From positions 64,001 through 128,000 of the IMG/VR virus record IMGVR_UViG_3300042691_050360: a DNA stretch of 64,000 nt; one strand, written 5' to 3'. Below are positions 1 through 64,000 of the stretch, one piece after another. This stretch comes from a virus. The notes beneath the pieces were generated by a model, which saw only the letters and a list, made by a program, of their open reading frames with translations, did no database searches and was not told where the DNA came from. Every line of letters begins with the position of its first letter. Within the stretch, counting starts at the first letter, position 1. The position numbers were made by a program, and so were the translations under genes.

Positions 1-1
1 G

Positions 2-2710
2 ACAAAAAATAATCTTAGTAAATTTGGCAAATTTGCTATTGCATTAAACAATTTGAGGGAAGCCTGTGGCGTTCCTGAAAAAATAAATGATGAGGTGATT
101 TTTAGCACACCTCAGAACAATAAAATACCAGCTTCGAGCGGAGATAAAAAAATTATGGATCATTTCAAGAAAATTGCATCAGACCTTAAAAAGCAAAATA
201 CAGTTGCTTTAGCAATCGACATTAAGCTCGATGACCAAAGTGGTAATCGAGTTGTGCTCTCTACAGATAAGGGTATTAAAGGCTTCCATAATGGTCGGCT
301 GACAAATTGGTCACCCAATCTTACAGATGCTCAACTCAATCAAATGGAAAATGGCGATGGCTACCGTGTCGCCGCCGATCTGCTTAAAGATTTCTCTGAC
401 GTGGTTAAAACAGCTACCAGTATTGATGCACTTATCTCTCTCGATAAGCATGTGGAAGATCACCACGAAAATACTGAAGTTGTTATTTGCGATGTTATCA
501 CAGACCAGCATTCGGGTAGCAAAGACGAAACTATGCAGCAAAGAATTGATGGTCGAAGAAAGAATAAAGAGCACGAGACAGTTATGGAAGAGATGCTTGG
601 AGAAAAGAGAACGAAAGATGAAGTTCGAATTGTGACCGAGCTGGCTAAAGATGCCAAAAAGAATCTTGGTGATACACAGCTCGAAGACATGCTTCACCCT
701 AATTTTGGTCAATCAGCTGTTCCTGGAAAGGAAATCATGAGCGGTGTTATGAATGCCGTGGTTAAGACATGTGTTGCTACAAAAGCTAAACCAGCTGATG
801 TTTTGGAATTTTTAACCAAATCTGCATCCAATAAGAACTTTGCAAAGATTCTTAAACTGGCAAGACTCGGAACCACCGCTAGAGAGTTTGATTCAATTAT
901 GAACAAATTTGCTCAAATGGAACTTCCAGATGATGTTGCAGCTCTTCCTGAAACAACTTCGCCCGATATGGATATGCCTATGGAGCAAGCTGCTATTGAA
1001 GATGTTGCCGATGTCACTTCCCCAGAAGCCACTGAAGGAGAAATCATTTCCGCACTTAATGTCATCAAGGATAACTTTTCCACTGCAGTTGAGAAACTAA
1101 CAGAGCTTCTTGATAAAATGAACCCAGAAGAAGCTACTAAAGAAGATGACATGAAAGATGCTCTGGAAGCTGATGAAGCTGACATGGACGGAGAAACCAT
1201 GAAGGGTGCAGTTACAGGATTGTCACTTGCTGGTGAAGAGCTTGGTGAAAGCCCTGAGTCAATGATTGACGCTGTAAACGATATGCCAGTAGATAAGCTT
1301 GCGTCCAAGATTAACGAAGCTAGAAAAGCATCCAAGACTGGCCGAAGAGCCGCTTCAGTTAAGAGCTTGGATAACAGTATCGCTTGCTGGCTTGCAGATG
1401 TATCAAATGAAAGAAATCTTTCTACAGATAAGATTACACTAGCAGCTAAGCTTTTCTGCTCTTATAAAGAGGCCGCTACGAAAGTATTGGAGAAATCAAT
1501 TAGAACATCTGAAGTTGAAGTGGTTGATGAAACAATTCATACCACCACAATCATGGCCACCCTTGAAGATATCGGAGCCGATGTAGAAGATGCCGCATTT
1601 AATCAAAAATTCAGAGATTTCGCGGTTGACCTCCTTTCCAACTCTGGTTACGAAGTAGACCCAGGCACATTTGCACTTACTGAAATCAATGTTTCGGCAG
1701 ATGGAATGGTTTGCGGTAAAGTTAGTACACGAGCAACAAAAACATTTAGGCCAGAGATTGCAAAGGACATGAAGCCTGATACATATGTCGATAAAGACCG
1801 AGCTATGATGGAAATCAATTCTCCAGCTTTGATGCCAGATGGCATGCCGGAGAATATGCCAGGAATGGAAGTGGTTCCGTCTTCACCTGGAATGGGTGTA
1901 GAGGCACCAGTTGAAATAGTTATGTCAGAATCTGCAAAGACCACAAGAAAACTCGCAAGATTGAAGAATATAGTAAAGGTTGCACAAGGCCTTGGTCTTC
2001 CAGGTGCACCAGCTCCAGCTGGTGGTGCAGGTGCAGGAGCACCAGGAGTAGGTGCTATGGATCCAAATCTTGGTGGAATGGCAGGCGGCCCTGCAGATCT
2101 CGGTGTGGGATCCCTTACTGGATCTACTCCAGAGCTTGGTGAGCCAACAATCGATGAGACTCCAGAGCCAGGTAATAAATCACCATGGGGTTCAATCTGT
2201 CCTCAATGCGGTTCTAAGGATGTTGATATCGCTAACGGAGAAGGCAACTGTAATGCCTGCGGAGCTAAACTAAAATACAAGTTTATTGTTGAGGTGGCAC
2301 CTCCAGAAGAAGGTGGAACAGGAGAGGCTCCAGCACCCGGACTTGATCTAGAAGCTCCAGCCGCACCGGTTGGAGGACTTGGTGCTCCAGAAGCTGGGCT
2401 TGGTGCCGCAGCACCTGCCGCTCCAGCGGCTCCAGGAATGGCTCCAATGGCGTCTTCGCTCAGAGTAATGAAGAGAATTGCATATACCACTTCTGCTGAA
2501 GTTTACGCAAAATCATTATCTGACGGATTTAATCCACATACAGCTGACAAACTCCCCGTAGGGATGTGCTGTCCAGCTTGTGGATCAAGAACAGCTTCTA
2601 AGAAGCAAAAACACACATACTGCTATGATTGCGGAACAATGTCCGTATCAGAAGTGAAAAAAGTGGCTGGGCAACCAGGTACTTTGGAAGCAAGCATTGT
2701 ATGGATATAA
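2..2710 (+). CDS. Large head-morphogenesis-region protein, 5'-truncated at window edge; acidic, Pro/Gly/Ala-rich linkers, two pairs of CxxC zinc-ribbon motifs
   Basis: Frame is open from position 2 to the stop at 2710 (track start 53 is only the first TTG); CPQCG/CNACG and CPACG/CYDCG; directly upstream of scaffold and capsid genes. Confidence 0.55.
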   Translation, partial: TKNNLSKFGKFAIALNNLREACGVPEKINDEVIFSTPQNNKIPASSGDKKIMDHFKKIASDLKKQNTVALAIDIKLDDQSGNRVVLSTDKGIKGFHNGRLTNWSPNLTDAQLNQMENGDGYRVAADLLKDFSDVVKTATSIDALISLDKHVEDHHENTEVVICDVITDQHSGSKDETMQQRIDGRRKNKEHETVMEEMLGEKRTKDEVRIVTELAKDAKKNLGDTQLEDMLHPNFGQSAVPGKEIMSGVMNAVVKTCVATKAKPADVLEFLTKSASNKNFAKILKLARLGTTAREFDSIMNKFAQMELPDDVAALPETTSPDMDMPMEQAAIEDVADVTSPEATEGEIISALNVIKDNFSTAVEKLTELLDKMNPEEATKEDDMKDALEADEADMDGETMKGAVTGLSLAGEELGESPESMIDAVNDMPVDKLASKINEARKASKTGRRAASVKSLDNSIACWLADVSNERNLSTDKITLAAKLFCSYKEAATKVLEKSIRTSEVEVVDETIHTTTIMATLEDIGADVEDAAFNQKFRDFAVDLLSNSGYEVDPGTFALTEINVSADGMVCGKVSTRATKTFRPEIAKDMKPDTYVDKDRAMMEINSPALMPDGMPENMPGMEVVPSSPGMGVEAPVEIVMSESAKTTRKLARLKNIVKVAQGLGLPGAPAPAGGAGAGAPGVGAMDPNLGGMAGGPADLGVGSLTGSTPELGEPTIDETPEPGNKSPWGSICPQCGSKDVDIANGEGNCNACGAKLKYKFIVEVAPPEEGGTGEAPAPGLDLEAPAAPVGGLGAPEAGLGAAAPAAPAAPGMAPMASSLRVMKRIAYTTSAEVYAKSLSDGFNPHTADKLPVGMCCPACGSRTASKKQKHTYCYDCGTMSVSEVKKVAGQPGTLEASIVWI

Positions 2711-2712
2711 TA

Positions 2713-2739
2713 TAGGAGATTTGTATTAGCTTATAGAAA
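2713..2739 (+). promoter_or_regulatory. Candidate late promoter AGG-N19-GAAA
   Basis: TAGG-agatttgtattagcttata-GAAA; same spacing recurs upstream of about 10 other genes. Confidence 0.5.
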
Positions 2740-2775
2740 GGTACTATATCGAACTATAAACAATAGGAAACAAAA

Positions 2776-4533
2776 ATGATAGACGGTCAAAGCGAACAAT
2801 CAAAAACTAGAAAGGCAATGAAGAGACACGAAATTGTATCTTCAGACAAAGAGTCTTTCAGAGAATGTAAAAGTGATCTTATTAAGAAAATTGCTATGGA
2901 TGAAAGCGAAGCTGAAGATGTAGCCAGTTCAATAAGAGAGCTTTTTCTCCCAAAGCTTATGAAAGCAGAGGGTCTGGAAGAGGAAGATATGCCTAAAGAT
3001 TTTATTGGTAAAATGACCGATAACGACGATAACTTCGAAACTGAAACACTAAAAATTGAAGATCATGATGAAGACGAGGAAGAAAGCGATGAATTCGGTT
3101 TTTCTTCCGAAGATGAAGATCATGAAAATGATGCCGATGCCGACGATAACGAAGTAGATGCAAATGAAATCGCCACGATCCACATCACAGTTCCTGCGGA
3201 CAAAATAAGAGAAGTTGAAAAGGCTCTCGAAACTGTTCTGGGTGATACTGATGCTATGTCCGAGGATCCAGCAATAGATCACAAAGAAAACACAATAGGA
3301 GATGAAAATATGAACAAAGAAATTGAAGCTAGAAAAGCTTTACGAAAAACAATTCTCGCAGCTATGGCTGATGACGAAGAAGTTCAACAAGTCTCTCGAA
3401 AGGATGGTTTTGAGCATGCCCCAGGCCAACAATATTTCGAGGAAGAAGAACATTCTACGTTCAAAGGCAATTTGACCGATCCCGATTTCGGGACTCTCGA
3501 TTACGCAGACAATAAGATTCCAAGCTTCCTGAAACTTGAAAAAGACAAGGGACTCAAGGAAATCGATTATACAAACTTCGATGGAACCCCAGAGGATTCA
3601 GAAGAATTCACACTTGCATTCGATGCACTTGCTGAACTCGAAATCCCCTCACAAGGTGATGAAGGACTTTATCACGAACTTGAAATTCCATCCGAAGGTA
3701 AGTTGTCACTCAAAAGAACAGTCCAATCTTCAGCACTTGGAGAATTTGACGCGAACGTCGCCGAAGAGGCACTTGCGTTTGCTCTTAAAACCGCTGGTGT
3801 AGAAGAAGAAGACCTTGGCAAATTGACATACGCTGAAGCACTTGACTTGTTCAAGGCTATTAAGACGGCAGAAAAGAGCGACTGCGATGCAGATCGTGTT
3901 ATGGAAGAAACACCTAACAATCCTAAAGAAGCCGTTACAGAAAAGGAAAATCGAAAACACACTGGCACCGAAGAAATTGATCCAGAAAAAGAGCATGAGC
4001 GAAAAGGCAAAGAGCTTTATTCCTCTGCCGATGATCAATATGCTTCTATGCTCCGCAAACTTATGAAGGGTGCGTCTGAGCAAGATGAAGATAAAGAAGC
4101 TGGAGTCATGATCGAAGATCCAAATGCAGATGTCGTTGTTTCTGGTAAAGAAGATGCTGACGAAAAGACCAAAATGGCAAAAGAAGCAGAACTCTTCAGA
4201 GCACGACTCAAAACAGCCTATGCAATGTCAACAAAGCTTGCTACAGCAGGCCTATTGCCAACAGAAGAGCTTGACACTTACGCAGACGGCATGATCAGCG
4301 ATGGTCTTACCGTTACTGCTATGATTCGACAAACAAAACTTATGCTTAATTCAGCTGCTGCTAATTCAGAGAGGCTTGCCTCCAATTCAGCACCACGAGT
4401 TGCTACTGCCGGGATTTCCTTTAATCCTACGGTCAGAGGAGCTAGTGCAGATTTAAGCGGTGTATCAGAAATCCAAAACGCTTTGAAGAATATTGGATGG
4501 ACTGCACCACAAGTTACTGAGATGGAGGATTGA
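2776..4533 (+). CDS. Putative capsid scaffolding protein (highly acidic)
   Basis: 585 aa, very E/D-rich, helical C-terminus, SD AGGA, two genes upstream of the capsid protein. Confidence 0.55.
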   Translation: MIDGQSEQSKTRKAMKRHEIVSSDKESFRECKSDLIKKIAMDESEAEDVASSIRELFLPKLMKAEGLEEEDMPKDFIGKMTDNDDNFETETLKIEDHDEDEEESDEFGFSSEDEDHENDADADDNEVDANEIATIHITVPADKIREVEKALETVLGDTDAMSEDPAIDHKENTIGDENMNKEIEARKALRKTILAAMADDEEVQQVSRKDGFEHAPGQQYFEEEEHSTFKGNLTDPDFGTLDYADNKIPSFLKLEKDKGLKEIDYTNFDGTPEDSEEFTLAFDALAELEIPSQGDEGLYHELEIPSEGKLSLKRTVQSSALGEFDANVAEEALAFALKTAGVEEEDLGKLTYAEALDLFKAIKTAEKSDCDADRVMEETPNNPKEAVTEKENRKHTGTEEIDPEKEHERKGKELYSSADDQYASMLRKLMKGASEQDEDKEAGVMIEDPNADVVVSGKEDADEKTKMAKEAELFRARLKTAYAMSTKLATAGLLPTEELDTYADGMISDGLTVTAMIRQTKLMLNSAAANSERLASNSAPRVATAGISFNPTVRGASADLSGVSEIQNALKNIGWTAPQVTEMED

Positions 4534-4593
4534 TTACGAAAGCAATTGATCTACAAAAAAGGAATAAATTAAAACTAAGGAGAAAATAATAAA

Positions 4594-5382
4594 ATGGCAT
4601 TACGAGCATTAAATTCAGTCGTGGCAGCTAACTACAGCAAGCTGTCTATCGATTCTGTTCTTGCTGGCGACATTGTAGCATTCTCGAACTCGGGGAACGG
4701 CACGGCAGTTAATCCTGCTTGTGTTTTCCGAGCTGACAGACATAATAGCAGTGCGGCAGGCTTCACAGGACCGGTTCAAACTATCACTAACCTTTTGCGA
4801 GGTTTAATCGTTGGCGTGTGTGCGGACGACGCAGTAGGTAACAACCCTGCGGGCGAAACCCCAACAATGATCAACAACGACCCAGCGGGTTCCAACTTCG
4901 TCAATGGTAGTGCTTTCCAAAGCTACACCAATGGATTCTATGTTGGAGTTAAGCGAGCAATTGCTGACTTCAAGGACGAGTCTGTTGACGTTGTTACCAA
5001 CCTCACGGCAGGTATTCCTACCTATTCTTCGAGAGGCGTTACCGTTTACACCACACCTTCGTCGCAATTCGTTACTGACCGATTCGCACTTCTTACCGCA
5101 CAAAATGCTGGTAATGACCTAGCAAACTGGACAGGCACCACTGGCAGCACTGCTCCAGCACCTGGCGACCTTCTGACTGTTGGAGCGAGTAACGGCCAGG
5201 CTACGTCTGTGGCTGCAGCTTATGCTAACACAGCTCAAGCACCAACTGTTACCGGAGCTACCTCTGGTACAAACAACCGAGGACTTCTTGTCTCAGCAGC
5301 AACAGCAACCGCTGTTCCTGTTATTGGACGAGTAGACTTCTACGACTCAGGAGCAGGATTGCTTTACTGGACGTTGATCTAA
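4594..5382 (+). CDS. Putative capsid decoration/cement or minor head protein
   Basis: 262 aa, A/G/T/N-rich, strong SD AAGGAG, immediately upstream of the capsid gene; PAPGDLLTV and VIGRV motifs resemble decoration proteins. Confidence 0.5.
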   Translation: MALRALNSVVAANYSKLSIDSVLAGDIVAFSNSGNGTAVNPACVFRADRHNSSAAGFTGPVQTITNLLRGLIVGVCADDAVGNNPAGETPTMINNDPAGSNFVNGSAFQSYTNGFYVGVKRAIADFKDESVDVVTNLTAGIPTYSSRGVTVYTTPSSQFVTDRFALLTAQNAGNDLANWTGTTGSTAPAPGDLLTVGASNGQATSVAAAYANTAQAPTVTGATSGTNNRGLLVSAATATAVPVIGRVDFYDSGAGLLYWTLI

Positions 5383-5400
5383 TAAGGAGGATATAAAGAA

Positions 5401-6255
5401 ATGGCATTTACCAAGAATAGTGTTGAAGAAACAAGAAATCAAATCGTCGCCATGGCTCTTGAGACAAACGAAGGCAAAACTGCACTCGCTCAGGCAATGG
5501 TCGAACCAATCAAGAACAGCTTGATGTATCAAGCAATCGGTCGAAAGCTTCTGCTCGTCGATGAACTCCCGCAGGGTGTTCTTCCACGATATGAAAGAGA
5601 TGTTACCGCTAAGTCTTTTGTCGTTGGCAAAAGAGGTGCAGTTCCTACCTCCGAAATCGAAGCCGAAGAGCTGTTGGTTCCTACATTCGAAATTGCTGCT
5701 AACCCAGTAATTCGATACTCGGAAGTTAAGGCTCGACGATTCTACATCGTTGACCGAGCTCAGATTCGTGCAAAGGACTCCCTGCAACGACAAGAAGACA
5801 CCGAAGTGTTCAAGGTCATCAACGCAGGTACTCCGCAGGATCAGACCATCAACGTCAACGGTACAGTTCAAATTGAGCAGATTAACCTCGCTCTAACGCT
5901 CATCGAAGAGCACGAACTGATCGGTGCAAAGATCGTCGTTCCTCCGGCACGATACAAGGACTTCAGAGGCTGGGGCCCGGACGTTTACGACCAGGCAACA
6001 CAAAGAGACATCCTGCAGACTGGTCTGTACGGTCACCTCTACACCGCTGACATCCACCTCTCGACAATGGTTCCAAAGAACTGCGTGTTCATCATGGCTC
6101 CTGCCCAATTCGTTGGTGCAATGCCAATCCGACAGGACATCACCGTTCTGCCTGCAGACGATACACGAAGACTCAGATTGGGTTGGGTTGTTTACGAAGA
6201 GCTGGGCTTTGCCGTGATCAATGACTACGCTTTGAGTAAGATTTTAGTAAGCTAG
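5401..6255 (+). CDS. Major capsid protein (HK97 fold, recalled similarity to Bxz1-type capsid proteins)
   Basis: LAQAMVEPI..LMYQAIGRKLLLVDELPQG, PTFEIAANP, QRQED, GWVVYEELGFAVIN; SD AAGGAGG; followed by a terminator. Confidence 0.85.
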   Translation: MAFTKNSVEETRNQIVAMALETNEGKTALAQAMVEPIKNSLMYQAIGRKLLLVDELPQGVLPRYERDVTAKSFVVGKRGAVPTSEIEAEELLVPTFEIAANPVIRYSEVKARRFYIVDRAQIRAKDSLQRQEDTEVFKVINAGTPQDQTINVNGTVQIEQINLALTLIEEHELIGAKIVVPPARYKDFRGWGPDVYDQATQRDILQTGLYGHLYTADIHLSTMVPKNCVFIMAPAQFVGAMPIRQDITVLPADDTRRLRLGWVVYEELGFAVINDYALSKILVS

Positions 6256-6281
6256 AAGCTTTAAAGTTATACTTATCAAGC

Positions 6282-6309
6282 AAAACCCTGGAGAAATCCA
6301 GGGTTTTTT
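6282..6309 (+). terminator. Intrinsic terminator after the capsid gene
   Basis: aaaaccctgga-gaaa-tccagggtttttt. Confidence 0.85.
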
Positions 6310-6363
6310 ATTTTATTTTTATAATAAATGTATAAAAGTATTTTAAAAAACGTATAATAAAAT

Positions 6364-7668
6364 ATGCAACAAATTACTTTAACACAATCTCAAATCGAAA
6401 CAATTACATCAAACAACTACACAAAATCTCAAATCAAAGAATATCTAGGTATTTCTTTGCCAACGGTTGATGTCGTTTGTAGTAAATATGGAATAAATCC
6501 AAGTAGAGACCAAAGAAAATACAAGCCAAATGATAATTATTTCAAAACATGGTCAATCGAGATGGCTTATTTTCTCGGCCTTATTGCGGCGGATGGTCAT
6601 GTAAGTCACAAGAAAAATTTATTGATGATTAATCTCAAACAAACAGACCACCAGATAATAGAAAATCTTAAAAATGCCCTGGAGTATGACGGCCCTATTT
6701 ACACCATTAATAAGAAGGACGGACAGCCACAATCTTGCTTGACAGTAAGCTCAAAAGAAATTGCTAAAGATTTAAATGATTTAGGATTATCAGGAAACAA
6801 AACTTATGATTTTGATTGGGTAGTGGGAATGCCCGAGGAATATGTATCTCACTTTATTCGCGGCATTTTTGATGGAGATGGATGCATTCATTTAAACACG
6901 GAAAAGCATAATTATTCTGTTAATATTGTCGGTACATACAAACTCACTGAAAATATTAAAGTTTTTTATGATAAATTATGTAATACAAAATCTGGACATC
7001 TTCAGCCCAATAAAAATGTGCAAGTTTTGTATTACAACGGCAGATATAATGCTTTGGCTTTTCTGAATTGGATCTACACAGACTCCACACAATCTACGAG
7101 GCTCAGCAGAAAGTACGAGTTATATCTTCAGCTCAAAGACACAATCTGTGCGGAAGAACAAGTTCCAAATAACTCTCACATTAATCAGGAAATTGCAAAT
7201 GAGATTAGAAGTGATAAGCACAGAGAATCTACTTCAAAAGAAATTGCTAATAAATTGGAAATTAGCGAGCATATTGTTAATGACGTGAAATTGAATAGGA
7301 CATGGATTGATGAATCTTACGCTCCCACTCCCCCTTCAAACACAATCTTGATCACGCATGACAATCAGATTAAGACGATACAGGAATGGTCCGACGAGCT
7401 TGGGATTCCATATTCAACTATTGACAGAAGATATAGGATGGGTTTGCCTTCCGACCAAATCTTAGATAATTCTGGGAAGCGATTAAGCCTAGGCAAGACA
7501 CAATCTGAAAAGGAGAAGCAGGCATATGAATTAGCTTTTAATCTCCGCACAGATTATAAAAACGGTTTAAAGGGCAAAGCTTTGTACGAGGAAAAATACG
7601 GAATTAAAAAATCGCGGTATATTGACATTATTGGAAATCGCACTTGCAAAGAGGGTGAAATTTGGTAA
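6364..7668 (+). CDS. Free-standing LAGLIDADG homing endonuclease with extra HTH-like domains
   Basis: AYFLGLIAADG and HFIRGIFDGDG motifs; C-terminal KTIQEWSDELGIPYSTIDRR HTH. Confidence 0.85.
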   Translation: MQQITLTQSQIETITSNNYTKSQIKEYLGISLPTVDVVCSKYGINPSRDQRKYKPNDNYFKTWSIEMAYFLGLIAADGHVSHKKNLLMINLKQTDHQIIENLKNALEYDGPIYTINKKDGQPQSCLTVSSKEIAKDLNDLGLSGNKTYDFDWVVGMPEEYVSHFIRGIFDGDGCIHLNTEKHNYSVNIVGTYKLTENIKVFYDKLCNTKSGHLQPNKNVQVLYYNGRYNALAFLNWIYTDSTQSTRLSRKYELYLQLKDTICAEEQVPNNSHINQEIANEIRSDKHRESTSKEIANKLEISEHIVNDVKLNRTWIDESYAPTPPSNTILITHDNQIKTIQEWSDELGIPYSTIDRRYRMGLPSDQILDNSGKRLSLGKTQSEKEKQAYELAFNLRTDYKNGLKGKALYEEKYGIKKSRYIDIIGNRTCKEGEIW

Positions 7669-7698
7669 CAGAACTAAAAAAGGCTGTAAAATGAAATT

Positions 7699-7947
7699 AT
7701 GAATGAATATGAAAAGTTTTTTCAGAGAGAGCACGAGCGAAAATCTAACATCGACACAATCGCAAATGCATTGAAATCCAATTTTGAAACTAAAAATGCT
7801 GAGACCATTTCGCCAGATGGAAGTAAGCAAATGGTAACTAAGTCGTTTAATTCATCTGGTAAAGAAGTGTATACATCCAGCAAAGATGGAAAAAATGTAA
7901 TGACTTTTTCCACTAAAAAGCAATTGCTAGATTATTTAGGGGGATAA
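7699..7947 (+). CDS. Hypothetical protein
   Basis: 82 aa ORF with TGTAAAAT 14 nt upstream of ATG. Confidence 0.6.
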   Translation: MNEYEKFFQREHERKSNIDTIANALKSNFETKNAETISPDGSKQMVTKSFNSSGKEVYTSSKDGKNVMTFSTKKQLLDYLGG

Positions 7948-7951
7948 GATT

Positions 7952-7975
7952 AGCCCCCTTTTGGGGGGCTTTTTT
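7952..7975. terminator. Terminator between convergent genes
   Basis: agccccc-tttt-ggggggctttttt. Confidence 0.7.
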
Positions 7976-7977
7976 AA

Positions 7978-8955
7978 TTACTGCCCCAATCCCCAAAGAG
8001 GATATTGAACGAAGAGATTTGGATTAGCCCCTAGACCAACCGTTCCGCCTGTAAATCCGCGAAGAGCACCATTGGTTAGATTCATTCCAAATGCCGGGGT
8101 GGCACTTACACCATACTCCACTGCAGTTGGTGTGAAGGCGAGAAACTTACCCAATTGGTAATATTTTGCCGAGCCGTCTGCGTGTCCAACAATAACTCCG
8201 CCGAATGCAGCTCTTACTTCATCCGCTGGTACAGTTTGAAGTGCAGAGTAATTGGCTGTTTGCTTGCCGAGCTCCCATGCCCAGAACTCTCTTACAGCAG
8301 GAGGGAAAACGGTGACTGAATTTGATGAAGCATCTGTGCCGTATGCAATTGGCACAACACCGATCTGGAGGTTGCCAGATTCCATGAGAATACCTGCCGC
8401 AGAAGTATTTGGTAGAGCTGTCATACTTCCACCAAGCCAGCTATTCCGGAACATGGTTGATGATCCTGGTGCTCGATTCCAGGTGTTAAGCTGACCAGTG
8501 AGAGAGGTGTTGAGGAGATAGCTTCCGGTTACCTGTCCGCATTGTGCCCAGCTTCCAGCAGGACAGCTAGGGGTAGATGCATTGGTATTTCCGCGAGATG
8601 TGTTGAAGTAGAGTTGGACATTCTTAACATAAGGCTGTGTCCACTTCTGCCAAGAGAAGTGATTAACTCTGTGTGCAAATCCTGCTGATACTCCGCAGTT
8701 TACTGTACCAACTACGTTGTTGAGGGCACCGTTAAGACTAGAGTTTGCGATGCAATCATCATTGCGTGGATACATATCGTCATTATCGGCACCATACATG
8801 ATGACGCCAAGAGAGATCTGTTTTTGATTACTGATGCCGGTGGCTTTCTTTGCTGCTGCCTTGGCTTGAGCGAAGACGGGGAAGAGGATTGCCGCGAGGA
8901 TTGCGATAATCGCAATCACGACAAGAAGTTCGATTAATGTAAAAGCTTTTTTCAT
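7978..8955 (-). CDS. Prepilin-type N-terminal cleavage/methylation protein with H-X9-DG-type C-terminal motif (DUF1559-like)
   Basis: MKKAFTLIELLVVIAIIAILAAILFPVFAQAKAAAKK...SNQKQI.LG..MY..DNDD.YP; GHADGSAK near the C-terminus. Confidence 0.9.
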   Translation of the reverse strand: MKKAFTLIELLVVIAIIAILAAILFPVFAQAKAAAKKATGISNQKQISLGVIMYGADNDDMYPRNDDCIANSSLNGALNNVVGTVNCGVSAGFAHRVNHFSWQKWTQPYVKNVQLYFNTSRGNTNASTPSCPAGSWAQCGQVTGSYLLNTSLTGQLNTWNRAPGSSTMFRNSWLGGSMTALPNTSAAGILMESGNLQIGVVPIAYGTDASSNSVTVFPPAVREFWAWELGKQTANYSALQTVPADEVRAAFGGVIVGHADGSAKYYQLGKFLAFTPTAVEYGVSATPAFGMNLTNGALRGFTGGTVGLGANPNLFVQYPLWGLGQ

Positions 8956-9034
8956 AATTTTGTTGTCATTTGATATAAATTTAATTCAACCTAAGACATG
9001 TATATTGTACAAAATTATCCTGTAAAATTTAAAT

Positions 9035-9259
9035 ATGGAAGTTTCTTTTAGAAACTTAAAAAAGAATGTTCCCGCTATAATTTCAGAATGCAGGTGTAGC
9101 CAGAGATTTCTTGAGCTAGGTTTTTTACCTGGGGCGGAGATTAAAATTATAGGTGAATGTTTGCTGGGCGGGACAGTAATAGTTGAAACAAAATATGGCA
9201 CCTTTTGTGCTCGAAGGGATGAACTAGATATTGATTTGAATGTAATTGAAGAAGGGTGA
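9035..9259 (+). CDS. feoA: FeoA-family (SH3-like) protein
   Basis: RFLELGFLPGAEIKII...LGGTVIV...GTFCARR matches the FeoA signature. Confidence 0.75.
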   Translation: MEVSFRNLKKNVPAIISECRCSQRFLELGFLPGAEIKIIGECLLGGTVIVETKYGTFCARRDELDIDLNVIEEG

Positions 9260-9285
9260 AAGTTTTTTTTATATAAAAATATAAT

Positions 9286-10614
9286 ATGAGCTTTTCTGAT
9301 ATTCTAAATAGATTCGCCGAGAAAAAAGCACTCCAGGGTGATTCTGATTTCGCCTTTAGACTAATTTCCGCTTCTGAAAAAGAAGAAGAGAAAGAAGAGA
9401 AAGAGGCTGAAATGATTAAGCGGGGCAAGGATCGCAAAAAGGTGGCCAGTAAGGAAGTTTGGATTGAGGCTTATGAGGAGCTACTTATGCGGTTGATTCC
9501 AAAATTTATGGAGCGTGGGCTGGGAGAAGACGAGGCTGAGTTTGCTGCTGAACAATATCTTGAAAAGCATTCTCATTTAGTTGACGCAAGGGCCGGGGAT
9601 TTAGAGGGGATGGCTATTGACCGTGCCATGATGATGCATGGTGACACTTATGCCTCTACTTTATCTAATATGATTAAGAAATATGCAGGTAAGGATCGCA
9701 AAAAGGTGGCCTTCAGCGACGAATCTTGGCTGGATTCCTGGCTTGAGGCTCGTGAAAATCTTTACATGGTTCTGATTCCGAAATTTATGGAGTCAGGTCT
9801 GGGAAAAGATGAGGCCGGGATTGCCGCCGAACAATATCTTGAAGAGCATCCTAATTTAGTTAATGAAAAAGCTGCAATTTTAGAGGAGCGGGATAGTGAC
9901 CGTGCTGTGATGATGGGTGGGGACGCTTACGCCTCTACTTTATCTAATATGATTAAGAAATATGCAGGCGAATCTGAAAAAGGGAGCTACGAAGACGCGA
10001 TCAAGAATCTTCCTGGTTTCACTGGTATGTTTGGCAATGGATTTTGCTTTATGAATAAAGCTCAAGCTCAAAAAGCTTTGGCTATTGGAGAGCAAGCTGC
10101 TAATTTCTTAGATTGGGCAGTTGAGAAACATGATGATGGGTTCATGGCTATTTCTAGAGGTAGAGACAAAAAATCTTCCACGCTTGATTCAATGATTAAG
10201 AAATATGCTGGCGAAGACAAGGAAGATAAAAAAAAAACATCCCAAGAGCTTGAAATAGAAAGATACAATAGAGAGAGGGACAAATGGGACAGGATGAAGA
10301 AAAGATGGGATAAGTTTAAATCAGAAAATCCCCTTCACAAAAAATCTTCCACTCTTGTTTCAATGATTAAGAAATACGCTAAGGAAGATTGGGAAATTAC
10401 TGGTGAAGAATTTTATGGCGGTGAAACTCCTGATTTGGATTTCGAGGACGATAATCAATTCTATGACGCTATGGGTCGTGGATTTGAAGATGCAAAATAC
10501 ACTCCAGAATCGCAGTCAAATCCTTATAGCGGTAATGAAGAATTATCCGCCGCATACGAAGCTGGTGTAAGACACGCCCTTGAAATGCTCCAACAGAGAG
10601 GAACTAAACTTTAA
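9286..10614 (+). CDS. Repeat-containing putative virion internal protein
   Basis: Four STL.(N/S)MIKKYA units and a duplicated ~90 aa block. Confidence 0.65.
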   Translation: MSFSDILNRFAEKKALQGDSDFAFRLISASEKEEEKEEKEAEMIKRGKDRKKVASKEVWIEAYEELLMRLIPKFMERGLGEDEAEFAAEQYLEKHSHLVDARAGDLEGMAIDRAMMMHGDTYASTLSNMIKKYAGKDRKKVAFSDESWLDSWLEARENLYMVLIPKFMESGLGKDEAGIAAEQYLEEHPNLVNEKAAILEERDSDRAVMMGGDAYASTLSNMIKKYAGESEKGSYEDAIKNLPGFTGMFGNGFCFMNKAQAQKALAIGEQAANFLDWAVEKHDDGFMAISRGRDKKSSTLDSMIKKYAGEDKEDKKKTSQELEIERYNRERDKWDRMKKRWDKFKSENPLHKKSSTLVSMIKKYAKEDWEITGEEFYGGETPDLDFEDDNQFYDAMGRGFEDAKYTPESQSNPYSGNEELSAAYEAGVRHALEMLQQRGTKL

Positions 10615-10616
10615 TC

Positions 10617-11573
10617 ATGAATAAACTAGCACACAATCTGGCTTCTTTAGGGAAAGAGCTTTATTTAAATGGCTTTGAAAAAGAAGCAAAAACTATGCTT
10701 TTTACATCTTTGAGAATTGCACATATGGATCATCCTCTTCTTGAAGTAATTGAAGAAATGGGTTTTGAGCATGCAGATGATGAAAATGTGGGAGGGGGAC
10801 TGGAGATTTTCATTAATGTTCACCCTGATGGCAAAACGGAATATGAGCTGATGAAAGATGGGGATTCTCATGAGTTTGATTCTTTCGAGGAATTAGTGTC
10901 TCATCTTGCTGAAGATGATGAATCAGATTGTGGCTGTGGGTGTGGTGGAGCTTGTAAGGAGGCATCCTCTAGCATCTTTAGAAAAGCGGATTCATTAATG
11001 GATTCGCTAAAGAAAGATAAACTATCTGACCAATACATGGATTATGTTCGTGATTTTGGATACATACCTTATGAAGATTGGCTTGCGGAAAAAGATTATG
11101 CCAATATGGATCTGAGTGAAAAAAATCAAGAAGAGTGTGAGCATGAATCTACTTATGAAGATTGGAGCACTGCGGGCAGGAGTTTTGGGCCGATGATCGT
11201 TTGCTCAGACTGTGGAAAGGTGCTCAGAGCAAAAGACATAGATGACTATGAACGAGAAGAGAGTGAAAGAGAATTTTATCGAACAAGTGCAACAAAGAAA
11301 AAGAACAAACCTCTAAATAAGCCATTTCGAACTCCAGGTGGGCCAAAGAAGTTTTCAGTTTATGTCAAGAATGAAAGCGGTAATGTTGTAAAGGTTAACT
11401 TCGGTGACCCCAATATGTCTATCCGAAGGGATGAACCAGGTCGAAGAAAGAATTTTAGAGCTAGACATAATTGTGATAATCCGGGGCCGAAGACTAAAGC
11501 TCGCTACTGGTCATGTAAAATGTGGCAAAAAGGAAAATCTGTTTCTGAGATGACAAGGAGAAAGAAAAAGTAA
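10617..11573 (+). CDS. Acidic protein with a basic C-terminal domain common in phages
   Basis: C-terminal KPFRTPGGPKKFSVYVKN..GNVVKVNFGDP..RKNFRARHNC..ARYWSCKMW. Confidence 0.65.
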   Translation: MNKLAHNLASLGKELYLNGFEKEAKTMLFTSLRIAHMDHPLLEVIEEMGFEHADDENVGGGLEIFINVHPDGKTEYELMKDGDSHEFDSFEELVSHLAEDDESDCGCGCGGACKEASSSIFRKADSLMDSLKKDKLSDQYMDYVRDFGYIPYEDWLAEKDYANMDLSEKNQEECEHESTYEDWSTAGRSFGPMIVCSDCGKVLRAKDIDDYEREESEREFYRTSATKKKNKPLNKPFRTPGGPKKFSVYVKNESGNVVKVNFGDPNMSIRRDEPGRRKNFRARHNCDNPGPKTKARYWSCKMWQKGKSVSEMTRRKKK

Positions 11574-11574
11574 A

Positions 11575-11919
11575 ATGGGTATCTTTAAATCACCTAAATC
11601 GCGGTTTGTTTTTAGTCAGAACGCTGACGTAATTCAGGAAGAAGATGATTTTCTTGATAGGTACAAATTGATTAAGGTTGAAGAGGATTTTCTTAATAAA
11701 TACAAATTCGAAAAAGAGAGATTTTACAGACTTTTAGAAGAAGACTTAATAGCCCCTTACGAAAAAGATATTACTGAAAAAATTTTTCATGAGCTAGAAA
11801 ACCCAGGTTCGTTTCCAGAAATTGTACCCAGGATAGGCGACCCAAAAAAGAAAATGCTGGAAAAAATACATTTTACGAATCTTGTAGCCCTAAGCAAAAG
11901 ACAACATATTAAAGATTAA
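11575..11919 (+). CDS. Hypothetical protein
   Basis: 114 aa, start abuts the upstream stop. Confidence 0.55.
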   Translation: MGIFKSPKSRFVFSQNADVIQEEDDFLDRYKLIKVEEDFLNKYKFEKERFYRLLEEDLIAPYEKDITEKIFHELENPGSFPEIVPRIGDPKKKMLEKIHFTNLVALSKRQHIKD

Positions 11920-11974
11920 AAACAAGGATAAAATCGTAAACAGCAATTTTAATTGCCATGCCCCCAGGAAACAT

Positions 11975-13105
11975 ATGATTAAATTAAATGCAAACATCGG
12001 CGGTTTACGCCCCAATTTTACTGATAAAGAATACGCTGAATTTATCTCGAAGCTGGAAAACCTAGTACCCGGAAGCTCTGTTCGATTTGGCTCGATCTTT
12101 CACGAGATTTTCTGGAACCCAGAAGATCTGGGTAATTTTAAAGGGCTTGACAAGGTTCTAGAAATCTGCAGAGATAGACAGCTTCAACCTTTGATTTTAG
12201 TGATGCCTACGCCTCATCCAACATCTGGCTGGTACAAAACTGCTAAAAACAGAGACGGCTGGTGGTTGCCTAATGAAGAGTTGATTCCTAAACTAGCTGA
12301 GAAGACTGATGTTTTGGTTAAGCGAGTTCTCGCTAAGTGTAAAGAATTTAAGCTTGAGCCAACTTGGCAGCTGTGGAATGAGCCAGCGGGCAAAGCTTTT
12401 AGCACAGTTACAGGTCACAATCTTGGTAATAAACCAGGGGGGAGTTCTACATCGAAATATGGTGAATGGACGTTAACCCTGCATAAGCTTCTTTGGGAAA
12501 CAAGCCAAGTGTTAAGAAATAATAAGATACCCACCAGTAAAATAATGTCACCGGCTTTCTCTTGTATAGGGGATGGTAACATCCAAGAAGTAAGTGAGGT
12601 TCTCACCTGGATACCACCTAGCGAATATAATTGGCAAAAGAATTGTGGCGTGATAGCCTGCCATCTTTTTTTCAGAGCAGGTTGGGCACAGGATCCAAAA
12701 ACAAGAACAACGGAAGTAACAAATGGGTTTAACGCATCAATGAATTACTTTAAATATTTTGTTGCTAATTTAAGACTTCCTAAGTCTAAGAAAATTGTTA
12801 TTACAGAGTTTTATGTGACACCAGGGATGTGCGGCGTGTTAACTACAGCTAACCCTGAACAGCTTGATCCTTTTAGAACAATTGCATTCGATTTGCTGGC
12901 TAAAGAAAAAATCACCAGTTTTGTTTATGGAATTGGCGACGAAAATGATTCTCCTGGCACTTATTGGCTTGCATACGGCGGATGGAGTCAATGGTTGAAG
13001 AAGAAGAATGCGGCTATTTCGGGCGGATTTAATTCATCTCCTGCTACTGGTGGATTTAATTCATCTCCCGCCACTGGTGGTATCAGCACTTCGCCTGTTA
13101 AGTGA
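11975..13105 (+). CDS. Putative clan GH-A glycoside hydrolase (TIM barrel)
   Basis: WQLWNEP (acid/base) and IVITEF (nucleophile) motifs; C-terminal GGFNSSPAT repeat. Confidence 0.65.
   Translation: MIKLNANIGGLRPNFTDKEYAEFISKLENLVPGSSVRFGSIFHEIFWNPEDLGNFKGLDKVLEICRDRQLQPLILVMPTPHPTSGWYKTAKNRDGWWLPNEELIPKLAEKTDVLVKRVLAKCKEFKLEPTWQLWNEPAGKAFSTVTGHNLGNKPGGSSTSKYGEWTLTLHKLLWETSQVLRNNKIPTSKIMSPAFSCIGDGNIQEVSEVLTWIPPSEYNWQKNCGVIACHLFFRAGWAQDPKTRTTEVTNGFNASMNYFKYFVANLRLPKSKKIVITEFYVTPGMCGVLTTANPEQLDPFRTIAFDLLAKEKITSFVYGIGDENDSPGTYWLAYGGWSQWLKKKNAAISGGFNSSPATGGFNSSPATGGISTSPVK
13022..13080 (+). repeat. 27-bp tandem repeat (about 2 copies) encoding GGFNSSPAT
   Basis: ggcggatttaattcatctcctgctact / ggtggatttaattcatctcccgccact. 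Confidence 0.85.
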
Positions 13106-13107
13106 AC

Positions 13108-13150
13108 TTTCCAATCATGAATTAATGTACAATTAATTCATGATTGGAAA
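13108..13150. promoter_or_regulatory. Perfect 19-bp inverted repeat covering the rmlA start codon
   Basis: tttccaatcatgaattaat-gtaca-attaattcatgattggaaa. Confidence 0.75.
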
Positions 13151-14006
13151 AGGAATTATACTTGCTGGCGGAACTGGTTCTAGATTATATCCAGCCACAC
13201 AATCTGTCAGCAAGCAACTTCTCCCCGTATACGACAAGCCGATGGTTTATTATCCTTTGTCTATTTTGATGAGGGCGGGAATTCGTGATGTTTTAATAAT
13301 CACCACACCGCATGAGCAGAGCTTGTTTCGCAATCTTCTAAAGGATGGTTCTCAATGGGGAATGAGCATTTCATATGAAGTTCAGGCTTCTCCAAATGGT
13401 TTAGCTCAGGCCTTTCTGATTGGAGAGAGATTTATCAATTCCGAGCCTGTGGCTTTGATTCTAGGCGACAATATCTTCTACGGTGGCAATCTGATGAGCG
13501 AGTGTGAGAAGGCTGTAGAAAGAGATTGTGCTACTGTGTTTGCATATCGTGTGAATGAGCCCGAGCATTATGGAGTGGTTGAGCTCGATAAAAAGAATAT
13601 TCCTTTGAGTATCGTAGAGAAGCCGAGCGATCCTAAATCAAATTATGCTGTTACGGGCTTGTACTTCTACGATTCAGATGTTGTTGAAATTGCTAAGAGC
13701 GTGAAACCATCTGAAAGAGGGGAGCTAGAGATTACATCTGTCAATAATGAATATTTAAATCGAGGGAGGTTGGCTGTAGCAAAATTGTCACGGGGATGCA
13801 CTTGGTTTGATGCGGGTACTTTCGACAATTTGCTTGAAGTAAGTAATTATATTGCATCAATTCAAAACAGGCAAGGATTAATTATTGCAAGCCCAGATGA
13901 AATTGCTTTTAGAAACAATTGGATTACACAATCTGAGCTAGATGATTTGATAAATTCTTATGGTAAAAGCTTATATTCTAAGCAATTAAGATTGAGTTTA
14001 GATTGA
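13140..14006 (+). CDS. rfbA: Glucose-1-phosphate thymidylyltransferase
   Basis: KGIILAGGTGSRLYP..SKQLLPVYDKPMVYYPLS, LGDNIFYG, RGELEIT, WFDAGT. Confidence 0.97.
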   Translation: MIGKGIILAGGTGSRLYPATQSVSKQLLPVYDKPMVYYPLSILMRAGIRDVLIITTPHEQSLFRNLLKDGSQWGMSISYEVQASPNGLAQAFLIGERFINSEPVALILGDNIFYGGNLMSECEKAVERDCATVFAYRVNEPEHYGVVELDKKNIPLSIVEKPSDPKSNYAVTGLYFYDSDVVEIAKSVKPSERGELEITSVNNEYLNRGRLAVAKLSRGCTWFDAGTFDNLLEVSNYIASIQNRQGLIIASPDEIAFRNNWITQSELDDLINSYGKSLYSKQLRLSLD

Positions 14007-14008
14007 GT

Positions 14009-14326
14009 TTAGAGAATTTTATCAGCAAGAGCGGCAGCTTTTGCAAAAGCCGCGAGCATACCCGAGCGATAATCATCTGAGTCTGAGTCGCTTAATTCAA
14101 CACTATTGCTATATTCATTCAATGCTTCGATGAATTTCTGCTTTTGAGTAATTGGTTTAAAGCTTTCACGACCTCGTTTATCAACATTAGTTTCCCACGA
14201 TCTATTTATGTCATCTCTCAATGCTGCATCTTCCATGCCTGGATCGGGGTTGTTATAATCATCAAGCCCCTGGCTGATCACCGAGCGGACGATTGGCGTA
14301 ACAGACGCTTTCTTAAAGATTGACAT
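14009..14326 (-). CDS. Small acidic protein, paralog of 14363..14638
   Basis: Shared N-terminus MSIFKKASV.PIV..VISQGL.DY. Confidence 0.7.
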   Translation of the reverse strand: MSIFKKASVTPIVRSVISQGLDDYNNPDPGMEDAALRDDINRSWETNVDKRGRESFKPITQKQKFIEALNEYSNSVELSDSDSDDYRSGMLAAFAKAAALADKIL

Positions 14327-14676
14327 AGTATTTATTTCTTTTTAGATTGTGCTGGTTCCTTGTTAAAGCCAATTTAATGCTCTGAGTTGATCTCTGATTT
14401 GTTCGTAGTCAAATCCGTCAAAATAAAACTTGGCGACTAATAGTGCCTGGCGATCATTACCCGATTTGTAAAGATTTTTAAACATCTGTGATACTTTATC
14501 TTCTCCACTATTAAATAAACCATCTCGATCTTCAATATCATCGTTTAATTGATCTTCTTCCGGCGAATAATCCTCCAAACCTTGACTAATAACAGTCTTA
14601 ACGATAGGCATAACAGACGCTTTCTTAAAGATTGACATAGTATTTATTTCTTTTTAGATTGTGCTGGTTCCTTGTT
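14299..14676. repeat. 66-bp exact direct repeat (14299-14364 and 14611-14676)
   Basis: taacagacgctttcttaaagattgacatagtatttatttctttttagattgtgctggttccttgtt occurs twice. Confidence 0.9.
14363..14638 (-). CDS. Small acidic protein, paralog of 14009..14326
   Basis: Shared N-terminus and identical upstream region. Confidence 0.7.
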   Translation of the reverse strand: MSIFKKASVMPIVKTVISQGLEDYSPEEDQLNDDIEDRDGLFNSGEDKVSQMFKNLYKSGNDRQALLVAKFYFDGFDYEQIRDQLRALNWL

Positions 14677-15090
14677 CATGCTCACAGAGATCCCAACAAC
14701 TTGGTGGTAGTTTTTTCGCCCGATCTTTACCAGTGTAAAAACACAATCTGGATAAACAATGTCAAAGCCATTATCATTGAAGAAATATTTTTGTGGATTC
14801 CCAAAGTTTTTAATTACTGATTTAAAATCAGACATAAGTCCCACATTTCTGTACTTCACAGATTTGTTTAAACCATAGGCTTGCAGTGTTACAACTTTGC
14901 TATTTTTATCACTGATTGCTGTGAGTAGATATGATTCTCTGGAATAAGTAAAGGACTGAATTCTTTTGTCATCAGATTGATCTAATGTGATTGGGTTTCC
15001 AAATCTATTAGTGACATCGAGAATGGAGATATTCGGGCCGAATCCAAGGAAGCCGGGGAATGCAGATAGTGTTAGGAGAATTGATAGCAT
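14644..15090 (-). CDS. Putative exported protein
   Basis: Hydrophobic N-terminus; two (R/N)FGNP half-repeats. Confidence 0.55.
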   Translation of the reverse strand: MLSILLTLSAFPGFLGFGPNISILDVTNRFGNPITLDQSDDKRIQSFTYSRESYLLTAISDKNSKVVTLQAYGLNKSVKYRNVGLMSDFKSVIKNFGNPQKYFFNDNGFDIVYPDCVFTLVKIGRKNYHQVVGISVSMNKEPAQSKKK

Positions 15091-15124
15091 AAATATATAT
15101 ACGAAAGATGTATAAACTAATTGT

Positions 15125-15364
15125 ATGGCACTTGATAGATGGAGTATGGCGAATATAGCTCAAGAAGAAGCGGCCAAGGCTCTTCAGCAATATAAAATTG
15201 ATGACAGAATCAAAGCGGCTATTGAAGCAGAGCTTCAAACAAAAATAAAACAGGAAATAGATTCTCAATTCGCGGACATGAAAACCGCAGTGAAGATCAT
15301 GAACGAGCAAATTATTATTTTAAAAGATGCAGTGGAAATACTCAGTAAAAAATACAATAAGTAA
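15125..15364 (+). CDS. Small coiled-coil protein
   Basis: 79 aa, A/E/K/Q-rich helical pattern. Confidence 0.55.
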   Translation: MALDRWSMANIAQEEAAKALQQYKIDDRIKAAIEAELQTKIKQEIDSQFADMKTAVKIMNEQIIILKDAVEILSKKYNK

Positions 15365-15812
15365 AATCATTTTTTCAAGCCCGATTGCATTCTTTCTTGG
15401 CGTGGGTGTGTTTGTTGCCACTGACGTTTTGCAGCCGAGCTATTTCAAGAATATCCCCGCTTATTTTCCTTATTTTATAGCCGCGATGGTAGTGGGCTAC
15501 CTGGCTGTATTCCTCGCATCTTCTTATATATCCACAACAAAATCTAAACCAAGAGCTATATTTTTTATGCTTTTATTCATGGCTATGGAAGGGTTGTTCT
15601 CTGTTTTAGCGGTTTCCACTTATTATGGAAGTCAGGAAATACCAATTTTGAGAATAGTTTCAGGGCTGTGTTTACCCTTGGTGTTTAGCTTGTTCTATTT
15701 TTTGAAAATCATAGAAGCCGAGCCGGTTGTAAAAAATGTAAAAGAATTAATAGATGAAGCAGATCTTTTTAAAAACTTTGATGAGCTTGAGCTTAGCAAG
15801 CCTGATTTCTAG
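15327..15812 (+). CDS. Membrane protein (about 4 TM helices)
   Basis: Four hydrophobic segments; start codon uncertain. Confidence 0.6.
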   Translation: MQWKYSVKNTISKIIFSSPIAFFLGVGVFVATDVLQPSYFKNIPAYFPYFIAAMVVGYLAVFLASSYISTTKSKPRAIFFMLLFMAMEGLFSVLAVSTYYGSQEIPILRIVSGLCLPLVFSLFYFLKIIEAEPVVKNVKELIDEADLFKNFDELELSKPDF

Positions 15813-16293
15813 TTGTGCGAATAAACCGATTGAAAGTAAATTAATTTTAATTGATATATCTGGCTCTAATGCGGTTAATATCACAAAAACCTTAAGTAAA
15901 GTAAATGATATTTACATGGAGAGTGGGCCAGGTGATATCTTTGAAATTTATTTCTTTTCGAGTGTGAAATACCTAGCGTACAATGGTGCTAAGTTCAATA
16001 AAGACCGCGATTTTTTACCATTCATTCAGAAGGGCTATGAAAAGACAAAAGAGATTAAAGTAAAAGAAGGCACTTCTTTTGATATTTGTAAATCAATTCT
16101 GGAAAAAACAAATGGCTATACATCAGCTTACATTCTGACAGATGGGTTTTTCGAAGATTCAAAAATCACAAAAATCAACACACCACAAAATCTGAAAATA
16201 AATATTGTTGGACTCAATATACAAAACAATGAGATTGTGTTAAATGCTTTTAAAGATCCTGGACAAGTGACGATAGATTTTCAAGGTGATTAA
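15754..16293 (+). CDS. Putative lipoprotein with vWA-like domain
   Basis: Signal with lipobox-like ISSC; LILIDISGS (DxSxS MIDAS) and YILTDG. Confidence 0.6.
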   Translation: MKQIFLKTLMSLSLASLISSCANKPIESKLILIDISGSNAVNITKTLSKVNDIYMESGPGDIFEIYFFSSVKYLAYNGAKFNKDRDFLPFIQKGYEKTKEIKVKEGTSFDICKSILEKTNGYTSAYILTDGFFEDSKITKINTPQNLKINIVGLNIQNNEIVLNAFKDPGQVTIDFQGD

Positions 16294-16317
16294 TTATAAT
16301 CTTAAGAAAATAAAGAT

Positions 16318-16851
16318 ATGATTGATCTTTATTTGTTCGAAATTAAATGTGCTGAAGAAATTGGGGATTATAGGCTGGCAGATTCTTTAGATAGCAAATT
16401 AATGCGAATCGCTTCTTCTAATCACAGAGAGATACAGAAGAAGATTACAAGAAAAGTTGAATCAGATTCAGCAATTAAAGATGTTTCATTTTCAAATTCG
16501 AGGCAGAAATTCATCGTATCAGCGGATCAATCTTTGAGTAATTTCACAAAGAGAGAAATTCAATCTTTGGCGGGGCCATATCCTGTGTCCTTCCGATACA
16601 GCAATAAAACAATCGACGAGCTTATGTCGGGTGAATCGGAAGACCCCATGCAAAGGCATTTAAATGAGCTTGAACAGCTGGGTCCAGATTATGTAGGTTT
16701 GGACTCACTTGATGACATGGAGCCGTCAGATGAGGATCTGAGGTTCACTGCGGAGCATCCTGAAAATGAGTTTAACGAAGACCCGGAAGACATAGACGCA
16801 TTCTTGCTGGAATTCGCCCGAGATAATATGCGAACACAGCCTGGATATTAG
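16318..16851 (+). CDS. Putative virion-associated protein with G.Y..AD...L.R.A N-terminal module
   Basis: AEEIGDYRLADSLDSKLMRIAS; AAGG-N19-GAAA-N8-ATG upstream. Confidence 0.55.
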   Translation: MIDLYLFEIKCAEEIGDYRLADSLDSKLMRIASSNHREIQKKITRKVESDSAIKDVSFSNSRQKFIVSADQSLSNFTKREIQSLAGPYPVSFRYSNKTIDELMSGESEDPMQRHLNELEQLGPDYVGLDSLDDMEPSDEDLRFTAEHPENEFNEDPEDIDAFLLEFARDNMRTQPGY

Positions 16852-17126
16852 ATTTCTCTATTGAAGAAATCTGCTTCAAACGGTGGGGCATCAAGATTTA
16901 ATTTTGATTCCAGTTCATGTATTTTGTAGAATTTCACTTTGTGTGTTGCGAGTAATGGAGTGTATGTTGCTAAGTTGATCAGTAACTCGTGATATTTTTC
17001 GCCTATAATTTTAACTATAAGAAGAAGCTCTTCGTTTGTGTATTTTCTATCTGTTAGCTTAGAAAGAAATTTGTCAAGAGCTGCCGCTTGAGATAAATAA
17101 AGTTTGGCTACTTCGTTTGGCTCCAT
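16848..17126 (-). CDS. Hypothetical protein
   Basis: 92 aa ORF. Confidence 0.55.
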   Translation of the reverse strand: MEPNEVAKLYLSQAAALDKFLSKLTDRKYTNEELLLIVKIIGEKYHELLINLATYTPLLATHKVKFYKIHELESKLNLDAPPFEADFFNREI

Positions 17127-17139
17127 ATTATATTGTTAT

Positions 17140-17670
17140 TCATTCATTATTGTTGACCTTTTTCCTTAAAAGACCTAAAGCAAGTTGAATTTTTTCATAT
17201 TTCTTGATTTCCATGTTTTCAAAATCTGATAAACTTAATTGAACTTCGCCATTAAAAATATGTTTTGCTAGTAGTAATTCATAAGGTAGTTTTTGATCCC
17301 CGTTTTCACTATCAAGAAAGACTTCACATTCTAGATTGAAGTTTTCTATTTCTGTTTCGCTCATGCAGAATGAACTTTTTAAAGCATCATAAACACCCTT
17401 GATTAAATTAAATGAAATTGGGTCGTTTTTTGACTTTGAGCTATAAACCACTTTATTGTTTTTCATCAATGTAAAGTTTACACAATCAATCATTTTCCGC
17501 ATCTCGACAAAAGATGAGTAACCTTCTTCATTGAATGAGCCATAGTCTAACTCTGCCGCTTTCGCCACAGATATAGGTTCATGAATTAGTTCATGATATT
17601 CGCACTGAATCTCTAGGGTCAACCGGTTTTTCTTGGGGTTTGACATATATTTCTCCTGTGGGTTCGCCAA
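17140..17670 (-). CDS. Hypothetical protein, possible tail assembly chaperone
   Basis: Follows a tube-like gene; start may be the internal MSNPKK. Confidence 0.4.
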   Translation of the reverse strand: MANPQEKYMSNPKKNRLTLEIQCEYHELIHEPISVAKAAELDYGSFNEEGYSSFVEMRKMIDCVNFTLMKNNKVVYSSKSKNDPISFNLIKGVYDALKSSFCMSETEIENFNLECEVFLDSENGDQKLPYELLLAKHIFNGEVQLSLSDFENMEIKKYEKIQLALGLLRKKVNNNE

Positions 17671-18892
17671 ATAGACCGTCTAGATGAACATTGAATTCAT
17701 TCTGTTTATAATACTCCTGGTATGCCGATTCTTGGAGAAGTGCTGTGAAATTAACTTTGTGAATATACGATGATTTTTCTGCTGAAACTTCAAGACTAAA
17801 AACTTGGAAACTCACATTCTCCATAGGGAAATAAAAAGGGCCGCCGAAGTACATCACCAAAGTTTTATTCACGCCTGTGTCAAAATATTTTTGAAGATTC
17901 TGCGAAGCAATGAATTCGATACTTCCCGATACAGATCTGCTTTTTAGGGAGATGTATCTCATCCCATCTATGATATTTTTATTAACGCCGTCGTTTGCTG
18001 TGTATTTTTCTTCAAGTTTATTATCCACGCTGAGAGACATGCTGTATATATTATTTCCTTGTACTGCTATAGATCTTGCAAGAGGGCTGTATGCGGCATA
18101 AAAAGAACTAATACCCAAACTTTCCACTGAGTTATTAGATTCACTGTTTTCCTTGAATTGAGTTTGTCCGAGGAGGAGAAGACAATCATATGTTTTCGCC
18201 ACTCTGTAAACAGATCTAAAGCTTGAAAAGCTTGAGTTAATTCCCACACTTGTGGCCGCTACGTCGCTTGTGTCGTAGTATTTTTTGAAATCTATCCAGT
18301 TTTTATTTTCGTAGAGATTTTTTGGAAAAGCATATGCTGATCCGCCTACAAAATCCAAATCTATAGAAACAGAATCCGAAGCACTAATGCTGAATTTCTT
18401 AACAAAAAGCGGAGCTCCAATATTCTGAGGGTAAACATCGGTGCTTAAAAAAAATGGAACGAACCAATATACAGCAAGCCTCCAAATTTGTTGTAAGAAT
18501 TTTGAATTTGGTTGATCGGTGCTATACGGCAAAATAACAGGCAGAGTAATTTTGCCTTCCGTTTTTAAGGCATTGTTTTGAGGGCTAGAAATAAACTTAG
18601 ACCAGGTGTATGTATCAACAGCTTCAAAAAACTTGATATCATTTATATTTAATGAATTTACTAATCCAAAATTATAACTAGACTCATCTTTGGCGATTTC
18701 TGATAAGGTGCCCTGAAGCGATTCATTAAAAAAATCAAATGAAGGTGTGAATTTTTTAACTGTATTTGCCGGAATGGTTGCTCTATAAACATTAATGAAC
18801 GGCATATACTCGAAATTTTCGTTATAAAATGTTTGATTATTGTACAGAGCGATTGCTACTCTTTTAAGAGATGATGGGTTGAACAGAATCAA
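17591..18892 (-). CDS. Tail-tube-like structural protein
   Basis: SMSLSVDNKLE...SRSVSGSIEF motif shared with 19244..20494. Confidence 0.45.
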   Translation of the reverse strand: MILFNPSSLKRVAIALYNNQTFYNENFEYMPFINVYRATIPANTVKKFTPSFDFFNESLQGTLSEIAKDESSYNFGLVNSLNINDIKFFEAVDTYTWSKFISSPQNNALKTEGKITLPVILPYSTDQPNSKFLQQIWRLAVYWFVPFFLSTDVYPQNIGAPLFVKKFSISASDSVSIDLDFVGGSAYAFPKNLYENKNWIDFKKYYDTSDVAATSVGINSSFSSFRSVYRVAKTYDCLLLLGQTQFKENSESNNSVESLGISSFYAAYSPLARSIAVQGNNIYSMSLSVDNKLEEKYTANDGVNKNIIDGMRYISLKSRSVSGSIEFIASQNLQKYFDTGVNKTLVMYFGGPFYFPMENVSFQVFSLEVSAEKSSYIHKVNFTALLQESAYQEYYKQNEFNVHLDGLFGEPTGEIYVKPQEKPVDPRDSVRIS

Positions 18893-19272
18893 AGTACACC
18901 TCTTAGCCAGTTCTTGCAGACCATTTTAGCAAGACTGTAGTTCATAGAATTTATTGAATTGCTGTCTACTACTATTGTGCTTAACCTTTCATTATCTGGG
19001 AATTCAATTTGAATAATTGCATTCAGTAAAATCTGCCTGTATAAAACTGAAGTTCTTATAAAAGGTTTCCCAGTAATGTGATTTATAAATGTGGCTTCCT
19101 CTAATGCGTTTGACACCGTGCTAAAATCTGGCCCTTTAGCTAAATATTTCAGAGTAAGTGAACTGTTGTCATTGGGCGATCTGAATTTAGTCAGACCATT
19201 GGGTAGTTCCTCAAAACTATATTTAAATTCAAAACCGTACATGTTATCCATTATTTCCTGTTTCCATTTCAA
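18889..19272 (-). CDS. Hypothetical protein, possible tail assembly chaperone
   Basis: 127 aa between two tube-like genes, overlapping start/stop. Confidence 0.4.
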   Translation of the reverse strand: MKWKQEIMDNMYGFEFKYSFEELPNGLTKFRSPNDNSSLTLKYLAKGPDFSTVSNALEEATFINHITGKPFIRTSVLYRQILLNAIIQIEFPDNERLSTIVVDSNSINSMNYSLAKMVCKNWLRGVL

Positions 19273-20494
19273 ATAAGGGCTGACCCTGTCTGTCTCTTGT
19301 TACAGCAGTCCAGTTGAATTGAAGATTGACGTAATCGCCTTGGTTAATTTCCACCCTGCCGGGATTCCAAACCGTGTAAGGAATGTTATAGATTTGGTTA
19401 TTGAAATTTAAGCTTAAACTTTTTCTAGTTGAATTATTTAACACGGGGTATCTATCGAATGTTGGTTGGGATGATCGCAAAGCCAATACAGACATTGTAC
19501 CATTTATTTTTCTTTGCTTTGAATAGTAGCCAACGGCATATGTTCTTTGCATTTTTTGAGACATGTTTGTGTGTATTACCTCAAGCCCATTATCTATATT
19601 AAGGGTAAACTCTTTAATAGGTGTGGCAGAAAAACTTTGTGTTATCAATCCGTCCATGTAATCTAGACTGTTTAAATCTGTAATATCAAACGTAGATGTT
19701 ATATCATTCACAAAATCTGATATCAAAACCCTGGATTTGTGCAGGGGGATAATTGACATTTTTGATAAATTAACTGAGCTTGCATTTATAAATTCGTAAC
19801 GAATGGAGCGGGAGTAGTTGAGCGAGACTATTTCGCATTTTAGTTTAATATAATCCTGCTCCATACTGAGCGAAATCTTATCTATCATACAAGGATAAAA
19901 ACTCCCTTCGGCACAATTTATCCTAAACATTGGTTCATATTGCACCGGGAATTCTTCTAGTGTAGTCCCATATTTAAAAACATCCACCCAGCCAGTGACT
20001 GGCATTGGGTCTGGTAATTCATTAACTTCTACGGCTAAGCCACTGTCGCTAACTTGGAAGTATTTATATGCCGACAATAAGCCTTCCGTTGTTGTAAATA
20101 AATTTTGATACATTAAATATTCATTAACTGGTGTATTGTTATTTGGGTTAGTTCCGTCGTTTTTCGTAAACTTAAATGGGGCGGATGTTCCTTGGTAAGA
20201 CCATGCTGATAAATTAAATAGCATGTCTATCGCGGGATCTAATGTTCCTGTCACACTATTTGAAAAAAGAAAATCAGCCGAAATATTTAACTTTCTGTGA
20301 TCAAGCATTGTGTAGTTAACTTGATCGAAACCTCCAAATAATAATCTGTCCTCGACCACTCCTTGATTTACGTTGACAGATATTCTATCAATAAGTGCAT
20401 TTCTCGCGGATGAAAGAGAATTTCCGAAATAATCACACTTAAAAATCTCGATGTAGCCATAATTACTTGGATAAGAAAATAAATTTAACATCAT
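19244..20494 (-). CDS. Tail-tube-like structural protein
   Basis: EFTLNIDNGLE...QRKINGTMSV motif; beta-rich. Confidence 0.45.
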   Translation of the reverse strand: MMLNLFSYPSNYGYIEIFKCDYFGNSLSSARNALIDRISVNVNQGVVEDRLLFGGFDQVNYTMLDHRKLNISADFLFSNSVTGTLDPAIDMLFNLSAWSYQGTSAPFKFTKNDGTNPNNNTPVNEYLMYQNLFTTTEGLLSAYKYFQVSDSGLAVEVNELPDPMPVTGWVDVFKYGTTLEEFPVQYEPMFRINCAEGSFYPCMIDKISLSMEQDYIKLKCEIVSLNYSRSIRYEFINASSVNLSKMSIIPLHKSRVLISDFVNDITSTFDITDLNSLDYMDGLITQSFSATPIKEFTLNIDNGLEVIHTNMSQKMQRTYAVGYYSKQRKINGTMSVLALRSSQPTFDRYPVLNNSTRKSLSLNFNNQIYNIPYTVWNPGRVEINQGDYVNLQFNWTAVTRDRQGQPLFEMETGNNG

Positions 20495-23079
20495 GGCAAG
20501 GAATCTACTGTGAAAGTATCATAAATCGTCCAGTTTATAACACTGGTTCCAGTAACGAAATTAACACCAGTTTCCAAATCTGGTGCAACAAAAACATCTA
20601 TCACTGAGTCGAACAGATCAGTTTCCTCGCCAAGTAAAATGGACGTACCTCTGTTTGTGCCTCTCGGCAGGCTTCCAGATAGTGTGGTCTGGAAGCCAGT
20701 GACGGAATTAGCGGCGAGCACTGAAATCAACATCGAATTCTGGATAGGTGCAGTTGAAATGATTGCTCCGCCTACTACAGATACGCTTGCACCAACATCG
20801 TCATAACTCAATGTGTCTAGGTTTAAATTTGGAACATAAATTTGAATTCTAGCTGGATAAGCTGATTTATCATTTGTCAAATTAACGCCTCTGGAAGAAG
20901 TTACATTACCCGTGGAGCCTTGATCTACAAAACCCAGCTTAATAATCTGAGACGGGGAACTAACAGTTGAATTCCATGTAGGTAAAGAGTTTGATGTTGC
21001 GAAGTTAGTTGAAAAGCCACTTGACACCCTGAATTTAATCTGCTGGTTGGCGTTTATAGCATAAGGAACATTCATTGAGAATACAGCCCAATAATTAGTG
21101 TTGCTGTTTAGCCCGATAAAGTTTTCTTTTTCTGTTGGCATATTCATCAAATAAGACGACGATATTGATGCTATGGGTATGGACTGAAGCAACTCAATAG
21201 TGGTACCAGTTGGGGCTGAGGATGTCCCTGTGTATATTCCGCAATTTAATTGAGATAGTATTGGTAGTAGCTGTGCCCCCGAACCGCCAGAATTTGTTTC
21301 ATTATCAAATATTGTCAGAGTAGGCGTGTAAGTATAGCCGCTGCCAAAAGATGTGACAACCACCGACCCAATGCCTCCACCGGCTGTCGTTGATATAGAT
21401 ATTGATGCACCTGTTCCTCCGCCGGTTATAAGAACATATGGAGATATATAATTAGAACCAGAAGAAACTATTAAGCAACTTTGTATTCCCGTGAGAGGGC
21501 CGGGGTCGGTAATGAAAGCGTTGAATCCCAATCCCCCAATTATACCCCGCCTGCCGTCAGAATCTTTTATCTTAAAGGCAAAATACGACGAGCTAATACC
21601 AAGCGGGGGCGATGATGTATTTGCAAGAACTGCATCGTTCAGTGATGAATATTCAACTTCAAATGGACTGGTCAATCTTTGCTGTTGGAATCCGTTTAAC
21701 TGTCTTACATTTTTATAAACGTGAAAGAAGAGAGGGCTTGAAACCGTTGGTGCTGTCCAGCTCAGATAGTTATTAATTTTTTTATCAAAGAAGAAATTAG
21801 AATCAGCATTAAATGTTGGTGCGTACTCTCCAGATGGTGTTACTGCTGAAATTCCATAAGAATATGTTCCGTTATTGATCGTAGAATTCCCTGTGAAATC
21901 AACATAACTGTTAAGTGTTGACGATCCTGGGAAAAGCCCTAAAGATTGTCCTATATATACATTACCGCCGTAGATGTCGCCCCTGAATATTGCATATGTT
22001 CTGATTAAATCTACGCCTTTATAAAAAAACCAAAAGTCTTTAAAGCGAGGGTCAAAATCAACTTTTTGTAGTCCATCAAATCCCAAGCCATATTGAAAAA
22101 TTCCAGTTGGAGTTAGCGGTTGAGAATGCCAATACTGATCAAATCCTACGGCATTTGATGATATACCATTTGTGTACGAAATAAAACTATTTACCAGCTT
22201 AGATTCTATGTCATAATTTTGAACGGTTGCGTATGCTTTTATTGAGTTATTAACAGAAATTACAAAAGCGTTATATGATGCCTGATTTGGAAAGAAATCA
22301 GAAGGCGAACTATATACTGGGTATGATTCAAAAAGCTTTTCAACACCCAGTGGGCAGGTGTATGACAAGGATCCTACACTTCCTGTGATATTTACTATTG
22401 CTGATGCGAGTATAATACCAGACCTCGGGATGCTCACGTCAGGCGGGGAACCAGTGACAGCAAATGTAGTAATGTATTTCACTACCGGCTGAAAAATTAA
22501 AGTAAGAGTTGATCCAGCAAAAGCATAATTTGATGGATCTTGCGTAAGATAAATTGCATTTACGCTGGAATCTATAGATGCCACACCGAATAAATAATTG
22601 TTAACATTAACTGATTTAAAATTGTTTAGATAATTAACATTAGGCAGTTGATTGACATAGATTATGGATCCAGATACAGAGGTGATCGTGCAATTAAAAA
22701 CAGTTGATGATAAGTTGAAGTCATTATAGTCCAGGTAGAATTTGAATAATTTTGTGCCCGCAGTATCCTGGTCGGATTTCACTGGAATTGACTGAGACGG
22801 CATATTGATCAAGTTTGTTCTGAAAAAAACAATTCCAGGGCTAAATTGGAAAGTGACATCGGTGCCTGTGTCTGAAAAAGAAATGGTTGCAAATGATGAA
22901 GCGTTGTCGTAAACTCCAAAAATTGGCCTTCCCGTTGTTATGATTGATCCGATTTGGGATATGTTAAATAATGCGGAATTCGGAGTAGATGTTGAGCCCA
23001 GAACATTACTTTTTAAATCATATGAAATCCCGATAGACTGTGATAAATCAACCAAAAAAGAATTATTTACATTTGCCAC
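20491..23079 (-). CDS. Large virion structural protein (baseplate/tail)
   Basis: S/T/N/G-rich; SGSNY..GGGTGA and GSGY motifs; GTG 23079 preferred over TTG 23097 because of CAGG-N19-GAAA upstream. Confidence 0.55.
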   Translation of the reverse strand: MANVNNSFLVDLSQSIGISYDLKSNVLGSTSTPNSALFNISQIGSIITTGRPIFGVYDNASSFATISFSDTGTDVTFQFSPGIVFFRTNLINMPSQSIPVKSDQDTAGTKLFKFYLDYNDFNLSSTVFNCTITSVSGSIIYVNQLPNVNYLNNFKSVNVNNYLFGVASIDSSVNAIYLTQDPSNYAFAGSTLTLIFQPVVKYITTFAVTGSPPDVSIPRSGIILASAIVNITGSVGSLSYTCPLGVEKLFESYPVYSSPSDFFPNQASYNAFVISVNNSIKAYATVQNYDIESKLVNSFISYTNGISSNAVGFDQYWHSQPLTPTGIFQYGLGFDGLQKVDFDPRFKDFWFFYKGVDLIRTYAIFRGDIYGGNVYIGQSLGLFPGSSTLNSYVDFTGNSTINNGTYSYGISAVTPSGEYAPTFNADSNFFFDKKINNYLSWTAPTVSSPLFFHVYKNVRQLNGFQQQRLTSPFEVEYSSLNDAVLANTSSPPLGISSSYFAFKIKDSDGRRGIIGGLGFNAFITDPGPLTGIQSCLIVSSGSNYISPYVLITGGGTGASISISTTAGGGIGSVVVTSFGSGYTYTPTLTIFDNETNSGGSGAQLLPILSQLNCGIYTGTSSAPTGTTIELLQSIPIASISSSYLMNMPTEKENFIGLNSNTNYWAVFSMNVPYAINANQQIKFRVSSGFSTNFATSNSLPTWNSTVSSPSQIIKLGFVDQGSTGNVTSSRGVNLTNDKSAYPARIQIYVPNLNLDTLSYDDVGASVSVVGGAIISTAPIQNSMLISVLAANSVTGFQTTLSGSLPRGTNRGTSILLGEETDLFDSVIDVFVAPDLETGVNFVTGTSVINWTIYDTFTVDSLP

Positions 23080-23116
23080 TAATTCAATTTTCCGCAAAAA
23101 AATATGTTTCGCCTGT

Positions 23117-24415
23117 TTAACTTAATCCAAAATAATCCACGAGAAATTTATGGAGAAAGTACGGCAACGTGTCGGAATAATTGTTGTACCATGTTTCGAA
23201 ATCTGGCTCCCAAGATAATGTATTAGCCCAATTATAAACATTCATGTATGTAGAATTATAGAGACTTGTGGAAATTGCAGTGCTTAAATACTGTGTTGGG
23301 CGGATAAAAGAGTTGTTTGCATTAAAGGAATAAAATTGCCCAAAGCCATTGTCAAATCTGTAACTTTGAATATTTGCTCTATAAAGAGCTGAAGGAGCTA
23401 CACTCCAATTGTATTGATTTCCCGTAAAAGTGGCATCTTCCAGATTAAGCAAAATAAGTATTGCTAATTCTGGATCTGTCACTAAACTTGATTCAAAGTT
23501 TCGAATTATTGGCTCGTTTAAATCAAACGTGTTTCCGTAAGGAATTCCATCTGTTTCATAAGCAGATGCGATACCAATAATACTGTTAGAATTTTGTTTT
23601 ATTGAAATCTTGATAGGCAAAGTTTGATCGACATAATTAACTGTGCCCACTCCAGAAGTGGGAAGATCTTGTAGCTTGATTATATTCTGAACATCTATTG
23701 TTGTTTCTATTGCTAGATTTGGGGCCGTGTAATATGAATTATTGTATGTGAAAACCCCTGGCTGTAATTTTATATTATTTAGATCAAACGGCTCAAAAAG
23801 TTCAAAGCCTGAATTAAGTGCAAAGGATGTGGAGAATCCATAATTCCTTACTGTGTTTATATTTGCACTTTGAACACTCAGGGCTTTTTGATACTTATAA
23901 TAAATCTCACAGATCGGCTCTAGCATATTAGTTAGAATAGGATTGGCGGACGGTAGATCGGTGTAGTCCACCGATACATAAAGCGTAGTAAGCCATATCT
24001 GGCCGGGGTCGTTTGCCTGAATTTGAATCTGGAGTGAATCTAACGAATCAACGGTCCACGCACCGCCTGACGGCTTCGTGGTAGAACTGTAGTTGTTTTC
24101 TGTTACGAAATTAATCCCACTTGGATATGTCGCGTAAGCTTGATTCAAAAAATTATCATCAGAAACGGAGAGGTTGACGGGGTCACCACTAATCTTCGTT
24201 CTTGCAAATACTGTTACTGAATTAATAACCACAAACGACAGTCCTGAATTAGTTACATTATAGATAATCAGGTCACCTACAGGGGCACTTAAAACATAAC
24301 TAGCCAGATCATCATCAGGTAAAGCCACCGATGCCGTGGCATTTGCCCCGCCAACATTAGTCCAGTTCATTTCAGTTGAAGGATCAACTACGCAAGGAAG
24401 GATTAATGTTGGCAT
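23117..24415 (-). CDS. Virion structural protein
   Basis: 432 aa, beta-rich composition, within the structural operon. Confidence 0.5.
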   Translation of the reverse strand: MPTLILPCVVDPSTEMNWTNVGGANATASVALPDDDLASYVLSAPVGDLIIYNVTNSGLSFVVINSVTVFARTKISGDPVNLSVSDDNFLNQAYATYPSGINFVTENNYSSTTKPSGGAWTVDSLDSLQIQIQANDPGQIWLTTLYVSVDYTDLPSANPILTNMLEPICEIYYKYQKALSVQSANINTVRNYGFSTSFALNSGFELFEPFDLNNIKLQPGVFTYNNSYYTAPNLAIETTIDVQNIIKLQDLPTSGVGTVNYVDQTLPIKISIKQNSNSIIGIASAYETDGIPYGNTFDLNEPIIRNFESSLVTDPELAILILLNLEDATFTGNQYNWSVAPSALYRANIQSYRFDNGFGQFYSFNANNSFIRPTQYLSTAISTSLYNSTYMNVYNWANTLSWEPDFETWYNNYSDTLPYFLHKFLVDYFGLS

Positions 24416-24506
24416 TATTGTGTCACCTCGGGTGAAATCATCATTTTTTTAATATCAATGTCCTCTGTATTATGTAATATTTCTATGTATTCAATTAATG
24501 CCCTCA

Positions 24507-27500
24507 TCATGATGATCTTATTACAAATGAATCTCCTGGAGGGTATCCGAAATTAACCGAGGTGGCTGAATCTAAAGTTTGACTTACATTCAGGAACGTG
24601 ATATTATCGATTGGTGCTCCTGAATTCAAACTGTAAGGAGCAGGAGACACAATCTGAGTGCCAGTGCCAATCCCTATGAGAGTATTGCCGAATCCAACAT
24701 TCCAATTAATGTCTATTACTGCGGTTGATAGAGTGAACATAAATACCTTGAGGAACACGGGGCTATTTCTTTGAGATGTTGTAAGCGTCCCAGTAGCCAC
24801 TGTGTAGTTAGAAGAAAGTACACTAAACGTGTCTATCAGGGGCTGGCTATTGTTATTGATATACACTTGTATGCCAGATGAAGTTCCGAATCCGACAGAG
24901 AACGGAACATTAAGAGAGAGGTTACCAGAGGGCTGGAATGTGCCTTCGAAAATTGCACTCTTAGGATTTGTTCCTGTTCCAATAAATGTATTGGCTAAGC
25001 CTATTCTGTAGTAAATAGAGTTAGAATATGTTTGCTGGGCTATATTGAAAATATTGAAATTCTTGAAGTTAGATAAGGTTCTGTTCATCCATGTGATTTT
25101 CCATTTGGGGTCAGCAAACAGCGAAATCGGGCCTTCTTCTACAGCTACCCCGTTTGAGTTATATCCAATATTAACGAAAATATCGTGCGTATATCCCACA
25201 TATTCGTATTCAGGAATAGATGTGCCGATGAATGAGTTGTTGTTTAAAAAGGCTCGCGGATAAATTGAAACTGGTTTATTTATCAATTCTGATTTATATG
25301 ACCAATATCCATCAATTTGACGAATGGGGGCAGATTCTCTCAATCTATTTGGCTTTGCTAGTCCAAATTGTGATGGGTCTGTGTAGTTAAAAGCCCCGTA
25401 TATTTCATTGCTCACTTGGTTAAATATCTTATTAAACAAGAAATTAAAATTAACGATGGTATTCCCAAACCCAATCTGGCTTGAAGTGGCCATCCCAATC
25501 TGAACGCCATCATACTGACTGAGAGATCTGCATAAATAAACTTGATCGGTATCTAGCTTTCTTGAAAAAGTAAGATATGCTGAATTTATAAATGTTGAAA
25601 CTTGCAAACTCGTGGAGAACGTGAATGCGGCTCCGACAAAAGTAGAAGATAGAGAAGTGGCCCTTATAGGGTTGCTGATAATAATATCCGTGGTCGAATT
25701 ATAAGTGGTGCTGATATTTAAGAATACGTCATTAATAGACGTGGTGAAATTCGGATTTCTTCTAAGATTGATGATAACCGTGTTGGTGTCAGCCGAAACC
25801 ACATTTGACGCAAAGATACTTGAAATACCTATTGTGGACTTTCCTAAATCTAAATCATAGCCCGTGGTTGAAAGTCCACCAGCAACAGTTATGACGTTGT
25901 TATCATTATAAATCAAAGATGATGAGATACTGAAGTTAGATGTTGTTACGCCCGTGAATGCACCCTTAAGCCCCAAGAAGCACCCTGTTAGATTCTGCTT
26001 GATTGAAACCCAATAATCTGCATTGTCCACGCCTCCTAGGGCTTGAGCCGTGTCTGTAAATCTGAAACTCAATGGTATGTTCAAGTCTGAATATGAAACT
26101 CTATTTATTTGAGTTGTAAAAATCTTATCAGAGCTTGCCACCTCTGTTTTATCAGTTCCATTTTCAGCATAAACATGTGCAGTGATATAGCCACTTGGAT
26201 TTGCATTAGCTAACTCAATCAATTTACAATTCACTGTTAAGTAGCTTATGTCTTGATTTCCATAAGATGACGGTACTGTGATTTTGTTAAACACCTCATC
26301 TTCATACATTATGTAGTTTTGAGTACCTGATGAAAAATTCAAAACAACAAGTGCTGTTGATGGGTTTTGAAAATTATTGTAATTCTCTAATGCACCAGGA
26401 TTTAAATTATCGCTGGCGATGAAGAATGAATCAACTGTTGGATAGTTATTTATTAAAATGTCAACGTCTGCGGTAGACGAGTATCCTAGCCCGACAAAAG
26501 CTTTGTTATTAAATTTAAATCCAGCATTGTAACCCTCAGATGGAGGGGAGGTTTGTGTGAAGCTTACCAGATTGTAACTGGAGTCTGTGACGGCGGTGAA
26601 ATTGCTGACATTATTCATAATGAGCGAAATATTTGCATTTGTTTCGCCCATTCCTACGTCAGTAAAGGGGACATCGGTCAAGAATGTGTTGAAGTTAAAA
26701 TAGAAATTACTCCCGGAATTTAATATTTGAATTGTAGCTGGATTAATAATCCCGCTTGAAAGTATTTCATACCTAACCTGAGCTGGCTGTTCATCTGTTC
26801 TCATATTAGTTGGTGGGAGAATCCAAGATGTGTATGTGCCTGGAGATTGAAGTGAGCCGAGAGAATTTACATAAATAGAATTTACATAACAATTACTGCC
26901 CACTTGAACATTTTGTATTGAATATGGCGGAGTCAATGCCGCACTCGTGACAATACCCGAGTTGATCCTTGAGGATAACTGCGTAAATCCACCTTCATTA
27001 TCCACTTTCGAAGTTGACACATAGAATGGGTTAGACAACTCGTCGTTCCAGTATTTTTCAGAATTTATAATATAATTTGCCGCACAGAGAGACATTCCCT
27101 GGAAATAAACGTACTCACTTGGATGTGTATCTACGTTAACCACATAAAATGAGTTTCCGGCATCTAGATATTCCTGAATGGCATCATTGATGTCGTCGGG
27201 ATCTGTTATACCCTGGCTACGCAATAATGCAACATACTCTTCGTAAGTGTATCTTTTAGTGTCAACTGGGGAGAATGCACGATTAACTATCGGGCGAACG
27301 ACACCATCTTTCAGGTCTGGTATAATACCAGCATATCCATACAATCTGAACTCATCTATGCTAGATGCACTGTAATCATTATAGTCAGTAGTTTTTTCAT
27401 CAACTAAATAGTAATACCCCGTAACATCTTGATTGAGGTCCACCCTTGTTTGATAATCGCTTTTTGACAATACATATTTTGAAGCCATTAAATATAATAT

Positions 27501-29264
27501 TTTGTTTAGGTAATTCTGATTATTGTATTGGAATGTTAAATTTAAAGTATAATCAAAAGCAAGACCGGTTCCTTGATTATAAGGATCTACTCCGTTACAA
27601 ACTAAACTAATTGGCTTATATATTTCAAATCCTGTATTTGCTGGTAATTTGTATTCATTAGATAATCCCAGTACACCTTGATTAAACACCATATACTCTT
27701 TAGATGAAATTATATTGACAGCTTGGAATATTGATTTTTCTTCAAATTCAGAAAAGTTTAATGGAGGCGTGTTTTCAGATCCGTATGGTTGAGTGAAAGA
27801 CTTAAGGGTGTTTCTTGATACAATTAGGCTTTCACCTGAAAAATAATCCCTTACATTATTAAAATTAGAACCAAAGAAAAAGTCTGCAACAAAATTATCA
27901 AGAGTGTTTAGATATGATTCAACAATATCATTTAGGGCTAGAAAATAAACTTTCGAGCTAATTAAGCTTTCAGCAAAATATCTCCAGATATACGGATCGT
28001 TTATTACTTTAGTAAAAGCTGATGGTAGAATTTGATTATCGTAAATTACAGAGTAAACTAATGGGTTGCCATTGAGGTAAGATTTTTTTGGGTTACTTTG
28101 TAAAGTAATTAAATTCTGCGGCACGTTATTTTCATAAAGTCGTTTAATATAATTTAGATTAATAATCTCCGGAGTATTGGCCTCAAAAAGAGCTTGCACT
28201 GATAAGAAAGCGTTCAAGCCTTGATTATTTCCTGTTCCAGATGTGGTTAATTGCCCGTATAAATATCTATACTCAGCTTCGCCAGATATGAGGCTAGTCA
28301 AGGAAACATCATTTAAAATGGGATACCGCAGGGGTTGGGTTTGTTGAGACGGGGCTCCGTCAAAAATAACGGCATTTATTCTGTCAGGCGTCCAGAGATA
28401 AGCATTCCCATCAACAAATGCGTTAGATGTGTAGCCCAGACTGTAAGGAATGGTATTCGACCAAAAATTCTTTCTACCAGATGTGTTTGTTATGTTTTTT
28501 GCTGCTACGGATGTGGTCAGGGCGGCAACATTATCAATAAAGGCTGGTGTTCCAACATATTTTGTTGAACCACTAACACTATAATTTGTCGATATAAAAT
28601 TGGAATCATTTGTGCCCCAGTATATCCCGAAGGTGTATCCGCTATTGGGTTCAGTAGAATAACCAAAGTTAATCAGCAAATTCGTTACGTTTCCAGCGTA
28701 AGACCAGCAATAGTTAAACTTTGTTAAATTCACTCCTGACTGACTACCGTAAGTATTCAAGCCGTTGAAGCCAAACACAGCCATGTCTATCGGGGCGTCA
28801 ATGATATGAGAGTTAAATTGATTTCCTGTGATGCCGAGGCTGGTCAATGGCACTGATATCACAGAGTTAGTTCCTATTCCTGTTTTTGAAACAGTAAAGA
28901 GTTGACCCGATAAAAATGTGCTACTCATGCCAAAATTATAATTATTTAAAGCTGTTGATATATGAGTACAAACTTCAAAACTAGGAATGGAATTAGTATT
29001 ATAGATCCCAGGATTAACATTCTGGAGGCTTTGTTTTAAAAAATCTGTATCATCCGATGCTACTTGATCTCTGTAAAAACCGAATATACTAGCTAGGTCA
29101 TAGTTCTCTGTTATCGTTGAACCAATTACCTGGCTAGACGCCTCGAAGAAATCTGCTGCAAGGCCGGAGTTTTTGTCCATGTCTCCTATGATCTCCTCTA
29201 GTGCTTGATAAGTTGTAGCATTAGAGTGTAGGATATTTTGGAAAAATTTTTGTTCTGTTGTCAT
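24507..29264 (-). CDS. Very large virion structural protein (baseplate/tail)
   Basis: 1585 aa, N/S/T/Y-rich, repeated GIGT/GVTT/GLST-like motifs. Confidence 0.55.
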   Translation of the reverse strand: MTTEQKFFQNILHSNATTYQALEEIIGDMDKNSGLAADFFEASSQVIGSTITENYDLASIFGFYRDQVASDDTDFLKQSLQNVNPGIYNTNSIPSFEVCTHISTALNNYNFGMSSTFLSGQLFTVSKTGIGTNSVISVPLTSLGITGNQFNSHIIDAPIDMAVFGFNGLNTYGSQSGVNLTKFNYCWSYAGNVTNLLINFGYSTEPNSGYTFGIYWGTNDSNFISTNYSVSGSTKYVGTPAFIDNVAALTTSVAAKNITNTSGRKNFWSNTIPYSLGYTSNAFVDGNAYLWTPDRINAVIFDGAPSQQTQPLRYPILNDVSLTSLISGEAEYRYLYGQLTTSGTGNNQGLNAFLSVQALFEANTPEIINLNYIKRLYENNVPQNLITLQSNPKKSYLNGNPLVYSVIYDNQILPSAFTKVINDPYIWRYFAESLISSKVYFLALNDIVESYLNTLDNFVADFFFGSNFNNVRDYFSGESLIVSRNTLKSFTQPYGSENTPPLNFSEFEEKSIFQAVNIISSKEYMVFNQGVLGLSNEYKLPANTGFEIYKPISLVCNGVDPYNQGTGLAFDYTLNLTFQYNNQNYLNKILYLMASKYVLSKSDYQTRVDLNQDVTGYYYLVDEKTTDYNDYSASSIDEFRLYGYAGIIPDLKDGVVRPIVNRAFSPVDTKRYTYEEYVALLRSQGITDPDDINDAIQEYLDAGNSFYVVNVDTHPSEYVYFQGMSLCAANYIINSEKYWNDELSNPFYVSTSKVDNEGGFTQLSSRINSGIVTSAALTPPYSIQNVQVGSNCYVNSIYVNSLGSLQSPGTYTSWILPPTNMRTDEQPAQVRYEILSSGIINPATIQILNSGSNFYFNFNTFLTDVPFTDVGMGETNANISLIMNNVSNFTAVTDSSYNLVSFTQTSPPSEGYNAGFKFNNKAFVGLGYSSTADVDILINNYPTVDSFFIASDNLNPGALENYNNFQNPSTALVVLNFSSGTQNYIMYEDEVFNKITVPSSYGNQDISYLTVNCKLIELANANPSGYITAHVYAENGTDKTEVASSDKIFTTQINRVSYSDLNIPLSFRFTDTAQALGGVDNADYWVSIKQNLTGCFLGLKGAFTGVTTSNFSISSSLIYNDNNVITVAGGLSTTGYDLDLGKSTIGISSIFASNVVSADTNTVIINLRRNPNFTTSINDVFLNISTTYNSTTDIIISNPIRATSLSSTFVGAAFTFSTSLQVSTFINSAYLTFSRKLDTDQVYLCRSLSQYDGVQIGMATSSQIGFGNTIVNFNFLFNKIFNQVSNEIYGAFNYTDPSQFGLAKPNRLRESAPIRQIDGYWSYKSELINKPVSIYPRAFLNNNSFIGTSIPEYEYVGYTHDIFVNIGYNSNGVAVEEGPISLFADPKWKITWMNRTLSNFKNFNIFNIAQQTYSNSIYYRIGLANTFIGTGTNPKSAIFEGTFQPSGNLSLNVPFSVGFGTSSGIQVYINNNSQPLIDTFSVLSSNYTVATGTLTTSQRNSPVFLKVFMFTLSTAVIDINWNVGFGNTLIGIGTGTQIVSPAPYSLNSGAPIDNITFLNVSQTLDSATSVNFGYPPGDSFVIRSS

Positions 29265-30295
29265 TACACCGCATTAACATCCACATTGTTCGGGCCAAAC
29301 TGGTCTACACTTACAATTTCTTTAGCTTTCATGGTAAATTCAGCTGTATGGAGGAGGGCCTTATCCATTCCATCATCAGAGGGCTTTATTGACCCTACCT
29401 GAATATCTTGCAAAAGCCTAACAAGTTGAACATCGTTGTTCACAACATTGTTTAGGTTTGTGTTCCAGCTTGTGTTTGAGGAGATTTGAATGGGCTGAAT
29501 TCCAGCCTCCCAATCTGAAACAAGCATCTGAACAGCTTGATAACTCACCCCCGCCCAATCATAATAAGGAGGGGTTGGGGATGCGTGAGTTTCTTGCCAG
29601 AAACTATTCACATTGCTTAAAACAATTCCAGCATAATTATACATCAGGGTTGTTGAGTAGCCAACATGTCCAGAACCTTCAGATCGTGTAAATGATAGAT
29701 TTGCATTGCCGTTAACAAAAGATGTAGCGAGAATACCAATCCCTGAAGATAAAATTGAGTAATTTGTTATTTGCCCTGAAATACTAGGTGAGAGTTTTAT
29801 TAAAGCGGTGCCAGCGAGCCCTATATTAGATCCTGGAATGGCTACGTTATAGCTTGAGGTGTTAGCCGGTAAAGTTGCAGTGTTAATGCCAACCGCTGTG
29901 ATGGTGCCATTATCAATATAGTGTATCGGACTTAAAGGAAGCTTGCCGCAAAATGGGCATAGGTCACAAACCCACATCGTTCTGTGGTTCTTAAGTATCT
30001 GATGAGCAAGACGAGCAGCTTCCTGGATAACTCTTTCAGATGTCTCAACATCATCGCTGCTGGAGTAAAACATTATGTTTATTGAATATTCAAGCTCTCT
30101 TAGTCCGAAACCAATATCCTTTACATCAATGTTTGTGTTTCTGAGCACTACGCCAAGAGGGGCTGGCAGAACTTGTCGATCACCGAAAAACCACTCTTGG
30201 ATAATTCTATCATAAATCTCAGGATAGCCTTGTTGGTTTCTCGGGAATTGTGACCACAAAATAGCCCGAAGGGTGTCGTAGATCTTTTCTACCAT
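29264..30295 (-). CDS. Putative tail-completion/neck protein
   Basis: Next to the head-tail adaptor; CDLCPFCG insertion. Confidence 0.4.
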   Translation of the reverse strand: MVEKIYDTLRAILWSQFPRNQQGYPEIYDRIIQEWFFGDRQVLPAPLGVVLRNTNIDVKDIGFGLRELEYSINIMFYSSSDDVETSERVIQEAARLAHQILKNHRTMWVCDLCPFCGKLPLSPIHYIDNGTITAVGINTATLPANTSSYNVAIPGSNIGLAGTALIKLSPSISGQITNYSILSSGIGILATSFVNGNANLSFTRSEGSGHVGYSTTLMYNYAGIVLSNVNSFWQETHASPTPPYYDWAGVSYQAVQMLVSDWEAGIQPIQISSNTSWNTNLNNVVNNDVQLVRLLQDIQVGSIKPSDDGMDKALLHTAEFTMKAKEIVSVDQFGPNNVDVNAV

Positions 30296-30313
30296 TTATC
30301 TAGCACCCCTGTA

Positions 30314-30802
30314 TTATTGTCCCCCACTCTTACCCCCTTGTGTGGGGTTTTTCGGAACACCCTGGAGCGGCGACCTTACAAACCTACTCCCCCTTGTGTT
30401 GCGATTGCCGTATATTCTCAATTCACCATTCTGTAGCTTAAACAACTGATCATAAGCCCACTTATTTCTCTCCTTTATGGCATCAGACATCTGCCTGTCT
30501 GCACCCTGTAATTTTTGCTCGTATATTCTCGCTGCCGCAAAAATAGCAACGATCTCTGGAACAGGCTTCGGGTAATTCACTTCCCCATCAAAATTCACTT
30601 TCTTTAATGGCACGTCATATTGAGTGGCTAAGGCTCCATCCACTTCATCAGAGGCTGCCTCTACAAAATAGTCCAGGTCAATATTGAAAACAGATTGTGG
30701 CGTAGGATTCCTATAGTCCGGCGAAGGATTGTCACCTTCAACAACAATATTCGGCGGCAAATATTTTTTAACGTCTTCTTTTGAGCAGTATAATCTAGCC
30801 AT
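30314..30802 (-). CDS. Head-tail adaptor, Mu gp36/DUF1320-like
   Basis: YCSKEDV...AASDEVDGALATQYDVPL...AAARIY...AYDQLFKLQNGEL. Confidence 0.7.
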   Translation of the reverse strand: MARLYCSKEDVKKYLPPNIVVEGDNPSPDYRNPTPQSVFNIDLDYFVEAASDEVDGALATQYDVPLKKVNFDGEVNYPKPVPEIVAIFAAARIYEQKLQGADRQMSDAIKERNKWAYDQLFKLQNGELRIYGNRNTRGSRFVRSPLQGVPKNPTQGGKSGGQ

Positions 30803-31469
30803 TCATTTCCCCTTCTACATTCTGTAAATATCCAGGGGTGTAATTTTCACCCTCTTCTTCTTCTAATAATCCATAGCTTGACAACTTATTCCTTGGGATT
30901 TCTGTGTAAACAGGAATATCTTCAAGCTCAGATCCGCTTCTTGCCGCTGAAGATAAAACCCTTGGATAGTCTATGTCCAAGTCCTTATAAGCCTTTGAGT
31001 GTGCATTATAAATCTCCACAAAATCTGGCTCATATGGTGTACTTTGCCAATTCGAAATAGCTCTTGCAGTAGATCTCGAAAGATCATAAAGCATGACTTT
31101 GCCACCCTGAGTTTTAGCTTGTTTGATTGCATCTTGTATGCCCAGCCCTTGAGGTATGTTCTTTTGGATGTTATAAAAAACAGCTTTGATTTTCTCACTA
31201 CTAACATAATCTTGACCAGGAATAACCTTTAAGTCAATTTTATTATTGATAGCCTGCTGTCGAGCAACCATTCCTGGTTCAATGCCGAACCTGGAAACCA
31301 ACCCAATAACATCAAGCCCTTTAATTATCGCGGAAGACAAAATGGATTTAATCTTAGCTTCAATATCTTGCTGCGTGGAGGGCTCTAATTCATCACCAAT
31401 GTAAACACGCATATCTACTCTTAGATTGTGTTTCCTTAGTGCTGTTTTTAGAAATCCTGAATACCACAC
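30795..31469 (-). CDS. PHP-fold protein lacking metal-binding histidines
   Basis: VDMRVY, KGLDVIGLVSR, LKVIPGQD, AKTQGG, FVEIYNA, SSAAR follow PHP motif order with the His residues replaced. Confidence 0.55.
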   Translation of the reverse strand: MWYSGFLKTALRKHNLRVDMRVYIGDELEPSTQQDIEAKIKSILSSAIIKGLDVIGLVSRFGIEPGMVARQQAINNKIDLKVIPGQDYVSSEKIKAVFYNIQKNIPQGLGIQDAIKQAKTQGGKVMLYDLSRSTARAISNWQSTPYEPDFVEIYNAHSKAYKDLDIDYPRVLSSAARSGSELEDIPVYTEIPRNKLSSYGLLEEEEGENYTPGYLQNVEGEMNG

Positions 31470-31503
31470 ACAGATTATTTAGTTAAAAAACAGGCTAATT
31501 CCT

Positions 31504-32058
31504 TTAAGCTCTTTTATATCCACATCCGCCGCAGAAATTGTCTGTAGCCAAATATTTCCCGCCGCATGAGCGACAAAATACATCTTTCCCAGATTGCTGT
31601 GGAGTTGGTATGGGTGCAAGCTTTCCTGGTGGTGCCTGGAATCCCTGTGCCCTTCCATTAACTGGCACGGGAGTTGTCGGACGGCCCCAGGAAGCCTCTG
31701 GGGAACCATTATAGCCGAGATGCTGATCAAGGTTGGCGATAACATCCTCCTCTGAAAGATTTTCAAGCATATCAGCCCCCCATTTTTCTGAACATTCTTC
31801 GTCAATCGGTTCTTCGACAATCTCTGTTTTTTCTTCAGGGTTCAGATTGAGTTTTGAGCCCAGTGCATCAAGATTCTTAAACAATAGCTCTGAAGCATTA
31901 TAGTTTATACTTCCAGACTCACATATGTCAGCATCTATTTCGCTCGTTGGCTCCACCATTCTCTTTGATGTTCCCGTGATGCCGCTCGCACCCTTGAGGT
32001 GATTTTCAACCCTGTCTTTTGAAAATGAAATACGCGGTGGATCTTTTGATTCAGACAT
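31504..32058 (-). CDS. Protein with C-terminal zinc ribbon
   Basis: FCRSCG...NFCGGCG. Confidence 0.65.
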   Translation of the reverse strand: MSESKDPPRISFSKDRVENHLKGASGITGTSKRMVEPTSEIDADICESGSINYNASELLFKNLDALGSKLNLNPEEKTEIVEEPIDEECSEKWGADMLENLSEEDVIANLDQHLGYNGSPEASWGRPTTPVPVNGRAQGFQAPPGKLAPIPTPQQSGKDVFCRSCGGKYLATDNFCGGCGYKRA

Positions 32059-32072
32059 ATAATGTTTATACG

Positions 32073-32414
32073 TTAAGATTGCGAGAATTGATATCCCTTT
32101 AACTCAATTCCTTTTTGCCCCTTGATCTGATTAATAACAGGAAGCACTTCATTCATAACCTCAAGCTCACCAAGGCTGCGTGGGGCAGAAAGAGTGAGAG
32201 TGATCTTGTGTGTGACTTTCTCCTCACCGGCAGTGGGGGTGGCAAAATTCTTAATATCTGGATTAAGGTCTGACTGGCTGGGCTCCACCGATGGAACCGC
32301 AAGATCAGGGTTAAATCCAGAAATATCTTGTGCAATTCTATTGAGCTCATCTGAAAGCTGTGGCTTAGAGCCTGCGATAATTTTTGCCGCATTAAATAAT
32401 TTTTGAGCGTCCAT
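32073..32414 (-). CDS. Hypothetical protein with LNRIAQ motif
   Basis: 113 aa; both promoter motifs upstream. Confidence 0.6.
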   Translation of the reverse strand: MDAQKLFNAAKIIAGSKPQLSDELNRIAQDISGFNPDLAVPSVEPSQSDLNPDIKNFATPTAGEEKVTHKITLTLSAPRSLGELEVMNEVLPVINQIKGQKGIELKGYQFSQS

Positions 32415-32626
32415 ATTTTCATTTTACATTTTTTTAGAAAAAAACCTTGAAAAATATGACCTTTACTAAGTTAGGGAAAATATACATTATAATTTCAGAT
32501 TGAATTAGATGAAAGCTTTTACTTCAAAGTTGAAACTATCTTAATTCATTTTATGTATAATAACAATGAAGCAGAGTTCCGTCATGTTATGGGAAAAAGG
32601 CGTACTTACTCAGCTTCAAACACAAA

Positions 32627-33343
32627 ATGAATCAGATTGTAGCTAATTATCTTTTTGAGCAAGAGAGTTGCTTAATCGTTCCTTCAAAACCTAAAAGGAA
32701 ATGGATGGACGATACAGTTGACAAGTTTGCTTATAGATGCTTACCTATGAGTATAGTTAATCAAGCTTCATGGGATGTTCTATGCCCAGCCACTGTTAAA
32801 GCTAAATGGAATGGAGGTAATAGCCTGCCTGATATGACAATCGAATACCCCAACGGAACAAATTTTCAATTTGCTAAAAGCGAATTTGGTTATGGAGTTC
32901 TGACTTTTCATACTGATTTTGTAATCACCACTGAAAACTCAGATTGTGTATATTGCAAAGGCCCTGCAAACTTTCATAAGAAGAATATCCAGCCACTAGA
33001 AGGAATCATAGAAACATTCTGGCTACCCTTCACATTCACAATGAACTGGAAATTTGAAGAACCTGGAGAGGTGATTTTTGAAAAAGATGAGATTATGTTC
33101 TCGTTCTTCCCTGTAGATCTAAACTATATAGAATCTTTTGATATCATAAAAAGACCGATGCGGCTAGACCCAACACTCAGCACGAAATACGAGACATACT
33201 CAAGTTCAAGAACTGAGCACATTCAAACAGGATCTACAGACGGTGAAAATTGGCAGAAATACTACATGAAGGGTGTATGCCCTCACTCGAATAAAAAGAA
33301 CAAGCTTCACAAATCTAAAGTCAATGTGAGCAAGATTGAGTAG
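32627..33343 (+). CDS. Conserved protein, DUF6065-like
   Basis: RKWMD...FAYRCLPM...WDVLCP, GPAN, LEGIIET.WLPFTFTMNW; family assignment from memory. Confidence 0.65.
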   Translation: MNQIVANYLFEQESCLIVPSKPKRKWMDDTVDKFAYRCLPMSIVNQASWDVLCPATVKAKWNGGNSLPDMTIEYPNGTNFQFAKSEFGYGVLTFHTDFVITTENSDCVYCKGPANFHKKNIQPLEGIIETFWLPFTFTMNWKFEEPGEVIFEKDEIMFSFFPVDLNYIESFDIIKRPMRLDPTLSTKYETYSSSRTEHIQTGSTDGENWQKYYMKGVCPHSNKKNKLHKSKVNVSKIE

Positions 33344-33579
33344 GATAAACTACCAAAAAACGCCAATGTAATATAAGATGAATCAAGCTTATATTGAAAT
33401 AGTAAAGGTTATCAATGAAGATTGTGTCCATCAAGATAGCAAATACACTAGATCTAACCACGAGTCTAAATTGCATCAAATATTGAGAATTCTCACAGAG
33501 TATGGATATGTTGACGAAAGCCACATAATATTTCCTGAATTCACATCCTAATTTCGCCCGTTTATTGTAAAAATAAATT

Positions 33580-33981
33580 ATCAAGCGAACTCAGATAACA
33601 ATCGGACCGCCAATCTCGAAAAATAAAATGTATACGCCATCTAAAAAATATGGCATGGTAAAGTCAAAGCACTACCGAGCATGGCTTGAATTGAATATTC
33701 CGCTTATCCGTAATGGCTTAGATAAAGCAGAAAGATTTCCAATAGAAGTGGAAATCAAAGTGGTTCAAGGAAGAGGATTCACCAGAAAGTCCGACATTGA
33801 TAATGTAAATAAGGCAATTATAGATTGTCTCGTCAAAGCAGAAATAATACCAGATGATAATGCAAATTACATTATAAGAACGGAAGAAAGATTCTTTCCT
33901 ATGTTCACTAACAAATCAGAAGCTATTACTGTAATAGCTTATTTTGAGCCGGAACAAGAAATTATTCATCAAACTGATTAG
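33580..33981 (+). CDS. rusA: RusA-family Holliday junction resolvase
   Basis: PPISKN.MY N-terminal motif upstream of the track ATG 33628; SDIDNVNKAIIDCL...IIPDD catalytic motif. Confidence 0.8.
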   Translation: MKRTQITIGPPISKNKMYTPSKKYGMVKSKHYRAWLELNIPLIRNGLDKAERFPIEVEIKVVQGRGFTRKSDIDNVNKAIIDCLVKAEIIPDDNANYIIRTEERFFPMFTNKSEAITVIAYFEPEQEIIHQTD

Positions 33982-34669
33982 TCATCAATTCTTGAATTGC
34001 CTCATTTATTGTTTTTCCAGCAACTTTGGCTCGCACAAGATTCTCCATAAAATTAACGGGGGCGAAGGATGCTGATGGGTATTCTTCATAAAACTTATTG
34101 TCAAAAAATTTATCAAAAGAACTATACACCGCCCTGTAAAGTTTGAAATCCATATTAGGGTTTTTTTGCTTAAAATATCTACTTGTTTTATATTTATAGA
34201 AATTGATAAGCTCCTTCGAATTCCACAAGGCCTGAAACAAATCTGTCTTTATCACTTCGTTAAACAATCTTTTCTGGATCTTAGGCTTATCTTCTTCAAA
34301 CTTTCTACGCCATTCTTTTAATCTATTATGAATTGGCTCTTCAACATATTCTCTGGCACTATCTGAATATTGTCTTGGTTGCTCCGCAACGCTCGGGCGA
34401 TCCTTCAAAAAACTATAAGCCATATTTAAGAGCTTGAATTTCTCCTCAGCTCCATCTTCCTTGTTTACATCGGGGTGCATCTTGAGTGCCTTTGATCTAA
34501 ATGCTGATTTGATCTCATCAGTAGAGGCTGTTGGACTCACTCCAAGCAAATCAAATGCTTGTGCCGCTGTCATAGCGAATCTTTTTAAAACTTCAGCATA
34601 TCTCGTATCCGCTTCGCGGTACTCACCAAGTTTGTCTAAGCAGTCTAAATAAGCAATATCATCAAGCAC
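33962..34669 (-). CDS. J-domain (DnaJ-like) protein with N-terminal extension
   Basis: AFDLLGV...EIKSAFRSKALKMHPDVN...AEEKFKLLNMAYSFL (HPD intact). Confidence 0.85.
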   Translation of the reverse strand: MLDDIAYLDCLDKLGEYREADTRYAEVLKRFAMTAAQAFDLLGVSPTASTDEIKSAFRSKALKMHPDVNKEDGAEEKFKLLNMAYSFLKDRPSVAEQPRQYSDSAREYVEEPIHNRLKEWRRKFEEDKPKIQKRLFNEVIKTDLFQALWNSKELINFYKYKTSRYFKQKNPNMDFKLYRAVYSSFDKFFDNKFYEEYPSASFAPVNFMENLVRAKVAGKTINEAIQELMTNQFDE

Positions 34670-34747
34670 ACTTTATAATTCTTAAAGATTTTTGCTTCAG
34701 CCTTCTCAAAACAGGTGAGTCAGATTGTGTATGTGGAATTAAACAAT

Positions 34748-35593
34748 ATGGGTAAAATTCCTTACGTCGGCCAAAGAATGTCAATAAGTGAATTAAAGAA
34801 ATATCTGGAGGCTTTAACATTTAGCAGCTTCCAGCCGAAGTTTGTTGTCGTGCATCATACTGCCGCCCCCAATCTTAAACAAAGACCTAATGGTTTTACC
34901 GATCAACATCTAATTAATCTTAAACATTATTACGAAAATGTAATGAACTGGAACGGAGCCCCGCACTTTTTCGTAGATGATAAAGGCATTATTGTATTCC
35001 AGGCACTCAATAAAGCCGGTGTTCATGCGAAAAGCTACAACTCTAGTTCATGGGGAATTGAAATGCTTGGTAATTACGACACCGTATCTGATTTTAATAA
35101 TCCAAGGGCAAAAGAAATTTTCGACACCACACAAGAGCTTGTTGGATTTCTTTGTGACTTCCTTAAAGTTCAACCGAATACATTGAAGTTTCATAGAGAC
35201 GATCCGCTTACTAATAAAACTTGCCCAGGCAAACTCGTTGATAAATCTAAGTTTATTGAAGCTGTAAACAAACACTATCTTGTTTTTAGCGGCGAAGGAG
35301 CCGAGCCATGGACTAATCCGGTATTTGAAGTGACATTGGGAGCCAATGTTTTCATTTATAGCAAGACGAGAGTGGTAAATAGCAGAACAATCGTGCCAGC
35401 AAGAGAATTCATAAATAAACTTCAGCCGAAGAATTATGCACTAACTAAAATAGGCAATAATATCGTTTGGATGAATGGAATTAAAAAATACTCCACTGCT
35501 GTGGCTGAAATTGACGAGAATGGAAGCTCATGGATATTTTTGAGAGATGTTTGCGACAAAACCGGGGCCATTTTTTTGCTCTTGAAAAGCTAA
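34748..35593 (+). CDS. N-acetylmuramoyl-L-alanine amidase (Amidase_2 type), probable endolysin
   Basis: VVVHHT, PHFFV, GVHA..YN..SWGIEMLGN, FHRD...KTCPG; ATG 34748 preferred over GTG 34715. Confidence 0.85.
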   Translation: MGKIPYVGQRMSISELKKYLEALTFSSFQPKFVVVHHTAAPNLKQRPNGFTDQHLINLKHYYENVMNWNGAPHFFVDDKGIIVFQALNKAGVHAKSYNSSSWGIEMLGNYDTVSDFNNPRAKEIFDTTQELVGFLCDFLKVQPNTLKFHRDDPLTNKTCPGKLVDKSKFIEAVNKHYLVFSGEGAEPWTNPVFEVTLGANVFIYSKTRVVNSRTIVPAREFINKLQPKNYALTKIGNNIVWMNGIKKYSTAVAEIDENGSSWIFLRDVCDKTGAIFLLLKS

Positions 35594-35616
35594 TTAAGAT
35601 TGTGTAAAATATATAT

Positions 35617-36267
35617 GTGAACATCTGGCAAGACTTCAAAAATAACAACCAGAAAGAAATAGATAAATGGCTGCATTATTTTCCTGTTTACGAAAGGCAT
35701 TTTTCTGATTGGAGAAATAAAACTTTAGTTTTCTGGGAAATCGGAGTTCAATCTGGAGGATCCTTGCAGATGTGGCAAAGATTTTTCGGACCATCTGCAA
35801 TTATAATTGGTATTGATATTGATCCCGAATGTGCAAAGCACTCAGAGGATAATATAGTTGTCAGAATCGGTAATCAAACTGATAAAGCCTTTCTGCAATC
35901 AATTGTTGACGATTTTGGCCCGCCTGATATCATTCTGGATGATGGAAGTCATGTAATGTCTGATATCCTCGAAACTTTCATGTATATGTATCCTTTACTA
36001 TCAAAGAACGGTGTGTATATGGTTGAAGACCTTCACACAGCCTATGACGAAAGATTTGGAGGAAACATGAATGACCCTAATACATTCATAAATGTAAGCA
36101 AAAGCATAATTGATGATTTGAATGCAGAACACACATATGGCAAGATTGAGCCCAATTTTATGACTAGATTTACGCTAGGAATTCATTTCTACGATAGTGT
36201 AGTAGTTTATCAAAGAGGAATCATACCTATAAGAAAAGCCCTCCGTACAGGCAATGCGGATATGTGA
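35617..36267 (+). CDS. Class I SAM-dependent methyltransferase (sugar O-methyltransferase-like)
   Basis: WEIGVQSGGS, IGIDID, DIILDDGSH, GVYMVEDLHTAY. Confidence 0.85.
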   Translation: MNIWQDFKNNNQKEIDKWLHYFPVYERHFSDWRNKTLVFWEIGVQSGGSLQMWQRFFGPSAIIIGIDIDPECAKHSEDNIVVRIGNQTDKAFLQSIVDDFGPPDIILDDGSHVMSDILETFMYMYPLLSKNGVYMVEDLHTAYDERFGGNMNDPNTFINVSKSIIDDLNAEHTYGKIEPNFMTRFTLGIHFYDSVVVYQRGIIPIRKALRTGNADM

Positions 36268-36281
36268 TCTATACGAAAATC

Positions 36282-36356
36282 TGGCACCGGAGTTGGGGTT
36301 CAAACCCAAGCGATAAGGTTTTGGAGACCTTTCGGAAGCAATCTACTCTCTCCGGT
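36282..36356 (-). tRNA. trnW: tRNA-Trp(CCA)
   Basis: Anticodon arm aaggt-CTCCAAA-acctt; encoded CCA; atypical D arm. Confidence 0.75.
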
Positions 36357-36359
36357 GTA

Positions 36360-36434
36360 TGGAGCTCATGGCTAGAATCGAACTAGCTACATTCCTTTTG
36401 CAGAGGAAGCCGTTTGCCAATTGGGTACATGAGC
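36360..36434 (-). tRNA. trnC: tRNA-Cys(GCA)
   Basis: ttcct-CTGCAAA-aggaa; U discriminator; CCA. Confidence 0.9.
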
Positions 36435-36441
36435 TTAAATC

Positions 36442-36515
36442 TGGGAGGAAATGAAAGAATCGAACTTTCATCAGAGGCGTATGATACCTCCGCTTTACCA
36501 TTAAGCTAATTTCCC
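36442..36515 (-). tRNA. tRNA-Met/Ile(CAT)
   Basis: gaggt-ATCATAC-gcctc; cloverleaf with CCA. Confidence 0.8.
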
Positions 36516-36521
36516 GTAAAA

Positions 36522-36596
36522 TGGTATCCACGCTTGGATTTGAACCAAGAACCTCAATCTTGTAAGGATTTTGCTCTACCGTTGAGCTACGCGGAT
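36522..36596 (-). tRNA. trnV: tRNA-Val(TAC)
   Basis: aatc-CTTACAA-gatt; CCA. Confidence 0.85.
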
Positions 36597-36600
36597 GGAC

Positions 36601-36698
36601 TGGCACCCATTCATGGATTCGAACCACAATTAACTCTTCCTTACTGGGCACCTTGATGCACAGAAAAGAGAGTTGTCCTGCCTTTAGACGAAATGGGT
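36601..36698 (-). tRNA. tRNA with 24-nt anticodon-loop insertion, most likely Gln(TTG); Glu or Lys alternatives
   Basis: Intact acceptor, D and T arms; stem actct/agagt encloses 31 nt; removing 24 nt can give CTTTGGA. Confidence 0.65.
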
Positions 36699-36704
36699 GT
36701 GAAA

Positions 36705-36776
36705 TGGTGTTGCCCGAGGAATTGAACCCCGCCTTCTCCCGCGAAGAGACGCTCTACCAACTGAGCTAGAAGCAAC
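36705..36776 (-). tRNA. Degenerate tRNA-like gene with shortened anticodon arm, identity undetermined
   Basis: tagctcagttggtagagc D arm, ggttcaattcc T arm, CCA; arm tctc-TTCGCGG-gaga. Confidence 0.5.
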
Positions 36777-36784
36777 ACAAGAAA

Positions 36785-36811
36785 TGGAGGAGGGAAGAGG
36801 TTTCGAAACTT
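36785..36811 (-). pseudogene. 3' fragment of a tRNA (T loop to CCA)
   Basis: ttcgaaa-cctct-tccctcc-t-cca without a 5' half; abuts the endonuclease ORF. Confidence 0.55.
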
Positions 36812-37508
36812 GGTATATGTAAATATGCTGTCAAACAACATTACTAGAGAGTTCCTACAAAAGTTCAAGTCCCGTGAAAGAGTGCCTTTAGTGTGTTTCG
36901 TATGTGGCGGAGATTTTTTACGCCCTAAAAACGATCTACTAAATTCTTTATCCTTGGGACGTAATATAGTTTGTCAAAGATTATGTGGATATAACCACTG
37001 GTTGCTGGCAACCAACCGAGGTAAGGATCATTGTGTTTGCCAGGTATGTGGCACTGAATACGTCAGATCACGATCTCAAGTGGCGAGAACTCCAAATAAG
37101 TTTTGCTCTAAATCTTGCTCAGTAACGTGGCAAAACAAACACAAAACCACCGGTTACCGACGTTCCAAACTTGAGAAGTATCTTGAAGAAAAGATTCGCA
37201 AAGAGTTTCCAGCTTTACAGTTTGAAGCTAATTGCCGGTCTGTCATTGATTACGAACTTGATTTCTATTTTCCGACTTTGAAGTTCGCAATAGAAGTAAA
37301 CGGGATTACGCACTATCGTCCTGTTTACAGCGAAGCCCGGTTCAAGCGTACAAAGGAGATTGACGCTGAAAAGAAATTACGTTGCAGTGAACTAGGTATC
37401 ACCTTGTATGTGATACCTAATACCATTCATGCCTTTACAGCTGAATTCGGGGATATAACATGGAGTGAGATGCTGGATTCAGCTGTAAGCCCGCTACGGC
37501 CTACTTAG
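36810..37508 (+). CDS. Zinc-finger plus PD-(D/E)xK (Vsr/DUF559-like) endonuclease, probable homing endonuclease in the tRNA array
   Basis: CFVCG, CQVCG, FCSKSC; SKLE...ELDFYFP.LKFAIEVNG..HY; antisense to the tRNAs. Confidence 0.75.
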   Translation: MVYVNMLSNNITREFLQKFKSRERVPLVCFVCGGDFLRPKNDLLNSLSLGRNIVCQRLCGYNHWLLATNRGKDHCVCQVCGTEYVRSRSQVARTPNKFCSKSCSVTWQNKHKTTGYRRSKLEKYLEEKIRKEFPALQFEANCRSVIDYELDFYFPTLKFAIEVNGITHYRPVYSEARFKRTKEIDAEKKLRCSELGITLYVIPNTIHAFTAEFGDITWSEMLDSAVSPLRPT

Positions 37509-37540
37509 ATTAGCAATATAGCTCAGCACACCCAATATCC
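37450..37540 (-). pseudogene. Degenerate copy of tRNA-Ser(GCT) overlapping the endonuclease 3' end
   Basis: Shares ggata..tggagt..gat, acttagattagcaat and aatatcc with 37640..37730. Confidence 0.55.
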
Positions 37541-37548
37541 TCAAAATA

Positions 37549-37636
37549 TGGTGGGGAATGTAGGATTTGAACCCACGGAACCTTTCAGTCCTGCTGTTTT
37601 CAAGACAGCTGCAATCGGCCTCTATGCGAATTCCCC
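37549..37636 (-). tRNA. trnS: tRNA-Ser(TGA)
   Basis: gctgt-CTTGAAA-acagc; long variable arm; CCA. Confidence 0.9.
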
Positions 37637-37639
37637 GTA

Positions 37640-37730
37640 TGGCGGATACACTGGAGTACGATTCCAAAGCCTTTTACAGCCCACTTAGATTAGCAATCTA
37701 GTCCGGCAAACCTGTCCGGTTGTAATATCC
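37640..37730 (-). tRNA. trnS: tRNA-Ser(GCT)
   Basis: taga-TTGCTAA-tcta; long variable arm; atypical D and T loops; CCA. Confidence 0.8.
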
Positions 37731-37737
37731 TTAAATC

Positions 37738-37813
37738 TGGTGCTCCCCTCCGAGTACGATCCGGAAACCTTCCCATCTTCAGCGGGACGCTCTACCAATT
37801 GAGCTAGAGAAGC
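37738..37813 (-). tRNA. trnF: tRNA-Phe(GAA)
   Basis: tcccg-CTGAAGA-tggga; CCA. Confidence 0.9.
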
Positions 37814-37821
37814 ACATAATC

Positions 37822-37913
37822 TGGAGCGAGATGAGAGATTCGAACTCTCAAAATCTGCTTCCTGTAATGAGATCACAGGAAGGCAGGCGTTTTACCATTA
37901 AAACTAATCCCGC
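37822..37913 (-). tRNA. trnG: tRNA-Gly(TCC) with 17-nt anticodon-loop insertion
   Basis: GCGGGAT acceptor, U discriminator; cctgc-CTTCC[tgtgatctcattacagg]AA-gcaga. Confidence 0.8.
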
Positions 37914-37918
37914 TCACT

Positions 37919-37938
37919 TATTTAATTGTCAAAGAACA
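37919..37938 (-). promoter_or_regulatory. boxA-like element between terminator and first tRNA of array 1
   Basis: tgttctttgacaattaaata; ttgacaattaaata is identical at 40051..40064. Confidence 0.5.
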
Positions 37939-37942
37939 TAAT

Positions 37943-37976
37943 AAAAAAACCCCGAAGATCTTGCCTTCGGGGTTTT
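37943..37976 (-). terminator. Attenuator terminator upstream of tRNA array 1
   Basis: aaaaccccgaag-gcaagat-cttcggggttttttt. Confidence 0.9.
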
Positions 37977-38002
37977 GGTGAAATTTTTGTTAAAGAAAAA
38001 TT

Positions 38003-38065
38003 CTAGCCATTACCCTGAAGGGTTGACCACATAAAGCATCCTTGACTAAATTGCGAATTTCTCAT
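38003..38065 (-). CDS. Leader peptide 1 (MRNSQFSQGCFMWSTLQGNG) of tRNA array 1 attenuator
   Basis: SD AGGA 9 nt upstream; codons 4-14 match downstream tRNAs; its ccttcagggt is complementary to the terminator 5' arm. Confidence 0.8.
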   Translation of the reverse strand: MRNSQFSQGCFMWSTLQGNG

Positions 38066-38084
38066 TGTTATATTTCCTATGTTA

Positions 38085-38117
38085 ATGTTATACGCATTAA
38101 CTACCTTCTTTGTTCCG
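38085..38117 (-). promoter_or_regulatory. Candidate promoter for tRNA array 1 (GGAAC-N17-CGTATAA, ECF-like)
   Basis: ggaac-aaagaaggtagttaatg-cgtataac. Confidence 0.5.
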
Positions 38118-38142
38118 TGTTTTTTTAAAATTTATTTAAAAA

Positions 38143-38580
38143 TCACAATTCCAACAAATCCATTTTGACTCCAGCTTCTTCGAACATGATCTCGGTGAGC
38201 TTAAAAGCATCCTTCCATCTTTCATATCTTTCACCGGCGACAGGAACGGATACGCATCTGGAAATGCCACTTTGGATAATCATCCCTGCACATGCAGAAC
38301 AAGGCATGAACGGATATGTATAGATTGTGTGATTGGTGAGATCTTTATGTGCCATTAAAATAGCATTCACTTCCGCATGCACTATCATTTTCAGTTTAGT
38401 GTCACGGTCATTATATCTTTCTTCTGTGTCTTCCACCCCTCTAGGGAAGCCATTATAGCCCACAGACACAATCCTATTTCTATCATCGACAATTACGCCT
38501 CCAACTTGGGACGAGGGGTCTTTCGAGTATGTTGACACTTGTTTCGCTAATTCTAGAAATCTTCTATCCCACTTGTTCAT
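38143..38580 (-). CDS. dCMP deaminase
   Basis: KWDRRFL...SKDPS.QVG, GYNGFPRG, HAEVNAI, PCSAC; ATG 38580 overlaps the upstream stop. Confidence 0.92.
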   Translation of the reverse strand: MNKWDRRFLELAKQVSTYSKDPSSQVGGVIVDDRNRIVSVGYNGFPRGVEDTEERYNDRDTKLKMIVHAEVNAILMAHKDLTNHTIYTYPFMPCSACAGMIIQSGISRCVSVPVAGERYERWKDAFKLTEIMFEEAGVKMDLLEL

Positions 38581-38765
38581 AACTTTACTCCAATTTTCAC
38601 CCCAATTAAAGCAGGTGACCATGAATCATCAGGGTATTGTGTTTTTTCTTGGAAATCATACACTTCTGTGATTGAATATCTTTCATTATCAAATTCGACA
38701 AAAATTTCATCTTCATCAAGCCAATCTAAATCATTTAATTTTTCACGCATTTCCTTAACTGTCAT
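38577..38765 (-). CDS. Small hypothetical protein
   Basis: MTVKEMREKL start; CGTATAA 13 nt upstream. Confidence 0.65.
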   Translation of the reverse strand: MTVKEMREKLNDLDWLDEDEIFVEFDNERYSITEVYDFQEKTQYPDDSWSPALIGVKIGVKL

Positions 38766-38821
38766 AACTTTTTATACGCTTTAGATGGAGGTTTTTCGGG
38801 CAAAAATAGGAAATTCAGATT

Positions 38822-39154
38822 GTGTGGTATAGGTATTCACAACAGCAAATTCTACCTCCAGTCCATGAAGGTTGCCATTGCTATATAGAAACCCTTCCCA
38901 GCGGAAACACAATCTGGCAATTTTCTGGAAATACTTGTGACACCTGCAAGGCACTAGCTAGAGAATATAACAGCAAGCAAAACTCAATAATTAATGAGCC
39001 AGCCCAAATAGATCCAGTTATTCCTGAGCCACCAGCTGTCATGGAAGATCCTGTGGAGCAACCTGAAGAAGAACCAGTAGCAGAAGATCCCACCACCCAG
39101 CCTATGCTATTTAGAAATCTCAGATATACACCTAAAAAGTTTTACAATCTATAG
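38822..39154 (+). CDS. Small Cys-containing protein (PPVHEGCHC)
   Basis: PP.H..C.C motif recalls MuF/minor head proteins; WYRYSQ N-terminus. Confidence 0.55.
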   Translation: MWYRYSQQQILPPVHEGCHCYIETLPSGNTIWQFSGNTCDTCKALAREYNSKQNSIINEPAQIDPVIPEPPAVMEDPVEQPEEEPVAEDPTTQPMLFRNLRYTPKKFYNL

Positions 39155-39165
39155 TTTGTCAAATT

Positions 39166-39426
39166 TTAATTCTTTTCGCCGCCAAAAAGTTCTATATACT
39201 CCGGGTATTCGTCGAGCTTAGACCTTAAAATATGCAATCTCGCCCGCGACTCTTCAATTGTCTTCACATTCAGAACTTCTTGCAAGGCAGCCCTGAGCCT
39301 TTGATCATTCACGATTAGCCTCCAATTATCTTTGTATTGCGGAAATAAGAGTTGCTCAAGGATCTTAGTGACACTTTCATCCTCAGATAGTGTTCTTTTT
39401 CTGTCGTAAAATTCTTCTCTTGTCAT
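39166..39426 (-). CDS. Hypothetical protein
   Basis: Start moved to ATG 39426 (CGTATAT 13 nt upstream); the longer track version overlaps tRNA-Ala. Confidence 0.6.
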   Translation of the reverse strand: MTREEFYDRKRTLSEDESVTKILEQLLFPQYKDNWRLIVNDQRLRAALQEVLNVKTIEESRARLHILRSKLDEYPEYIELFGGEKN

Positions 39427-39454
39427 ATTTTTATATACGAATCCAGATTGTGTT

Positions 39455-39531
39455 TGGTGGAGCCGACGGGGTTCGAACCCGCAAGACTTCTGATTGCAAA
39501 TCAGACGCTTTCCCAAATAAGCTTCGGCCCC
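39455..39531 (-). tRNA. trnA: tRNA-Ala(TGC)
   Basis: tctga-TTTGCAA-tcaga; G3-U70 pair; CCA. Confidence 0.92.
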
Positions 39532-39537
39532 GAAAAC

Positions 39538-39614
39538 TGGTCAGTTAGGTGAGATTTGAACTCACACACCTTTGAGTCACAATCAAAGGGCTCTACCATT
39601 TAAGCTACTAACTT
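39538..39614 (-). tRNA. trnH: tRNA-His(GTG)
   Basis: tttga-TTGTGAC-tcaaa; CCA. Confidence 0.85.
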
Positions 39615-39617
39615 GTG

Positions 39618-39694
39618 TGGTGTCGTGTGAAAGACTCGAACTTTCAAATTTCAGGTTCTCAACCTGTTGCCTCTACCAATTTGGCTAACACGAC
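39618..39694 (-). tRNA. trnL: tRNA-Leu(GAG), short variable loop
   Basis: cagg-TTGAGAA-cctg; CCA. Confidence 0.85.
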
Positions 39695-39697
39695 GTT

Positions 39698-39777
39698 TGG
39701 TACCAGCGGCGAGATTCGAACTCGCAAAAGCTACGGTTCTAAACCGTATTGTTGTACCATTCACTTGCCACGCTGGT
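39698..39777 (-). tRNA. trnL: tRNA-Leu(TAG), short variable loop
   Basis: tacgg-TTTAGAA-ccgta; CCA. Confidence 0.85.
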
Positions 39778-39785
39778 AGAAATCT

Positions 39786-39870
39786 TGGTGGAGACAGTAG
39801 GACTCGAACCTACGAACCGATTAAAGCACTGGGTTACAGCCAGTTGTAATTGCCGCTATACGATGTCTCC
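39786..39870 (-). tRNA. trnY: tRNA-Tyr(GTA)
   Basis: actgg-CTGTAAC-ccagt; long variable region; CCA. Confidence 0.9.
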
Positions 39871-39879
39871 AGAAAAACT

Positions 39880-39958
39880 TGGTCTGCGTGACAAGATTCG
39901 AACTTGTGTGCTTGACCTCCCAAGGGCCACGAGGTAGACCAGACTCCTCAACACGCAG
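39880..39958 (-). tRNA. trnP: tRNA-Pro(TGG)
   Basis: tggcc-CTTGGGA-ggtca; C1-G72; CCA. Confidence 0.88.
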
Positions 39959-39967
39959 ATAAATTTT

Positions 39968-40049
39968 TGGCTGGATGAAGGTCGTCCTTAGTCATCCACT
40001 TACGGGTCACCACTTTGGAGAGTTTGATTTCAACCCTGGCACCACCCCG
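39968..40049 (-). ncRNA. Unclassified structured RNA ending in CCA at the head of tRNA array 2
   Basis: Hairpin tggatga..aagg-acga-ccttcatcca followed by GCCA; not a cloverleaf. Confidence 0.35.
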
Positions 40050-40071
40050 ATATTTAATTGTCAATGTTCGT

Positions 40072-40112
40072 AAAAGAAAAACCCCCGAAAGATTTTAGTC
40101 CTTCGGGGGTTT
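40072..40112 (-). terminator. Attenuator terminator upstream of tRNA array 2
   Basis: aaacccccgaagga-ctaaaa-tctttcgggggtttttctttt. Confidence 0.9.
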
Positions 40113-40138
40113 GCAGCTTGTCGATACGCAACGAGCCA

Positions 40139-40192
40139 CTACCCCGAAGAGGGGGCGAGTGCTGGATATAGATGGCTGAGCGTATTGATCAT
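40139..40192 (-). CDS. Leader peptide 2 (MINTLSHLYPALAPSSG) of tRNA array 2 attenuator
   Basis: SD AGGA upstream; codons 7-12 CAT CTA TAT CCA GCA CTC match the six downstream tRNAs; cttcggggt pairs with the terminator 5' arm. Confidence 0.88.
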   Translation of the reverse strand: MINTLSHLYPALAPSSG

Positions 40193-40258
40193 TTTTGTGT
40201 TCCTAAATTGTTTTACAAGAGTTAAGACGATTATTCCTCTAAGAAAGTTTCATCTTTT

Positions 40259-41182
40259 TTATTTTTTTCTAATTTTTTTCACAAGTTCGATAGGTTTTTT
40301 TTTAATTAGTTTACTTACTCTCGCGTCATTGTCAGAAACCTGCGGGTTGTTAGCATTTAAAAATTGTGAAAATGGAAGTTTTTTAATTTGTGCAAGATTG
40401 TGAATTTTGATTTCTCTTTGTGCCTTTTTTTGAATTTTTTTCAAAAAATTAAAAACAGGTTTAGTGTGCGAAATTTTTTGAAAAATCACTTCTTTGTACT
40501 GGGTTGGAAAAATGATTGTTTCCCTGTATGAATAAATTCCCCCGACATTTATTTTAAAATTGCCTTTAATATCTTCAAAAATCCAATCTTTATCAATGAA
40601 TGATCGAGCATTTTTTTCTAATTTACTCCACTCTTTTTCACCTTTCATTATAAAAGGATACTTGAATCTGCCAAAAGTTAAAAAATTGAGTTCATCTTCA
40701 CTGATTTTATTATTTTTCATCAACTTTTTTCGACTGAATTTACTTAAATTCGATACTTTTTCTTGAAAATATTCATCAGTTATGAAATTTGCCTCCTCAC
40801 CCCCAATCCTCGTGAAAAAAGGTCCTTCAATGGCATATAGTTTACTAACCCAATTATTTACTTTGATCAAAGTTGCAATTTTTTTATCATATAAGTATTC
40901 TTGTAAAGTTTTTTTATTTTTGGTTTCAGGTATGCGTGAATCTAAAAATGAATTAAATTCGCCGCTGACTTCTATACTATGACTGAAATTTGCTAATGCA
41001 AGCATTTCTTCTTTATATAATTCACCACTGAAGCCATCTATTATTTCTGGTATTCCAGACAGTTCAGATTCTAAGTAAATAATTCTTTTTTCTGTTTCAG
41101 CAAGCACTTCAGATTTTGTTGAAATATTTTTTTTGCTTTGTCTTTTTTTTGCTGCTTTTTCCTCAAACACAATTTCGCTCAT
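40259..41182 (-). CDS. Hypothetical basic protein
   Basis: 307 aa, K-rich; TGTATAA 14 nt upstream. Confidence 0.6.
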   Translation of the reverse strand: MSEIVFEEKAAKKRQSKKNISTKSEVLAETEKRIIYLESELSGIPEIIDGFSGELYKEEMLALANFSHSIEVSGEFNSFLDSRIPETKNKKTLQEYLYDKKIATLIKVNNWVSKLYAIEGPFFTRIGGEEANFITDEYFQEKVSNLSKFSRKKLMKNNKISEDELNFLTFGRFKYPFIMKGEKEWSKLEKNARSFIDKDWIFEDIKGNFKINVGGIYSYRETIIFPTQYKEVIFQKISHTKPVFNFLKKIQKKAQREIKIHNLAQIKKLPFSQFLNANNPQVSDNDARVSKLIKKKPIELVKKIRKK

Positions 41183-41232
41183 ATGTTATTTATACACAAT
41201 TGCAAAAATGCATGGAAAAAAGTTTCATCTTT

Positions 41233-42738
41233 TTAAATATTTTTTAAAAACTTTTTCCAACCAGGCCATTCTGATTTATAGATTGAGTGAGGATTGGCTG
41301 GAATATAAGATGGTTTGCCTTTTCTTTTGACTAGCCAATCTTCGCCAGAAGCCACCCCATTTTCTATCATCCATTTCTTGCAATCTTCATAGCTGACAAA
41401 AACAGCCTTCTTAGATTGCACCTTATTCGTACCAAGAAAATCTCCCCAAGAAACCCATCCGTTGTTTTTGTAAGATATATTTGGCTCAAAAGGAACTCCT
41501 AGCGGCCTCTTATCCTTCAATCCTTTAAAATCTTTGACAGATTGTAAACCTAAATCTCTAATAATAGCTCTTGCCTCTTCGAAGCTTAGAAAGTTTCTGT
41601 TGACTGCCGCCTTTCTTTCAAGTAGTAAATCTACAGCGATTCCATAATATGCTAAAGCGTTCACGAGCTCTATTTCAAGATTGTGTTTGTAGGTGATTTC
41701 AACCAATGGAATATTGTTTTGCTCACAATAATCCTTTTTGATTTTGTCTCTTTTCTGTGTTTGTTTCATGGCCTCTTCTCCGCCATAAAACTCCACAGGC
41801 ACGAAATGCTGAATTCCATGAAACTCAATAAGCAATCTAACTTTTTGGTCTTCATCCATAATTGCAATATCAAACGGCAATGGCCTTAAATCAACACAAT
41901 CTGAAAATGTGTATTGATGCAGATGCTTGATATCGTTTGACGCCAGGATGCTACTGATCGTTTTCTCGCCCACACTAACATTTCTCTGATACCCAAGAAA
42001 CTCGGGCCATCCCTCAAATTCTGGGTAGATCTCCCAAGGGTGCGACGGTACAGGTGTTGTTTTTTTATTTTGCGTGATCCATTTTTGAAATTCCATAATG
42101 GAATTTAATTTCAAGGAGTGGACAAACTTTATGCATTCTTCAAAAGATAAGTATTCTTTAAAATGGTAATTTCCATTACCTAGGAAATCACCCATAGAAA
42201 CGAAATCCACACCGTAAGTCTTTCTAGGAGACGCAGGTATATTATCCGGCCTTTCACTGGTTTTCACCCAGTCGTAGAATTCCCCCTCGTTGGTAAAGTT
42301 AAATTGAGATAGATACTCCTTGGCTTCTGAGTAATTCAGGAAGTTTTGATGCTTAGTGATATCCGCCACCCTATCTGTCCTGAAGAAAGCTCCCCATGAT
42401 TTCCACTCTTCCATATAGGTCTTATCAGGCCTCGTTGGAACCAAGCTGTTTAGCTTAAGTTTCCGCCAAGATTCAAATTTTTCTTTTGAGTTTATTCCTT
42501 CCCTGAGTAAATAATCACTGCACTCCGCATATGTCAAGAATTGCTTATCTTTTGCCGCTATATTTCCATTTCCTAGAAAATCGGGCCAGTTCAGGAACTC
42601 AACATAATCCCTATTTGGATTCCTCGGGATGCCAGATGGGATCTTCCCGTCTTTGAACAAAGAATAATACTCTTTGACCGATTTTATTTTCAGATTGTGT
42701 ATGATGGATTTTGCTTTTTCAAATTCTAAATACTGCAT
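41233..42738 (-). CDS. Six-repeat protein with central PD-(D/E)xK nuclease domain
   Basis: Six ~55-60 aa repeats (F.s.eEak...iP..P...Y...w.dFLG); SVGE...LPFD...IEFHGIQH...RDKIK..YC..NNIPLVEI. Confidence 0.75.
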   Translation of the reverse strand: MQYLEFEKAKSIIHNLKIKSVKEYYSLFKDGKIPSGIPRNPNRDYVEFLNWPDFLGNGNIAAKDKQFLTYAECSDYLLREGINSKEKFESWRKLKLNSLVPTRPDKTYMEEWKSWGAFFRTDRVADITKHQNFLNYSEAKEYLSQFNFTNEGEFYDWVKTSERPDNIPASPRKTYGVDFVSMGDFLGNGNYHFKEYLSFEECIKFVHSLKLNSIMEFQKWITQNKKTTPVPSHPWEIYPEFEGWPEFLGYQRNVSVGEKTISSILASNDIKHLHQYTFSDCVDLRPLPFDIAIMDEDQKVRLLIEFHGIQHFVPVEFYGGEEAMKQTQKRDKIKKDYCEQNNIPLVEITYKHNLEIELVNALAYYGIAVDLLLERKAAVNRNFLSFEEARAIIRDLGLQSVKDFKGLKDKRPLGVPFEPNISYKNNGWVSWGDFLGTNKVQSKKAVFVSYEDCKKWMIENGVASGEDWLVKRKGKPSYIPANPHSIYKSEWPGWKKFLKNI

Positions 42739-42836
42739 ATTTATATATACGCTTTAAAATCTAAAAACACTTTTCCATGAATGTGTTTTTTAAAAAAAAA
42801 TATGAAAAAAGTTTTTTATTTCAAATTTGAACCTGA

Positions 42837-44900
42837 TTACGAGGCTCCTCCCTTCCACAGCATTCTGAACATCCTGCTACGTCCGCCCGGCATAGCATAC
42901 TCTGGAACTGTGATCGATCCCATAATCGGTCTGACCGCAATCGGAAGCTTCTTGAGAAGCTCGTTAAATTCTTCCTTATACATATCTGCCGTGGTCTTGA
43001 GATTAGCTACAGCATCATACGAACCACTATCTGGATCCATAACTAATAATCTTCGCTCTCTCTGGTTCAGTCCAACAATAAGCTGTCTTAAGAGGTAGTA
43101 TGTCGCTCCAGATACCAGTGCTTGATCATACCAGAATGGCACACCGGCCACGGAGCTCATTTTATTTGTGCCAGGTTGAGAATTGATTGCTTGAAGGGCT
43201 AGATACAGTGCATTATTGATTTGCGTGTTCGTGAACATCTTGACATAATATGTCACTAAGATTGTGTCATATTCTTGTAGGCTCACAGGTTCGCCTAGTG
43301 AGTTGAAGAACATTAGTACACCTTGGTTATTGAATCTGTAGAATAGGCCACTAGGGTAGTTATCTAGTAATGAGCTTGGTGCACTAAAAGGGTCGCTAAG
43401 CGATTGGTCTAGGCTATTATAGAACCCTGTGTATGGATTGAGGACAAACATTGGTGATCTTTGCCCGTTGTTTGTCGAGCATGTTATTCTAACTTGCGGT
43501 GCTGGGTCTGTAACAATATCGCCGTAGGCAAGTTGAGCACTTGTTCTGTTATATCCAAATAATGGTTCTTCGTCATAAATCGGAACTCTAAGTAGTGCAT
43601 TGAGTTCATATAGAACTGACGACTTAAGCAAAAGCTCATCTCCGATTGTTGGCGGAATGGGGATAACGCTTGAGTAGTCAAGATTGGTTTGGACTATATA
43701 ATAGACATCTGCTGGATTACCTTGACCATCTATGTATTCATTTAGCGGAGCTTGCACTGATGCAAGGAATGTCAATGCCGTAGGTATGTATGTTATTCGA
43801 TTATTTCGGTCAATGACCATGATATTGAATTCATTGTCTTCCGCCACACCAATCGGTGTATCAAATTGTTGATATCCCACTCCTTGAGAGCCTACGCGGT
43901 TTGTCACTTGTCCTGAGATGGAGCTAGATTGATCCGTAGACACAATCTGGTAACCCACGCCATTAAATCCGTATGTGTCTGTATTCACTGTTAGATTGGC
44001 ACTAGCGATCACGCTTACATTACTATTGTATGTATCCGTGGCTACAATGATACCGAAGTGATTATAGATAATATTAGACCAAACAGAATCTTGCGTAGGT
44101 GCCATCACATAATTGTTTGACCATTGCGATGAGTTATTTCCGAGCGAAATATCACCATCATAAGCCCATTCGTAGACATTGTTCAGATTATCATATGCGG
44201 CAATTTTGGAGCTATCGTAGCAAGCAATTCCAATTAGTGTGGCTCCGCCTTCCACTCCATTGGTTGTGTTGATAATTTGCCCTCTGTTGCTTGTATTGAG
44301 AATGAAATTGCCGGTATATCCGCATCCATAAACTCCACCACCATATGTCAGGTAGACATTGTTATCATCCACTTCGATATATGAATTTGTGTAAATCCCA
44401 ACGCTCAGTCCAGTGATATCGTTGTAATTTATTGTCTTGACATAATTTAGTGTAGACACTCCGTAGTTATATATTCTTGCTTGATTGGCTTGATCGTATC
44501 CGAGAAGTAGATACTCTGTAGACCCTATTCCATATACTTTCAGGGTGTTGGGGAGAAATGCGGGCAAAGTTCCACCGGTGCTATTTGTGCTAAATATGGT
44601 GTTGAAATTCTCTTGTTGCTTTCTATAAACTACAAACTGGCTTTGAGTCATTAGGTAGTTGTATGTAGATCCTGCACCGATAGCAACTGGTCTTGTTAGT
44701 CTTTGTGTGGTTCCGCTCGTGGAGAGTGATGATACAACCAGGGGAAATCTGTAACCCGAGTTATCTATGCCTTTGAATATTAAAGATTGTGTAGTTGCAT
44801 AGTTTATATTTGGATCCCACGATACATACACGCCGGGGTTCCCGTGCGAATTATTGTATAGCCCAATTAGACCCTGTTGATATGGAACTGCACTTGGCAT
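42837..44900 (-). CDS. Putative virion protein with NHL-like repeat and neck/adaptor-like C-terminus
   Basis: GSQGVG..QFDTPIGVA.D...IMVIDRNNRI; helical C-terminal domain. Confidence 0.5.
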   Translation of the reverse strand: MPSAVPYQQGLIGLYNNSHGNPGVYVSWDPNINYATTQSLIFKGIDNSGYRFPLVVSSLSTSGTTQRLTRPVAIGAGSTYNYLMTQSQFVVYRKQQENFNTIFSTNSTGGTLPAFLPNTLKVYGIGSTEYLLLGYDQANQARIYNYGVSTLNYVKTINYNDITGLSVGIYTNSYIEVDDNNVYLTYGGGVYGCGYTGNFILNTSNRGQIINTTNGVEGGATLIGIACYDSSKIAAYDNLNNVYEWAYDGDISLGNNSSQWSNNYVMAPTQDSVWSNIIYNHFGIIVATDTYNSNVSVIASANLTVNTDTYGFNGVGYQIVSTDQSSSISGQVTNRVGSQGVGYQQFDTPIGVAEDNEFNIMVIDRNNRITYIPTALTFLASVQAPLNEYIDGQGNPADVYYIVQTNLDYSSVIPIPPTIGDELLLKSSVLYELNALLRVPIYDEEPLFGYNRTSAQLAYGDIVTDPAPQVRITCSTNNGQRSPMFVLNPYTGFYNSLDQSLSDPFSAPSSLLDNYPSGLFYRFNNQGVLMFFNSLGEPVSLQEYDTILVTYYVKMFTNTQINNALYLALQAINSQPGTNKMSSVAGVPFWYDQALVSGATYYLLRQLIVGLNQRERRLLVMDPDSGSYDAVANLKTTADMYKEEFNELLKKLPIAVRPIMGSITVPEYAMPGGRSRMFRMLWKGGAS

Positions 44901-44926
44901 AATATAACTTTACGGGATCAACAAAG

Positions 44927-44956
44927 AAACCCCTGTCCTTATGGGAGCAGGGGTTT
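44927..44956 (-). terminator. Intrinsic terminator
   Basis: aaacccctg..caggggttt followed by ctttgtt on the minus strand. Confidence 0.7.
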
Positions 44957-44980
44957 ATGGATCTTCGGGATTAACTTTAA

Positions 44981-45799
44981 TTACTCTTCTTCGCTGATGA
45001 TGATTTCTTCAGCAAAATCAGAATCATCGTCAGAGATATCAAGGTCTAGATCAACTGAGTCTCTTTTGTAAACATGATCTGATTCGTCGTATCCAATAGA
45101 GTCCATGATATAGCTCGTCTTCATTTCGATTTCGCCCTCGTCGGGTAGCATCATGGCGTCTCTGTTGAGCGTCTTCATGCTTGTTCTTACAACACCAGAT
45201 GAAGTATTGTTGCCGTCTCCCGTAGGTGTGGCGTAGTATGCTGGCTTCGATTGTTTTTCAGCGGCGGCTTGTCTTGTGCTAGAAAGTAAAGCGGGCACAA
45301 TATTTGGGTTGGATTCAACCATCGTCGAGAACTCTTCAGCAGTGAGTAAATCGCCTCTTTCTGTGGCAATGTTTTGTGCAATTTCAAAAGCCGTAACATA
45401 TGACATCGGGTGACTGGCTGTTCCAGTGATATCGATTGGGTCTTGCTTTTTCCTTCCCGTGAGCAAGTCAAAAGTATCCGCCGCGAACTCCTTGTCATCA
45501 ACCTTCATGTTTTTGTATTCGCTCTTGGTTTTCTGTTCGCGTAGAAGTTGCTTTCTTTCCTTCTCGTATTGAAGCTTGACAGTCTTTTCGTACTCAGCTT
45601 CATTAAGTTGACGAAGTGTTCCCTCCCGAAGCGAGTTCTTTAAGTTAGACGATCTTTTTATAATTATTGGGTCTTCCCAAGTAAGATCCTTAACTTCTCT
45701 CGGCCCCCATGTCATATTGATGTCACTGCACACATGATAGAATGGTGTAATGTTTTGAACAATAAATGACGGCCTTTCATCCACGGCTGAATTATCCAT
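44981..45799 (-). CDS. Hypothetical protein with acidic tail
   Basis: 272 aa; TGTATAAT 14 nt upstream. Confidence 0.65.
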   Translation of the reverse strand: MDNSAVDERPSFIVQNITPFYHVCSDINMTWGPREVKDLTWEDPIIIKRSSNLKNSLREGTLRQLNEAEYEKTVKLQYEKERKQLLREQKTKSEYKNMKVDDKEFAADTFDLLTGRKKQDPIDITGTASHPMSYVTAFEIAQNIATERGDLLTAEEFSTMVESNPNIVPALLSSTRQAAAEKQSKPAYYATPTGDGNNTSSGVVRTSMKTLNRDAMMLPDEGEIEMKTSYIMDSIGYDESDHVYKRDSVDLDLDISDDDSDFAEEIIISEEE

Positions 45800-45825
45800 A
45801 ATTCAATTATACATTAAAAATATAA

Positions 45826-46143
45826 CTAGCTGTCTCCGAAGAATCTTCCACCTGAATCAATGTCGAAGCAATGATAGTCATAATCGTCCTCTATGTAGTC
45901 ATTAGGTATTATGTGAGCTATTTCACCAATATCTATTTCGTCTTTCATCTTTTGCACAAGTTCTTTTTTTGCTTTCACTTCGCTACGAATTGCGGAATCG
46001 AGAGAGAAATTTTTAACATTCTCATAAGCCCACAGTATGTAACTCGGATCAAATATGATTACTTCTGACCATGCTTTTCCCTTGTGTTTTCCGAAGGCTA
46101 CGATGCTTCTGTCTATAGCCCCCTTTCGATTAGCTGGCTGCAT
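45826..46143 (-). CDS. Small protein with FGKHKG motif (ExoX C-terminal/DUF3820-like)
   Basis: FGKHKGKAWSEV...DPSYILW. Confidence 0.65.
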   Translation of the reverse strand: MQPANRKGAIDRSIVAFGKHKGKAWSEVIIFDPSYILWAYENVKNFSLDSAIRSEVKAKKELVQKMKDEIDIGEIAHIIPNDYIEDDYDYHCFDIDSGGRFFGDS

Positions 46144-46312
46144 TTATTCTTCTCACTACATCTTTAAATCTTTCTTCGTGTGCTTCTCGCCTAGCTTTAG
46201 TTGATTCATCTGAAAGATATTGGGCGATGAAAGATTGTCTATTTTCCCGGCTTTCTTTAATTTCCTCGGGGGTTCTTTCTGGCTCATCTAAAAACTCAGT
46301 GAACATACACAT
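46130..46312 (-). CDS. Small hypothetical protein
   Basis: CGTATAAT 14 nt upstream. Confidence 0.55.
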   Translation of the reverse strand: MCMFTEFLDEPERTPEEIKESRENRQSFIAQYLSDESTKARREAHEERFKDVVRRINAAS

Positions 46313-46327
46313 AATCTTATTATACGA

Positions 46328-46657
46328 TCAAAAATCTGAGAGTTTTCTGTCACCATTCTTAAATTCATTTCCTAGCCAGAATTCATTGGATTTAGCCTCT
46401 CTGGAGTCTGGCGGAGCATCTTTCTTTCTTTTATTTGTCTCGTCTTTCATCCATTTTCCGCTGTCCAGTCTTTTCTCTGTAGCACCTTGTGATTTCTGGT
46501 TTCTGCTTCTTCCCTCTTTGGTTGCGAACGAGTCGAAAATTCTTTTCATTGTTCCTTTTCCACAAGGGCAAACGATCTCAGGTTTATAATCATTAGTAGA
46601 TAGGTGAACTTCATGGATAGAATTATCGCAACTGCATCTGAATCTAAACAAGGGCAT
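46328..46657 (-). CDS. FmdB-like zinc-ribbon protein
   Basis: MPLFRFRCSC...CPCG..MKRIF; start at ATG 46657. Confidence 0.7.
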   Translation of the reverse strand: MPLFRFRCSCDNSIHEVHLSTNDYKPEIVCPCGKGTMKRIFDSFATKEGRSRNQKSQGATEKRLDSGKWMKDETNKRKKDAPPDSREAKSNEFWLGNEFKNGDRKLSDF

Positions 46658-46813
46658 GACAAAAAATTTGTACACTTTTATTGTGTTAAGGCCCGAGATT
46701 TTTTTAAAACCAATATATACGAAGAAATTACTTTCAAGAATGGCAAGAAGGCTTTGAAGGCTGTCAATCCCACAAACAGTGTTGTTTCTTATCTAATCAT
46801 TAAGCAGAAATAA
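46604..46813 (+). CDS. Small hypothetical protein, start uncertain
   Basis: FYCVK...KNGKKALKA resembles small phage zinc-ribbon-like proteins; ends just before 46816. Confidence 0.35.
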   Translation: MNFMDRIIATASESKQGHDKKFVHFYCVKARDFFKTNIYEEITFKNGKKALKAVNPTNSVVSYLIIKQK

Positions 46814-46815
46814 AG

Positions 46816-47748
46816 ATGAAAAAAATAGTTGTATCACAGCCCTTGCCTGCAGCTGCCCCAGGTGGTATGGGAGAAGCTGTAGACGCCGTAGTGGATATCG
46901 CCGGGGGCTCTGTTAAGCCAATCGTTGATAAAGTGCGTAAGATAGATTTTAACAAAGATACACCTGGAAGCAATGCGTTAACAAACTACACGGAATTTAA
47001 TGAATTAGCTAATACTTTTAAGAATGTTTTTCATGTAACTGATCCTAAATTTACTGATGCCGAAAAGCTAAGGGAGTATTTTTTAGATGCTGGTTTATTT
47101 AACGATCTTAAAGGCCTTGTTCCTTTCGCCACCAATCTTAAAGATACGCTATTTGCTATCTCTGGGTATTCCAGGTTTGAGCCGAATATTGCCCAATTAC
47201 TGGCAAATTTCGCCCTTAACCTCTTAGATAGAACAAGAAGTTTTGACCAGGTTAACCGAAAACTCCAAGACATCAAAGACAAAGCATCTGACACCGAGCG
47301 ACCAAAAGACGCTTATATTATTGCTTTATTAAAAGGTGATTATCAAACCGCAAGCTTACTCCTATTACTATCTGATATTGGCAAGATGGTTTCTACAACA
47401 ACCCTAAAAGATATTCAAGAGACACAGCAGCTTGCAAATAAATTATTGGGACCAAAATCCCAGGAACTTCTCGACGCACAATATCTTGACAATCAGCAGG
47501 CTGCAGCAAATGCTGCAGTTCTAAAAAATTCTCTAGCAAAGTTCCGTGCCATGATACCCATGGGTGTTCAGCAAGCTCAATGGCGTAAACAAATTAATCA
47601 GTTCGGTGAATCTTTTTTCAAAAGTGATGCGGGTAAAGGTATCTTAGCCTCTCCCATCGTGACTCAACTTGGTGCGGCTGCCGCTGGCTTTGAGTCACTC
47701 AAAGATGTTTATAAGTTTCCTTTAAAGGAAACATTTGGGGGTAAATAA
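46816..47748 (+). CDS. Helical hypothetical protein, possibly virion-associated
   Basis: 310 aa; IVVSQ N-terminal motif; first of a coupled operon. Confidence 0.6.
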   Translation: MKKIVVSQPLPAAAPGGMGEAVDAVVDIAGGSVKPIVDKVRKIDFNKDTPGSNALTNYTEFNELANTFKNVFHVTDPKFTDAEKLREYFLDAGLFNDLKGLVPFATNLKDTLFAISGYSRFEPNIAQLLANFALNLLDRTRSFDQVNRKLQDIKDKASDTERPKDAYIIALLKGDYQTASLLLLLSDIGKMVSTTTLKDIQETQQLANKLLGPKSQELLDAQYLDNQQAAANAAVLKNSLAKFRAMIPMGVQQAQWRKQINQFGESFFKSDAGKGILASPIVTQLGAAAAGFESLKDVYKFPLKETFGGK

Positions 47749-48728
47749 TGTTTAATTATAAGAAGTTTGTTTTCAAGAAGTTCTCCCAGGCCCAACCCGC
47801 TCAGACACAATCTGGAAAAATTTTAAATGAATTAGACCCAAATAAGTCCACTGGCAAGATCTTAGATGAATTAGATACAAATAAGTCCGTTGATAAAAAA
47901 GTTGAAGAGCAAGTTAGTGCTAGAGCACAAGAAAAAGCAAGGTCGGTTAATAATGCCAAGCGTCAGCTGGGTGTTTTTGAAGATACTTTTGAAAAGCTTG
48001 GTGAAGCCCTCCAAGAAGTCTCTAAGGACTCTCCTTTTGCATCGGTAGAGCCTGGCAACCTAGTTAAGGCATGCGATTCAGTCGCCAAGACTCTTAATAA
48101 AGAAAATGTCATTACTCCTGATGAAATTCAGGATATATATCAACAATATATAGAAGCTTTCCAAAATATGCTATCAGCTTCGCAATCGCTTTTTACTGAA
48201 TATGATGAAGTTAAAAACGACGATGAAGTATTAAAGCTCCTTAATCTTGGCGGCGAGATCAGAAGCGATTCAGGGGCCCCGGCATCTCCTCAGACAAAAG
48301 TGAATGAACCAGATCGGTTAGAAATGAAATCGTTTCTTGATGCCGAGATTCAAAAAATACAAAACAAGATTAAGTTGAATGAGCTTAAGATCACAAAGCA
48401 ACAACGCCAATTTATGCAGTTTGATATTCTGTATCAAGATATGTTTAACTATTATTCTTTACTTTCTAGAATTTGCGAGACAAAAACCCGATATGATGCA
48501 CAGGTTGAGCAGTTTAAATTTGGGAGTCCTGAAGATTATCAGGCTTTGCTGAGCTATTATGAATATGGTATGTCTTTGCTTCAAATTATGGCACCGAAGG
48601 CAGCTAGTATCTTTCCCACGAATGCAAAAAATATACAATCTTACTATTCGATGTTAATAGAACAGGCTCGGGCTGAAATTAGTAAGCTTTCCATTGATCC
48701 GCTTAAGGCACTGTACGGAAGGAAGTAA
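47748..48728 (+). CDS. Coiled-coil hypothetical protein
   Basis: 326 aa; FKKFSQ motif; 13-aa tandem repeat GKIL.ELD.NKS. Confidence 0.6.
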   Translation: MFNYKKFVFKKFSQAQPAQTQSGKILNELDPNKSTGKILDELDTNKSVDKKVEEQVSARAQEKARSVNNAKRQLGVFEDTFEKLGEALQEVSKDSPFASVEPGNLVKACDSVAKTLNKENVITPDEIQDIYQQYIEAFQNMLSASQSLFTEYDEVKNDDEVLKLLNLGGEIRSDSGAPASPQTKVNEPDRLEMKSFLDAEIQKIQNKIKLNELKITKQQRQFMQFDILYQDMFNYYSLLSRICETKTRYDAQVEQFKFGSPEDYQALLSYYEYGMSLLQIMAPKAASIFPTNAKNIQSYYSMLIEQARAEISKLSIDPLKALYGRK

Positions 48729-48729
48729 T

Positions 48730-49368
48730 GTGGATTTCGAAGCTTTTGTTGAATTTTCAGATTTAGGGCTAGATGATTACATTATAGATCTTGATTGGGA
48801 TATTGAAGCCAAGCGTTTCTTGCCATCTCATCATACCGCCGGGGACTTAAGAGCTATAAATGTCGGCCAAAAACAATCAAAGAAGCAAAAAGTTTTTAAG
48901 ACTCTTGGGGCACTCAAGCGGGAAAACTCCGAGCCAGTAAATATTCACGACTCTGGCTATAACCTTGATGCCCCTGCTGTTGAGGGTAATCAAACACAAT
49001 CTGATTCAGAAAGAAATGTTATTCTGAACACCGCTGAAAAGATAACAGAAATCCTTGGCGACAAGATTGTAAATGAAGTGATTAACAACAGCTCTTTCAG
49101 TGAAAATGTAAATGTAAAAATAGAAGAGAGTGTAACAAACATATCTGATGTTCTTAATCAAAAAATAGAACAATCAAATTCATTTACCACTGAACAAATT
49201 ACTGAATTAGAATCAAATATGAATATGATCAATAATACTCATATTCATCCGCGTGAATTAAAAATAATAGAGGAGAGGGTCACCGAGCAAAATGAAAAAA
49301 TCAAACAAGAAATTGATCGAAAGATTGAAAAGCAAAAAGATTTTTTCACGAAGTTCTTAAACTCATAA
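48730..49368 (+). CDS. Hypothetical protein
   Basis: In-frame GTG just after the upstream stop preferred over TTG 48694. Confidence 0.55.
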   Translation: MDFEAFVEFSDLGLDDYIIDLDWDIEAKRFLPSHHTAGDLRAINVGQKQSKKQKVFKTLGALKRENSEPVNIHDSGYNLDAPAVEGNQTQSDSERNVILNTAEKITEILGDKIVNEVINNSSFSENVNVKIEESVTNISDVLNQKIEQSNSFTTEQITELESNMNMINNTHIHPRELKIIEERVTEQNEKIKQEIDRKIEKQKDFFTKFLNS

Positions 49369-49369
49369 C

Positions 49370-52300
49370 ATGCCAGATCCATATGAAAATCCAGATGTCA
49401 CACCGTGTTTAGGCACTTACACATGGGTTCCCACCACGCCACCAAATTTTGGTGGATTTAACTTCACCAGGGGGTTTTCAAGTCTTATAATAGACAGGGG
49501 GTCTTTCAGGAACTATTGGTATAAAAATCTTTTAGAGAAAAACATTCTAGTCAGAACCTTTTCAGATAATACCTCATCGGGATCTCCATATAATCCGATA
49601 AAAAACTCTACCAGGTCACTAGCATTAGGCTTTCCTGTAAAGATAGGAAATGGAGACAATGTTGCAATATCTGAAGTGAAAAGTGAAAGTTTAATAGAGT
49701 TTGATTTTCTCACTGACAGTCAGAAGAGGCTTTCTTGTATTCAAATTAATTATGATTTATCTGTTTTTGCTAATGATGAGAATTATAATTTTGATCTAAA
49801 TCCCCCGGTTCCAGCTGTTTTGGTTTATGGCAAAACCTCTTCTGGTGCTGAAGAATTAATAACAACAGATGTTTTTAAGGGCTTGAATTTAACCAGAACC
49901 AGGAGCACCTTAAATGAATCAAATTTAGTATCCGCAAATAATTCAGGCTCGCCAGATTCCGGCCCATATTTTGTTAATTTCAAAATAAAGATAAAAGAGG
50001 AGATCCTTGACAGATCTAAATTCCCTCAGTACAAAAGCGTAATTTTTAAGATAAATCCAGCTATTGTATCATTGCCCTCAAGCTTGGTTTTTGTTATAAA
50101 AAACATAATGTTCTTTACTGCAGATCGTGTTAATTTTAGGTTTGCGGCGGAGTCAGATCAATTGCCATGTAAGGCCCTTGGTTACTCGATGGCGATTGAC
50201 GGAACTTTTTTTCCAGCACTTGCACTAGGGGCTTCATTGGCTTCAGCCGCTGGAGGAGTTCTTTCAGGAGTTTCAGTGGGCACAATGGGTTTATTTATTT
50301 GGCCATCGATCTTACCTGATAATTGCAACATAGATGTGAAATTATTCAATCCCGATTTCATATCTAATTCACCAGGATTTGCTCATTCATTGAACCTTCA
50401 TTTGTATATTTTCACTATGCCCGTTTTTGGGCCACTAGGTGATTTTTTACTTCCGGGAGTTTTACAGCCTCATTTTGGCGTAATATTGGGTCCAAAAAGC
50501 TTTACCCAGCAATGGATTTTTTATGGAAATAGCAATAATAACAATCTTCAACTGGCGGTAATGAACTCCGCATTGTTCAAGAAAAATTCGGGCTTGGTGA
50601 CATTGCTACAAGGAGAACAAGCCGTTGGAGAGGTAAAACAAATTCGACCCTTGGTCAGTGGTTTTTCTTCAATTGTAAAAAATCAACCTTACTATGAACA
50701 GCTCGGGGTTTCAACTACCGGCGGATTTAAAAATGATTATGTAGATGAATTTGGTATTCAGAGTCAATCTGAAACATATAATGGATCAGTTCCCCGCCTC
50801 ACTCCATTCACGGCACTGGAACCAGTGGCAAATTTCCCGAGAACCTCAAAACAACAATTCGCTTATTCAACATTTTTGTTTGAAACTGAGCCCGATTTAT
50901 TTAATTTGTTTACAGAATCTGCACCCTGTCTTTTGTTTAAGTGCTCAAGTTCATCAGGGTTTTCTGATAGCATATTTATAGAGCCAGGATTTTTATATGC
51001 ATCTTTAAATTGTTTCTCAACAGATGCCTCAGGCATGTTTGACACTAAATTAGTTTACAGATTCTTTTTAGTATCTAAAGACGCCACTCCAACACCCACC
51101 GATCCATTAACTAAAACAATAAAGATACAAGAATCTGGAACTAATGATTCTTCTATAATAATTGAGCCAGTGGATCGCTCGTGGGATTTTTCAAACACAC
51201 TGGTTACAGGAAATATAGTTGGTGATCTTAATACGGTAGAGACAGCTGAGATTATAAACCAGTCTCTAAGAACATTCAGTCCATTTGATGGCAAGCCTTA
51301 TGATCTTTATTGCGGCGTTTATGCTATGTCAAGCTTGAATGACAGCTTTTCTGGCTATGATTTAACAAAATATTCAACATTAGACTTGCCAACTGTTACT
51401 TTTTCAATCAATAATGATTTTATCATCCAACTTCCAATTTATTACAGAAAATCTTATGCCAATGGCGGAACGCTGCAAGCACAAAGAGATTTTGGATTAA
51501 AAGGGCGATATACTTCGGATAAATTAAGCTACACAATTATAACAGAAAAATACAACGGAAGTCCTTTTTCCGGGGGTACTTACAGCGGTAGCATAGACTC
51601 ATTCGACGGTGTAAGCGGTTTGCTCACTTTTGTTGAAAGCTCCACTGCACCTTCTGATAAAACAAAATTTTCAATACAAGCCGGCGAGAATATTACCGAA
51701 ACAGATTATGTCTTATTGGTTGAATCCACCTCCAATGCAAGAATTAATTCAGGGGAGTGGGTTTTAAGTTTTAGTGCGGACGTTAGTGCGGGCGGTTCTA
51801 ACATTGAAGCTAAATTTGAAATTGATTTGGTTGACAGAAGGAGTTCCAATTTAATATTGAAGGTTTTAAGCAGTGAGTTTCAGCCAATTTTTGCGTCAGT
51901 TGGTGACTCGCCTGCTTCAAAGACTTGCACCGCCAATATCACAGTTCCCTTCTTTCTTCCGCAGAGCGAGGGTTTGTTGGTTGTAAGAATACTATTCAGA
52001 AATAAAACAGCTTCCTTAGCCACTGTTTCTGTTGATAAAATCACCTTAGAAGAGAATACTCTTGAACAATTTAGTTTTATACCTCAGCAAATAAGAAATT
52101 ATTTAATAGGATTTTATGAAGACTTGCCAATTCAGCCCGATTCTTTTGTTTCAGGTTGTCAATCATTCATACTAAAGCTTGATATGGGCTCTGGAACGAT
52201 CATATATGATCCGCAGAAGGGCCTCAGTATTACAGGCGTGATCTATAGCCCCACTTGGGCAGTGGATTTGCCGGAGAATATGGAGATTCAATACAATGCC

Positions 52301-53686
52301 ACTCAAATCAACAAGAGCAGAACTGGTAGTATTGTGAACGGAGTGGAACCATATAAAATATTCTTCAGAACTGGCCAATCTAATGATGTGAAAGTTATAG
52401 ATACAAAGCGGCACCAAAATGGCTTGATTGTAACAATGGCTAATACTAAAACTAATACATCTGATAATGCTATACAACAGATTGTGTCTGAGAGTTTCTT
52501 TAGATTAACCACCTACACTGATAAAGTCACCACGCCTTTAAGCAACTTAAATCTCGTTGAATTAGATTTAAAAAACCCAATCTTGTCAAAAAGTGATAAC
52601 AACAACATTCAACTCGCCCTTTCCGGCCAGAATCTAAACAATGCAAATATAACAACTTTGCTCTTTAACAATGAAGCACCTGGATATTACTCCACTCAGC
52701 CAAGCGACGGCGGTACATTTATGCCGATTAACGACCCCGGTTCTGTTGTAAGTAAGTCGGCTAATTGTGCTATAACCACTTTTGATTTCAAGGATGATAA
52801 ATCCAATAATATAGGCGTAACTGCAGGTGGTAATTTAATATACTCCCTGAATCAATCTTCCTCTACATCTCAAGCTACTAATTTTACTTTAGTTGAGGGG
52901 GATCCAGCAAACAATAGCACCAACGAAGAGCTTGGCAACTTTGATAACCTATATATTTCCTCAGGTGTTGATAACCAATATGTTTTTTGCGGCCCCGCTC
53001 AAGTCACTTTTCCTGGAATATTGCTTACGAGCCAGAATTGTGTTGTGTTTTATGTGTTTGCTAAAACCAACTCTTTATCCTCTCAGGCGAAATCAAACAG
53101 AGATTTTTTCAACATTAAACCCGGAACTGCCATTTATGGAAGATTTTTAAGTGGTGCCAGGATTTCCACTGTATTTTTAGTTTTTGATTTTGAGGGCTAT
53201 TGCGAGCAAAACGGTGGAGTAAATTTTGGCACAAACGAATTTCCAATTATTAATCAGATCACTGTTTGCAAGAATGATATTTATTCTTATGGTGAAAGCT
53301 TTAATTTAGTTTTTGATTGTGCTGGAAAAATATTTGTTGCAAGATCTGTGTTTACCCAAAACAACGCATTTACGTCCGGCCTTGGGATTGTTTATGGCAA
53401 TCTTGAAACATCATCTGATGCCGCTGGTTCAAAATTTTTAAATTGTTTAAATAATATGGTTTCCAATTCTTCGCTTTATAAATTCAGATATAAAGACCGA
53501 AGTGGTATTCCTAAAGCTTTTTATAATAAAGACTTAGATTTTTCACAAAAAATAGGATTTGTTGATTTTGACGGCGTTTACATGGGTGTACAATTTTACA
53601 TAGGCTCAGATATTTATGAGATTGTGATTGATAAATCTTATGTACTCGAAGGCGAGTACAGGAAAATCGGAGAAATTAATGAATAG
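49370..53686 (+). CDS. Very large virion structural protein
   Basis: 1438 aa, beta-rich, in the tail operon. Confidence 0.55.
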   Translation: MPDPYENPDVTPCLGTYTWVPTTPPNFGGFNFTRGFSSLIIDRGSFRNYWYKNLLEKNILVRTFSDNTSSGSPYNPIKNSTRSLALGFPVKIGNGDNVAISEVKSESLIEFDFLTDSQKRLSCIQINYDLSVFANDENYNFDLNPPVPAVLVYGKTSSGAEELITTDVFKGLNLTRTRSTLNESNLVSANNSGSPDSGPYFVNFKIKIKEEILDRSKFPQYKSVIFKINPAIVSLPSSLVFVIKNIMFFTADRVNFRFAAESDQLPCKALGYSMAIDGTFFPALALGASLASAAGGVLSGVSVGTMGLFIWPSILPDNCNIDVKLFNPDFISNSPGFAHSLNLHLYIFTMPVFGPLGDFLLPGVLQPHFGVILGPKSFTQQWIFYGNSNNNNLQLAVMNSALFKKNSGLVTLLQGEQAVGEVKQIRPLVSGFSSIVKNQPYYEQLGVSTTGGFKNDYVDEFGIQSQSETYNGSVPRLTPFTALEPVANFPRTSKQQFAYSTFLFETEPDLFNLFTESAPCLLFKCSSSSGFSDSIFIEPGFLYASLNCFSTDASGMFDTKLVYRFFLVSKDATPTPTDPLTKTIKIQESGTNDSSIIIEPVDRSWDFSNTLVTGNIVGDLNTVETAEIINQSLRTFSPFDGKPYDLYCGVYAMSSLNDSFSGYDLTKYSTLDLPTVTFSINNDFIIQLPIYYRKSYANGGTLQAQRDFGLKGRYTSDKLSYTIITEKYNGSPFSGGTYSGSIDSFDGVSGLLTFVESSTAPSDKTKFSIQAGENITETDYVLLVESTSNARINSGEWVLSFSADVSAGGSNIEAKFEIDLVDRRSSNLILKVLSSEFQPIFASVGDSPASKTCTANITVPFFLPQSEGLLVVRILFRNKTASLATVSVDKITLEENTLEQFSFIPQQIRNYLIGFYEDLPIQPDSFVSGCQSFILKLDMGSGTIIYDPQKGLSITGVIYSPTWAVDLPENMEIQYNATQINKSRTGSIVNGVEPYKIFFRTGQSNDVKVIDTKRHQNGLIVTMANTKTNTSDNAIQQIVSESFFRLTTYTDKVTTPLSNLNLVELDLKNPILSKSDNNNIQLALSGQNLNNANITTLLFNNEAPGYYSTQPSDGGTFMPINDPGSVVSKSANCAITTFDFKDDKSNNIGVTAGGNLIYSLNQSSSTSQATNFTLVEGDPANNSTNEELGNFDNLYISSGVDNQYVFCGPAQVTFPGILLTSQNCVVFYVFAKTNSLSSQAKSNRDFFNIKPGTAIYGRFLSGARISTVFLVFDFEGYCEQNGGVNFGTNEFPIINQITVCKNDIYSYGESFNLVFDCAGKIFVARSVFTQNNAFTSGLGIVYGNLETSSDAAGSKFLNCLNNMVSNSSLYKFRYKDRSGIPKAFYNKDLDFSQKIGFVDFDGVYMGVQFYIGSDIYEIVIDKSYVLEGEYRKIGEINE

Positions 53687-53692
53687 GAAGAA

Positions 53693-56600
53693 ATGGCAGT
53701 AGGCACTCAAATTCAAGAATCAAATTATTCAAATTTTGACTTCTCAGATAGTATTAATCTCAAAAAATCTCAATTGAACATTAAGATTGAGTTAGGTGTG
53801 CTGAATATTAAATCAAGATCTGGATTTCAGCAGTCCTACGCTGAAAATATTTCTGAAAATCAATTTTTTCCCTTAGCAGGTGGCAAACAGGCACAATCTT
53901 TTGTTTCCACTCCTACCTTGAACCCAAATAAGTCTCAAACGCTGGTCTCCACAGTAAACGGGATTATGAATCAGCATTTTACTGTCACCGGTGCACCATA
54001 TTGTACGTTTGTCGAGGGTACTCTTGAGGCTGGTGCCGAACACCCATATTATAATTTAATTAAGGGGCCGCCAACTGCTCCATTTTATGAATCTTCATCC
54101 ACTCTGTCTTATGCCCCATCTAACCCTGCGATATTAACTCAATTTTTTCAACAAAGTTATAATTCAGAGTCCTTGGTTTTTAATAAGGTGGGTAGCCCAT
54201 TCATTCCTGGCACTACAAAAACATCTAACGCCGTGGACGAGAAAAAAAAAGCTGGGGCGATAAGCACAATAACTAGTTATAACATTTGGGAAGTAGAGAA
54301 CCTTGGTGGAATAGACCCCAGGGATCCTAAGCAAAGAGAAAACAAAACTCAATTTTTTAATTTTCAAAGATATCTTGGCTTTCTTCCTAAGCCAGGTGCC
54401 ACACTAGACAAGATTCAGCCATACGCACAAACGGTTTCCTTTAGTGACACCGCAGAGATACAAGTTTTTGCTTCTAACTCACAGGTTTCTCTTCGCAGAT
54501 ATTATCCCATGTCAAAAGATTACGCTCATGAAAGTGGTTGTAAATATTTGATATATGACAGTGCTACTGGTTCCGCCCCTGAGCTAAAAGCTGAACCTCT
54601 CAAATTAGACAAGGTTTATTATACCCCAGACCCAAAAAAGCCAAATATAACCAAGAAGGTTCCAGCCGTGGGTTTTGTTTTGAAACTTTCCTCTGTTGTT
54701 CTGAATAATATACCGCCAACAGCAGCTCAGAATAACCCAACGATCCTCGCTGCACCTCAAATACTGGTTTCGTGGGGGAGAATTAATGCAAGTGAAGAAG
54801 AGCTTAAACAGGCTACTAAATTAGGCGAAATTTGCAAATACACGCTGAAGCTTTCTGCAAATGAAACCCCCACAGTGTATTTTAATATCACGGACAGGGA
54901 GCTGACTAACGATGTTGTCAGTGCTAATAATAAGTCTGTTAGCCTAACAGCACTTAAGGGTCTTGCATCTCAAGATGGTAATACCGGGGCGAAATCCCCT
55001 AATGATTTACAGATATTCGTTTATTACACGGGGCCCTATATGCAAATCGGAAACACGCCAAACCCAGGCGAATGGCAGACTGTTGCCGCACCAGACGAAA
55101 TTCCGCTCGATAACTATCCTGGTGAACCAGCTTCTCAACCTACAAAGAAATTGAGACACATGCTAGATGACACATCTGAAATAAGAATTTCAGCCCAATT
55201 TGTTAATTTTACGTTCTCTTATGGCCCGCCATTATTTTCACCTTATGACCCGAACAATATTAATAAATTTTCAGCCAATCTTGCCAATACTTTGAATTTT
55301 ATTTCAGGCGATGAGCCAGAATCTGCAGAGGAAGCTCAATCTGAGCCGTCCGTTTTTAACGGTTTTTCCGTGTCGGCAACAGCTCGGACATCAATTGCAG
55401 AGAACATACTCAATAACTCTATTCTAACCTTCGGCTCAGCAGAAGATTTAGATGTTAATGTGAAGCCAGATGACATTAATAATGAAATTACAGAGATAAA
55501 CTCCGCCGCATTTATTGATGCAAGGGCTGATATTTCAGCCGCAGATTTTAGCTATGATACCGTGGCGTCAGGAACAAAATTTAAACTCACTTTTCCGAAA
55601 AACGCGGGAGGTTTTACCTTTAACAATTTTAAGCCCGTTTTCGCCCCTGAGCCTGATATAAAAGAATCATACACCAACTATGAATTTAAGATTAGAAACT
55701 CAAAAGATACTATTTCTGAGATATTGTCAAATTCAGTTAAAAGTCTATCTTTAACAAAGAGGCTGGATGAGGACAAAAATGCTAGAATTTCTTCTGAGCT
55801 AGATATTCAATTTCTTAATCTTAACAAATCAGAGAGTGGCTTGAAAATCCTCCAATTTATGAGGCAAAATATCACTACCATTAGAGTTTCGGCTGGCTAT
55901 GAGACTTTATATCCGTTCTTCGAGGGAATGGTTGAGGACATTAAAGTCACTGAGGGATTAAGTGAAACCATAGTCAAAGTTCAATCGAAAGATTTATTGC
56001 AAAAAATATTTGTTGATGATGAAACCATAATTGTTTCAACAGTTTACATGAACTTCCAGGGAATGAGATACAATAAGGTCATCAACCAAATGGTTTATTA
56101 CTCGGAGCTCCACAATCACTTTAAATATGCTCTTGGTGATCCTACCGCAGCCGGGAAAGATGGACAAACGCTGGGGTATGCCTTCAATTTTAATGAATTT
56201 TATAGACTTCCACCTATTGATGTTTCTAGTTTAAGCCCGAAAGCCGCCTCTCTTAAAATTGTTCCGTATGATGACAAAGTTAATACATATTATAATTTAC
56301 TCGCATATATAAAGAATCTATCTATCCAAATAAGTGACGGCAGATCTCAAAACAGTGTGAGGTTTGATGTGCCCATTTATTATTGGTACACTAGCGGTTC
56401 CGGTGAAGATAAAGATTTCCAAGGAACAAAAGAGGTGATCAGAGGAAATGGCATAGTAATGTCGTCCAGAACCATGAGTAAAGATACTGACACATTTTAT
56501 CTTTCCAAGAAAAATATATCCAAAGAGATGACTACAGATATTTCTTCACTCCATGGCATGCTTTCTGGGAGCGAAGCTTTTACCTCCACCTCTAAATCTA

Positions 56601-57160
56601 CTAATTTGTTTAGACAAGGGAAGTACAGATATATAGACAGCCAGCAAAAAGTCCACACCATTGATGTTTACAATGAAAAAGATATCGCCTTTTATGAAAA
56701 ACTAATACAAAATCCAGAAGAGGCTTATATTGATAATATTGAGTCTTACATAGGCTATCAAAAGTTAATTATGTTTGATAACGCACCGCAAGAATTCGGG
56801 GAAAGCCAAATCCCCAATACTTTGATACCATCAAATAAATATGCCAAATCTTGGGTTGAGAGAATTTTTAAATCTGCATACACTGATGTTTATGAAACCA
56901 TCAGTCTTAAAGCCTTCGTAACAAAGCCCCTGAAGGAATGGGGTAGTTTTTATGTTGCTTTTGAAGAAGATGGGAGGCTATTTACTTTTGAGCAGGGCTC
57001 CGGGAGAATAATCGAATTACAAGATGATAAGAAATCCGGAGATGTCAGAATGCCCGATAGATACTTGTATCAATCGGTAACATACAATTTTGACATAGAT
57101 AAAAATCTGATAACTGCTGAAATTCAAGCTTCCAAGAAGGCTATTCAAGCACTTGATTAA
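53693..57160 (+). CDS. Large tail protein, possibly baseplate-hub-like
   Basis: LDIQFLN...IRVSAGY....FFEGMVEDI......VKVQSKD resembles hub/Tal N-terminal strands. Confidence 0.45.
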   Translation: MAVGTQIQESNYSNFDFSDSINLKKSQLNIKIELGVLNIKSRSGFQQSYAENISENQFFPLAGGKQAQSFVSTPTLNPNKSQTLVSTVNGIMNQHFTVTGAPYCTFVEGTLEAGAEHPYYNLIKGPPTAPFYESSSTLSYAPSNPAILTQFFQQSYNSESLVFNKVGSPFIPGTTKTSNAVDEKKKAGAISTITSYNIWEVENLGGIDPRDPKQRENKTQFFNFQRYLGFLPKPGATLDKIQPYAQTVSFSDTAEIQVFASNSQVSLRRYYPMSKDYAHESGCKYLIYDSATGSAPELKAEPLKLDKVYYTPDPKKPNITKKVPAVGFVLKLSSVVLNNIPPTAAQNNPTILAAPQILVSWGRINASEEELKQATKLGEICKYTLKLSANETPTVYFNITDRELTNDVVSANNKSVSLTALKGLASQDGNTGAKSPNDLQIFVYYTGPYMQIGNTPNPGEWQTVAAPDEIPLDNYPGEPASQPTKKLRHMLDDTSEIRISAQFVNFTFSYGPPLFSPYDPNNINKFSANLANTLNFISGDEPESAEEAQSEPSVFNGFSVSATARTSIAENILNNSILTFGSAEDLDVNVKPDDINNEITEINSAAFIDARADISAADFSYDTVASGTKFKLTFPKNAGGFTFNNFKPVFAPEPDIKESYTNYEFKIRNSKDTISEILSNSVKSLSLTKRLDEDKNARISSELDIQFLNLNKSESGLKILQFMRQNITTIRVSAGYETLYPFFEGMVEDIKVTEGLSETIVKVQSKDLLQKIFVDDETIIVSTVYMNFQGMRYNKVINQMVYYSELHNHFKYALGDPTAAGKDGQTLGYAFNFNEFYRLPPIDVSSLSPKAASLKIVPYDDKVNTYYNLLAYIKNLSIQISDGRSQNSVRFDVPIYYWYTSGSGEDKDFQGTKEVIRGNGIVMSSRTMSKDTDTFYLSKKNISKEMTTDISSLHGMLSGSEAFTSTSKSTNLFRQGKYRYIDSQQKVHTIDVYNEKDIAFYEKLIQNPEEAYIDNIESYIGYQKLIMFDNAPQEFGESQIPNTLIPSNKYAKSWVERIFKSAYTDVYETISLKAFVTKPLKEWGSFYVAFEEDGRLFTFEQGSGRIIELQDDKKSGDVRMPDRYLYQSVTYNFDIDKNLITAEIQASKKAIQALD

Positions 57161-57275
57161 TCTAGCTAAGCTACTCAGTATATTCTGTAATTCACCCCGC
57201 TCGCACAGGTATTTTGGTAGAAAAGATTAAATATTAACTTAGGGTGCTTGTGATTAGTCATGGGCTGAAAACTAT

Positions 57276-57488
57276 ATGAGATTCACAAGTTTGTCAGAAG
57301 CTATTAGATTTTACTCAAGAGAGGAGAATATTATGAATAATTTACCGCCATATTCATCCCTCGCGGCGGAGTTAAAAATAATTCCTCAAAACACTCATTC
57401 CGTGCCCCCTCCCCCAAATGTGCTTACCTACGGTCAATCCATTTGGGGGATTGGAAAGATTATAGAAATTTCTGAGCCTCAAGTATGA
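57276..57488 (+). CDS. Small hypothetical protein
   Basis: 70 aa; ATGA overlap with the next gene. Confidence 0.5.
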   Translation: MRFTSLSEAIRFYSREENIMNNLPPYSSLAAELKIIPQNTHSVPPPPNVLTYGQSIWGIGKIIEISEPQV

Positions 57489-60400
57489 ACGAAACTCCAA
57501 TTTATCAATTAGGTTATTTTGTCCCCAATATGACAATGGGTAATAATCTCGATATGGACAAAAATCGCTTCACCACGATTGAAAATCAACTCTACAATGT
57601 TTATAATATTTTTGGAAACGGAATTCTGTCTGTTTACGATTCTTCCGGTCAGCAAGTTTCATCTTGGGTTTTGTCGTCCGTTCCAAATGAAAGAAGTGTT
57701 CAGATTTCTTCAGGCAAGGGACATATAGCCTACAAGTACACTGAAACTACATCTGCTGAGAATATTGACTTAATTCTCCCAGGTGGCACCACTTCGGGAA
57801 GTTTTTGGTATTATTTATACGCCACACCCAATCTGCTCACTCCCACGGAAAAATCTGTAACATTTCTAGCCTCTTTAACGCAGATATCAGATCCTGTGAA
57901 TTATATTGGCCTTGGAGCCGCGTTTTTATATATCAACCCATCCGATGGATCTTTCACAGTAACAGTTTACAATACATCAGATTACGGCCGACAGGAAATT
58001 TCATTATTTGCCTCCTTAACAAGTTTGGTTAAAAACCACGTTCATATAGGTGGGCCAAATAATCCATCCCCTATTGACCTTGGCAAACATGTCACTGGAT
58101 TTCTTTCTTCAGAAAATATAAGCAACATTGATTTAAATAAGGTTACATCTGGAACATTAGATCCTAACCGACTCCCCTTAATAAATCATAATTCTTTAAC
58201 GGACATTGGAACTCTTACGCACGATCAGATTGATTCGTTGCTCGCGGCTTTGCAATATCCAGGGGCTAATTACAATCTTTCTGATTATGGAATTGTTAAT
58301 CGCCTTCAAATAATCTTGGCATTAAAAAAGCAATCTGGTTTTTTCAACATTGACGGTGAGCAGCTGAATTCTATTTTTTACCTACCATACCCTCAGTTGG
58401 AAAATTTTGTAGATAGAGCTAATACCACTGCAGTTGTCAATAATGAAATTCACAGAGTTTACGGCGTTACGGGGCTTGCTAGACAATCAAACATTATTAA
58501 GATCAACACCACTCAGGATTTCAATACCGCATTATTTTACGCGGAAGACTCTGTTATAAATCCTCCTGTTTCTAACATCCAAGTTACAGGTGTTACTACC
58601 ACATCATTGGCGGGGACGATCAATATGCCTTACGGCTTAACTGGTTCAGCAAGCACAATTTATGTCTCAAGCTCTCAAGATTCCTATGTTTCCTCTTTCA
58701 GCACTTCTGGCACATTTATAAACAGGAGAATAGATTTTGATCCCAATTTGAATCTTAACTCACCGCTTGGACTTTGGTACGACAAAGTTTCTGGTTATCT
58801 TTATATTGCAGACACATTTAATCACCGAATTATCGTCACCGATTCAACCTTAACCAATCTGATAGCGAAGATAGGTGCCAATGACGCTTCTGGCATGCCA
58901 GGGCCTGGTTCAGGCAATGGCTTCAATTTTCCAAAGGGGGTTTATGGAATGGGAAATACTTTTTATGTTTCTGATTCCGGCAATAATCAAATTCAAAAAT
59001 ACATATGGCAATCTGGTAATGCAAATTGGCAACGAACATATCAATACTCTGATGGTACAATTTTCGGTCTTAACCAATCATTGAGTGATCCTCGTGGATT
59101 GTTTGCCACATCTGTGGGAACTCAGAATTTTCTTTTTGTTGCAGACTATAATAATCACAGAGTTTTATGCGGAATTGAGACTAACAATAGCTATAGCGTT
59201 TATCAGGTATTGGGGCAAAATTCAGCTGGCTTTGGGATCTTCAACACTAACCTCATCACATATGATGAGTCTCTTAATGTTGTTGGAACGGGCGTGGCGT
59301 TCACATTTAATAACACCATTGTTGGAACCATATCTACCATTGGGGTGGCAAATTCGGGCGTTAACTATTCAGATTTTGATACTTTTATTGTTTATTATAA
59401 CGGAAACAACAATGGACTAATTAATGTTCTTACTGACGGTGCTGGGCATATCACCACAGCTTTTGTTTCATATGGATTTTCAACAACAAACAATCTTGGC
59501 TTTGATCACCCACAGGGTATAGCTTTCACCCAAATGGGCACAAATCTTAATCTTCTAATCACAGACACTGACAACAATCGAGTGGTTAGCTATAATGCAT
59601 CTTCTGTGGGCGTAGGCACCACTAATAATCAATTTAATTTTGGCTATACGTTCGGCACCGCAGGAAGTTTAAACGACACACCATCTCTTATTTACTTTAA
59701 CAGACCAACTGGTATATATGCACAACAGGGCTTCGGCACGGTTTTTGTTGCTGATAGCTTGAACAACAGGGTTCATGGACTAACTACAACTTTTACTACA
59801 TTCTCAACATCGTCAATTTCTTCGCTATCTACATCTATTTTTGGAGTAGGAGATACTTCGCTCACTAGCGGAGGAATAACACTAACTCAACCTATTGGTT
59901 ATGTTGGCATAGCCACTCCATCTACTGGCTTTGTTACTCCTCCCAATTGGTTTGTCGGCGAGCAAATATCTCAGGGTACACAGGTTCAGGCTGATATAAT
60001 CGCCAGATATTCATATGTAACATTTAGCACGAAAACATTTGACATCCAAGACACAATCGCTGTGGCAATCGGCACAATAAATGAATCAGCTAACCAGAAC
60101 TTAGGTCAGATTGGGTGTTATTTAGTTTTTGATGACAATTTTAGCGATGGAACAAAAATAACATTTTCGCTAACTAATAATTCCGCAAAACCAAGCATCA
60201 GAATATCAAGCATATTTACTTTGCGACAGCAAGGCTTAACAAACAATCAGCTATTTAATTTCGTAGCTCTGTCTAATTTCACAACTCAGCCAAATCCATC
60301 CGTGATTGGATTCGGGTTTAAGTGGAGTACAGAAACTGGATGGGCAAATAGTGACATCCTTCAATTAGGTTGGTATCTGCCGGAATTTGATTCAAATCTT

Positions 60401-62524
60401 CTTAGGGTATCATATCCCAAAGTTCTGAACTACAGACAAAAATATGGATTTAAAAATAGCATCTTTGCATTCAATGCAAATCGTTACTCACCAACTGGAG
60501 TATTTGTTTTCAGGTTTGATTCCGGACTAAGCGGGGGAACTACATTTGATTATGGAAGTTTTATCTTTGCAAATCCTGTTTCCGCTGGTGGTGCATCTTC
60601 GATTCAATTTTATTACAGAACCGCTAATACACTCCAGGAGCTGAACACTTCTGGACAAAAAAATCAGATATTTCCAGTTTCGGGCGGAAGTGCTTCCATA
60701 AATGCCTCTGGTAGATTCATAGATTTACTCTTCTATTTTAACGCATCTAATATTGATTCATTAGCAGCACCTGTATTGAGTAGCATTTCGCTTTACTATA
60801 CGGTTTTTGGATCGGCAACAGGCATTATTTATGACACAAATGTTAACAATGCACCAGCTGGATCTTACCCTAGATTTAAATGGTCTCAGGGATCTCTTTC
60901 AAATATAGATATACTTCCCGTTCCAGGTGGCAATACACAATCTTATCAAATTGAGATATCTAATACTGAAAATCTCAATAAATACACATTCTTGTCTGCA
61001 AATAATTTGCAATTTGCTTCAGGTGATAATTCAAGTGGATTCGTTGATATCAATAATAATTTCTATCTTTCACCATACCAGGCTTTTGCCGGCCTTGAAA
61101 GTGGTCTTCTTAGCCCCCAGCATTACGTTGCAAACAGCTCCAACGGATATTTCATAGCAGACACGGGCAATGATCGAGTGATAGAGGTGGATTCTGATGG
61201 TTCTATAGCAAGGGCGATCCAAGGCAATATTACTCTTCCAAGATGTGATCGGGCTTTTGCGGTTCTGGGGGCTTTCTATAACCAGAACACCAAGCAGCTC
61301 TATGTTCCATTTAGCCAGTACCTCTTTTTGCCCAATAGCTATCTTCAACAGCTGGCTATTTATATAAACGGCGTATCATATAATCTTTCAAATTCCGCGT
61401 TCTTTGTGCAGACTGACACCGGGCTTTTTGCTATCAATTCGAATAATCAATCTTCTACTTTTTACGCCACAGCAACCACCGCTATGGATGCGATAATCGG
61501 TGAGTATCCTGATGATATTAAATTCCAGATACAAAATCCCCAACAAAACCCTCCATTCCAGGTTCCAACCACGGGCAGAAGTGATGGAAATGAGCCAGAA
61601 AATGAATCAATAATTTATGACAACATTACATTCTCTGAGTTTGTTTCAAATAGAAATCAGGGAATTGGAACTGTATTGAATTTTGAAAATAACATTACAG
61701 AGGTTGTAATTGATCCAACCACATTTGGCACGGCTGATGCAACAACAACCGTTCTGTGGAGCTACTGGCAGGGTAATAATCAATTCCCTAACTATTCCAC
61801 ATTCTACTCAATTCCTGTAAATGTATTCCCAATTTATTTTGACAATATTTTCAAGCCCTTACATCTGGATTACACAGAAAGCGAGACACTTGTCGTCTCA
61901 ACTGTTGGCAACACTGCAGTCAGGGCGTATAATAACTTGTTCGAACTTGATTATAAAATTAGCATTGGTAATTTCAATTTTAATGAGAAGCTTGGCGGAT
62001 CAACTGTTATTCTCGACAGGGGTGCTTTGGAGCCAGGTAATATTCTTCTAGTTGCAAATCCAGGAATAGGGACTACTACTATTATTGGAAATGTTTTTGT
62101 TTACAATAGAAACACCGCGTCTTTAATAAATAGATATCAGTATGAAAATCTTGATGCAGTTAAGGCCTATCCAAATAATGATAACTACCTTGTTCTATTA
62201 AATGACAGAATTGGTAGAATTAGATCTAAGCTTATAGAAATTAGCCAAGACGGAACAAATACATATTCTCTGTCTAACATTTTCACAAGACCTGTTTCTT
62301 TGGATATTCAAGAAAATGGCCTTTTTTATGTAACTGATATTACTGGGCAATATGGAAATATTTATTTCCGGACGTTTGTCGGTGATGGTTCAGGAAATTC
62401 AACAGGTCAATCAGGTGGCCCTTCTGGCGGTGGATCGGGCGGAAATACGGGTTCGCCTCCTGGAGGCAATGCAGGTGGATCTCTCATCGGTGGTGGTGGC
62501 GACGGAAGGGCATTATCGCCTTAA
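57485..62524 (+). CDS. Giant tail fibre/receptor-binding-like protein with NHL beta-propeller repeats
   Basis: Repeated P.G...(YI/FV)AD..N(H/N)R(I/V) blades; Gly-rich C-terminus. Confidence 0.7.
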   Translation: MNETPIYQLGYFVPNMTMGNNLDMDKNRFTTIENQLYNVYNIFGNGILSVYDSSGQQVSSWVLSSVPNERSVQISSGKGHIAYKYTETTSAENIDLILPGGTTSGSFWYYLYATPNLLTPTEKSVTFLASLTQISDPVNYIGLGAAFLYINPSDGSFTVTVYNTSDYGRQEISLFASLTSLVKNHVHIGGPNNPSPIDLGKHVTGFLSSENISNIDLNKVTSGTLDPNRLPLINHNSLTDIGTLTHDQIDSLLAALQYPGANYNLSDYGIVNRLQIILALKKQSGFFNIDGEQLNSIFYLPYPQLENFVDRANTTAVVNNEIHRVYGVTGLARQSNIIKINTTQDFNTALFYAEDSVINPPVSNIQVTGVTTTSLAGTINMPYGLTGSASTIYVSSSQDSYVSSFSTSGTFINRRIDFDPNLNLNSPLGLWYDKVSGYLYIADTFNHRIIVTDSTLTNLIAKIGANDASGMPGPGSGNGFNFPKGVYGMGNTFYVSDSGNNQIQKYIWQSGNANWQRTYQYSDGTIFGLNQSLSDPRGLFATSVGTQNFLFVADYNNHRVLCGIETNNSYSVYQVLGQNSAGFGIFNTNLITYDESLNVVGTGVAFTFNNTIVGTISTIGVANSGVNYSDFDTFIVYYNGNNNGLINVLTDGAGHITTAFVSYGFSTTNNLGFDHPQGIAFTQMGTNLNLLITDTDNNRVVSYNASSVGVGTTNNQFNFGYTFGTAGSLNDTPSLIYFNRPTGIYAQQGFGTVFVADSLNNRVHGLTTTFTTFSTSSISSLSTSIFGVGDTSLTSGGITLTQPIGYVGIATPSTGFVTPPNWFVGEQISQGTQVQADIIARYSYVTFSTKTFDIQDTIAVAIGTINESANQNLGQIGCYLVFDDNFSDGTKITFSLTNNSAKPSIRISSIFTLRQQGLTNNQLFNFVALSNFTTQPNPSVIGFGFKWSTETGWANSDILQLGWYLPEFDSNLLRVSYPKVLNYRQKYGFKNSIFAFNANRYSPTGVFVFRFDSGLSGGTTFDYGSFIFANPVSAGGASSIQFYYRTANTLQELNTSGQKNQIFPVSGGSASINASGRFIDLLFYFNASNIDSLAAPVLSSISLYYTVFGSATGIIYDTNVNNAPAGSYPRFKWSQGSLSNIDILPVPGGNTQSYQIEISNTENLNKYTFLSANNLQFASGDNSSGFVDINNNFYLSPYQAFAGLESGLLSPQHYVANSSNGYFIADTGNDRVIEVDSDGSIARAIQGNITLPRCDRAFAVLGAFYNQNTKQLYVPFSQYLFLPNSYLQQLAIYINGVSYNLSNSAFFVQTDTGLFAINSNNQSSTFYATATTAMDAIIGEYPDDIKFQIQNPQQNPPFQVPTTGRSDGNEPENESIIYDNITFSEFVSNRNQGIGTVLNFENNITEVVIDPTTFGTADATTTVLWSYWQGNNQFPNYSTFYSIPVNVFPIYFDNIFKPLHLDYTESETLVVSTVGNTAVRAYNNLFELDYKISIGNFNFNEKLGGSTVILDRGALEPGNILLVANPGIGTTTIIGNVFVYNRNTASLINRYQYENLDAVKAYPNNDNYLVLLNDRIGRIRSKLIEISQDGTNTYSLSNIFTRPVSLDIQENGLFYVTDITGQYGNIYFRTFVGDGSGNSTGQSGGPSGGGSGGNTGSPPGGNAGGSLIGGGGDGRALSP

Positions 62525-62534
62525 GGAGAGTAAA

Positions 62535-64000
62535 TTGGCAGTTAACTTCAAATATGCTAAAAACGCTTTTCAAGCTTACAGTTTTACACCCAGTGAACAA
62601 TCTGTTTTTAATGAATTCCCTCGTTATTCAATAACTTTCTACGACGATCAGGATTTTAAGTTTAAGAGACAATCTGTAAATGGTAAATCAGTTTTATCAA
62701 AAATCATCTCAGATGATTTTTATCCTTTCAATCTATCTTATGAAGATAGAACAAATTACATATCTGGAAAAAGTAATGTATTAAAAGTATTTTTTGCTAA
62801 GATACTTGTTTACAAAACAATTACACAAGATACTGTTGGCCAAACATCTAATGTTTTTTACCTGACTAGAACACAAACACTAGGCAACTCGACAACCCTG
62901 TATTATTCCGTGAGATGCATTGAGAAAAATTCTCAGTACACCGTGTATTCTTCTCGGATTTCTTTAAATAATTCAGATTTTGTGAATCAGTTTGACGGAG
63001 AAGCCTTTTTCACACTCGTTGGTGACTTTTCGGTAAACCTTGAGTATCCAATTAGTTTAACCTTACTGGACGCATCCACAACAAGCATTTTCATGACAAC
63101 TACAACGCCCATCCTTAACACAATAGATGCTAGTGTTAATAGTTTGAATTTTTACGAGAATGTCGTGGTGAATTTTGATTATTATCAATATTCAGATTCT
63201 TTTGATTATAATTTTGAGCCCCTTAACCTTACCCTAACTACTGAAGTTTTTTCGTCCAGCCCAAACTTGTACACCACTAACACAAGCGGAGGCACATCTA
63301 TTAGATTTAACTTCTTTGAAGGATATCCTGTATCTAACTTAACAAACTTTGCCCTTACCTTGACAAATGCTTCTGTGGGATATAATCCAAATACCGACAC
63401 ACTATTTACATTAACTTTTAAATTCAGCAATGGAGATTTTATTTCAGTAAACGCATGCGAAATATTTAATAACTTCCAGAATAATTATTACAATATAGTT
63501 TTTAACTTCAGTGATGTTATTTGGCCCGATAATTTTATAAATTACTTTATACTTGAGATTAAGACGCTCGCTATATCTGTAACCGAGCCATACACGATTA
63601 CTTATTTGAATTTTGTAAAAGAACAGAGCAGTGTTAGTAGCTTTTCTTTTAAAAGCTTCTCAACACAATCTGAAGCTTCAATATACACATACAGCCCTGT
63701 AAAAACAAAAATAGATATAGACAGCCTTGAGAATCAATCTTTAGTCCTTGGTAGTGATATTTTTTCTATAGTGGACACAGTATTTAAGATTAAAGATGAT
63801 TCGAATTTTCAAATAACCACCCAATCTGGATCTGTTATTCTTCCAGAGTCTGCGTTGCTGAAGTCAGAGAATATATATATTCCTGTATTCAATCTGCAAA
63901 AGGGCACTAAAATAAGAACATTAGATTCTTTTGAGAGCATTACATCCATTAAAGTTCTTTCACCAAGCTTCATTGAAATGATAGACACTTATGCAGAAGA
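62535..64000 (+). CDS. Structural-type protein, 3'-truncated at window edge
   Basis: SD AAGGAG then TTG GCA GTT AAC; frame is open at both ends checked and is absent from the track, consistent with no stop in the window. Confidence 0.65.
   Translation, partial: MAVNFKYAKNAFQAYSFTPSEQSVFNEFPRYSITFYDDQDFKFKRQSVNGKSVLSKIISDDFYPFNLSYEDRTNYISGKSNVLKVFFAKILVYKTITQDTVGQTSNVFYLTRTQTLGNSTTLYYSVRCIEKNSQYTVYSSRISLNNSDFVNQFDGEAFFTLVGDFSVNLEYPISLTLLDASTTSIFMTTTTPILNTIDASVNSLNFYENVVVNFDYYQYSDSFDYNFEPLNLTLTTEVFSSSPNLYTTNTSGGTSIRFNFFEGYPVSNLTNFALTLTNASVGYNPNTDTLFTLTFKFSNGDFISVNACEIFNNFQNNYYNIVFNFSDVIWPDNFINYFILEIKTLAISVTEPYTITYLNFVKEQSSVSSFSFKSFSTQSEASIYTYSPVKTKIDIDSLENQSLVLGSDIFSIVDTVFKIKDDSNFQITTQSGSVILPESALLKSENIYIPVFNLQKGTKIRTLDSFESITSIKVLSPSFIEMIDTYAE

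Follow-up and report, generated by a model that had tools for sequence, protein, structure and literature searches.

Dispersed copies of a 9-mer in a freshwater jumbo phage: a probable lineage-specific site for a phage DNA-binding protein

The window analysed here, a 64-kb stretch (positions 64,001 to 128,000) of the IMG/VR record IMGVR_UViG_3300042691_050360, carries 31 exact copies of the 9-mer ACACAATCT vs 0.7 expected, and the whole 166-kb record (G000), a fragment of a freshwater jumbo phage of about 350 kb, carries 65. The word is written nearly wherever the encoded proteins permit it. It is probably a lineage-specific site for a phage protein that binds double-stranded DNA, kept by selection acting at the DNA level, as judged from comparative sequence analysis. 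Dispersed words are a recurrent finding in phage genomes, and their reader is seldom known. The present word provides a directly testable case, with two natural dialects, a small candidate protein for each of them, and promoters that either have or lack the site. A literature search of incomplete coverage returned no paper that reports this word as a signal or that deals with jumbo phages of Armatimonadetes.

Abundance and placement of the word

A sequence-only reading of the window had listed these 31 copies by eye, and all its coordinates and strands proved exact (17 plus, 14 minus), as did the 19 copies that reach the 10-mer ending in G and the ten further 8-mer matches. Its rough expectation of about one copy agrees with 100 dinucleotide shuffles of the window (mean 0.68, maximum 3) and with Markov models of order 2 to order 4 (1.1-2.2). 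Furthermore, it had argued that protein sequence does not explain the word. Indeed, the copies occupy all six reading frames, and the 56 of the 65 copies of G000 that lie within called genes compare with a mean of 5.3 (maximum 10) under a synonymous-codon shuffle and with 2.1 under codon permutation, so that the enrichment persists when codons or dinucleotides are preserved. The word is not an adapter or assembly artefact, since relatives assembled independently bear it, often at orthologous positions; the relative G003 (99% complete, G000 being 46% complete) has 336 copies. The position matrix of the word is graded, with a strict 3' core, and position 10 is a G in about half of the copies.

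The word approaches saturation of its coding opportunities. In G000, 56 of the 87 peptide-compatible positions are realised (64%) vs 5.8 expected (7%), and in G003 177 of 225 vs 21.8, the density of compatible positions being itself about twice that of word-less relatives. Realisation reaches 34/57 (60%) in sense vs 22/30 (73%) in antisense in G000, and 106/139 (76%) vs 71/86 (83%) in G003; replication and late genes are equally saturated, and, apart from gene direction, no strand polarity was found along the phage genome. Weakly constrained sequence is preferred. Copies per kb are highest in genes without orthologues (0.76 vs 0.20-0.31), and the early, host-takeover part of G003 has the highest density. 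Copies are clumped beyond random (CV 1.24-1.51), with per-strand gaps of up to 30 kb, and whether a compatible site is realised does not depend on how far away the following site lies (p 0.31 and 0.93).

A copy-free gap of 20.5 kb includes the head operon (1-6300), which had correctly been described as bare. This is mostly a lack of opportunity, because only four peptide-compatible positions exist there; the G003 counterpart realises six of eight. Likewise, the reported poverty of structural genes is largely a matter of codon opportunity. Among the word-less genes is the highly conserved one at 5401..6255 (+), which encodes a 284-aa protein that served as marker for collecting relatives and is probably the major capsid protein.

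Several copies lie in sense or antisense within open reading frames. The ORF 41233-42738(-) carries 41678..41686 (-), 42692..42700 (-, near its start) and the antisense copy 41894..41902 (+), while the ORF 42837-44900(-) carries 43259..43267 (-), 44784..44792 (-, with one mismatch in G003) and the antisense copy 43940..43948 (+). Others are found at 38322..38330 (-, sense, ORF 38143-38580(-)), 38907..38915 (+, ORF 38822-39154, exact in G003), 47805..47813 (+, ORF 47748-48728), 48994..49002 (+, ORF 48730-49368), 60935..60943 (+, ORF 57485-62524) and 63663..63671 (+, in a 626-codon open frame without called start). Antisense copies occur at 32941..32949 (-, ORF 32705-33343(+)), 33419..33427 (-, small ORF 33378-33551(+)) and 52479..52487 (-, ORF 49370-53686(+)). 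The remaining ones border genes: 31423..31431 (-) is directly upstream of the called start of ORF 30795-31412(-), 34722..34730 (-) separates the divergent genes 33962-34669 (minus) and 34748-35593 (plus, an amidase), 35597..35605 (-) lies directly past this amidase gene, 38817..38825 (-), between divergent genes, overlaps the GTG start codon of ORF 38822-39154(+), and 39445..39453 (-) sits between a tRNA-Ala (39455-39531) and ORF 39166-39426(-).

Conservation, replacement and regulatory context among relatives

Orthologous sites are kept in relatives far beyond expectation, in 8 of 14 cases vs 1.0-1.2 expected and in 10 of 29 vs 1.1-1.7, and individual sites persist despite about 35% nucleotide divergence. 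In a related lineage (record Ga0133913_10000593, covered up to 38 kb), ACACAAAAC stands in place of ACACAATCT, with 15 copies in 38 kb vs 0.7 expected. These copies occupy new positions and the old ACACAATCT sites have decayed, including the two of the nucleotidyl-transferase (rmlA-like) gene 13140-14006, namely 13197..13205 (+, exact in G002, G003, L322 and L339) and 13926..13934 (+, exact in G002, G003 and L339). The single relic is 14741..14749 (+, antisense, ORF 14644-15090(-)), which is exact there as well as in L322 and L339. A scan of promoters for the variant word gave no match. G004, which lacks ACACAATCT, has a possible third word, CACAATTCT (6 copies vs 0.6), not established on these 35 kb; neither G006 nor G007 yielded a dispersed word.

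Other copies illustrate the same persistence or its absence. The copy 10631..10639 (+, codons AHNL, ORF 10617-11573) is exact in G002, G003, L322, L339 and L327 and has one mismatch in G004, 16232..16240 (-, antisense, ORF 15781-16293(+)) is exact in G003 and L322, and 24647..24655 (+, antisense, ORF 24507-29264(-)) is not kept in G003. A LAGLIDADG homing-endonuclease gene (6364..7668, +), patchy among relatives, carries five copies, all on the plus strand: 6382..6390 (codons TQS, near the gene start) and 7087..7095, both exact in L339, 7139..7147 (exact in L343), 7340..7348 (exact in L339 and L327) and 7498..7506. This gene also provides three of the few 8-mer matches in the otherwise word-poor lineage L343/L438. 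An Atlas look-up of 7699-7944 returned nothing.

The host probably belongs to the Fimbriimonadaceae (Armatimonadota), judging from one gene, a prepilin-type gene (7978..8955, -) whose product is 69-71% identical over 325 aa to proteins of freshwater Armatimonadota MAGs. A role of this pilin as a ComP-like uptake receptor was considered and dropped, the protein being a host-type Armatimonadota prepilin; no pilin was matched within the stretch examined of the word-rich loci L268 and L327. The search for a cultured relative gave no match to the 585-aa head protein among GenBank phages, and TerL reached only about 23%. G003 is labelled as a provirus in IMG/VR.

The word also occupies promoters. 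Of 82 promoter-like boxes in G003, 31 have the exact 10-mer in their spacer (28 forward, 3 reversed), while an inverted copy just upstream is present in 10. These promoters are sigma-70-type early ones, with copies in spacers, upstream of the -35 box and over leaderless start codons; inverted pairs flank the -35 box of some of them, the promoter of the candidate-reader gene discussed below not being one. In the early promoters of G001, the spacers are mostly degenerate. Furthermore, direct-repeat arrays of 9-bp units with 10- and 14-bp periods occur about 35 kb from the candidate-reader gene. A non-coding, G-run-flanked junction of G003 (68.4-68.5 kb) has eight cores with a 14-bp period, another cluster (33.2-33.5 kb) has 12 cores, and the equivalent junction of G005 has seven iterations of a word of its own, CCCGAT[AC]; the same G-run junction of G001 has no array. 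A tandem-array scan of IMG/VR recovered only G003 from this phage family, the remaining matches being unrelated coding repeats. No replication-origin skew was found at the junction; an apparent flip of GC3 skew there vanished at four-fold sites corrected for coding strand.

A candidate reader and the competing explanations

The word would be an asymmetric double-stranded site, with selection favouring more sites wherever coding permits. As its specific reader, we tentatively propose a 204-aa protein with tandem winged helices that would work like a plasmid Rep initiator. Its monomers would bind direct-repeat clusters, leading to helicase loading, and its binding at promoter sites, including the inverted pairs around the -35 box, would attenuate early transcription. 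Copies dispersed elsewhere would serve as additional sites for loading or titration, labelling this genome as self when phages co-infect. In Rep proteins, it is the monomer that binds direct repeats and the dimer that binds an inverted operator (PMC4857107).

The gene of this protein (28998-29612 of G000, outside the window) belongs to the replication operon, where it lies between the primase zinc-binding gene and DnaE and adjoins DnaB and a DnaC-like loader; word copies are present inside it in G001 and G003 and not in G000. The AlphaFold model (pLDDT 82) displays two winged helices. Its best whole-chain match is the pi initiator on iteron DNA (2NRA; Z 4.3, rmsd 4.1, 158 aligned), a weak match whose Z score falls within the common background; the best full-length TM-scores (0.36-0.43) are obtained with RepE54, Foldseek E-values are above 0.5, a sequence search of the PDB gave no match, and HTH_36 matches weakly in 16 of 23 homologues. 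Residue covariation with the word state does not set this gene apart: its single diagnostic column is buried, neighbouring genes have as many or more, and the comparison is confounded by kinship. The second helix differs in the G005 orthologue; in L433 the second recognition helix is similar, yet the word is absent, and the P0015 locus, on which an advance prediction was made, has one copy in 10.8 kb. Extra iterons usually inhibit plasmid replication, and therefore the benefit of saturation is unexplained under the Rep reading. If this protein is the reader, a phage genome would have been moulded, even in the amino acids that it encodes, by the phage's own initiator of replication, which would suggest sequence-based discrimination of self and kin among co-infecting jumbo phages.

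Alternatively, another phage protein, involved in coating, anchoring, packaging or exclusion, could read the word as a self-mark favouring tagged DNA over host or rival-phage DNA, an explanation that we consider rather unlikely. It predicts the saturation in both orientations, the absence from the host and the lineage-specific word; density does peak in the host-takeover part of G003, and the G-run junction that houses the arrays is conserved and might be a genome end or a pac site. However, gaps of 20 kb are tolerated, neither ParB nor an N6/N4 methyltransferase was found in G000 or G003, and the TerS-like and sigma-factor genes do not stand out by their divergence in the lineage that switched words. 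Moreover, restriction sites are strongly avoided by these phages (GCGC 0 vs 376, CGATCG 0 vs 30), and because they are purged, the DNA is not globally shielded. The sequence-only reading thus holds in part: saturation, site conservation, placement in promoters and arrays, and the word switch all support its DNA-level signal, acting as a binding or self-marking site, whereas, of the other roles that it envisaged, the general protective one is weakened and the mimicry of a host signal is unsupported.

Silencing by a phage repressor, bound to promoter spacers and gene bodies and stopping early transcription, is less probable again. The exact copies in early promoters and the asymmetry of a site with lineage variants recall the stoperators of Cluster A mycobacteriophages (PMC9283540), but no polarity relative to transcription remains after counting opportunity, for which reason the stoperator reading does not fit; the equal saturation of replication and late genes and the degenerate G001 spacers also count against it. 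PF00589 (tyrosine integrase) and PF01381 (HTH_3, the Cro/CI type) had no match in G003 or G000, serine integrases being outside this search, and a Pfam sweep of 266 G003 proteins gave no repressor among the families listed.

The word could also be a single-strand priming signal for the split DnaG primase of the phage (separate zinc-binding and TOPRIM genes), its complement being a 9-nt primer. The preferred 3' end CTG, which is the E. coli DnaG triplet, the preference for G at position 10, the use of both strands and the somewhat greater divergence of the zinc-binding subunit in the ACACAAAAC locus (47% vs 57-59%) would agree with this, but the clumped spacing without distance dependence does not, and tandem arrays and promoter placement fit poorly, which makes it improbable. 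DnaG-type primases recognise about three bases.

Slightly more improbable is a host factor as reader (Chi-like, uptake-like or a host regulator), the word switch following a host switch. In the ACACAAAAC lineage, divergence is greatest in host-facing genes (beta clamp, FeoA-like and membrane proteins), the locus is without pilin, and the 10-mer is mildly commoner than its reversed control in Armatimonadota. Nevertheless, the word is near chance in the five closest candidate hosts (10-13 copies per 3.3-4.1 Mb), as is the 10-mer in 201 sampled Armatimonadota genomes (0-27 each), and the 20 host copies inspected all lie in long open frames, none being common to two hosts. Mimicry of a Chi or uptake signal is unsupported because candidate hosts lack enrichment.

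Molecular drive without benefit, in which sequence-biased recombination or repair propagates the word, a mechanism put forward for uptake sequences, is the least probable explanation: the doubled compatible peptides and the preference for weakly constrained sequence, a pattern like that of bacterial uptake sequences (PMC2817400), and the independence from local spacing would suit it, but it still requires a sequence-specific reader, individual sites persist over deep divergence, and the richness of genes without orthologues is the reverse of what uptake sequences display.

Comparison with known systems

Primase sites, such as the CTG of E. coli DnaG or those of the NrS-1 primase-polymerase, (PMC8718748) resemble the phage word by the CTG 3' end of the 10-mer and the use of both strands. 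The phage word differs by its clumps, long gaps (to 30 kb between exact copies) and tandem arrays, without regular per-strand spacing at the Okazaki scale, and the phage primase is of DnaG type and not an archaeo-eukaryotic primase-polymerase. The 17-bp repeats of Cluster O phages (PMC4351075) are also dispersed in more than 30, partly coding, copies and denser towards one genome region, but those repeats are dyad-symmetric and sit mainly between genes, whereas the phage word is short, asymmetric and mostly coding. For Chi, neither enrichment in the candidate hosts nor orientation relative to replication was found.

Uptake sequences (Haemophilus USS, Neisseria DUS; PMC2817400) share with the word a length of 9-10 bp, a frequency of one per 1-2.5 kb (about one per 1-2 kb in the phage) on both strands and in all frames, a reshaped proteome and the existence of dialects. 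However, no uptake step is known for the phage, its word is densest in genes without orthologues, and it is not abundant in the chromosomes of the candidate hosts examined (the five closest and the 201 sampled), the host itself being inferred. Cluster A stoperators (L5, TipsytheTRex; PMC9283540) are likewise numerous, asymmetric, genome-spread sites, also located in promoters and varying among relatives, but they require one orientation relative to transcription. The phage word has none, lies mostly within genes (56 of 65) of all classes rather than in short intergenic regions, and is accompanied by neither an integrase nor a CI-type immunity repressor in the searches above.

The classic iteron origin consists of helically phased direct repeats of about 17-22 bp beside the rep gene. 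Iteron/Rep systems (R6K pi, F RepE, pPS10 RepA and the RctB 12-mers of Vibrio chromosome 2) have in common with the phage an asymmetric site, direct-repeat clusters, inverted pairs at promoters, a specificity that varies between related replicons, and a tandem winged-helix protein (of predicted fold and binding in the phage) in a DnaB/DnaC/primase/DnaE context. The phage differs by a 9-10 bp unit, by 10- and 14-bp periods, by arrays in G003 and G005 that are far from the gene and have no counterpart in G001, and by hundreds of copies inside the coding sequence of a large phage. A Rep-type initiator site might, though this seems rather doubtful, have turned into a genome-wide self tag, accommodated in proteins like an uptake sequence, with differing words defining incompatibility or self-recognition groups at co-infection.

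A selected DNA word in a jumbo phage family

The 9-mer is a genuine word in the DNA of a jumbo phage family, strongly selected and lineage-specific. The 31 copies listed in the window by the sequence-only reading are all found at their positions, versus 0.68 expected from dinucleotide shuffles and 1–2 from Markov models. The whole record (G000; 166,522 bases, 46% complete according to CheckV, the window being its bases 64001–128000) carries 65 copies, 36 on the plus and 29 on the minus strand. The word is graded: its matrix is strict at positions 6–9, tolerates changes at positions 1–5 and prefers G at position 10.

That protein sequence does not explain the copies, as first proposed by eye, is borne out by the 56 coding copies, which occupy all six frames; synonymous shuffling leaves 5.3 and codon permutation 2.1. 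Among permissive positions, where the encoded peptide allows the 9-mer, 56 of 87 are realised in G000 (5.8 expected) and 177 of 225 (21.8 expected) in G003, a 347 kb IMG/VR phage, 99% complete, whose 70–232 kb region is collinear with G000; control words display far lower realised fractions. Permissive positions also occur at roughly double the density seen in relatives lacking the word (0.55–0.73 versus 0.25–0.31 per kb) and, therefore, amino acids have been changed to accommodate the 9-mer. The lack of copies noticed in the head operon likewise holds, only 4 permissive positions being present in 20 kb of G000; 6 of 8 are realised in the matching region of G003. Orthologous sites are kept in 8 of 14 cases between G000 and the related G001 and in 10 of 29 between G000 and G003 (1–2 expected from matched 9-mers), while the remaining sites turn over between relatives. 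The word is densest in orthologue-less genes, such as a LAGLIDADG gene with five copies.

Another dispersed word, CGGGCGAA, is weaker and has 13 copies in G000 (for example at window 4850, 16820, 27291 and 33560) and 7 in locus L433; it is enriched in coding sequence (10 genes versus 1.2) and also occurs upstream of some G003 promoters.

Words of the relatives and probable host

The 9-mer is present in 39 copies in 62 kb of G001, 12 in 30 kb of G002 and 336 in 347 kb of G003, and is at or near chance in G004 and more distant jumbo phages. Most of the longer loci of the close-relative clade (27 rows, support 100/100) are rich in 9-mers, but L331, L335 and L336 carry ACACAAAAC in place of the 9-mer. 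In 38 kb, this lineage has 15 copies of ACACAAAAC (0.7 expected), at new positions, and a single copy of the old 9-mer, whose former sites have decayed. Furthermore, G005 harbours a weaker related word, CCCGATCA, in 46 copies versus 0–4 in other genomes. Because these relatives use other words, the word is a lineage trait able to switch, the underlying branch order (support 90/96) not being firm. The beta-clamp gene of the ACACAAAAC lineage is an outlier (50% versus 68% identity; G000 45556–46650 versus L408 1817–2905), as are FeoA-like and membrane genes, which suggests a host shift.

Both words occur in locus L440 (10591–20591), in 5 and 3 copies; the replication operon of this locus is broken past the winged-helix gene, with DnaE missing and the downstream block inverted, and its AAA ATPase has an intein. 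Ten unrelated viral contigs of 58% GC (L488, L490, L497, L500, L502, L517, L525, L535, L541 and L545) carry several dispersed copies of ACACAAAAC in addition to tandem ones; no protein common with the G000 phage family was found in these ten.

G000 encodes DnaE, DnaB, RecA, RecJ, SbcC, clamp, clamp loader, ribonucleotide reductase and terminase, and two tRNA arrays with 12 called genes (window 36360–39958). A 626-codon plus-strand frame (window 62526–64000), devoid of a called start codon, heads towards a giant gene at G000 128396; a non-standard start or a frameshift is possible. As the prepilin gene (window 7978–8955), the one gene used here, shows 69–71% identity to freshwater Armatimonadota genes, the host probably belongs to the Fimbriimonadaceae.

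Promoters, arrays and the G-run junction

The early region of G003 contains about 70 promoters (TTCCAG, 17 bases, TATAAT) followed a few bases further by the start codon. Among 82 promoter boxes, the spacer includes the exact 10-mer forward in 28 and reversed in 3, and an inverted copy directly precedes the −35 in 10. Leaderless paralogous genes open with GTG rather than ATG, the start codon being part of the word (G001 10004, 10569, 11138 and 12099, minus strand; window 38822).

A non-coding, G-run-flanked junction is conserved where the early region ends (G003 68.3–68.6 kb, G005 59.9–60.3 kb, G001 3.8–4.7 kb) and might be a genome end, a pac site or an origin. In G003, it bears eight cores at a 14-bp period (68.4–68.5 kb); G005 has its own word there seven times, and G001 single copies only, with a 212-aa ORF inside the junction. 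Twelve other cores cluster at 33.2–33.5 kb of G003, in 10- and 36-bp steps.

G003 also carries, at 14.4–33.0 kb (L091–L092), an array of 82 small ORFs in tandem, with coupled translation and a median length of 57 aa, which was found in none of the other genomes compared. Almost all begin with MINTDCV followed by hypervariable QVW/DQV repeats, and a DUF6745 gene lies alongside; one possibility is a library of diversified peptides aimed at the host. The 9-mers found at 66 starts may merely be carried along by the homogenised repeat.

A predicted binding site and its candidate reader

A phage protein quite probably binds the 9-mer. The leading, if tentative, candidate reader is a Rep-like protein of 204 aa, whose gene (G000 28998–29612) is flanked by the primase zinc-binding gene and DnaE, with DnaB and a DnaC-like loader close by. 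HTH_36-type proteins are its neighbours in the Atlas, weak HTH_36 matches occur in 16 of 23 homologues, and its model (pLDDT 82) displays two winged helices. Over the whole chain, the pi initiator bound to iteron DNA matches best (Z 4.3, 158 residues); RepE54 gives the top full-length TM-scores, with non-significant E-values. Residue covariation with the word did not single out this gene. The DnaG primase is split family-wide, its zinc-binding and TOPRIM genes being several kb apart (G000 28213–28734 and 35611–36336).

Stoperators are defined by an orientation rule (PMC9283540) that the 9-mer fails, antisense positions being realised as often as sense ones once opportunity is counted; a tyrosine integrase and an HTH_3 repressor were looked for and not found. 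An obligatory priming signal is disfavoured by the spacing, which is clumped, includes per-strand gaps up to 30 kb and is independent of neighbours; skew gave no sign of a single origin. The protective role once suggested does not stand as general protection, since many restriction sites are purged completely from these phages. The avoided palindromes vary by phage (GCGC 0 versus 376 in G000, GATC 0 versus 389 in G001, CCGG 0 versus 1039 in G005), recording the restriction systems of each host. Mimicry of a host Chi/uptake-type signal is not supported: five candidate hosts have only 10–13 9-mers per 3.3–4.1 Mb, 201 Armatimonadota genomes have 0–27 10-mers each, and the 20 host copies examined lie inside long open frames and are not shared between hosts.

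Rep monomers occupy direct repeats and dimers an inverted operator (PMC4857107), an arrangement paralleled by the arrays and the promoter pairs; the arrays differ from classic iterons, and the system would at best work like an iteron/operator system. Phages are already known to carry dispersed words whose function is unknown (PMC4351075). The 9-mer stands out by its dialect switch, a testable candidate reader and a saturation resembling that of DNA uptake sequences (PMC2817400).

Follow-up and report, generated by a model that had tools for sequence, protein, structure and literature searches.

Leader-peptide attenuators control ilvGMEDA, thr, trp and his in E. coli, and in the pheST leader (pheM) of the same bacterium the speed of decoding sets the supply of a translation component. 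Terminator/antiterminator pairs are also known from protein-bound leaders and from T-box riboswitches, in which uncharged tRNA binds the RNA directly and sets terminator read-through without a leader ORF. Attenuators respond to slow decoding (PMC11857589), including cases in which a tRNA modification is lost (PMC13434334). It has long been asked why phages have tRNAs, and codon usage, host-tRNA decay and anti-defence are the answers so far; phage tRNAs rescue from tRNA nucleases (PMC11555353, PMC12445682).

The window analysed here, a stretch of 64,000 nt, comes from a partial jumbo phage genome from a lake (46% complete), the host of which is probably a freshwater member of the Armatimonadota. 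It contains two tRNA arrays, and we propose, with a probability of roughly 85%, that each is governed by an attenuator of the trp/his/ilv type, in which a ribosome mediates the control of transcription and the output is the sensed tRNA set itself. Probably, the tRNA set is made only when the cell is slow at decoding the matched codons. This reading is based on anatomy, codon match, conservation, co-variation and folding geometry, without expression data; that the leaders are translated, in which direction and how strongly the switch acts, and what promoter and boxA do is inferred only.

Layout of the two tRNA units

Both units are on the minus strand, to which all coordinates below refer unless stated otherwise. 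The common layout ascribed to them in the first-pass annotation was confirmed: a predicted promoter, a Shine-Dalgarno (SD) site, an ORF of 17 or 20 codons, hairpins, a terminator and a boxA-like word precede the tRNAs. Between the leader ORF and the tRNAs, alternative hairpins 1:2, 2:3 and 3:4 are predicted in both arrays. Of what defines a leader-peptide attenuator, the following is found here: a short ORF with a ribosome-binding site, cognate control codons, an intrinsic terminator (as a predicted structure) and an exclusive antiterminator (by constrained folding).

In the first unit, the putative promoter (40226..40251; a prediction only) consists of ECF/sigmaW-like -35 and -10 boxes 17 nt apart and is kept in relatives. 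It is followed by an SD site (40201..40204) and by leader ORF 1 (40139..40192) for 17 aa, the length and open frame of which are identical in five relatives. Codons 7-12 (His-Leu-Tyr-Pro-Ala-Leu, 40157..40174) form the sensing block, with one codon per array 1 anticodon. According to folds and consensus pairs, segment 2 (40134..40150), which spans the leader stop codon, can enter either the upstream 1:2 pairing or a 2:3 antiterminator with the 5' arm of the intrinsic terminator (40070..40112, or 40112-40079 in a narrower delimitation; 14-bp stem and U tract, -21.6 kcal/mol). A boxA-like word of 14 nt (40051..40064), which is not a -35 box, lies past the terminator. The array starts with a structured non-tRNA RNA of about 85 nt with a CCA end (39966..40050, judged from its fold), which is present in the relatives L012 and L016, absent in L014, L019 and L026, and without a match in an Rfam search; the tRNA genes Pro(TGG), Tyr(GTA), Leu(TAG), Leu(GAG), His(GTG) and Ala(TGC) follow (39455..39958).

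The second unit lies just downstream of a dCMP deaminase gene (38143..38622; Pfam PF00383, E 2e-21), which is a neighbour outside the switch. Its predicted promoter (38091..38116) has the same ECF-like motif, and an SD site (38075..38078) precedes leader ORF 2 (38003..38065; 20 aa). Every codon of its sensing block (codons 4-14, Ser-Gln-Phe-Ser-Gln-Gly-Cys-Phe-Met-Trp-Ser, 38024..38056) is read by array 2 tRNAs. Segment 2 (38005..38022) again has the choice between 1:2 and 2:3 pairing, and in relatives the stem of the terminator (37938..37976, or 37976-37946 in the narrower delimitation; 13 bp and U tract) is kept despite substitutions. The boxA-like 14-nt word (37919..37932) starts 19 nt before tRNA-Gly. 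The array comprises tRNA-Gly(TCC) (37822..37913), tRNA-Phe(GAA), tRNA-Ser(GCT) (37640-37730) and tRNA-Ser(TGA) (together 37549..37813), a weak tRNA-like gene, Ala(CGC) (36705..36778), tRNA-Gln(TTG) (36601..36698), and the tRNAs Val(TAC), Met(CAT), Cys(GCA) and Trp(CCA) (36282..36596; Trp at 36282-36357). On the plus strand, antisense within the array, an HNH/homing endonuclease ORF (36810..37508; PHROG 559, E 5.5e-17) adjoins a partial Ser(GCT)-like duplicate (about 37460-37545; repeat D10); the arrays of L019 and L026 are contiguous and lack this ORF.

With default settings ARAGORN misses Gly(TCC), Ser(GCT), Gln(TTG) and Trp(CCA), which were added from sequence and orthologues. tRNA-Ser(GCT) was read from the sequence, its L012 orthologue being scored by Rfam, and tRNA-Trp(CCA) was assigned from sequence and orthologues. 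In the Gly gene, a hairpin of 17 nt (37861-37877) is inserted into the anticodon loop; the orthologues of this gene are plain Gly(TCC), ARAGORN calls Gly(TCC) after removal of the insert in silico, and a reading as Arg is ruled out by orthology. The leader was of help with the gene carrying a 24-nt hairpin insert (36641-36664), as it pointed to Gln(TTG), which was then confirmed by orthologues: the orthologue in L011, which shares its body, is Gln(TTG), as is the gene in this slot in all relatives reaching it. Readings as Lys, Glu or Leu are thereby ruled out. A search of the 46%-complete genome for RtcB, a T4-type ligase and a tRNA splicing endonuclease gave no match (the ligase control matched nothing anywhere). 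For the Ala(CGC)-like gene, an Rfam search of the window gave no match, and its orthologues have the anticodon CGC, TGC or TAC and score only 35-40 bits.

The promoter motif has six matches in the genome, and all three that lie outside long ORFs precede tRNA units. A Met/Glu tRNA pair elsewhere in the genome has the same promoter motif and no leader. The phage codes for two sigma-70-family factors, and the AGGA of the SD sites can base-pair with the 3' end of 16S rRNA in candidate hosts.

Codon match and conservation of the leaders

All six anticodons of array 1 are matched, one each, by six consecutive codons of leader 1, which is expected in 3 per million random leaders at genome codon usage (p about 3e-6). 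In leader 2, eight codons match 7 of 8 anticodons of array 2 (6 per million, p about 6e-6), or 8/9 if Gln is counted (0 per million). When the pairings were swapped, the match was lost (3/8 and 1/6 only). These tests were chosen after the pattern had been seen. In a ranking of the genome's 1,369 short ATG ORFs, the top score for either array goes to its own leader alone. The claim that the central codons track the tRNA set of the own array holds for both leaders, with exceptions in leader 2, which has no codon for Val(TAC) or for the weak Ala(CGC)-like gene. tRNAs with U34 are tested by A-ending leader codons.

The homologous set consists of 13 units from 7 loci, the close relatives not being independent. 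SD, ATG and open frame are retained in 13/13 units, with AGGA 5-9 nt ahead of the ATG, and the indels in leader 2 (20, 21, 22 or 24 aa; 21-24 aa in relatives) preserve the frame. Co-variation of leader codons with gain and loss of tRNAs was found, if with an imperfect match. In the divergent relative L021, 15 of 17 anticodons have their codon in the leader (25 in 300,000 by chance), and leader and array share Asn, Thr, Lys and Ile. An Ile codon and an Ile tRNA occur together in L012, L019, L026 and L021 and are both missing from the present phage, while L012 has neither Val codon nor Val tRNA. Against this stand L014, where Leu(TAG) is present but the leader offers only a CTT codon, L019/L015/L018, in which Leu, His and Ala tRNAs were lost beside an inserted ORF with the leader unaltered, and L012 with Arg(TCG) in the Trp slot and the Trp leader codon retained. 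L023/L024 end before the array start, and no tRNAs were found nearby in L028 and L029. Scans of viral contigs with the leader motif gave nothing or unrelated matches, a single-protein scan revealed no relatives, and BLASTN against cultured phages gave only tRNA and deaminase matches and no leader homologue.

As to the proposed scan of other phage tRNA arrays for a leader and terminator, equivalent leader logic with unrelated sequence exists in the cultured Bacteroidota phages phi10:1, phi19:1 and Gundel_1. Cellulophaga phage phi10:1 has the same geometry and a 5/5 match; phi19:1 also has this geometry, with 5/5 matched by amino acid and 4/5 by codon. The promoter stretches of these two are 95% identical, whereas leaders and tRNA sets differ. 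In Tenacibaculum phage Gundel_1, geometry and match were found twice. In Rhizobium phage RHph_Y65, no matching leader was detected in the 420 nt fetched before the first tRNA (best 2/5), the true array start being perhaps outside. All anticodons in the phi10:1 array have A36 and all in phi19:1 have G36, while in the present window such sorting is only partial; the sorting in the Cellulophaga pair would fit a shared vulnerability. The three phages were cultured along with their hosts, which makes the system directly testable.

Proposed switch, its trigger and alternative explanations

A 16-nt motif shared by the two leaders (40149-40134 and 38020-38005) is found nowhere else in the window (chance expectation 0.08 matches). 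The ORF ends had been described as complementary to the 5' arm of the terminator. The pairing stands, but the motif is in different frames and spans the stop in leader 1. In transcripts lacking the 3' arm it pairs with the 5' arm (leader 1: -24.8 kcal/mol, z -2.6; leader 2: -18.0 kcal/mol, z -2.3). In constrained folding with an assumed ribosome footprint of 10 nt, the modelled degree to which the terminator arm is sequestered is 0.7-0.8 for a ribosome in the matched block and at most 0.2 by codons 13-14, so that the antiterminator is predicted to survive only while the ribosome is within this block. The last one or two matched codons are at the switch edge in this model, and 2-3 matched codons per leader double as part of the 1:2 pairing. 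The RNAalifold consensus of the homologous units, which are few and close, contains one two-sided compensatory change in the terminator and none in the antiterminator.

RNA polymerase would start approximately 25-30 nt ahead of the leader ATG (predicted), and a ribosome would load at the SD. When decoding of the matched codons is fast, it would cover segment 2, the 3:4 terminator would form and the tRNAs would not be made. Should even one cognate tRNA be absent, cleaved, uncharged or under-modified, the ribosome would wait in the block and segment 2 could capture the 5' arm, resulting in read-through into the array, helped by the boxA-like site. Having roughly one codon for each tRNA, the leader would work as an OR gate, and the new tRNAs would relieve the stall, closing a negative feedback loop. 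One codon per tRNA should also give shorter pauses than the tandem runs of classical leaders, which counts against the proposal.

The natural trigger is the least certain part. The switch would respond to any slow decoding, and destruction of tRNAs by anticodon nucleases, named as an example in the first-pass annotation, is an inference. Loss of functional host tRNA, be it by defence tRNases, infection-driven decay or the codon demand of an AT-rich phage, fits best because extra tRNA cannot cure a shortage of amino acids. It is tempting to speculate that the attenuators are a phage sensor of tRNA-targeting immunity, the leader listing the tRNAs removed by nucleases or loss of modification and the matching set being switched on, and that this idea arose or spread across unrelated phage groups (the Armatimonadota-type jumbo phage and Bacteroidota phages); together, these two suggestions remain tentative, and we would not call them probable. 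The same switch could be triggered by amino-acid starvation (uncharged tRNA) or plain ribosome load without a role for defence nucleases, an alternative which departs from the tRNA-loss reading in the trigger only. Starvation is the input of trp/his/ilv attenuators (PMC11857589), demand would fit a phage GC3 of 0.34 versus 0.44-0.69 in candidate-host genes as well as the testing of U34 tRNAs by A-ending codons, and tRNase markers are scarce in candidate hosts (DUF4435 in 1/4 genomes, AAA_13 in 0/4). However, that search covered two families in four uncertain, incomplete genomes, and the genes downstream of the leaders are tRNAs and not amino-acid biosynthesis or synthetase genes. We consider this alternative unlikely, but it cannot be dismissed.

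Vestigial or leaky leaders, with read-through at a fixed rate and the codon match as a leftover, could explain why in L019 and L012 the leader has not kept up with a recent loss of tRNAs or change of anticodon and why several array genes seem decayed or insert-bearing. We regard this as very improbable, since SD, ATG, frame, both hairpins and the stop-to-terminator spacing (27-29 nt in six units) are conserved between phages with no more than 62% identity in the neighbouring structural protein. Even less credible is direct binding of tRNAs or a protein to the leader RNA without translation. The use of a terminator/antiterminator pair and a shared motif read in two frames would be compatible with it, but no T-box or riboswitch match was found, SD and ATG are invariant, indels keep the frame, the matched triplets follow the reading frame of the ATG, and as a row of 6-11 they cannot all be T-box specifiers.

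The word past the terminator also occurs in other bacteria, in the leaders and spacers of their rRNA, a related word precedes 16S in candidate hosts, and 6/80 genome hits of the word adjoin rRNA, on the same strand in 6/6. We infer that it is a boxA-like site aiding transcription into the array, without data on NusB/NusE binding. That its TTGACA instead acts as a -35 box driving the tRNAs, with the leader as a separate small transcript, is hardly worth considering: the hexamer is perfect and present in 12/13 units, but it matches rRNA boxA, is lacking in L021, has no -10 at 15-19 nt in any of 12 homologues (best 3/6), and a start about 35 nt downstream would land in the first tRNA, which begins about 19 nt after it. 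The TTGACA thus failed the criterion for a housekeeping sigma-70 promoter, and the internal promoter named beforehand as a refutation was not found by this analysis. The attenuator reading was upheld in every testable sequence-level prediction (frame and SD, indels, co-variation, folding, internal promoter).

Comparison with described regulatory systems

No publication on leader-peptide control of phage or other tRNA arrays was found (subscription journals were mostly outside the search), nor any description, for tRNA genes, of an attenuator that regulates the very molecule it senses. The Rfam models His_leader, Trp_leader, Thr_leader and Leu_leader stayed below the cut-off (best His_leader, 30.3 bits versus 49) and gave none in six relatives, and for the T-box (stem I specifier loop, T-box bulge) Rfam gave no match at E up to 1. 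If our reading is true, the tRNAs of these arrays are made on demand, and those which the phage expects to lose can be read off the leader. Further, such leaders are ready-made multi-input reporters for tRNA depletion.

As in T-boxes, tRNA status would set read-through at a terminator, but the phage leaders have an ORF. The pheST leader controls a synthetase and senses one amino acid, whereas the phage leaders control the tRNAs themselves. The trn operon of Anabaena PCC 7120 (PMC10272220) is likewise an accessory set of tRNA genes on a mobile replicon, silent until translational stress switches it on; unlike here, a ribbon-helix-helix repressor (TrcR) acts at initiation, without codon specificity and on one array. 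The tRNA-rich region of T5/SP15, active against retron-Eco7 and PrrC (PMC11555353), and the phage tRNA-Thr countering P2-OLD (PMC12445682) also replace host tRNAs destroyed by defence nucleases, but this was credited to a strong promoter or a resistant sequence; no sensing step is described, and the word "attenuation" is absent from PMC11555353. Shared anatomy is found in the multivalent leaders of amino-acid operons, such as ilvBNC of Corynebacterium glutamicum (PMC11857589), which likewise have an SD, an ORF of 15-25 codons, control codons before segment 2, the 1:2/2:3/3:4 hairpins, an intrinsic terminator and several amino acids per leader. Leaders of amino-acid operons use tandem codon runs and have enzymes as output, while the phage-borne leaders sense 6-9 tRNA species with about one codon each and have tRNA genes as output.

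Codon match between leader ORFs and tRNA arrays

Inspection of the sequence confirmed for both units the architecture proposed in the first-pass annotation, with a predicted promoter, a Shine-Dalgarno (SD) sequence, a leader ORF of 17 or 20 aa, a short hairpin and a terminator preceding a minus-strand tRNA array. Array 1 consists of Pro(TGG), Tyr(GTA), Leu(TAG), Leu(GAG), His(GTG) and Ala(TGC). Codons 7-12 of leader 1 specify His, Leu, Tyr, Pro, Ala and Leu, and each of the six anticodons reads a different one of them, a match reached by 3 per million random leaders with the codon usage of the genome and by 11 per million with uniform codons. Array 2 begins with Gly(TCC), Phe(GAA), Ser(GCT) and Ser(TGA), is then interrupted by an antisense HNH insertion, and continues with a weak Ala(CGC)-like gene, Gln(TTG), Val(TAC), Met(CAT), Cys(GCA) and Trp(CCA). 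Within 8 codons, leader 2 covers 7/8 array 2 anticodons (by chance 6 per million with genome codon usage, 47 per million with uniform codons), and its codons 4-14 are a continuous matched run once Gln is included. The central codons indeed track each leader's own array, as had been suggested: when the pairings were swapped, the match dropped to 3/8 and 1/6. As a check on this post hoc statistic, every ATG-started ORF of 12-25 aa in the genome was scored (n=1,369); only leader 1 reached score 6 for array 1, and only leader 2 reached score 7 for array 2.

The tRNA-Gly and tRNA-Gln genes carry hairpin inserts in the anticodon loop (17 nt at window 37861-37877 and 24 nt at window 36641-36664, respectively), which are absent in the orthologues. 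Both identities were settled by comparison with orthologues lacking the inserts and by running ARAGORN on sequences from which the inserts had been deleted in silico, and thus the Gln call is independent of the leader evidence. To regain the orthologous loops, the inserts would have to be removed at 36/37 and 35/36, respectively; no splicing endonuclease or ligase was found in the partial (46% complete) genome.

Several further peculiarities of the arrays were observed. Both Leu tRNAs (window 39618-39777) have short variable loops and differ in this from typical bacterial tRNA-Leu and from the long-armed Leu(TAG) of the relatives; their charging by LeuRS is not established. Comparison of the weak tRNA body at window 36705-36778 with its orthologues in five related contigs (L012, L014, L016, L019 and L026) revealed a CGC, TGC or TAC anticodon, depending on the phage, and L012 has a TCG anticodon on a Trp body and TAT on an Ile body. 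A conserved structured RNA of approximately 85 nt (window 39966-40050; L012:21760-21843; L016:1292-1375), composed of a branched hairpin and an acceptor-like minihelix with a CCA end, heads array 1 in some relatives. HNH/homing endonuclease or similar ORFs are recurrently inserted in or beside these arrays (window 36810-37508 and 41233-42738; also in the related contigs L011, L012, L014 and L019), and partial tRNA duplications or losses are found at their junctions. In the complete relative, an apparent group I intron, approximately 220 nt long, splits a tRNA-Leu-like gene (L031:1200-1500).

Predicted RNA switch and transcription signals

Folding of the full-length leaders yielded the upstream 1:2 structure together with the terminator (3:4), with z of -3.95 and -3.16, while transcripts ending before the 3' arm of the terminator folded into the 2:3 antiterminator. 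The motif shared by the two leaders (segment 2) lies in different reading frames in leader 1 and leader 2, which argues that RNA structure and not the peptide is conserved there. In a model in which the ribosome blocks the RNA to 10 nt beyond the A site, 70-80% of the terminator 5' arm is sequestered up to codon 10 or 11; sequestration drops over codons 12-13 and is approximately zero from codon 14 through the stop. Thus, the end of the matched block roughly coincides with the flip of the switch, the last one or two matched codons being borderline. When no ribosome is present, the outcome of the model is ambiguous: at equilibrium the cut transcript favours 2:3, but the complete transcript favours 1:2 together with 3:4, and therefore no prediction can be made for the state under total translation arrest.

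An ECF/sigmaW-like motif is present in six copies in the genome. Of the three that are not located in a long ORF, one is found before each of the two leaders and the third before a Met/Glu tRNA pair. At this pair (G000:C1:427-616, locus L043), the motif lies directly 5' of Met(CAT), which has initiator-like features, and Glu(TTC), and no leader intervenes; a leader that reports on elongation would be unable to sense an initiator tRNA. In the complete relative, tRNAs that lie singly or in small groups elsewhere than in the two arrays are likewise not directly preceded by a leader-terminator.

An internal promoter downstream of the terminator had been named as an observation that would refute attenuation. 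The TTGACA hexamer found there was considered as a -35 element; no matching -10 element accompanies it in 12 homologues, and transcription initiated from it would begin within the first tRNA. In other bacteria, the word containing this hexamer is also present in rRNA leader and spacer regions (of 80 matches, 6 adjoin rRNA, all on the same strand), and because of this we read it, from sequence alone, as boxA-like.

Comparable units in related and cultured phages

Pattern and protein searches uncovered 13 leader-array units at seven loci, all with SD, ATG and open frame retained. Class 1 leaders cover 4-6 class 1 anticodons versus 2-4 of the 10-11 class 2 anticodons, and class 2 leaders 8-10 of 10-11 of their own versus 0-1 of class 1. 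The co-variation of leader codons with tRNA gain and loss expected in the first-pass annotation was borne out, with exceptions. In its favour, the 24-aa leader of the related contig L021 is rewritten and covers 15/17 of the anticodons of its own array (chance 25 in 300,000), including Asn, Thr, Lys and Ile, which are missing from both the array and the sensing block of the window; four relatives possess both an Ile codon and an Ile tRNA, and the window has neither; and L012 has neither Val codon nor Val tRNA. Exceptions are the Val tRNA of the window, which has no leader codon, a Leu codon in the L014 leader that is not the one normally read by Leu(TAG), the loss of three tRNAs in L019 with an unchanged leader, and the Trp gene of L012, which now bears an Arg anticodon. 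Thus, the leader follows the array over long times but trails recent changes. Helix covariation in the leaders was too thin to add weight.

As an independent test, the sequences preceding tRNA hits in annotated phage genomes were analyzed, although only four cultured phages were examined, three of which are linked by similarity. The anticipated combination of upstream ORF, terminator and codon concordance was detected in these three. In Cellulophaga phage phi19:1 (KC821607; L246:3552-4143), six codons of an unannotated ORF include His, Gln, Arg, Leu and Pro, and this ORF is followed by a terminator and by Pro, Gln, His, Leu and Arg tRNAs. The promoter stretch of Cellulophaga phage phi10:1 (KC821618; L251:1554-2100) is 94.6% identical to that of phi19:1, but its leader, likewise an unannotated ORF, is different: it contains Trp-Ser-Tyr-Ser-Cys-Phe upstream of a terminator and Tyr, Trp, Phe, Ser and Cys tRNAs (match 5/5; chance 73 in 500,000). 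Tenacibaculum phage Gundel_1 (MT732474; L252:2531-3136 and 3181-4326) harbours one codon-matched unit of each kind, again with unannotated leader ORFs, terminators and tRNA arrays, and cross pairings between the two kinds have a codon-level score of 0. The modelled antiterminator of the cultured phages likewise dissolves at codons 14-16. No sequence similarity was found between the window leaders and those of the cultured phages, and Rhizobium phage RHph_Y65 was negative within the upstream stretch examined.

Several tRNAs in the arrays of the three positive phages are also unannotated. Those of phi10:1 have A36 throughout (U-starting codons) and those of phi19:1 have G36 throughout (C-starting codons). 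The A36 and G36 classes are substrates of the position-37 modification enzymes MiaA and TrmD, respectively. The window arrays sort by base 36 only partially.

Host, trigger and comparison with known systems

The virus record, of which the window covers bases 64,001-128,000, is linear, 166.5 kb long, with 38.5% GC and an estimated completeness of 46%; since a relative bearing the same arrays has 347 kb and is 99% complete, it represents a fragment of a jumbo phage genome. Two sigma-70-family factors and an enzyme of the CCA-adding/poly(A) polymerase family are encoded in it, and a 9-mer starting with ACACAA, also frequent in relatives, is present in 65 copies on both strands. A protein with a prepilin-type N-terminal methylation motif (window 7978-8955), whose gene was probably captured from the host, shows 69-71% identity to genes of freshwater Armatimonadota genomes, and on this similarity freshwater Armatimonadota are the best available host lead.

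The units have the anatomy of translation-coupled attenuation (PMC11857589). Fast decoding of the matched codons would allow the terminator to form, while a pause at any of them would preserve the antiterminator, so that the polymerase enters the array and the newly made tRNAs end the pause. We consider it quite probable (roughly 0.85) that the leaders work in this way with tRNAs as the output, although function is still to be shown.

The trigger is less certain than the mechanism. Additional tRNA is useless if the amino acid is missing, but it helps against destruction or inactivation of the tRNA and when demand outruns its supply. That phage tRNAs can counteract tRNA nucleases is known (PMC11555353, PMC12445682). 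In four uncertain and incomplete candidate host genomes, the only two tRNase marker families considered, DUF4435 and AAA_13, were present in 1/4 and 0/4, respectively, a result uninformative as to the trigger. The phage codons are AT-rich and the candidate-host genes GC-richer, and such a demand would operate the same switch, as would loss of tRNA modification (PMC13434334).

The leaders belong to no Rfam leader family and are not T-boxes. In line with the suspicion raised in the first-pass annotation, our literature search yielded no report of tRNA genes being controlled by a leader peptide. The codon-matched arrangement is real and is a variation on a known attenuation mechanism, in which the leaders would function in the manner of multivalent attenuators of amino-acid operons. 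Among inducible tRNA arrays, the nearest is the trn operon of Anabaena (PMC10272220), which is controlled by a repressor.

Follow-up and report, generated by a model that had tools for sequence, protein, structure and literature searches.

Two tRNA genes in the minus-strand tRNA array of an uncultured jumbo phage carry short hairpins inside their anticodon loops, and we propose, with a probability of roughly 0.4, that both hairpins are removed post-transcriptionally by proteins, thereby yielding working tRNAs. The genes encode tRNA-Gly(UCC), here called A, and tRNA-Gln(UUG), here called B, and their inserts of 17 and 24 nt sequester the anticodons. The original prediction had located both hairpins and named the two identities, the insert sizes and the masking of the anticodon; all of this was right and is now based on homology. 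The codons that the phage uses most for Gly and Gln, GGA (34% of its Gly codons) and CAA (66% of its Gln codons), are those matched by the anticodons of A and B, and Gly(UCC) and Gln(UUG) stay in the same slots among relatives. Hairpin mini-introns of 17 or 24 nt cannot self-splice, and we know of no protein-dependent tRNA splicing in bacteria or phages.

The window, a stretch of 64,000 nt, is part of a 166.5-kb fragment, which represents 46% of a phage genome of approximately 350 kb. A segment of 3.7 kb including both inserts recurs with 100% identity in L034 and L035, ENA assemblies made independently from other samples; the inserts are therefore no assembly artefact, and the same phage lineage circulates in several samples, among them ERZ27247994, ERZ27247978 and SRR9659501. 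Close relatives were not found in the phage GenBank collection, the dCMP deaminase loci L001 to L029 showed no synteny with the window, and an amidase query had no match in IMG/VR. The conserved spacer gave 57 matches, of which only L056 is a true relative. The spacers around A and B are 4 to 8 nt long, as for the neighboring tRNAs. No further copy of the hairpin element was found in the 166 kb, and the idea of a repeated mobile hairpin was therefore dropped. The features discussed below are listed in Table 1.

Table 1. Positions of the interrupted tRNA genes, their inserts and neighboring features in the window.
Feature	Position	Strand	Basis
tRNA A, tRNA-Gly(UCC), CCA encoded, anticodon loop interrupted	37822..37913	-	Rfam, ARAGORN intron mode, orthologues
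Insert of A, 17 nt (TGTGATCTCATTACAGG), between nt 36 and 37	37861..37877	-	alignment with insert-less orthologues
Extended anticodon arm of A: 4 bp native stem, bulged C32, 10 bp, CUC loop	37854..37887	-	fold
tRNA B, tRNA-Gln(UUG), CCA encoded, interrupted within the anticodon	36601..36698	-	ARAGORN intron mode, Gln family model, synteny
Insert of B, 24 nt (TCTGTGCATCAAGGTGCCCAGTAA), between U35 and G36	36641..36664	-	R1 alignment
Extended anticodon arm of B: 6 bp, bulged A38, 4+3+4 bp with two mismatches, CAAG loop	36632..36674	-	fold
Free-standing homing endonuclease gene, 232 aa, antisense between A and B	36810..37508	+	PHROG profiles
Leader ORF, 20 codons, upstream of the array; CAA twice, GGA once	38003..38065	-	translation

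Gene A scores 47.8 bits against the Rfam tRNA model RF00005 (gathering score 29) and is detected by ARAGORN in intron mode only. Read from the sequence, it has G1-C72, C2-G71, G3-C70 and U73, which we take to be the bacterial Gly identity elements. Gly(UCC) orthologues without the insert, with the anticodon loop CTTCCAA, are present at the same locus of the relatives L056 and L097, which share with A the upstream spacer and the downstream tRNA-Phe. These features identify A as tRNA-Gly(UCC). Comparison with insert-less relatives, which had been suggested as a check, fixes the insert at 36/37: in a three-way alignment, L056 reads CTTCC-AA with a gap of 17 columns at the insert, and the placement cannot slide because the flanking bases differ from the end bases of the insert. 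The anticodon stem CCTGC/GCAGA thus encloses 24 nt instead of 7. The extended arm folds with -17.9 kcal/mol (z = -6.13), and none of 200 shuffled sequences was as stable; the 11-bp stem described in the original prediction corresponds to an extension of 10 to 11 bp. Compared with the insert-less allele, A shows four two-sided compensatory stem changes. Scans with the exact halves of A for further interrupted genes, and with a pattern of the Gly anticodon arm allowing an insert of 8 to 38 nt, gave no matches, so that a second interrupted Gly gene of the A type was not found. The tip of the hairpin (AUCUCAU) was considered as a new anticodon loop, and this was dropped since B has no 7-nt counterpart.

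The identity of B rests on a family of phage tRNA-Gln genes. B has no match to the general Rfam tRNA model at E <= 1 and, like A, is detected by ARAGORN in intron mode only, the check with this mode having been proposed beforehand. Its D arm (UCGUCUAAAGGCAGGAC) recurs unchanged in 27 phage tRNA-Gln genes. The members found of the family defined by this D arm amount to 20 distinct sequences, the anticodons of which are all UUG or CUG; besides the D arm, it is characterized by a 4-nt variable loop and a YUG anticodon, all of which are found in B. Against the covariance model R1 of this family, B scores 49.9 bits (E = 6e-17) and is the top match in the 6-kb region. Furthermore, L032 and L097 have a tRNA-Gln(UUG) in the slot of B, between Ala(CGC) and Val/Ile. 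In the R1 alignment, B reads CUUU, followed by 27 nt that replace three model positions and then by the 3' stem. Anticodon loops of the family are CTTTGGA, TTTTGGA and TTTTGGT, several have G37, and one is exactly CTTTGGA. The anticodon stem of B, ACTCT/AGAGT, encloses 31 nt, and the extended arm folds with -15.3 kcal/mol (z = -2.92), with three of 200 shuffled sequences being as stable. The first pair of B is A1-U72, whereas it is U1-A72 in 18 of the 18 aligned family members; pairing is thus kept and reversed. G73 is shared with 10 of these 18, and the T stem contains two G-U pairs. Scanning IMG/VR for family members with longer gaps yielded none, leaving B as the sole interrupted member with the D arm UCGUCUAAAGGCAGGAC. 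The Glu-like D arm had raised tRNA-Glu as a candidate identity, and tRNA-Lys(UUU) was a second candidate; both are ruled out by the match to the Gln family and by synteny. The ARAGORN calls Arg(CCT) and Leu(AAG) are artefacts of the fixed intron position of the tool.

Outside the inserts, both genes look like ordinary tRNAs: all stems are paired in a full cloverleaf, the T loop reads TTCGAAT, both G18 and G19 are kept and CCA is encoded. When the boundaries fixed by homology are placed on the folds, the two junctions of each gene come to lie on opposing strands of the lengthened anticodon helix, staggered by 2 nt with a 3' overhang, and their distance from the tRNA body is equal in A and B. 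This common stagger is reached via a bulge, which is C32 in A and, on the other strand, A38 in B. Such a 2-nt 3' overhang, as read from the predicted folds, corresponds to the way in which RNase III-type enzymes cut; with two cases, the odds that both genes match this geometry by accident are roughly 1 in 5 to 1 in 10. A different shared signal had been suggested, namely the letters C-TGTG...AGG-AA. These are literally present in both genes, but in B the TGTG/AGG-AA letters lie 2 bp further from the tRNA body than in A; they are not a shared splice motif because their position relative to the junctions is not equivalent. A bulge-helix-bulge is absent at both genes, as the junctions at 36/37 and 35/36 lie inside a continuous helix, 2 bp apart and without 3-nt bulges. 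Guanine-specific cutting by the barnase-like RNase of L032 was rejected since the junction bases do not fit. A pattern scan of bacterial genomes for interrupted genes gave one match, a Chryseolinea tRNA, which is 2 nt longer and has no insert.

Removal of the inserts could proceed as follows, the enzymes and the chemistry of the ends being putative. In the array transcript, the insert would pair with the anticodon and lengthen the anticodon stem to a helix of 15 to 17 bp. A double-strand-specific endonuclease of the RNase III class, probably that of the host, would then cleave the helix 2 bp past the native stem on the 3' strand and 4 bp past it on the 5' strand, giving the 2-nt 3' stagger. 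The hairpin would be released while pairing in the acceptor and anticodon stems kept the two tRNA halves in place, and a candidate RNA ligase would reseal the loop, giving CUUCCAA in A and CUUUGGA in B. We give an RNase III-type cut in particular about half of the probability assigned to removal as such. One difficulty is that, in A, the proposed cut and the loop are only 6 bp apart, a short distance for a classical RNase III substrate.

Since a tRNA cannot decode with a break in its anticodon loop, A and B would need ligation. The ends produced by RNase III, 5'-phosphate and 3'-OH, are not joined by bacterial RtcB, so that an Rnl-type ligase would be required. The original prediction had listed phage-encoded splicing as one option, and this finds no support: neither the 166-kb fragment nor the relative G002, which is 99% complete, was found to encode RtcB, Rnl1, an Rnl2-type ligase, RNase III or a Pnkp-type ligase. 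The only ligase detected in G002 is an ATP-dependent DNA ligase. The expected lack of a splicing endonuclease of the archaeal and eukaryal type was borne out, with no match to PF01974 in G000 or G002.

The strongest competing explanation, which we consider somewhat unlikely, is that the inserts have inactivated both tRNAs. A and B would be dead or dying genes in which decay has not yet advanced, the phage would manage without both tRNAs, and the alleles might be nuclease-resistant or co-converted with homing endonuclease cassettes. A possible end state is seen in L032. At the place of A, this relative has a decayed tRNA-Gly-like element of approximately 54% identity with a hairpin of the same 17-nt length at the same position; 11 of the 17 hairpin bases are identical to those of A. 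The T arm is of the allele type of A, the D arm and CCA are lost, and an acceptor-like stem of 7 perfect bp persists together with the hairpin and a T-like loop. The shared length and position of the hairpin and the A-type T arm imply that the hairpin predates the split of A and the L032 copy. The flanks of the relic are 93 to 98% identical to those of L056, which has an intact gene, so that a close relative evidently lives without tRNA-Gly(UCC). The relic adjoins an HNH homing endonuclease gene, relatives of which adjoin tRNA-Gly genes in other phages. The absence of the splicing enzymes named above from the fragment and G002, the rarity of interrupted forms, and the two T-stem G-U pairs and reversed first pair of B also speak for dead alleles, as does the endonuclease gene between A and B with the tRNA fragment beside it.

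However, if the hairpin had been lethal to the gene in the ancestor shared with the relic, A should be equally decayed, and all of its stem pairs and conserved bases are intact. That every pair is kept in A, in contrast to the decay in L032, suggests that A was under purifying selection during the time with the insert, and speaks for a gene that still functions. Decay, another option of the original prediction, thus occurred in a related allele, whereas the intact body of A argues against it here. Furthermore, helices that pair with the anticodon and have the same junction stagger in both genes are not expected of random lesions, and the two tRNAs affected are those for the Gly and Gln codons that the phage uses most. 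An argument for function drawn from the leader ORF, that it still has GGA and CAA codons, carries less weight. Both codons are present and the arrays of the relatives have matching leaders, as read from their sequences, but the support is weak because the L032 leader retains GGA beside a relic tRNA-Gly.

The homing endonuclease encoded between A and B matches the PHROG homing/HNH families phrog_559 (5.5e-17), phrog_9084 and phrog_3339. A broken tRNA copy abuts its gene. The uninterrupted arrays of L097 and L056 lack this gene, which is possibly linked to the origin of the interrupted alleles. A relationship with the HNH endonuclease of L032 was considered and discarded, as the two have only a short Cys motif in common. 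It is tempting to extend the preferred reading, removal by proteins, to a more general one: phages would possess true protein-spliced minimal 'hairpin' tRNA introns, which pair with the anticodon, are excised with an RNase III-type 2-nt stagger measured from the tRNA body and leave a loop restored by a candidate RNA ligase, and which spread or persist because they protect the tRNA gene against homing endonucleases directed at the arrays. Taken as a whole, this chain of proposals is doubtful.

Still less probable is that the unspliced RNAs are themselves the functional product, either as decoys or sponges with a masked anticodon for host anticodon nucleases or tRNA-binding defence proteins, or as stored 'pro-tRNAs' released by a nuclease. 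Decoys and pro-tRNAs were the two remaining options of the original prediction, which had made no choice among its four. A current view is that phages use their tRNA arrays against tRNA-targeting defences, and such a role would agree with intact acceptor, D and T parts, an encoded CCA and an anticodon buried in a stable helix, as well as with the retention of the acceptor-like stem, hairpin and T-like loop in the L032 relic. The relic, however, folds no better than shuffled sequence (z = -0.9), ordinary decoding tRNAs occupy the same slots in the uninterrupted relatives, the sequence indicates no particular partner, and neither the junction geometry nor the exact restoration of a 7-nt loop would have a purpose in a decoy. 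Self-splicing or self-cleaving RNA, such as degenerate group I introns or small ribozymes, is highly improbable: homing endonucleases are nearby and some bacterial tRNAs do have group I introns in the anticodon loop, but the inserts are plain hairpins without a match to any Rfam group I, group II or ribozyme family at E <= 1, and their 17 and 24 nt are, to our knowledge, far below any self-splicing core, in agreement with the original view that they are too short for group I or II introns.

Several known systems resemble parts of the proposed pathway. The intervening sequences in helices 25 and 45 of bacterial 23S rRNA are excised by RNase III; like the inserts of A and B, they are hairpin extensions in a helix of a stable RNA with a patchy distribution among relatives, and the staggered double-strand cut is the one proposed here. 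However, the 23S rRNA fragments stay unjoined and the ribosome functions with the broken rRNA. Archaeal and eukaryal tRNA introns, which are removed by the splicing endonuclease and RtcB or Trl1, are likewise short and pair with the anticodon region, thereby lengthening the anticodon stem, and protein splicing is also what we infer for A and B. They differ in their canonical 37/38 position and in two 3-nt bulges around a 4-bp helix, whereas A and B have no such bulges, other sites, a 2-bp offset and no endonuclease homologue. Bacterial group I tRNA introns, for instance in tRNA-Leu(UAA), also lie in or beside the anticodon, are patchy and are associated with homing endonucleases; these are, however, self-splicing ribozymes of at least 200 nt, and the inserts of A and B are ten times smaller and lack a catalytic core. 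The tRNA repair system of phage T4 (Pnkp and Rnl1) would supply the missing step, the sealing of an anticodon-loop break in a tRNA held together by its stems. In T4, it repairs damage by a host nuclease, and searches of the fragment carrying A and B and of its relative gave no Rnl1, Rnl2 or Pnkp-type ligase.

Protein-dependent tRNA splicing is held to be an archaeal and eukaryotic trait, and all bacterial tRNA introns known to us are self-splicing. A and B are the smallest and simplest interrupted phage tRNAs that we know of. Phage tRNA introns have so far been reported only as unexplained oddities. The sole published cases that come near are the 'enigmatic' introns, larger in size, that interrupt tRNA genes of Lak megaphages (Devoto et al. 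2019, PMC6784885, Table S6), and conserved, unexplained tRNA introns were restated for jumbo phages (PMC13037316); both reports provide a precedent for A and B. The Lak introns are conserved anticodon-loop inserts in phage tRNA genes including Gly(UCC), belong to no Rfam family, have no known splicing route and vary in presence and absence among related phages, all as in A and B (PMC6784885). Four introns of Table S6, however, are 79 to 114 nt long and have tRNA-like T arms of the GGTTCGAATCC type, some of them resembling nested tRNAs (PMC6784885), whereas the inserts of A and B are bare hairpins without a T arm, paired with the anticodon, at 36/37 and 35/36. In A and B, the boundaries are fixed by uninterrupted relatives, and the shared cut geometry names a concrete enzyme class. 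If A and B are dead, the locus documents the erosion of phage tRNA arrays by homing endonuclease traffic. If they are spliced, they would represent a new route of RNA processing and ligation in bacterial cells and would explain phage tRNA genes that are now dropped by annotation pipelines.

The pair of tRNA genes with hairpin inserts, tRNA-Gly(UCC) (A) and tRNA-Gln(UUG) (B), is a real feature, albeit of a poorly understood kind. Both genes, which the original prediction had described as carrying anticodon-sequestering inserts, were skipped by ARAGORN in its default mode and recovered only when introns were allowed; each adopts a cloverleaf fold with a long anticodon arm (A: -17.9 kcal/mol, z = -6.1; B: -15.3 kcal/mol, z = -2.9). 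L034 and L035, assembled independently from other samples, contain 100% identical sequence including the inserts, which are thus not an assembly artefact. The genes lie in a minus-strand region (36360-39958) that has two tRNA arrays, in which CCA is encoded in every tRNA. The window covers positions 64001-128000 of one 166.5-kb viral contig from IMG/VR, which has a G+C content of 38%, few PHROG matches, several homing endonucleases and a completeness rating of 46%; its relative G002 has 347 kb and is rated 99% complete, which makes the source a jumbo phage of around 350 kb.

Coordinates of the features discussed (positions in the window unless another locus is named)
Feature	Position	Strand	Details
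tRNA gene A	37913..37822	-	47.8 bits, Rfam tRNA model
Insert of A, TGTGATCTCATTACAGG	37861-37877	-	Between C36 and A37; clean 17-column alignment gap
tRNA gene B	36698..36601	-	ARAGORN with introns; tRNA-Gln family model, 49.9 bits
Insert of B	36641-36664	-	24 nt; tRNA-Gln family covariance model
Homing endonuclease, 232 aa	36810-37508	+	Antisense between A and B
Leader ORFs	38003-38065; L056 12624-12692; L032 13960-14028	-; +; -	
22-nt spacer ATGTTCTTTGACAATTAAATAA	37921-37942; L056 about 12759-12780; L032 about 13878-13899	-; +; -	Between leader terminator and first tRNA
tRNA-Ser(GCU)	37640-37730	-	Acceptor GGATATT/TGTATCC, G73, CCA, anticodon loop TTGCTAA, long variable region, T loop ATCGTAC
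Decayed Ser(GCU) copy	37455-37545	-	Overlaps 3' end of ORF 36810-37508 (+)
Cleaner Ser(GCU) copy	L032 12960-13042		42 bits, tRNA-Sec-like (Rfam)
tRNA-Leu(GAG) and tRNA-Leu(UAG)	39618-39777	-	ARAGORN; variable loops only 5-6 nt
tRNA-Gln(UUG) of relatives	L032 12692-12778; L097 9823-9909	-; +	87 nt
tRNA-Gly-like relic	L032 13803-13862	-	Perfect 7-bp acceptor-like stem GCGGCGT/ACGCCGC, hairpin, TTCGATT loop
HNH family beside tRNA-Gly	L128 2868-3639; L134 1473-2244; L136 3001-3653		Unrelated phage contigs
Gly(UCC) genes adjoining HNH	L128 1600-1684; L134 1473-1551		Variable regions of 14 and 12 nt
Ribonuclease, 139 aa	L032 17575-17994	-	Barnase/RNase T1 family (PF00545)
Interrupted tRNA gene, 141 nt	L104 698-838		tRNA-shaped insert with own T arm
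Interrupted tRNA gene, 99 nt	L112 4781-4879		Insert about 22 nt

A consists of the acceptor strand GCGGGAT, a D arm, the anticodon stem CCTGC, 24 nt, GCAGA, a 4-nt variable loop, the T arm GAGAG-TTCGAAT-CTCTC, ATCTCGC, U73 and CCA. Its G1-C72, C2-G71, G3-C70 and U73 form the bacterial glycine identity set. The methyltransferase adjoining the array pointed to relatives, of which L056 and L097 were reached through a conserved 21-nt spacer and the 5' half of tRNA-Val. At the locus of A, which is defined by a common leader, terminator and spacer upstream and by tRNA-Phe downstream, both carry an uninterrupted tRNA-Gly(UCC) of 75-76 nt with the loop CTTCCAA. Comparison with these insert-less relatives bears out the predicted 17-nt insert, whose boundaries cannot slide because of the flanking bases. 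Four two-sided compensatory changes (5-68, 12-23, 50-64, 51-63) distinguish A from the uninterrupted allele, which argues for a long history of both as folded tRNAs.

B is composed of ACCCATT, the D arm GTCT-AAAGGCA-GGAC, the stem ACTCT, 31 nt, AGAGT, TAAT, the T arm TGTGG-TTCGAAT-CCATG, AATGGGT, G73 and CCA. Its exact D arm occurs at 27 loci in an IMG/VR scan, and all 20 distinct tRNAs found there are tRNA-Gln: their anticodon is UUG or CUG, the variable loop has 4 nt, and their loops include CTTTGAA, TTTTGGT and CTTTGGA. A covariance model for which 18 of these served as input gives B 49.9 bits (E = 6e-17), more than any other tRNA in the region, and B departs from the family once, with A1-U72 versus U1-A72 in 18/18 aligned members. 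The model puts the extra bases after CUUU, which places the insert between U35 and G36 and agrees with the size originally proposed for it. The ARAGORN labels Arg(CCT) and Leu(AAG) are wrong, as a consequence of its fixed intron position. The position between Ala(CGC) and Val/Ile is occupied in L032 and L097 by a tRNA-Gln(UUG) whose loop, TTTTGGC, has G37; this gene is not a direct orthologue of B. It owes its 87-nt length to a 16-nt variable region, AGACAGAAATGCTCGT, unusual for tRNA-Gln, and is identical in these otherwise different phages.

Homology-fixed insert boundaries were laid on the predicted folds of A and B. In A, C32 is bulged, U33-A38 and U34-A37 are paired, and the last two bases of the insert have C35 and C36 as partners; the corresponding features of B are a bulged A38, the pairs C32-G37 and U33-G36, and pairing of U34 and U35 with the insert's final two bases. 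Counted outward from the native stem, the 3' junction thereby falls at 2 bp and the 5' junction at 4 bp in both genes, so that cuts there would give both products, the freed hairpin and the tRNA, a 2-nt 3' overhang. RNase III-class enzymes yield products of this geometry. Offsets without bulges would be 3 and 1; the opposite-strand bulges make both 2. The junctions are constant relative to the tRNA body, not to the hairpin tip (6 bp off in A, about 9 bp in B), and the shared CUGUG letters emphasized in the original prediction bear no fixed relation to them, being displaced outward by 2 bp in B. With n = 2, the common stagger is no more than suggestive. The best reading is that the inserts are protein-spliced hairpin mini-introns, to which we assign a tentative probability of about 0.42, roughly half of that figure applying to an RNase III-type cut. 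Such a cut at both junctions would release the hairpin, and a ligase would then rejoin the anticodon loop, giving CUUUGGA in B. Neither the 166-kb fragment nor G002 yielded RtcB, Rnl2-type ligase, RNase III or tRNA-intron endonuclease in profile searches along the lines first suggested, and an Rnl1-type ligase was likewise not found, a weak negative as the Rnl1 profile also matched no reference genome. Any nuclease would thus come from the host or belong to an unknown family; G002 possesses an ATP-dependent DNA ligase. RNase III ends are unsuited to RtcB, and this, together with the lack of a detected ligase, is the main gap of the splicing model.

The main rival, that A and B are dead alleles associated with endonucleases, is somewhat less likely and draws on their surroundings. 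The homing endonuclease encoded between A and B is missing from the arrays of L097 and L056, which are uninterrupted, and its gene ends inside the decayed Ser(GCU) copy, indicating a cassette bounded by a duplicated tRNA piece. In L032, whose flanks are 93-98% identical to L056, A's place is taken by a 60-nt tRNA-Gly-like relic and then an HNH endonuclease gene. The relic lacks D arm and CCA, has a T arm like A's allele and unlike that of L056, and bears a 17-nt hairpin positioned as in A with 11/17 bases identical. About 60 nt separate it from the downstream HNH start, an arrangement also seen for tRNA-Gly genes in L128 and L134, and it may be part of a mobile cassette. The shared hairpin would be older than the split of A and the relic. 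Since then, the relic has fallen to about 54% identity and A has all stem pairs and conserved bases intact; neutral copies should decay alike, but A did not, which suggests that selection acted on it during its time with the hairpin and counts in favour of its use. This argument depends on the homology of the two hairpins, which is likely but not certain.

Codon usage also speaks for use of the interrupted genes. GGA makes up 34% of the phage's Gly codons and CAA 66% of its Gln codons, each being the commonest for its amino acid, and the leader, a 20-codon ORF upstream of the array, does contain GGA (once) and CAA (twice), as had been pointed out. Leader ORFs vary among the relatives and follow the array content in part: phages with tRNA-Ile(GAU) have an ATT codon in the leader, and the leader in the window has none. 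However, the match is imperfect, as L032 has CGA where others have CAA and retains GGA despite its relic Gly gene. The retained GGA speaks against use, as does the survival of this close relative without a tRNA-Gly at A's locus. It is improbable that A and B remain unspliced as decoys or pro-tRNAs. The L032 HNH enzyme has relatives encoded immediately next to tRNA-Gly genes in three further groups of phage contigs, with a UCC gene upstream and a GCC gene overlapping the HNH stop codon, and several of the adjoining Gly(UCC) genes have variable regions of 12-14 nt. It is therefore a plausible conjecture that small tRNA-loop insertions come about or are retained because they shield tRNA genes from nucleases that target them; on this nuclease-protection reading, A's allele might have come from a homing-endonuclease cassette.

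The arrays have further peculiarities. With their short variable loops, tRNA-Leu(GAG) and tRNA-Leu(UAG) are without the long arm that bacterial tRNA-Leu has. An extra 91-nt tRNA-Ser(GCU) between Phe and Ser(UGA), missed by ARAGORN and unannotated, has a cleaner copy in relatives and fits an AGT codon of the leader. Its decayed copy shares GGATATT...ATTGCTAATCTAAGT.GGC with the intact one and has a broken T arm and a terminal CCCGA. The 22-nt spacer is invariant across phages with only about 76-81% identity in the surrounding DNA; it contains TTGACA, with no -10 box at the correct distance. The L032 ribonuclease gene lies about 4 kb from the tRNA array.

Two further interrupted tRNA genes were seen in L104 and L112, and the insert of the latter extends the anticodon stem, with ambiguous boundaries. 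Searches of the open literature brought up no account of bare hairpin inserts in tRNAs of bacteria or phages. The nearest case in print is that of the Lak megaphage tRNA introns, which are 79-114 nt long, with tRNA-like arms and 'no hit in rfam', and are conserved across cohorts (PMC6784885); intronic sequences in jumbo-phage tRNAs are also remarked on in a 2026 survey (PMC13037316).

Follow-up and report, generated by a model that had tools for sequence, protein, structure and literature searches.

When a short open reading frame precedes an array of tRNA genes and appears to spell out, codon by codon, the tRNAs encoded behind it, the question arises: does such a frame sense the supply of these tRNAs and control their synthesis? 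This question is posed by leader 1, which lies in front of tRNA array 1 on the minus strand of an uncultured phage. The window, that is, the whole stretch of 64,000 nucleotides that was analysed, belongs to a linear virus record of 166.5 kb (GC 38.5%, estimated completeness 46%) and carries two tRNA arrays, both on the minus strand. Here we argue that leader 1 is, quite probably, a ribosome-mediated transcription attenuator of the trp/thr type that responds to shortage of the tRNAs under its control, both its translation and its regulatory action being inferred.

No close relative of the window phage was found among annotated GenBank phages or via two neighbouring proteins, and PHROG searches with ten large window proteins returned next to no matches; no member of the RtcB and RNA_ligase families was detected in the contig, whose completeness is merely ~46%. 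Relatives were obtained from motif scans and through the inter-array protein, and include a syntenic relative of 347 kb (L013).

Leader 1 and the array behind it

The frame quoted in a preceding sequence-only reading, in which the strand was missing, is indeed present, on the minus strand (as are all features below unless stated otherwise) at 38065-38003, with 20 codons followed by TAG. Its anatomy can be observed directly: a Shine-Dalgarno-like AGGA (38075..38078), conserved in relatives, lies 9 nt upstream of the ATG, and the frame is open in six of six relatives over 20-22 codons with a conserved core G-C-x-x-W-S. Further upstream, a putative -10-like promoter element (38085..38095) was identified from sequence and alignment, its function being inferred; it is also found before the leaders of six relatives and before other tRNA genes of the phage group.

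Codons 4-14 (38024..38056), which we consider the sensor, match the Ser(TGA), Gln(TTG), Phe, Ser(GCT), Gly(TCC), Cys, Met and Trp tRNAs of array 1, with Gln being inferred, so that the 11 codons correspond to eight tRNA species, three of them represented twice. The claim of eleven consecutive matches holds only if Gln is accepted; otherwise, nine of the 11 codons are matched and the longest run is six. As had been noticed, Val(TAC) has no codon in the leader, and the same applies to a gene called Ala(CGC) (36776-36705). The codon run withstood comparison with 200,000 random ORFs drawn with the codon usage of the phage: with Gln, a run of at least 11 has P=5e-6 and 12/19 hits have P=3e-4, and, without Gln, a run of at least six has P=9e-4 and the representation of seven of nine species has P=0.002.

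The sister cassette (39455..40192) consists of leader 2 (40192-40139), a terminator (40112-40079), a boxA-like site (40068-40051) and array 2, which encodes Pro, Tyr, Leu TAG, Leu GAG, His and Ala TGC; all six tRNAs have a codon in a single run, codons 7-12 of leader 2 (P=2e-4). In the cross-controls, leader 1 against array 2 and leader 2 against array 1 gave P=0.96 and P=0.78, respectively. Each leader of the window matches its own array and not the other.

In array 1, Phe, Ser(TGA), Val, Met and Cys were called by ARAGORN or Rfam, and Gly, Ser(GCT) and Trp were assigned by manual inspection, with which the ARAGORN calls for relatives agree at the corresponding positions. The first gene, Gly(TCC) (37822..37913; Rfam), is interrupted between positions 36 and 37 by a hairpin insert of 17 nt (37877-37861), which is lacking in the Gly(TCC) genes at the equivalent position of L013, L717 and L718. 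It is followed by Phe(GAA) (37813-37738), Ser(GCT) (37730-37640), Ser(TGA) (37636-37549), a decayed Ser(GCT) copy (37540-37461) and, beyond the Ala(CGC) gene, an insert-bearing tRNA for which Gln(TTG) is the preferred reading (36601..36698), with Val(TAC), Met(CAT), Cys(GCA) and Trp(CCA) at 36282..36596. A homing-endonuclease-like ORF (36810-37508, plus strand, antisense within the array; PHROG 559/9084) adjoins the decayed Ser copy and is not present in the arrays of the relatives.

Several peculiarities of these tRNAs deserve separate mention. The atypical tRNA for which Ala was called has an acceptor stem that is irregular and lacks G3-U70. It is conserved in the window, in L013 (9743-9816) and in L717, its anticodon varying between CGC and TGC, and an Ala codon is absent from every leader 1; possibly, this tRNA is not used in translation. 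The hairpin inserts of the Gly and Gln-like tRNAs, of 17 and ~25 nt, pair with the anticodons of their own tRNAs; they are kept, with compensatory changes, in L715 and L716 and are missing in L013, L717 and L718. With their anticodons masked by such inserts, the Gly and Gln tRNAs may be incapable of decoding unless processed. Finally, other tRNA genes of the phage group (Met-Glu, Asp-Asn-Thr, Lys, Arg) are located immediately behind a -10-like element without an attenuator (genome 462-616; L442-L445) and, hence, only a part of the tRNA set is gated.

The assignment of the insert-bearing tRNA to Gln, which had been conceded to be partly circular, now has independent support, although it remains an inference. 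An intact Gln(TTG) gene occupies the equivalent position in four relatives (L013, L717, L718 and, as far as sequenced, L719). Upon removal of one insert, only the TTG and TTT readings are conserved across the window, L715 and L716; G37 is found in 12 of 47 Gln(TTG) genes among the loci collected here, as compared to none of 46 Lys(TTT) and none of 40 Glu(TTC) genes; and the top-scoring tRNA body for this gene is that of Gln. Judging from these comparisons, Gln(TTG) is the best reading but not a proven one because the body, common to the window, L715 and L716, differs from the Gln of the four relatives and is not orthologous to it, and because the D arm is Glu-like. The Lys and Glu readings are disfavoured, not excluded.

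Leader and array also change together among the close relatives. Leaders with an Ile codon are followed by arrays with Ile(GAT), and both are absent together, which represents one lineage split; L717 has neither a Val codon nor a Val tRNA. The window and L715 have kept the Val tRNA without a Val codon, and the leader of L716 is identical to that of the window, though its array ends before Val, Met, Cys and Trp. Since this leader is unchanged after the loss of four tRNAs, codon matching can lag gene loss. The match between leader and array among relatives is strong, not obligatory.

Downstream of the Gln-like tRNA, the L716 array is cut short at a 7-nt identity of the 3' ends of the Gln-like and Trp genes, and the truncation is consistent with either a recombination deletion or misassembly. 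Near the array and an amidase gene, an aminoacyl-tRNA-protein transferase (ATE_C, PF04377) is encoded in L717 (1-36) and L718 (1177-1962), and a barnase-like PF00545 ribonuclease gene is found two genes upstream of array 2 in L718 (7094-7519) and L720 (2400-2822).

The predicted RNA switch

The end of the leader can fold in alternative ways. The 1:2 hairpin of the protector/pause type (38005..38028; -8.1 kcal/mol) is kept in all six aligned relatives. Region 2, the 5' strand of the antiterminator (38007..38021), lies within codons 15-20, and the proposed pairing of 9/10 nucleotides was reproduced between 38021-38012 and the 5' arm of the terminator at 37973-37964. The helix gains three further inward pairs and an inner hairpin, reaching -18 to -22 kcal/mol when the inner helices are counted. 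Its partner, the terminator 5' arm (37978-37964), belongs to the intrinsic terminator, or 3:4, hairpin (37946..37976; -18 kcal/mol), with a U-tract extending to 37942. Among the relatives, the terminator shows two compensatory pairs, and the antiterminator is possible in six of six (-14 to -21 kcal/mol), with the register differing between lineages.

Behind the terminator is a boxA-like element (37922..37938), identical at 14 of 17 positions to the boxA of the E. coli rrnH leader, with which flanking positions outside the search pattern also agree. It resembles an rrn-type boxA in that it heads an untranslated RNA operon, the binding of NusB/NusE and antitermination being only inferred. A conserved TTGACA was considered as a -35 box and rejected: the first tRNA follows 5-32 nt later, and a 5/6 match to a -10 box is found in only 1 of 35 cases; the boxA-like element of the window likewise lies too near the first tRNA for a -35 role.

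In a footprint model, the transcript was folded before the 3' arm of the terminator emerges, with all RNA made unavailable from its 5' end to 13 nt downstream of the first A-site nucleotide. When the ribosome stalls at codons 2-11, the terminator arm pairs with upstream RNA at a mean probability of 0.75; this value decreases to 0.56 at codon 12 and 0.33 at codon 13, and does not exceed 0.21 from codon 14 on, where the matched codons end. Thus, co-transcriptional folding under footprint constraints, which the sequence-only reading had proposed as a check, has the antiterminator forming only with the ribosome at codon 13 or earlier. The same step is obtained for leader 2 and for the L715 leader, and E. 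coli thrL, the positive control, yields 0.75, falling to 0.5 at the last regulatory codon. In the truncated model without a ribosome, the antiterminator forms, too. In the full-length equilibrium fold, the terminator wins in every ribosome state (P 0.96), as it does in thrL (1.00); therefore, the equilibrium energy is unfit for judging the competition of the antiterminator, and the switch must be kinetic. Inasmuch as the antiterminator excludes the terminator and its 5' strand would be covered by a ribosome near the stop codon, the arrangement conforms to an attenuator, albeit by computation only.

The following cycle can be envisaged. A host ribosome would load, as we infer, on leader 1 behind the RNA polymerase. 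As long as decoding of the Ser, Gln, Phe, Gly, Cys, Met and Trp codons is fast, the ribosome should, in the model, arrive at codons 14-20 and cover region 2, so that the 3:4 hairpin forms and transcription ends at ~37945. If any of the sensed aminoacyl-tRNAs is scarce, the modelled ribosome would pause at codon 13 or earlier, and region 2 would capture the 5' arm of the terminator before the 3' arm is made, allowing the polymerase to read through; such kinetic read-through is itself inferred. The boxA-like site would then probably load host Nus factors, shielding the untranslated tRNA transcript from Rho, which is likewise an inference. With the array tRNAs reading the sensor codons, the result would be a negative feedback loop, an OR gate with about eight tRNA species as inputs. 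The physiological trigger, again inferred, is likely to be the loss of functional host tRNAs in infection, through cleavage or over-demand.

Recurrence at unrelated loci and competing explanations

If this design is functional, is it confined to one phage? Viral, metagenome and genome collections were scanned for a terminator, a boxA-like site and a tRNA T-loop, with the leader not being used, which yielded 76 distinct sites in 44 clusters. An ATG-initiated ORF ends shortly before the hairpin in 38 clusters, the gap between stop codon and hairpin being 20-30 nt in 29 of the 38; a Bacteroidota Thr-Tyr-Gly-Thr tRNA cluster has the hairpin and the box and no leader. The codons were then compared in 35 independent clusters with at least two tRNA species, where the leader was picked by a rule blind to the array. 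The match to the own array has a mean z of 2.60 (100,000 permutations: sd 0.21, maximum 1.02; P below 1e-5): 54% of the sensor codons are read by the own array vs 27%, 92% of the array species have a leader codon vs 55%, and the own array ranks first for 20 of the 35 leaders. No match is seen in about four of the 35.

The covariation of codons with arrays depends on both frame and position. The other frames and the other strand of the same nucleotides give z values of 0.35, -0.14 and 0.00, and the match is strongest 9-13 codons before the stop, declining to 0.10-0.27 in the last four codons. For the 3' end of the leader, the pairing energy is -16.6 kcal/mol with the terminator arm of the same locus vs -10.8 with the arms of others. 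Particular loci illustrate the range: in L015, Gln and His codons precede Gln(CTG), Gln(TTG) and His; in L473, all 16 sensor codons are read by a 12-gene array; and, in L182, a leader with nearly all amino acids is followed by a 27-gene array. The L015 phage also has a second attenuator (L440 ~5030-5290, G002), the 40-codon leader of which matches ~18 tRNAs spread over more than 17 kb downstream.

One family (L725-L779, GTDB MAGs) comes from 35 genome assemblies, nearly all of Acidobacteriota, and comprises a leader, a terminator and a Trp-Met-Ile-Lys-Arg-Val-Ile-Gly array with an Ile(TAT) gene and the matching ATA codon in the leader. These arrays adjoin an HNH gene and, on contigs of up to 1.3 Mb, sit amid ordinary bacterial genes; hence, the system is not confined to phages. 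In L779, the leader is kept, and the 3' arm of the terminator and the array are lost. At the level of sequence, then, the combination of leader, attenuator and tRNA genes recurs in dozens of unrelated phages and soil bacteria.

The alternative that fares best, which we still regard as unlikely, retains the attenuator and assigns it another natural signal, namely amino-acid starvation or a general translation slowdown rather than loss of particular tRNAs, so that codon matching would merely tune the sensor to the right amino acids. To a stalled ribosome, uncharged and absent tRNAs are indistinguishable, as is established for the trp, his and thr leaders. Moreover, isoacceptor preference is modest (73/109 vs 60.5 expected, z 2.6, uncorrected for GC or kinship), and some leaders contain synonymous codons not strictly read by the isoacceptor of the array. 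However, extra tRNA relieves tRNA loss, not amino-acid starvation, and where arrays encode both Ser classes, both Leu classes (leader 2) or tRNAs for both Gln codons (L015), the leaders list both.

It is much less plausible that the terminator merely damps expression, being constitutive and leaky, and that the leader is either a relic or codes for a small peptide with a function of its own. The victory of the terminator at equilibrium and the discord between leader and array in L716 would fit such an arrangement, but the peptides, which have no common sequence across clusters, nevertheless correspond to their arrays, in frame and with a constant spacing relative to the stop codon, and antiterminator complementarity is locus-specific. 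Direct pairing of tRNAs with codon-like triplets of the leader RNA, without a ribosome, hardly merits consideration: T-boxes are known to gate a terminator via codon-anticodon pairing, but no Rfam T-box match was obtained in the window, even with E up to 1, the Stem I specifier loop and the T-box bulge are not in evidence there, and the observed match requires a frame open from ATG to stop, many contiguous codons and the spacing of a ribosome footprint. Coincidence, with some short ORF happening to match an array of ten genes, could be defended on the grounds that 20-24% of codons are read by the array, that the run was delimited after the fact and that Gln is inferred. It is refuted by the blind comparison across the 35 clusters with its frame controls, and the P value of ~1e-3 without Gln and the second, independent match in the window also speak against it.

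What the attenuator might be for bears on the long-open question of the purpose of phage tRNAs, for which codon bias, host tRNA decay and anticodon nucleases have been considered. Since the sensor spells out the tRNAs that it controls, demand-driven backup is implied, and a single reporter could put this to the test. We are inclined, with considerable reserve, to go further and to see here an unpublished, widespread class of attenuators by which phages and mobile bacterial arrays survey the host tRNA pool one codon at a time and replenish just those tRNAs that are depleted, an inducible countermeasure to tRNA-cleaving immunity and toxins; if so, the leader sequence would reveal which tRNAs are threatened in a given host. 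The leader codons also help to annotate odd tRNAs, as with the Gln call here, and the leader could serve as a compact biosensor for tRNA depletion.

Relation to known attenuators and tRNA arrays

The open literature (subscription journals being outside the scope) yielded no description of tRNA genes under leader-peptide attenuation, and a genome-wide attenuator survey does not mention it (PMC2965389). In L-arrays and the Anabaena trn operon, tRNA genes form mobile arrays that frequently include a homing endonuclease and are expressed under translational stress (PMC8421152); the terms 'attenuat', 'leader' and 'boxA' are absent from the text of that paper. Array 1 shares with them the mobile character and the homing endonuclease, the difference being that the trn operon is controlled by a protein repressor, TrcR, which acts at initiation (PMC10272220).

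Leader 1 resembles T-box riboswitches in that tRNA status controls a terminator via codon-anticodon logic. Unlike leader 1, T-box riboswitches bind tRNA directly, without a ribosome, and sense uncharged tRNA, which must be present. Some of them are predicted upstream of tRNA genes in Firmicutes. In E. coli, the pheST attenuator, with its pheM leader, provides leader-peptide feedback on a single amino acid, the output being a synthetase; leader 1 would similarly exert leader-peptide feedback on aminoacyl-tRNA supply, but with tRNA as the output and several species involved.

The closest likeness is to the multivalent attenuators of enterobacteria (thrL for Thr/Ile, the ilvGMEDA leader for Ile/Leu/Val) and to trpL, hisL and pheL, all with a short leader ORF, 1:2, 2:3 and 3:4 pairings and a U-tract terminator; both window leaders give weak, below-threshold matches to the Rfam His_leader. 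As in the trp, his and thr systems, a short ORF with a ribosome-binding site lies between promoter and genes, an intrinsic terminator precedes the genes, and regulatory codons related to the operon product lie just upstream of region 2; as in thr/ilv-type leaders, the last sensor codon is about six codons before the stop. In contrast to the leaders of amino-acid operons, the genes controlled are tRNAs, with no amino-acid biosynthesis or synthetase genes; the codons, instead of tandem runs for one to three amino acids, are mixed and mostly single, with one or two copies of about eight; and a boxA-like site follows the terminator in a phage-borne system. Classical attenuation is thereby extended to a circuit that closes on tRNA itself and can have as many as 20 inputs. 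Taken together, these comparisons place leader 1 as working like a multivalent attenuator of the thr/ilv type, which is neither a member of the amino-acid-operon leader families nor a T-box.
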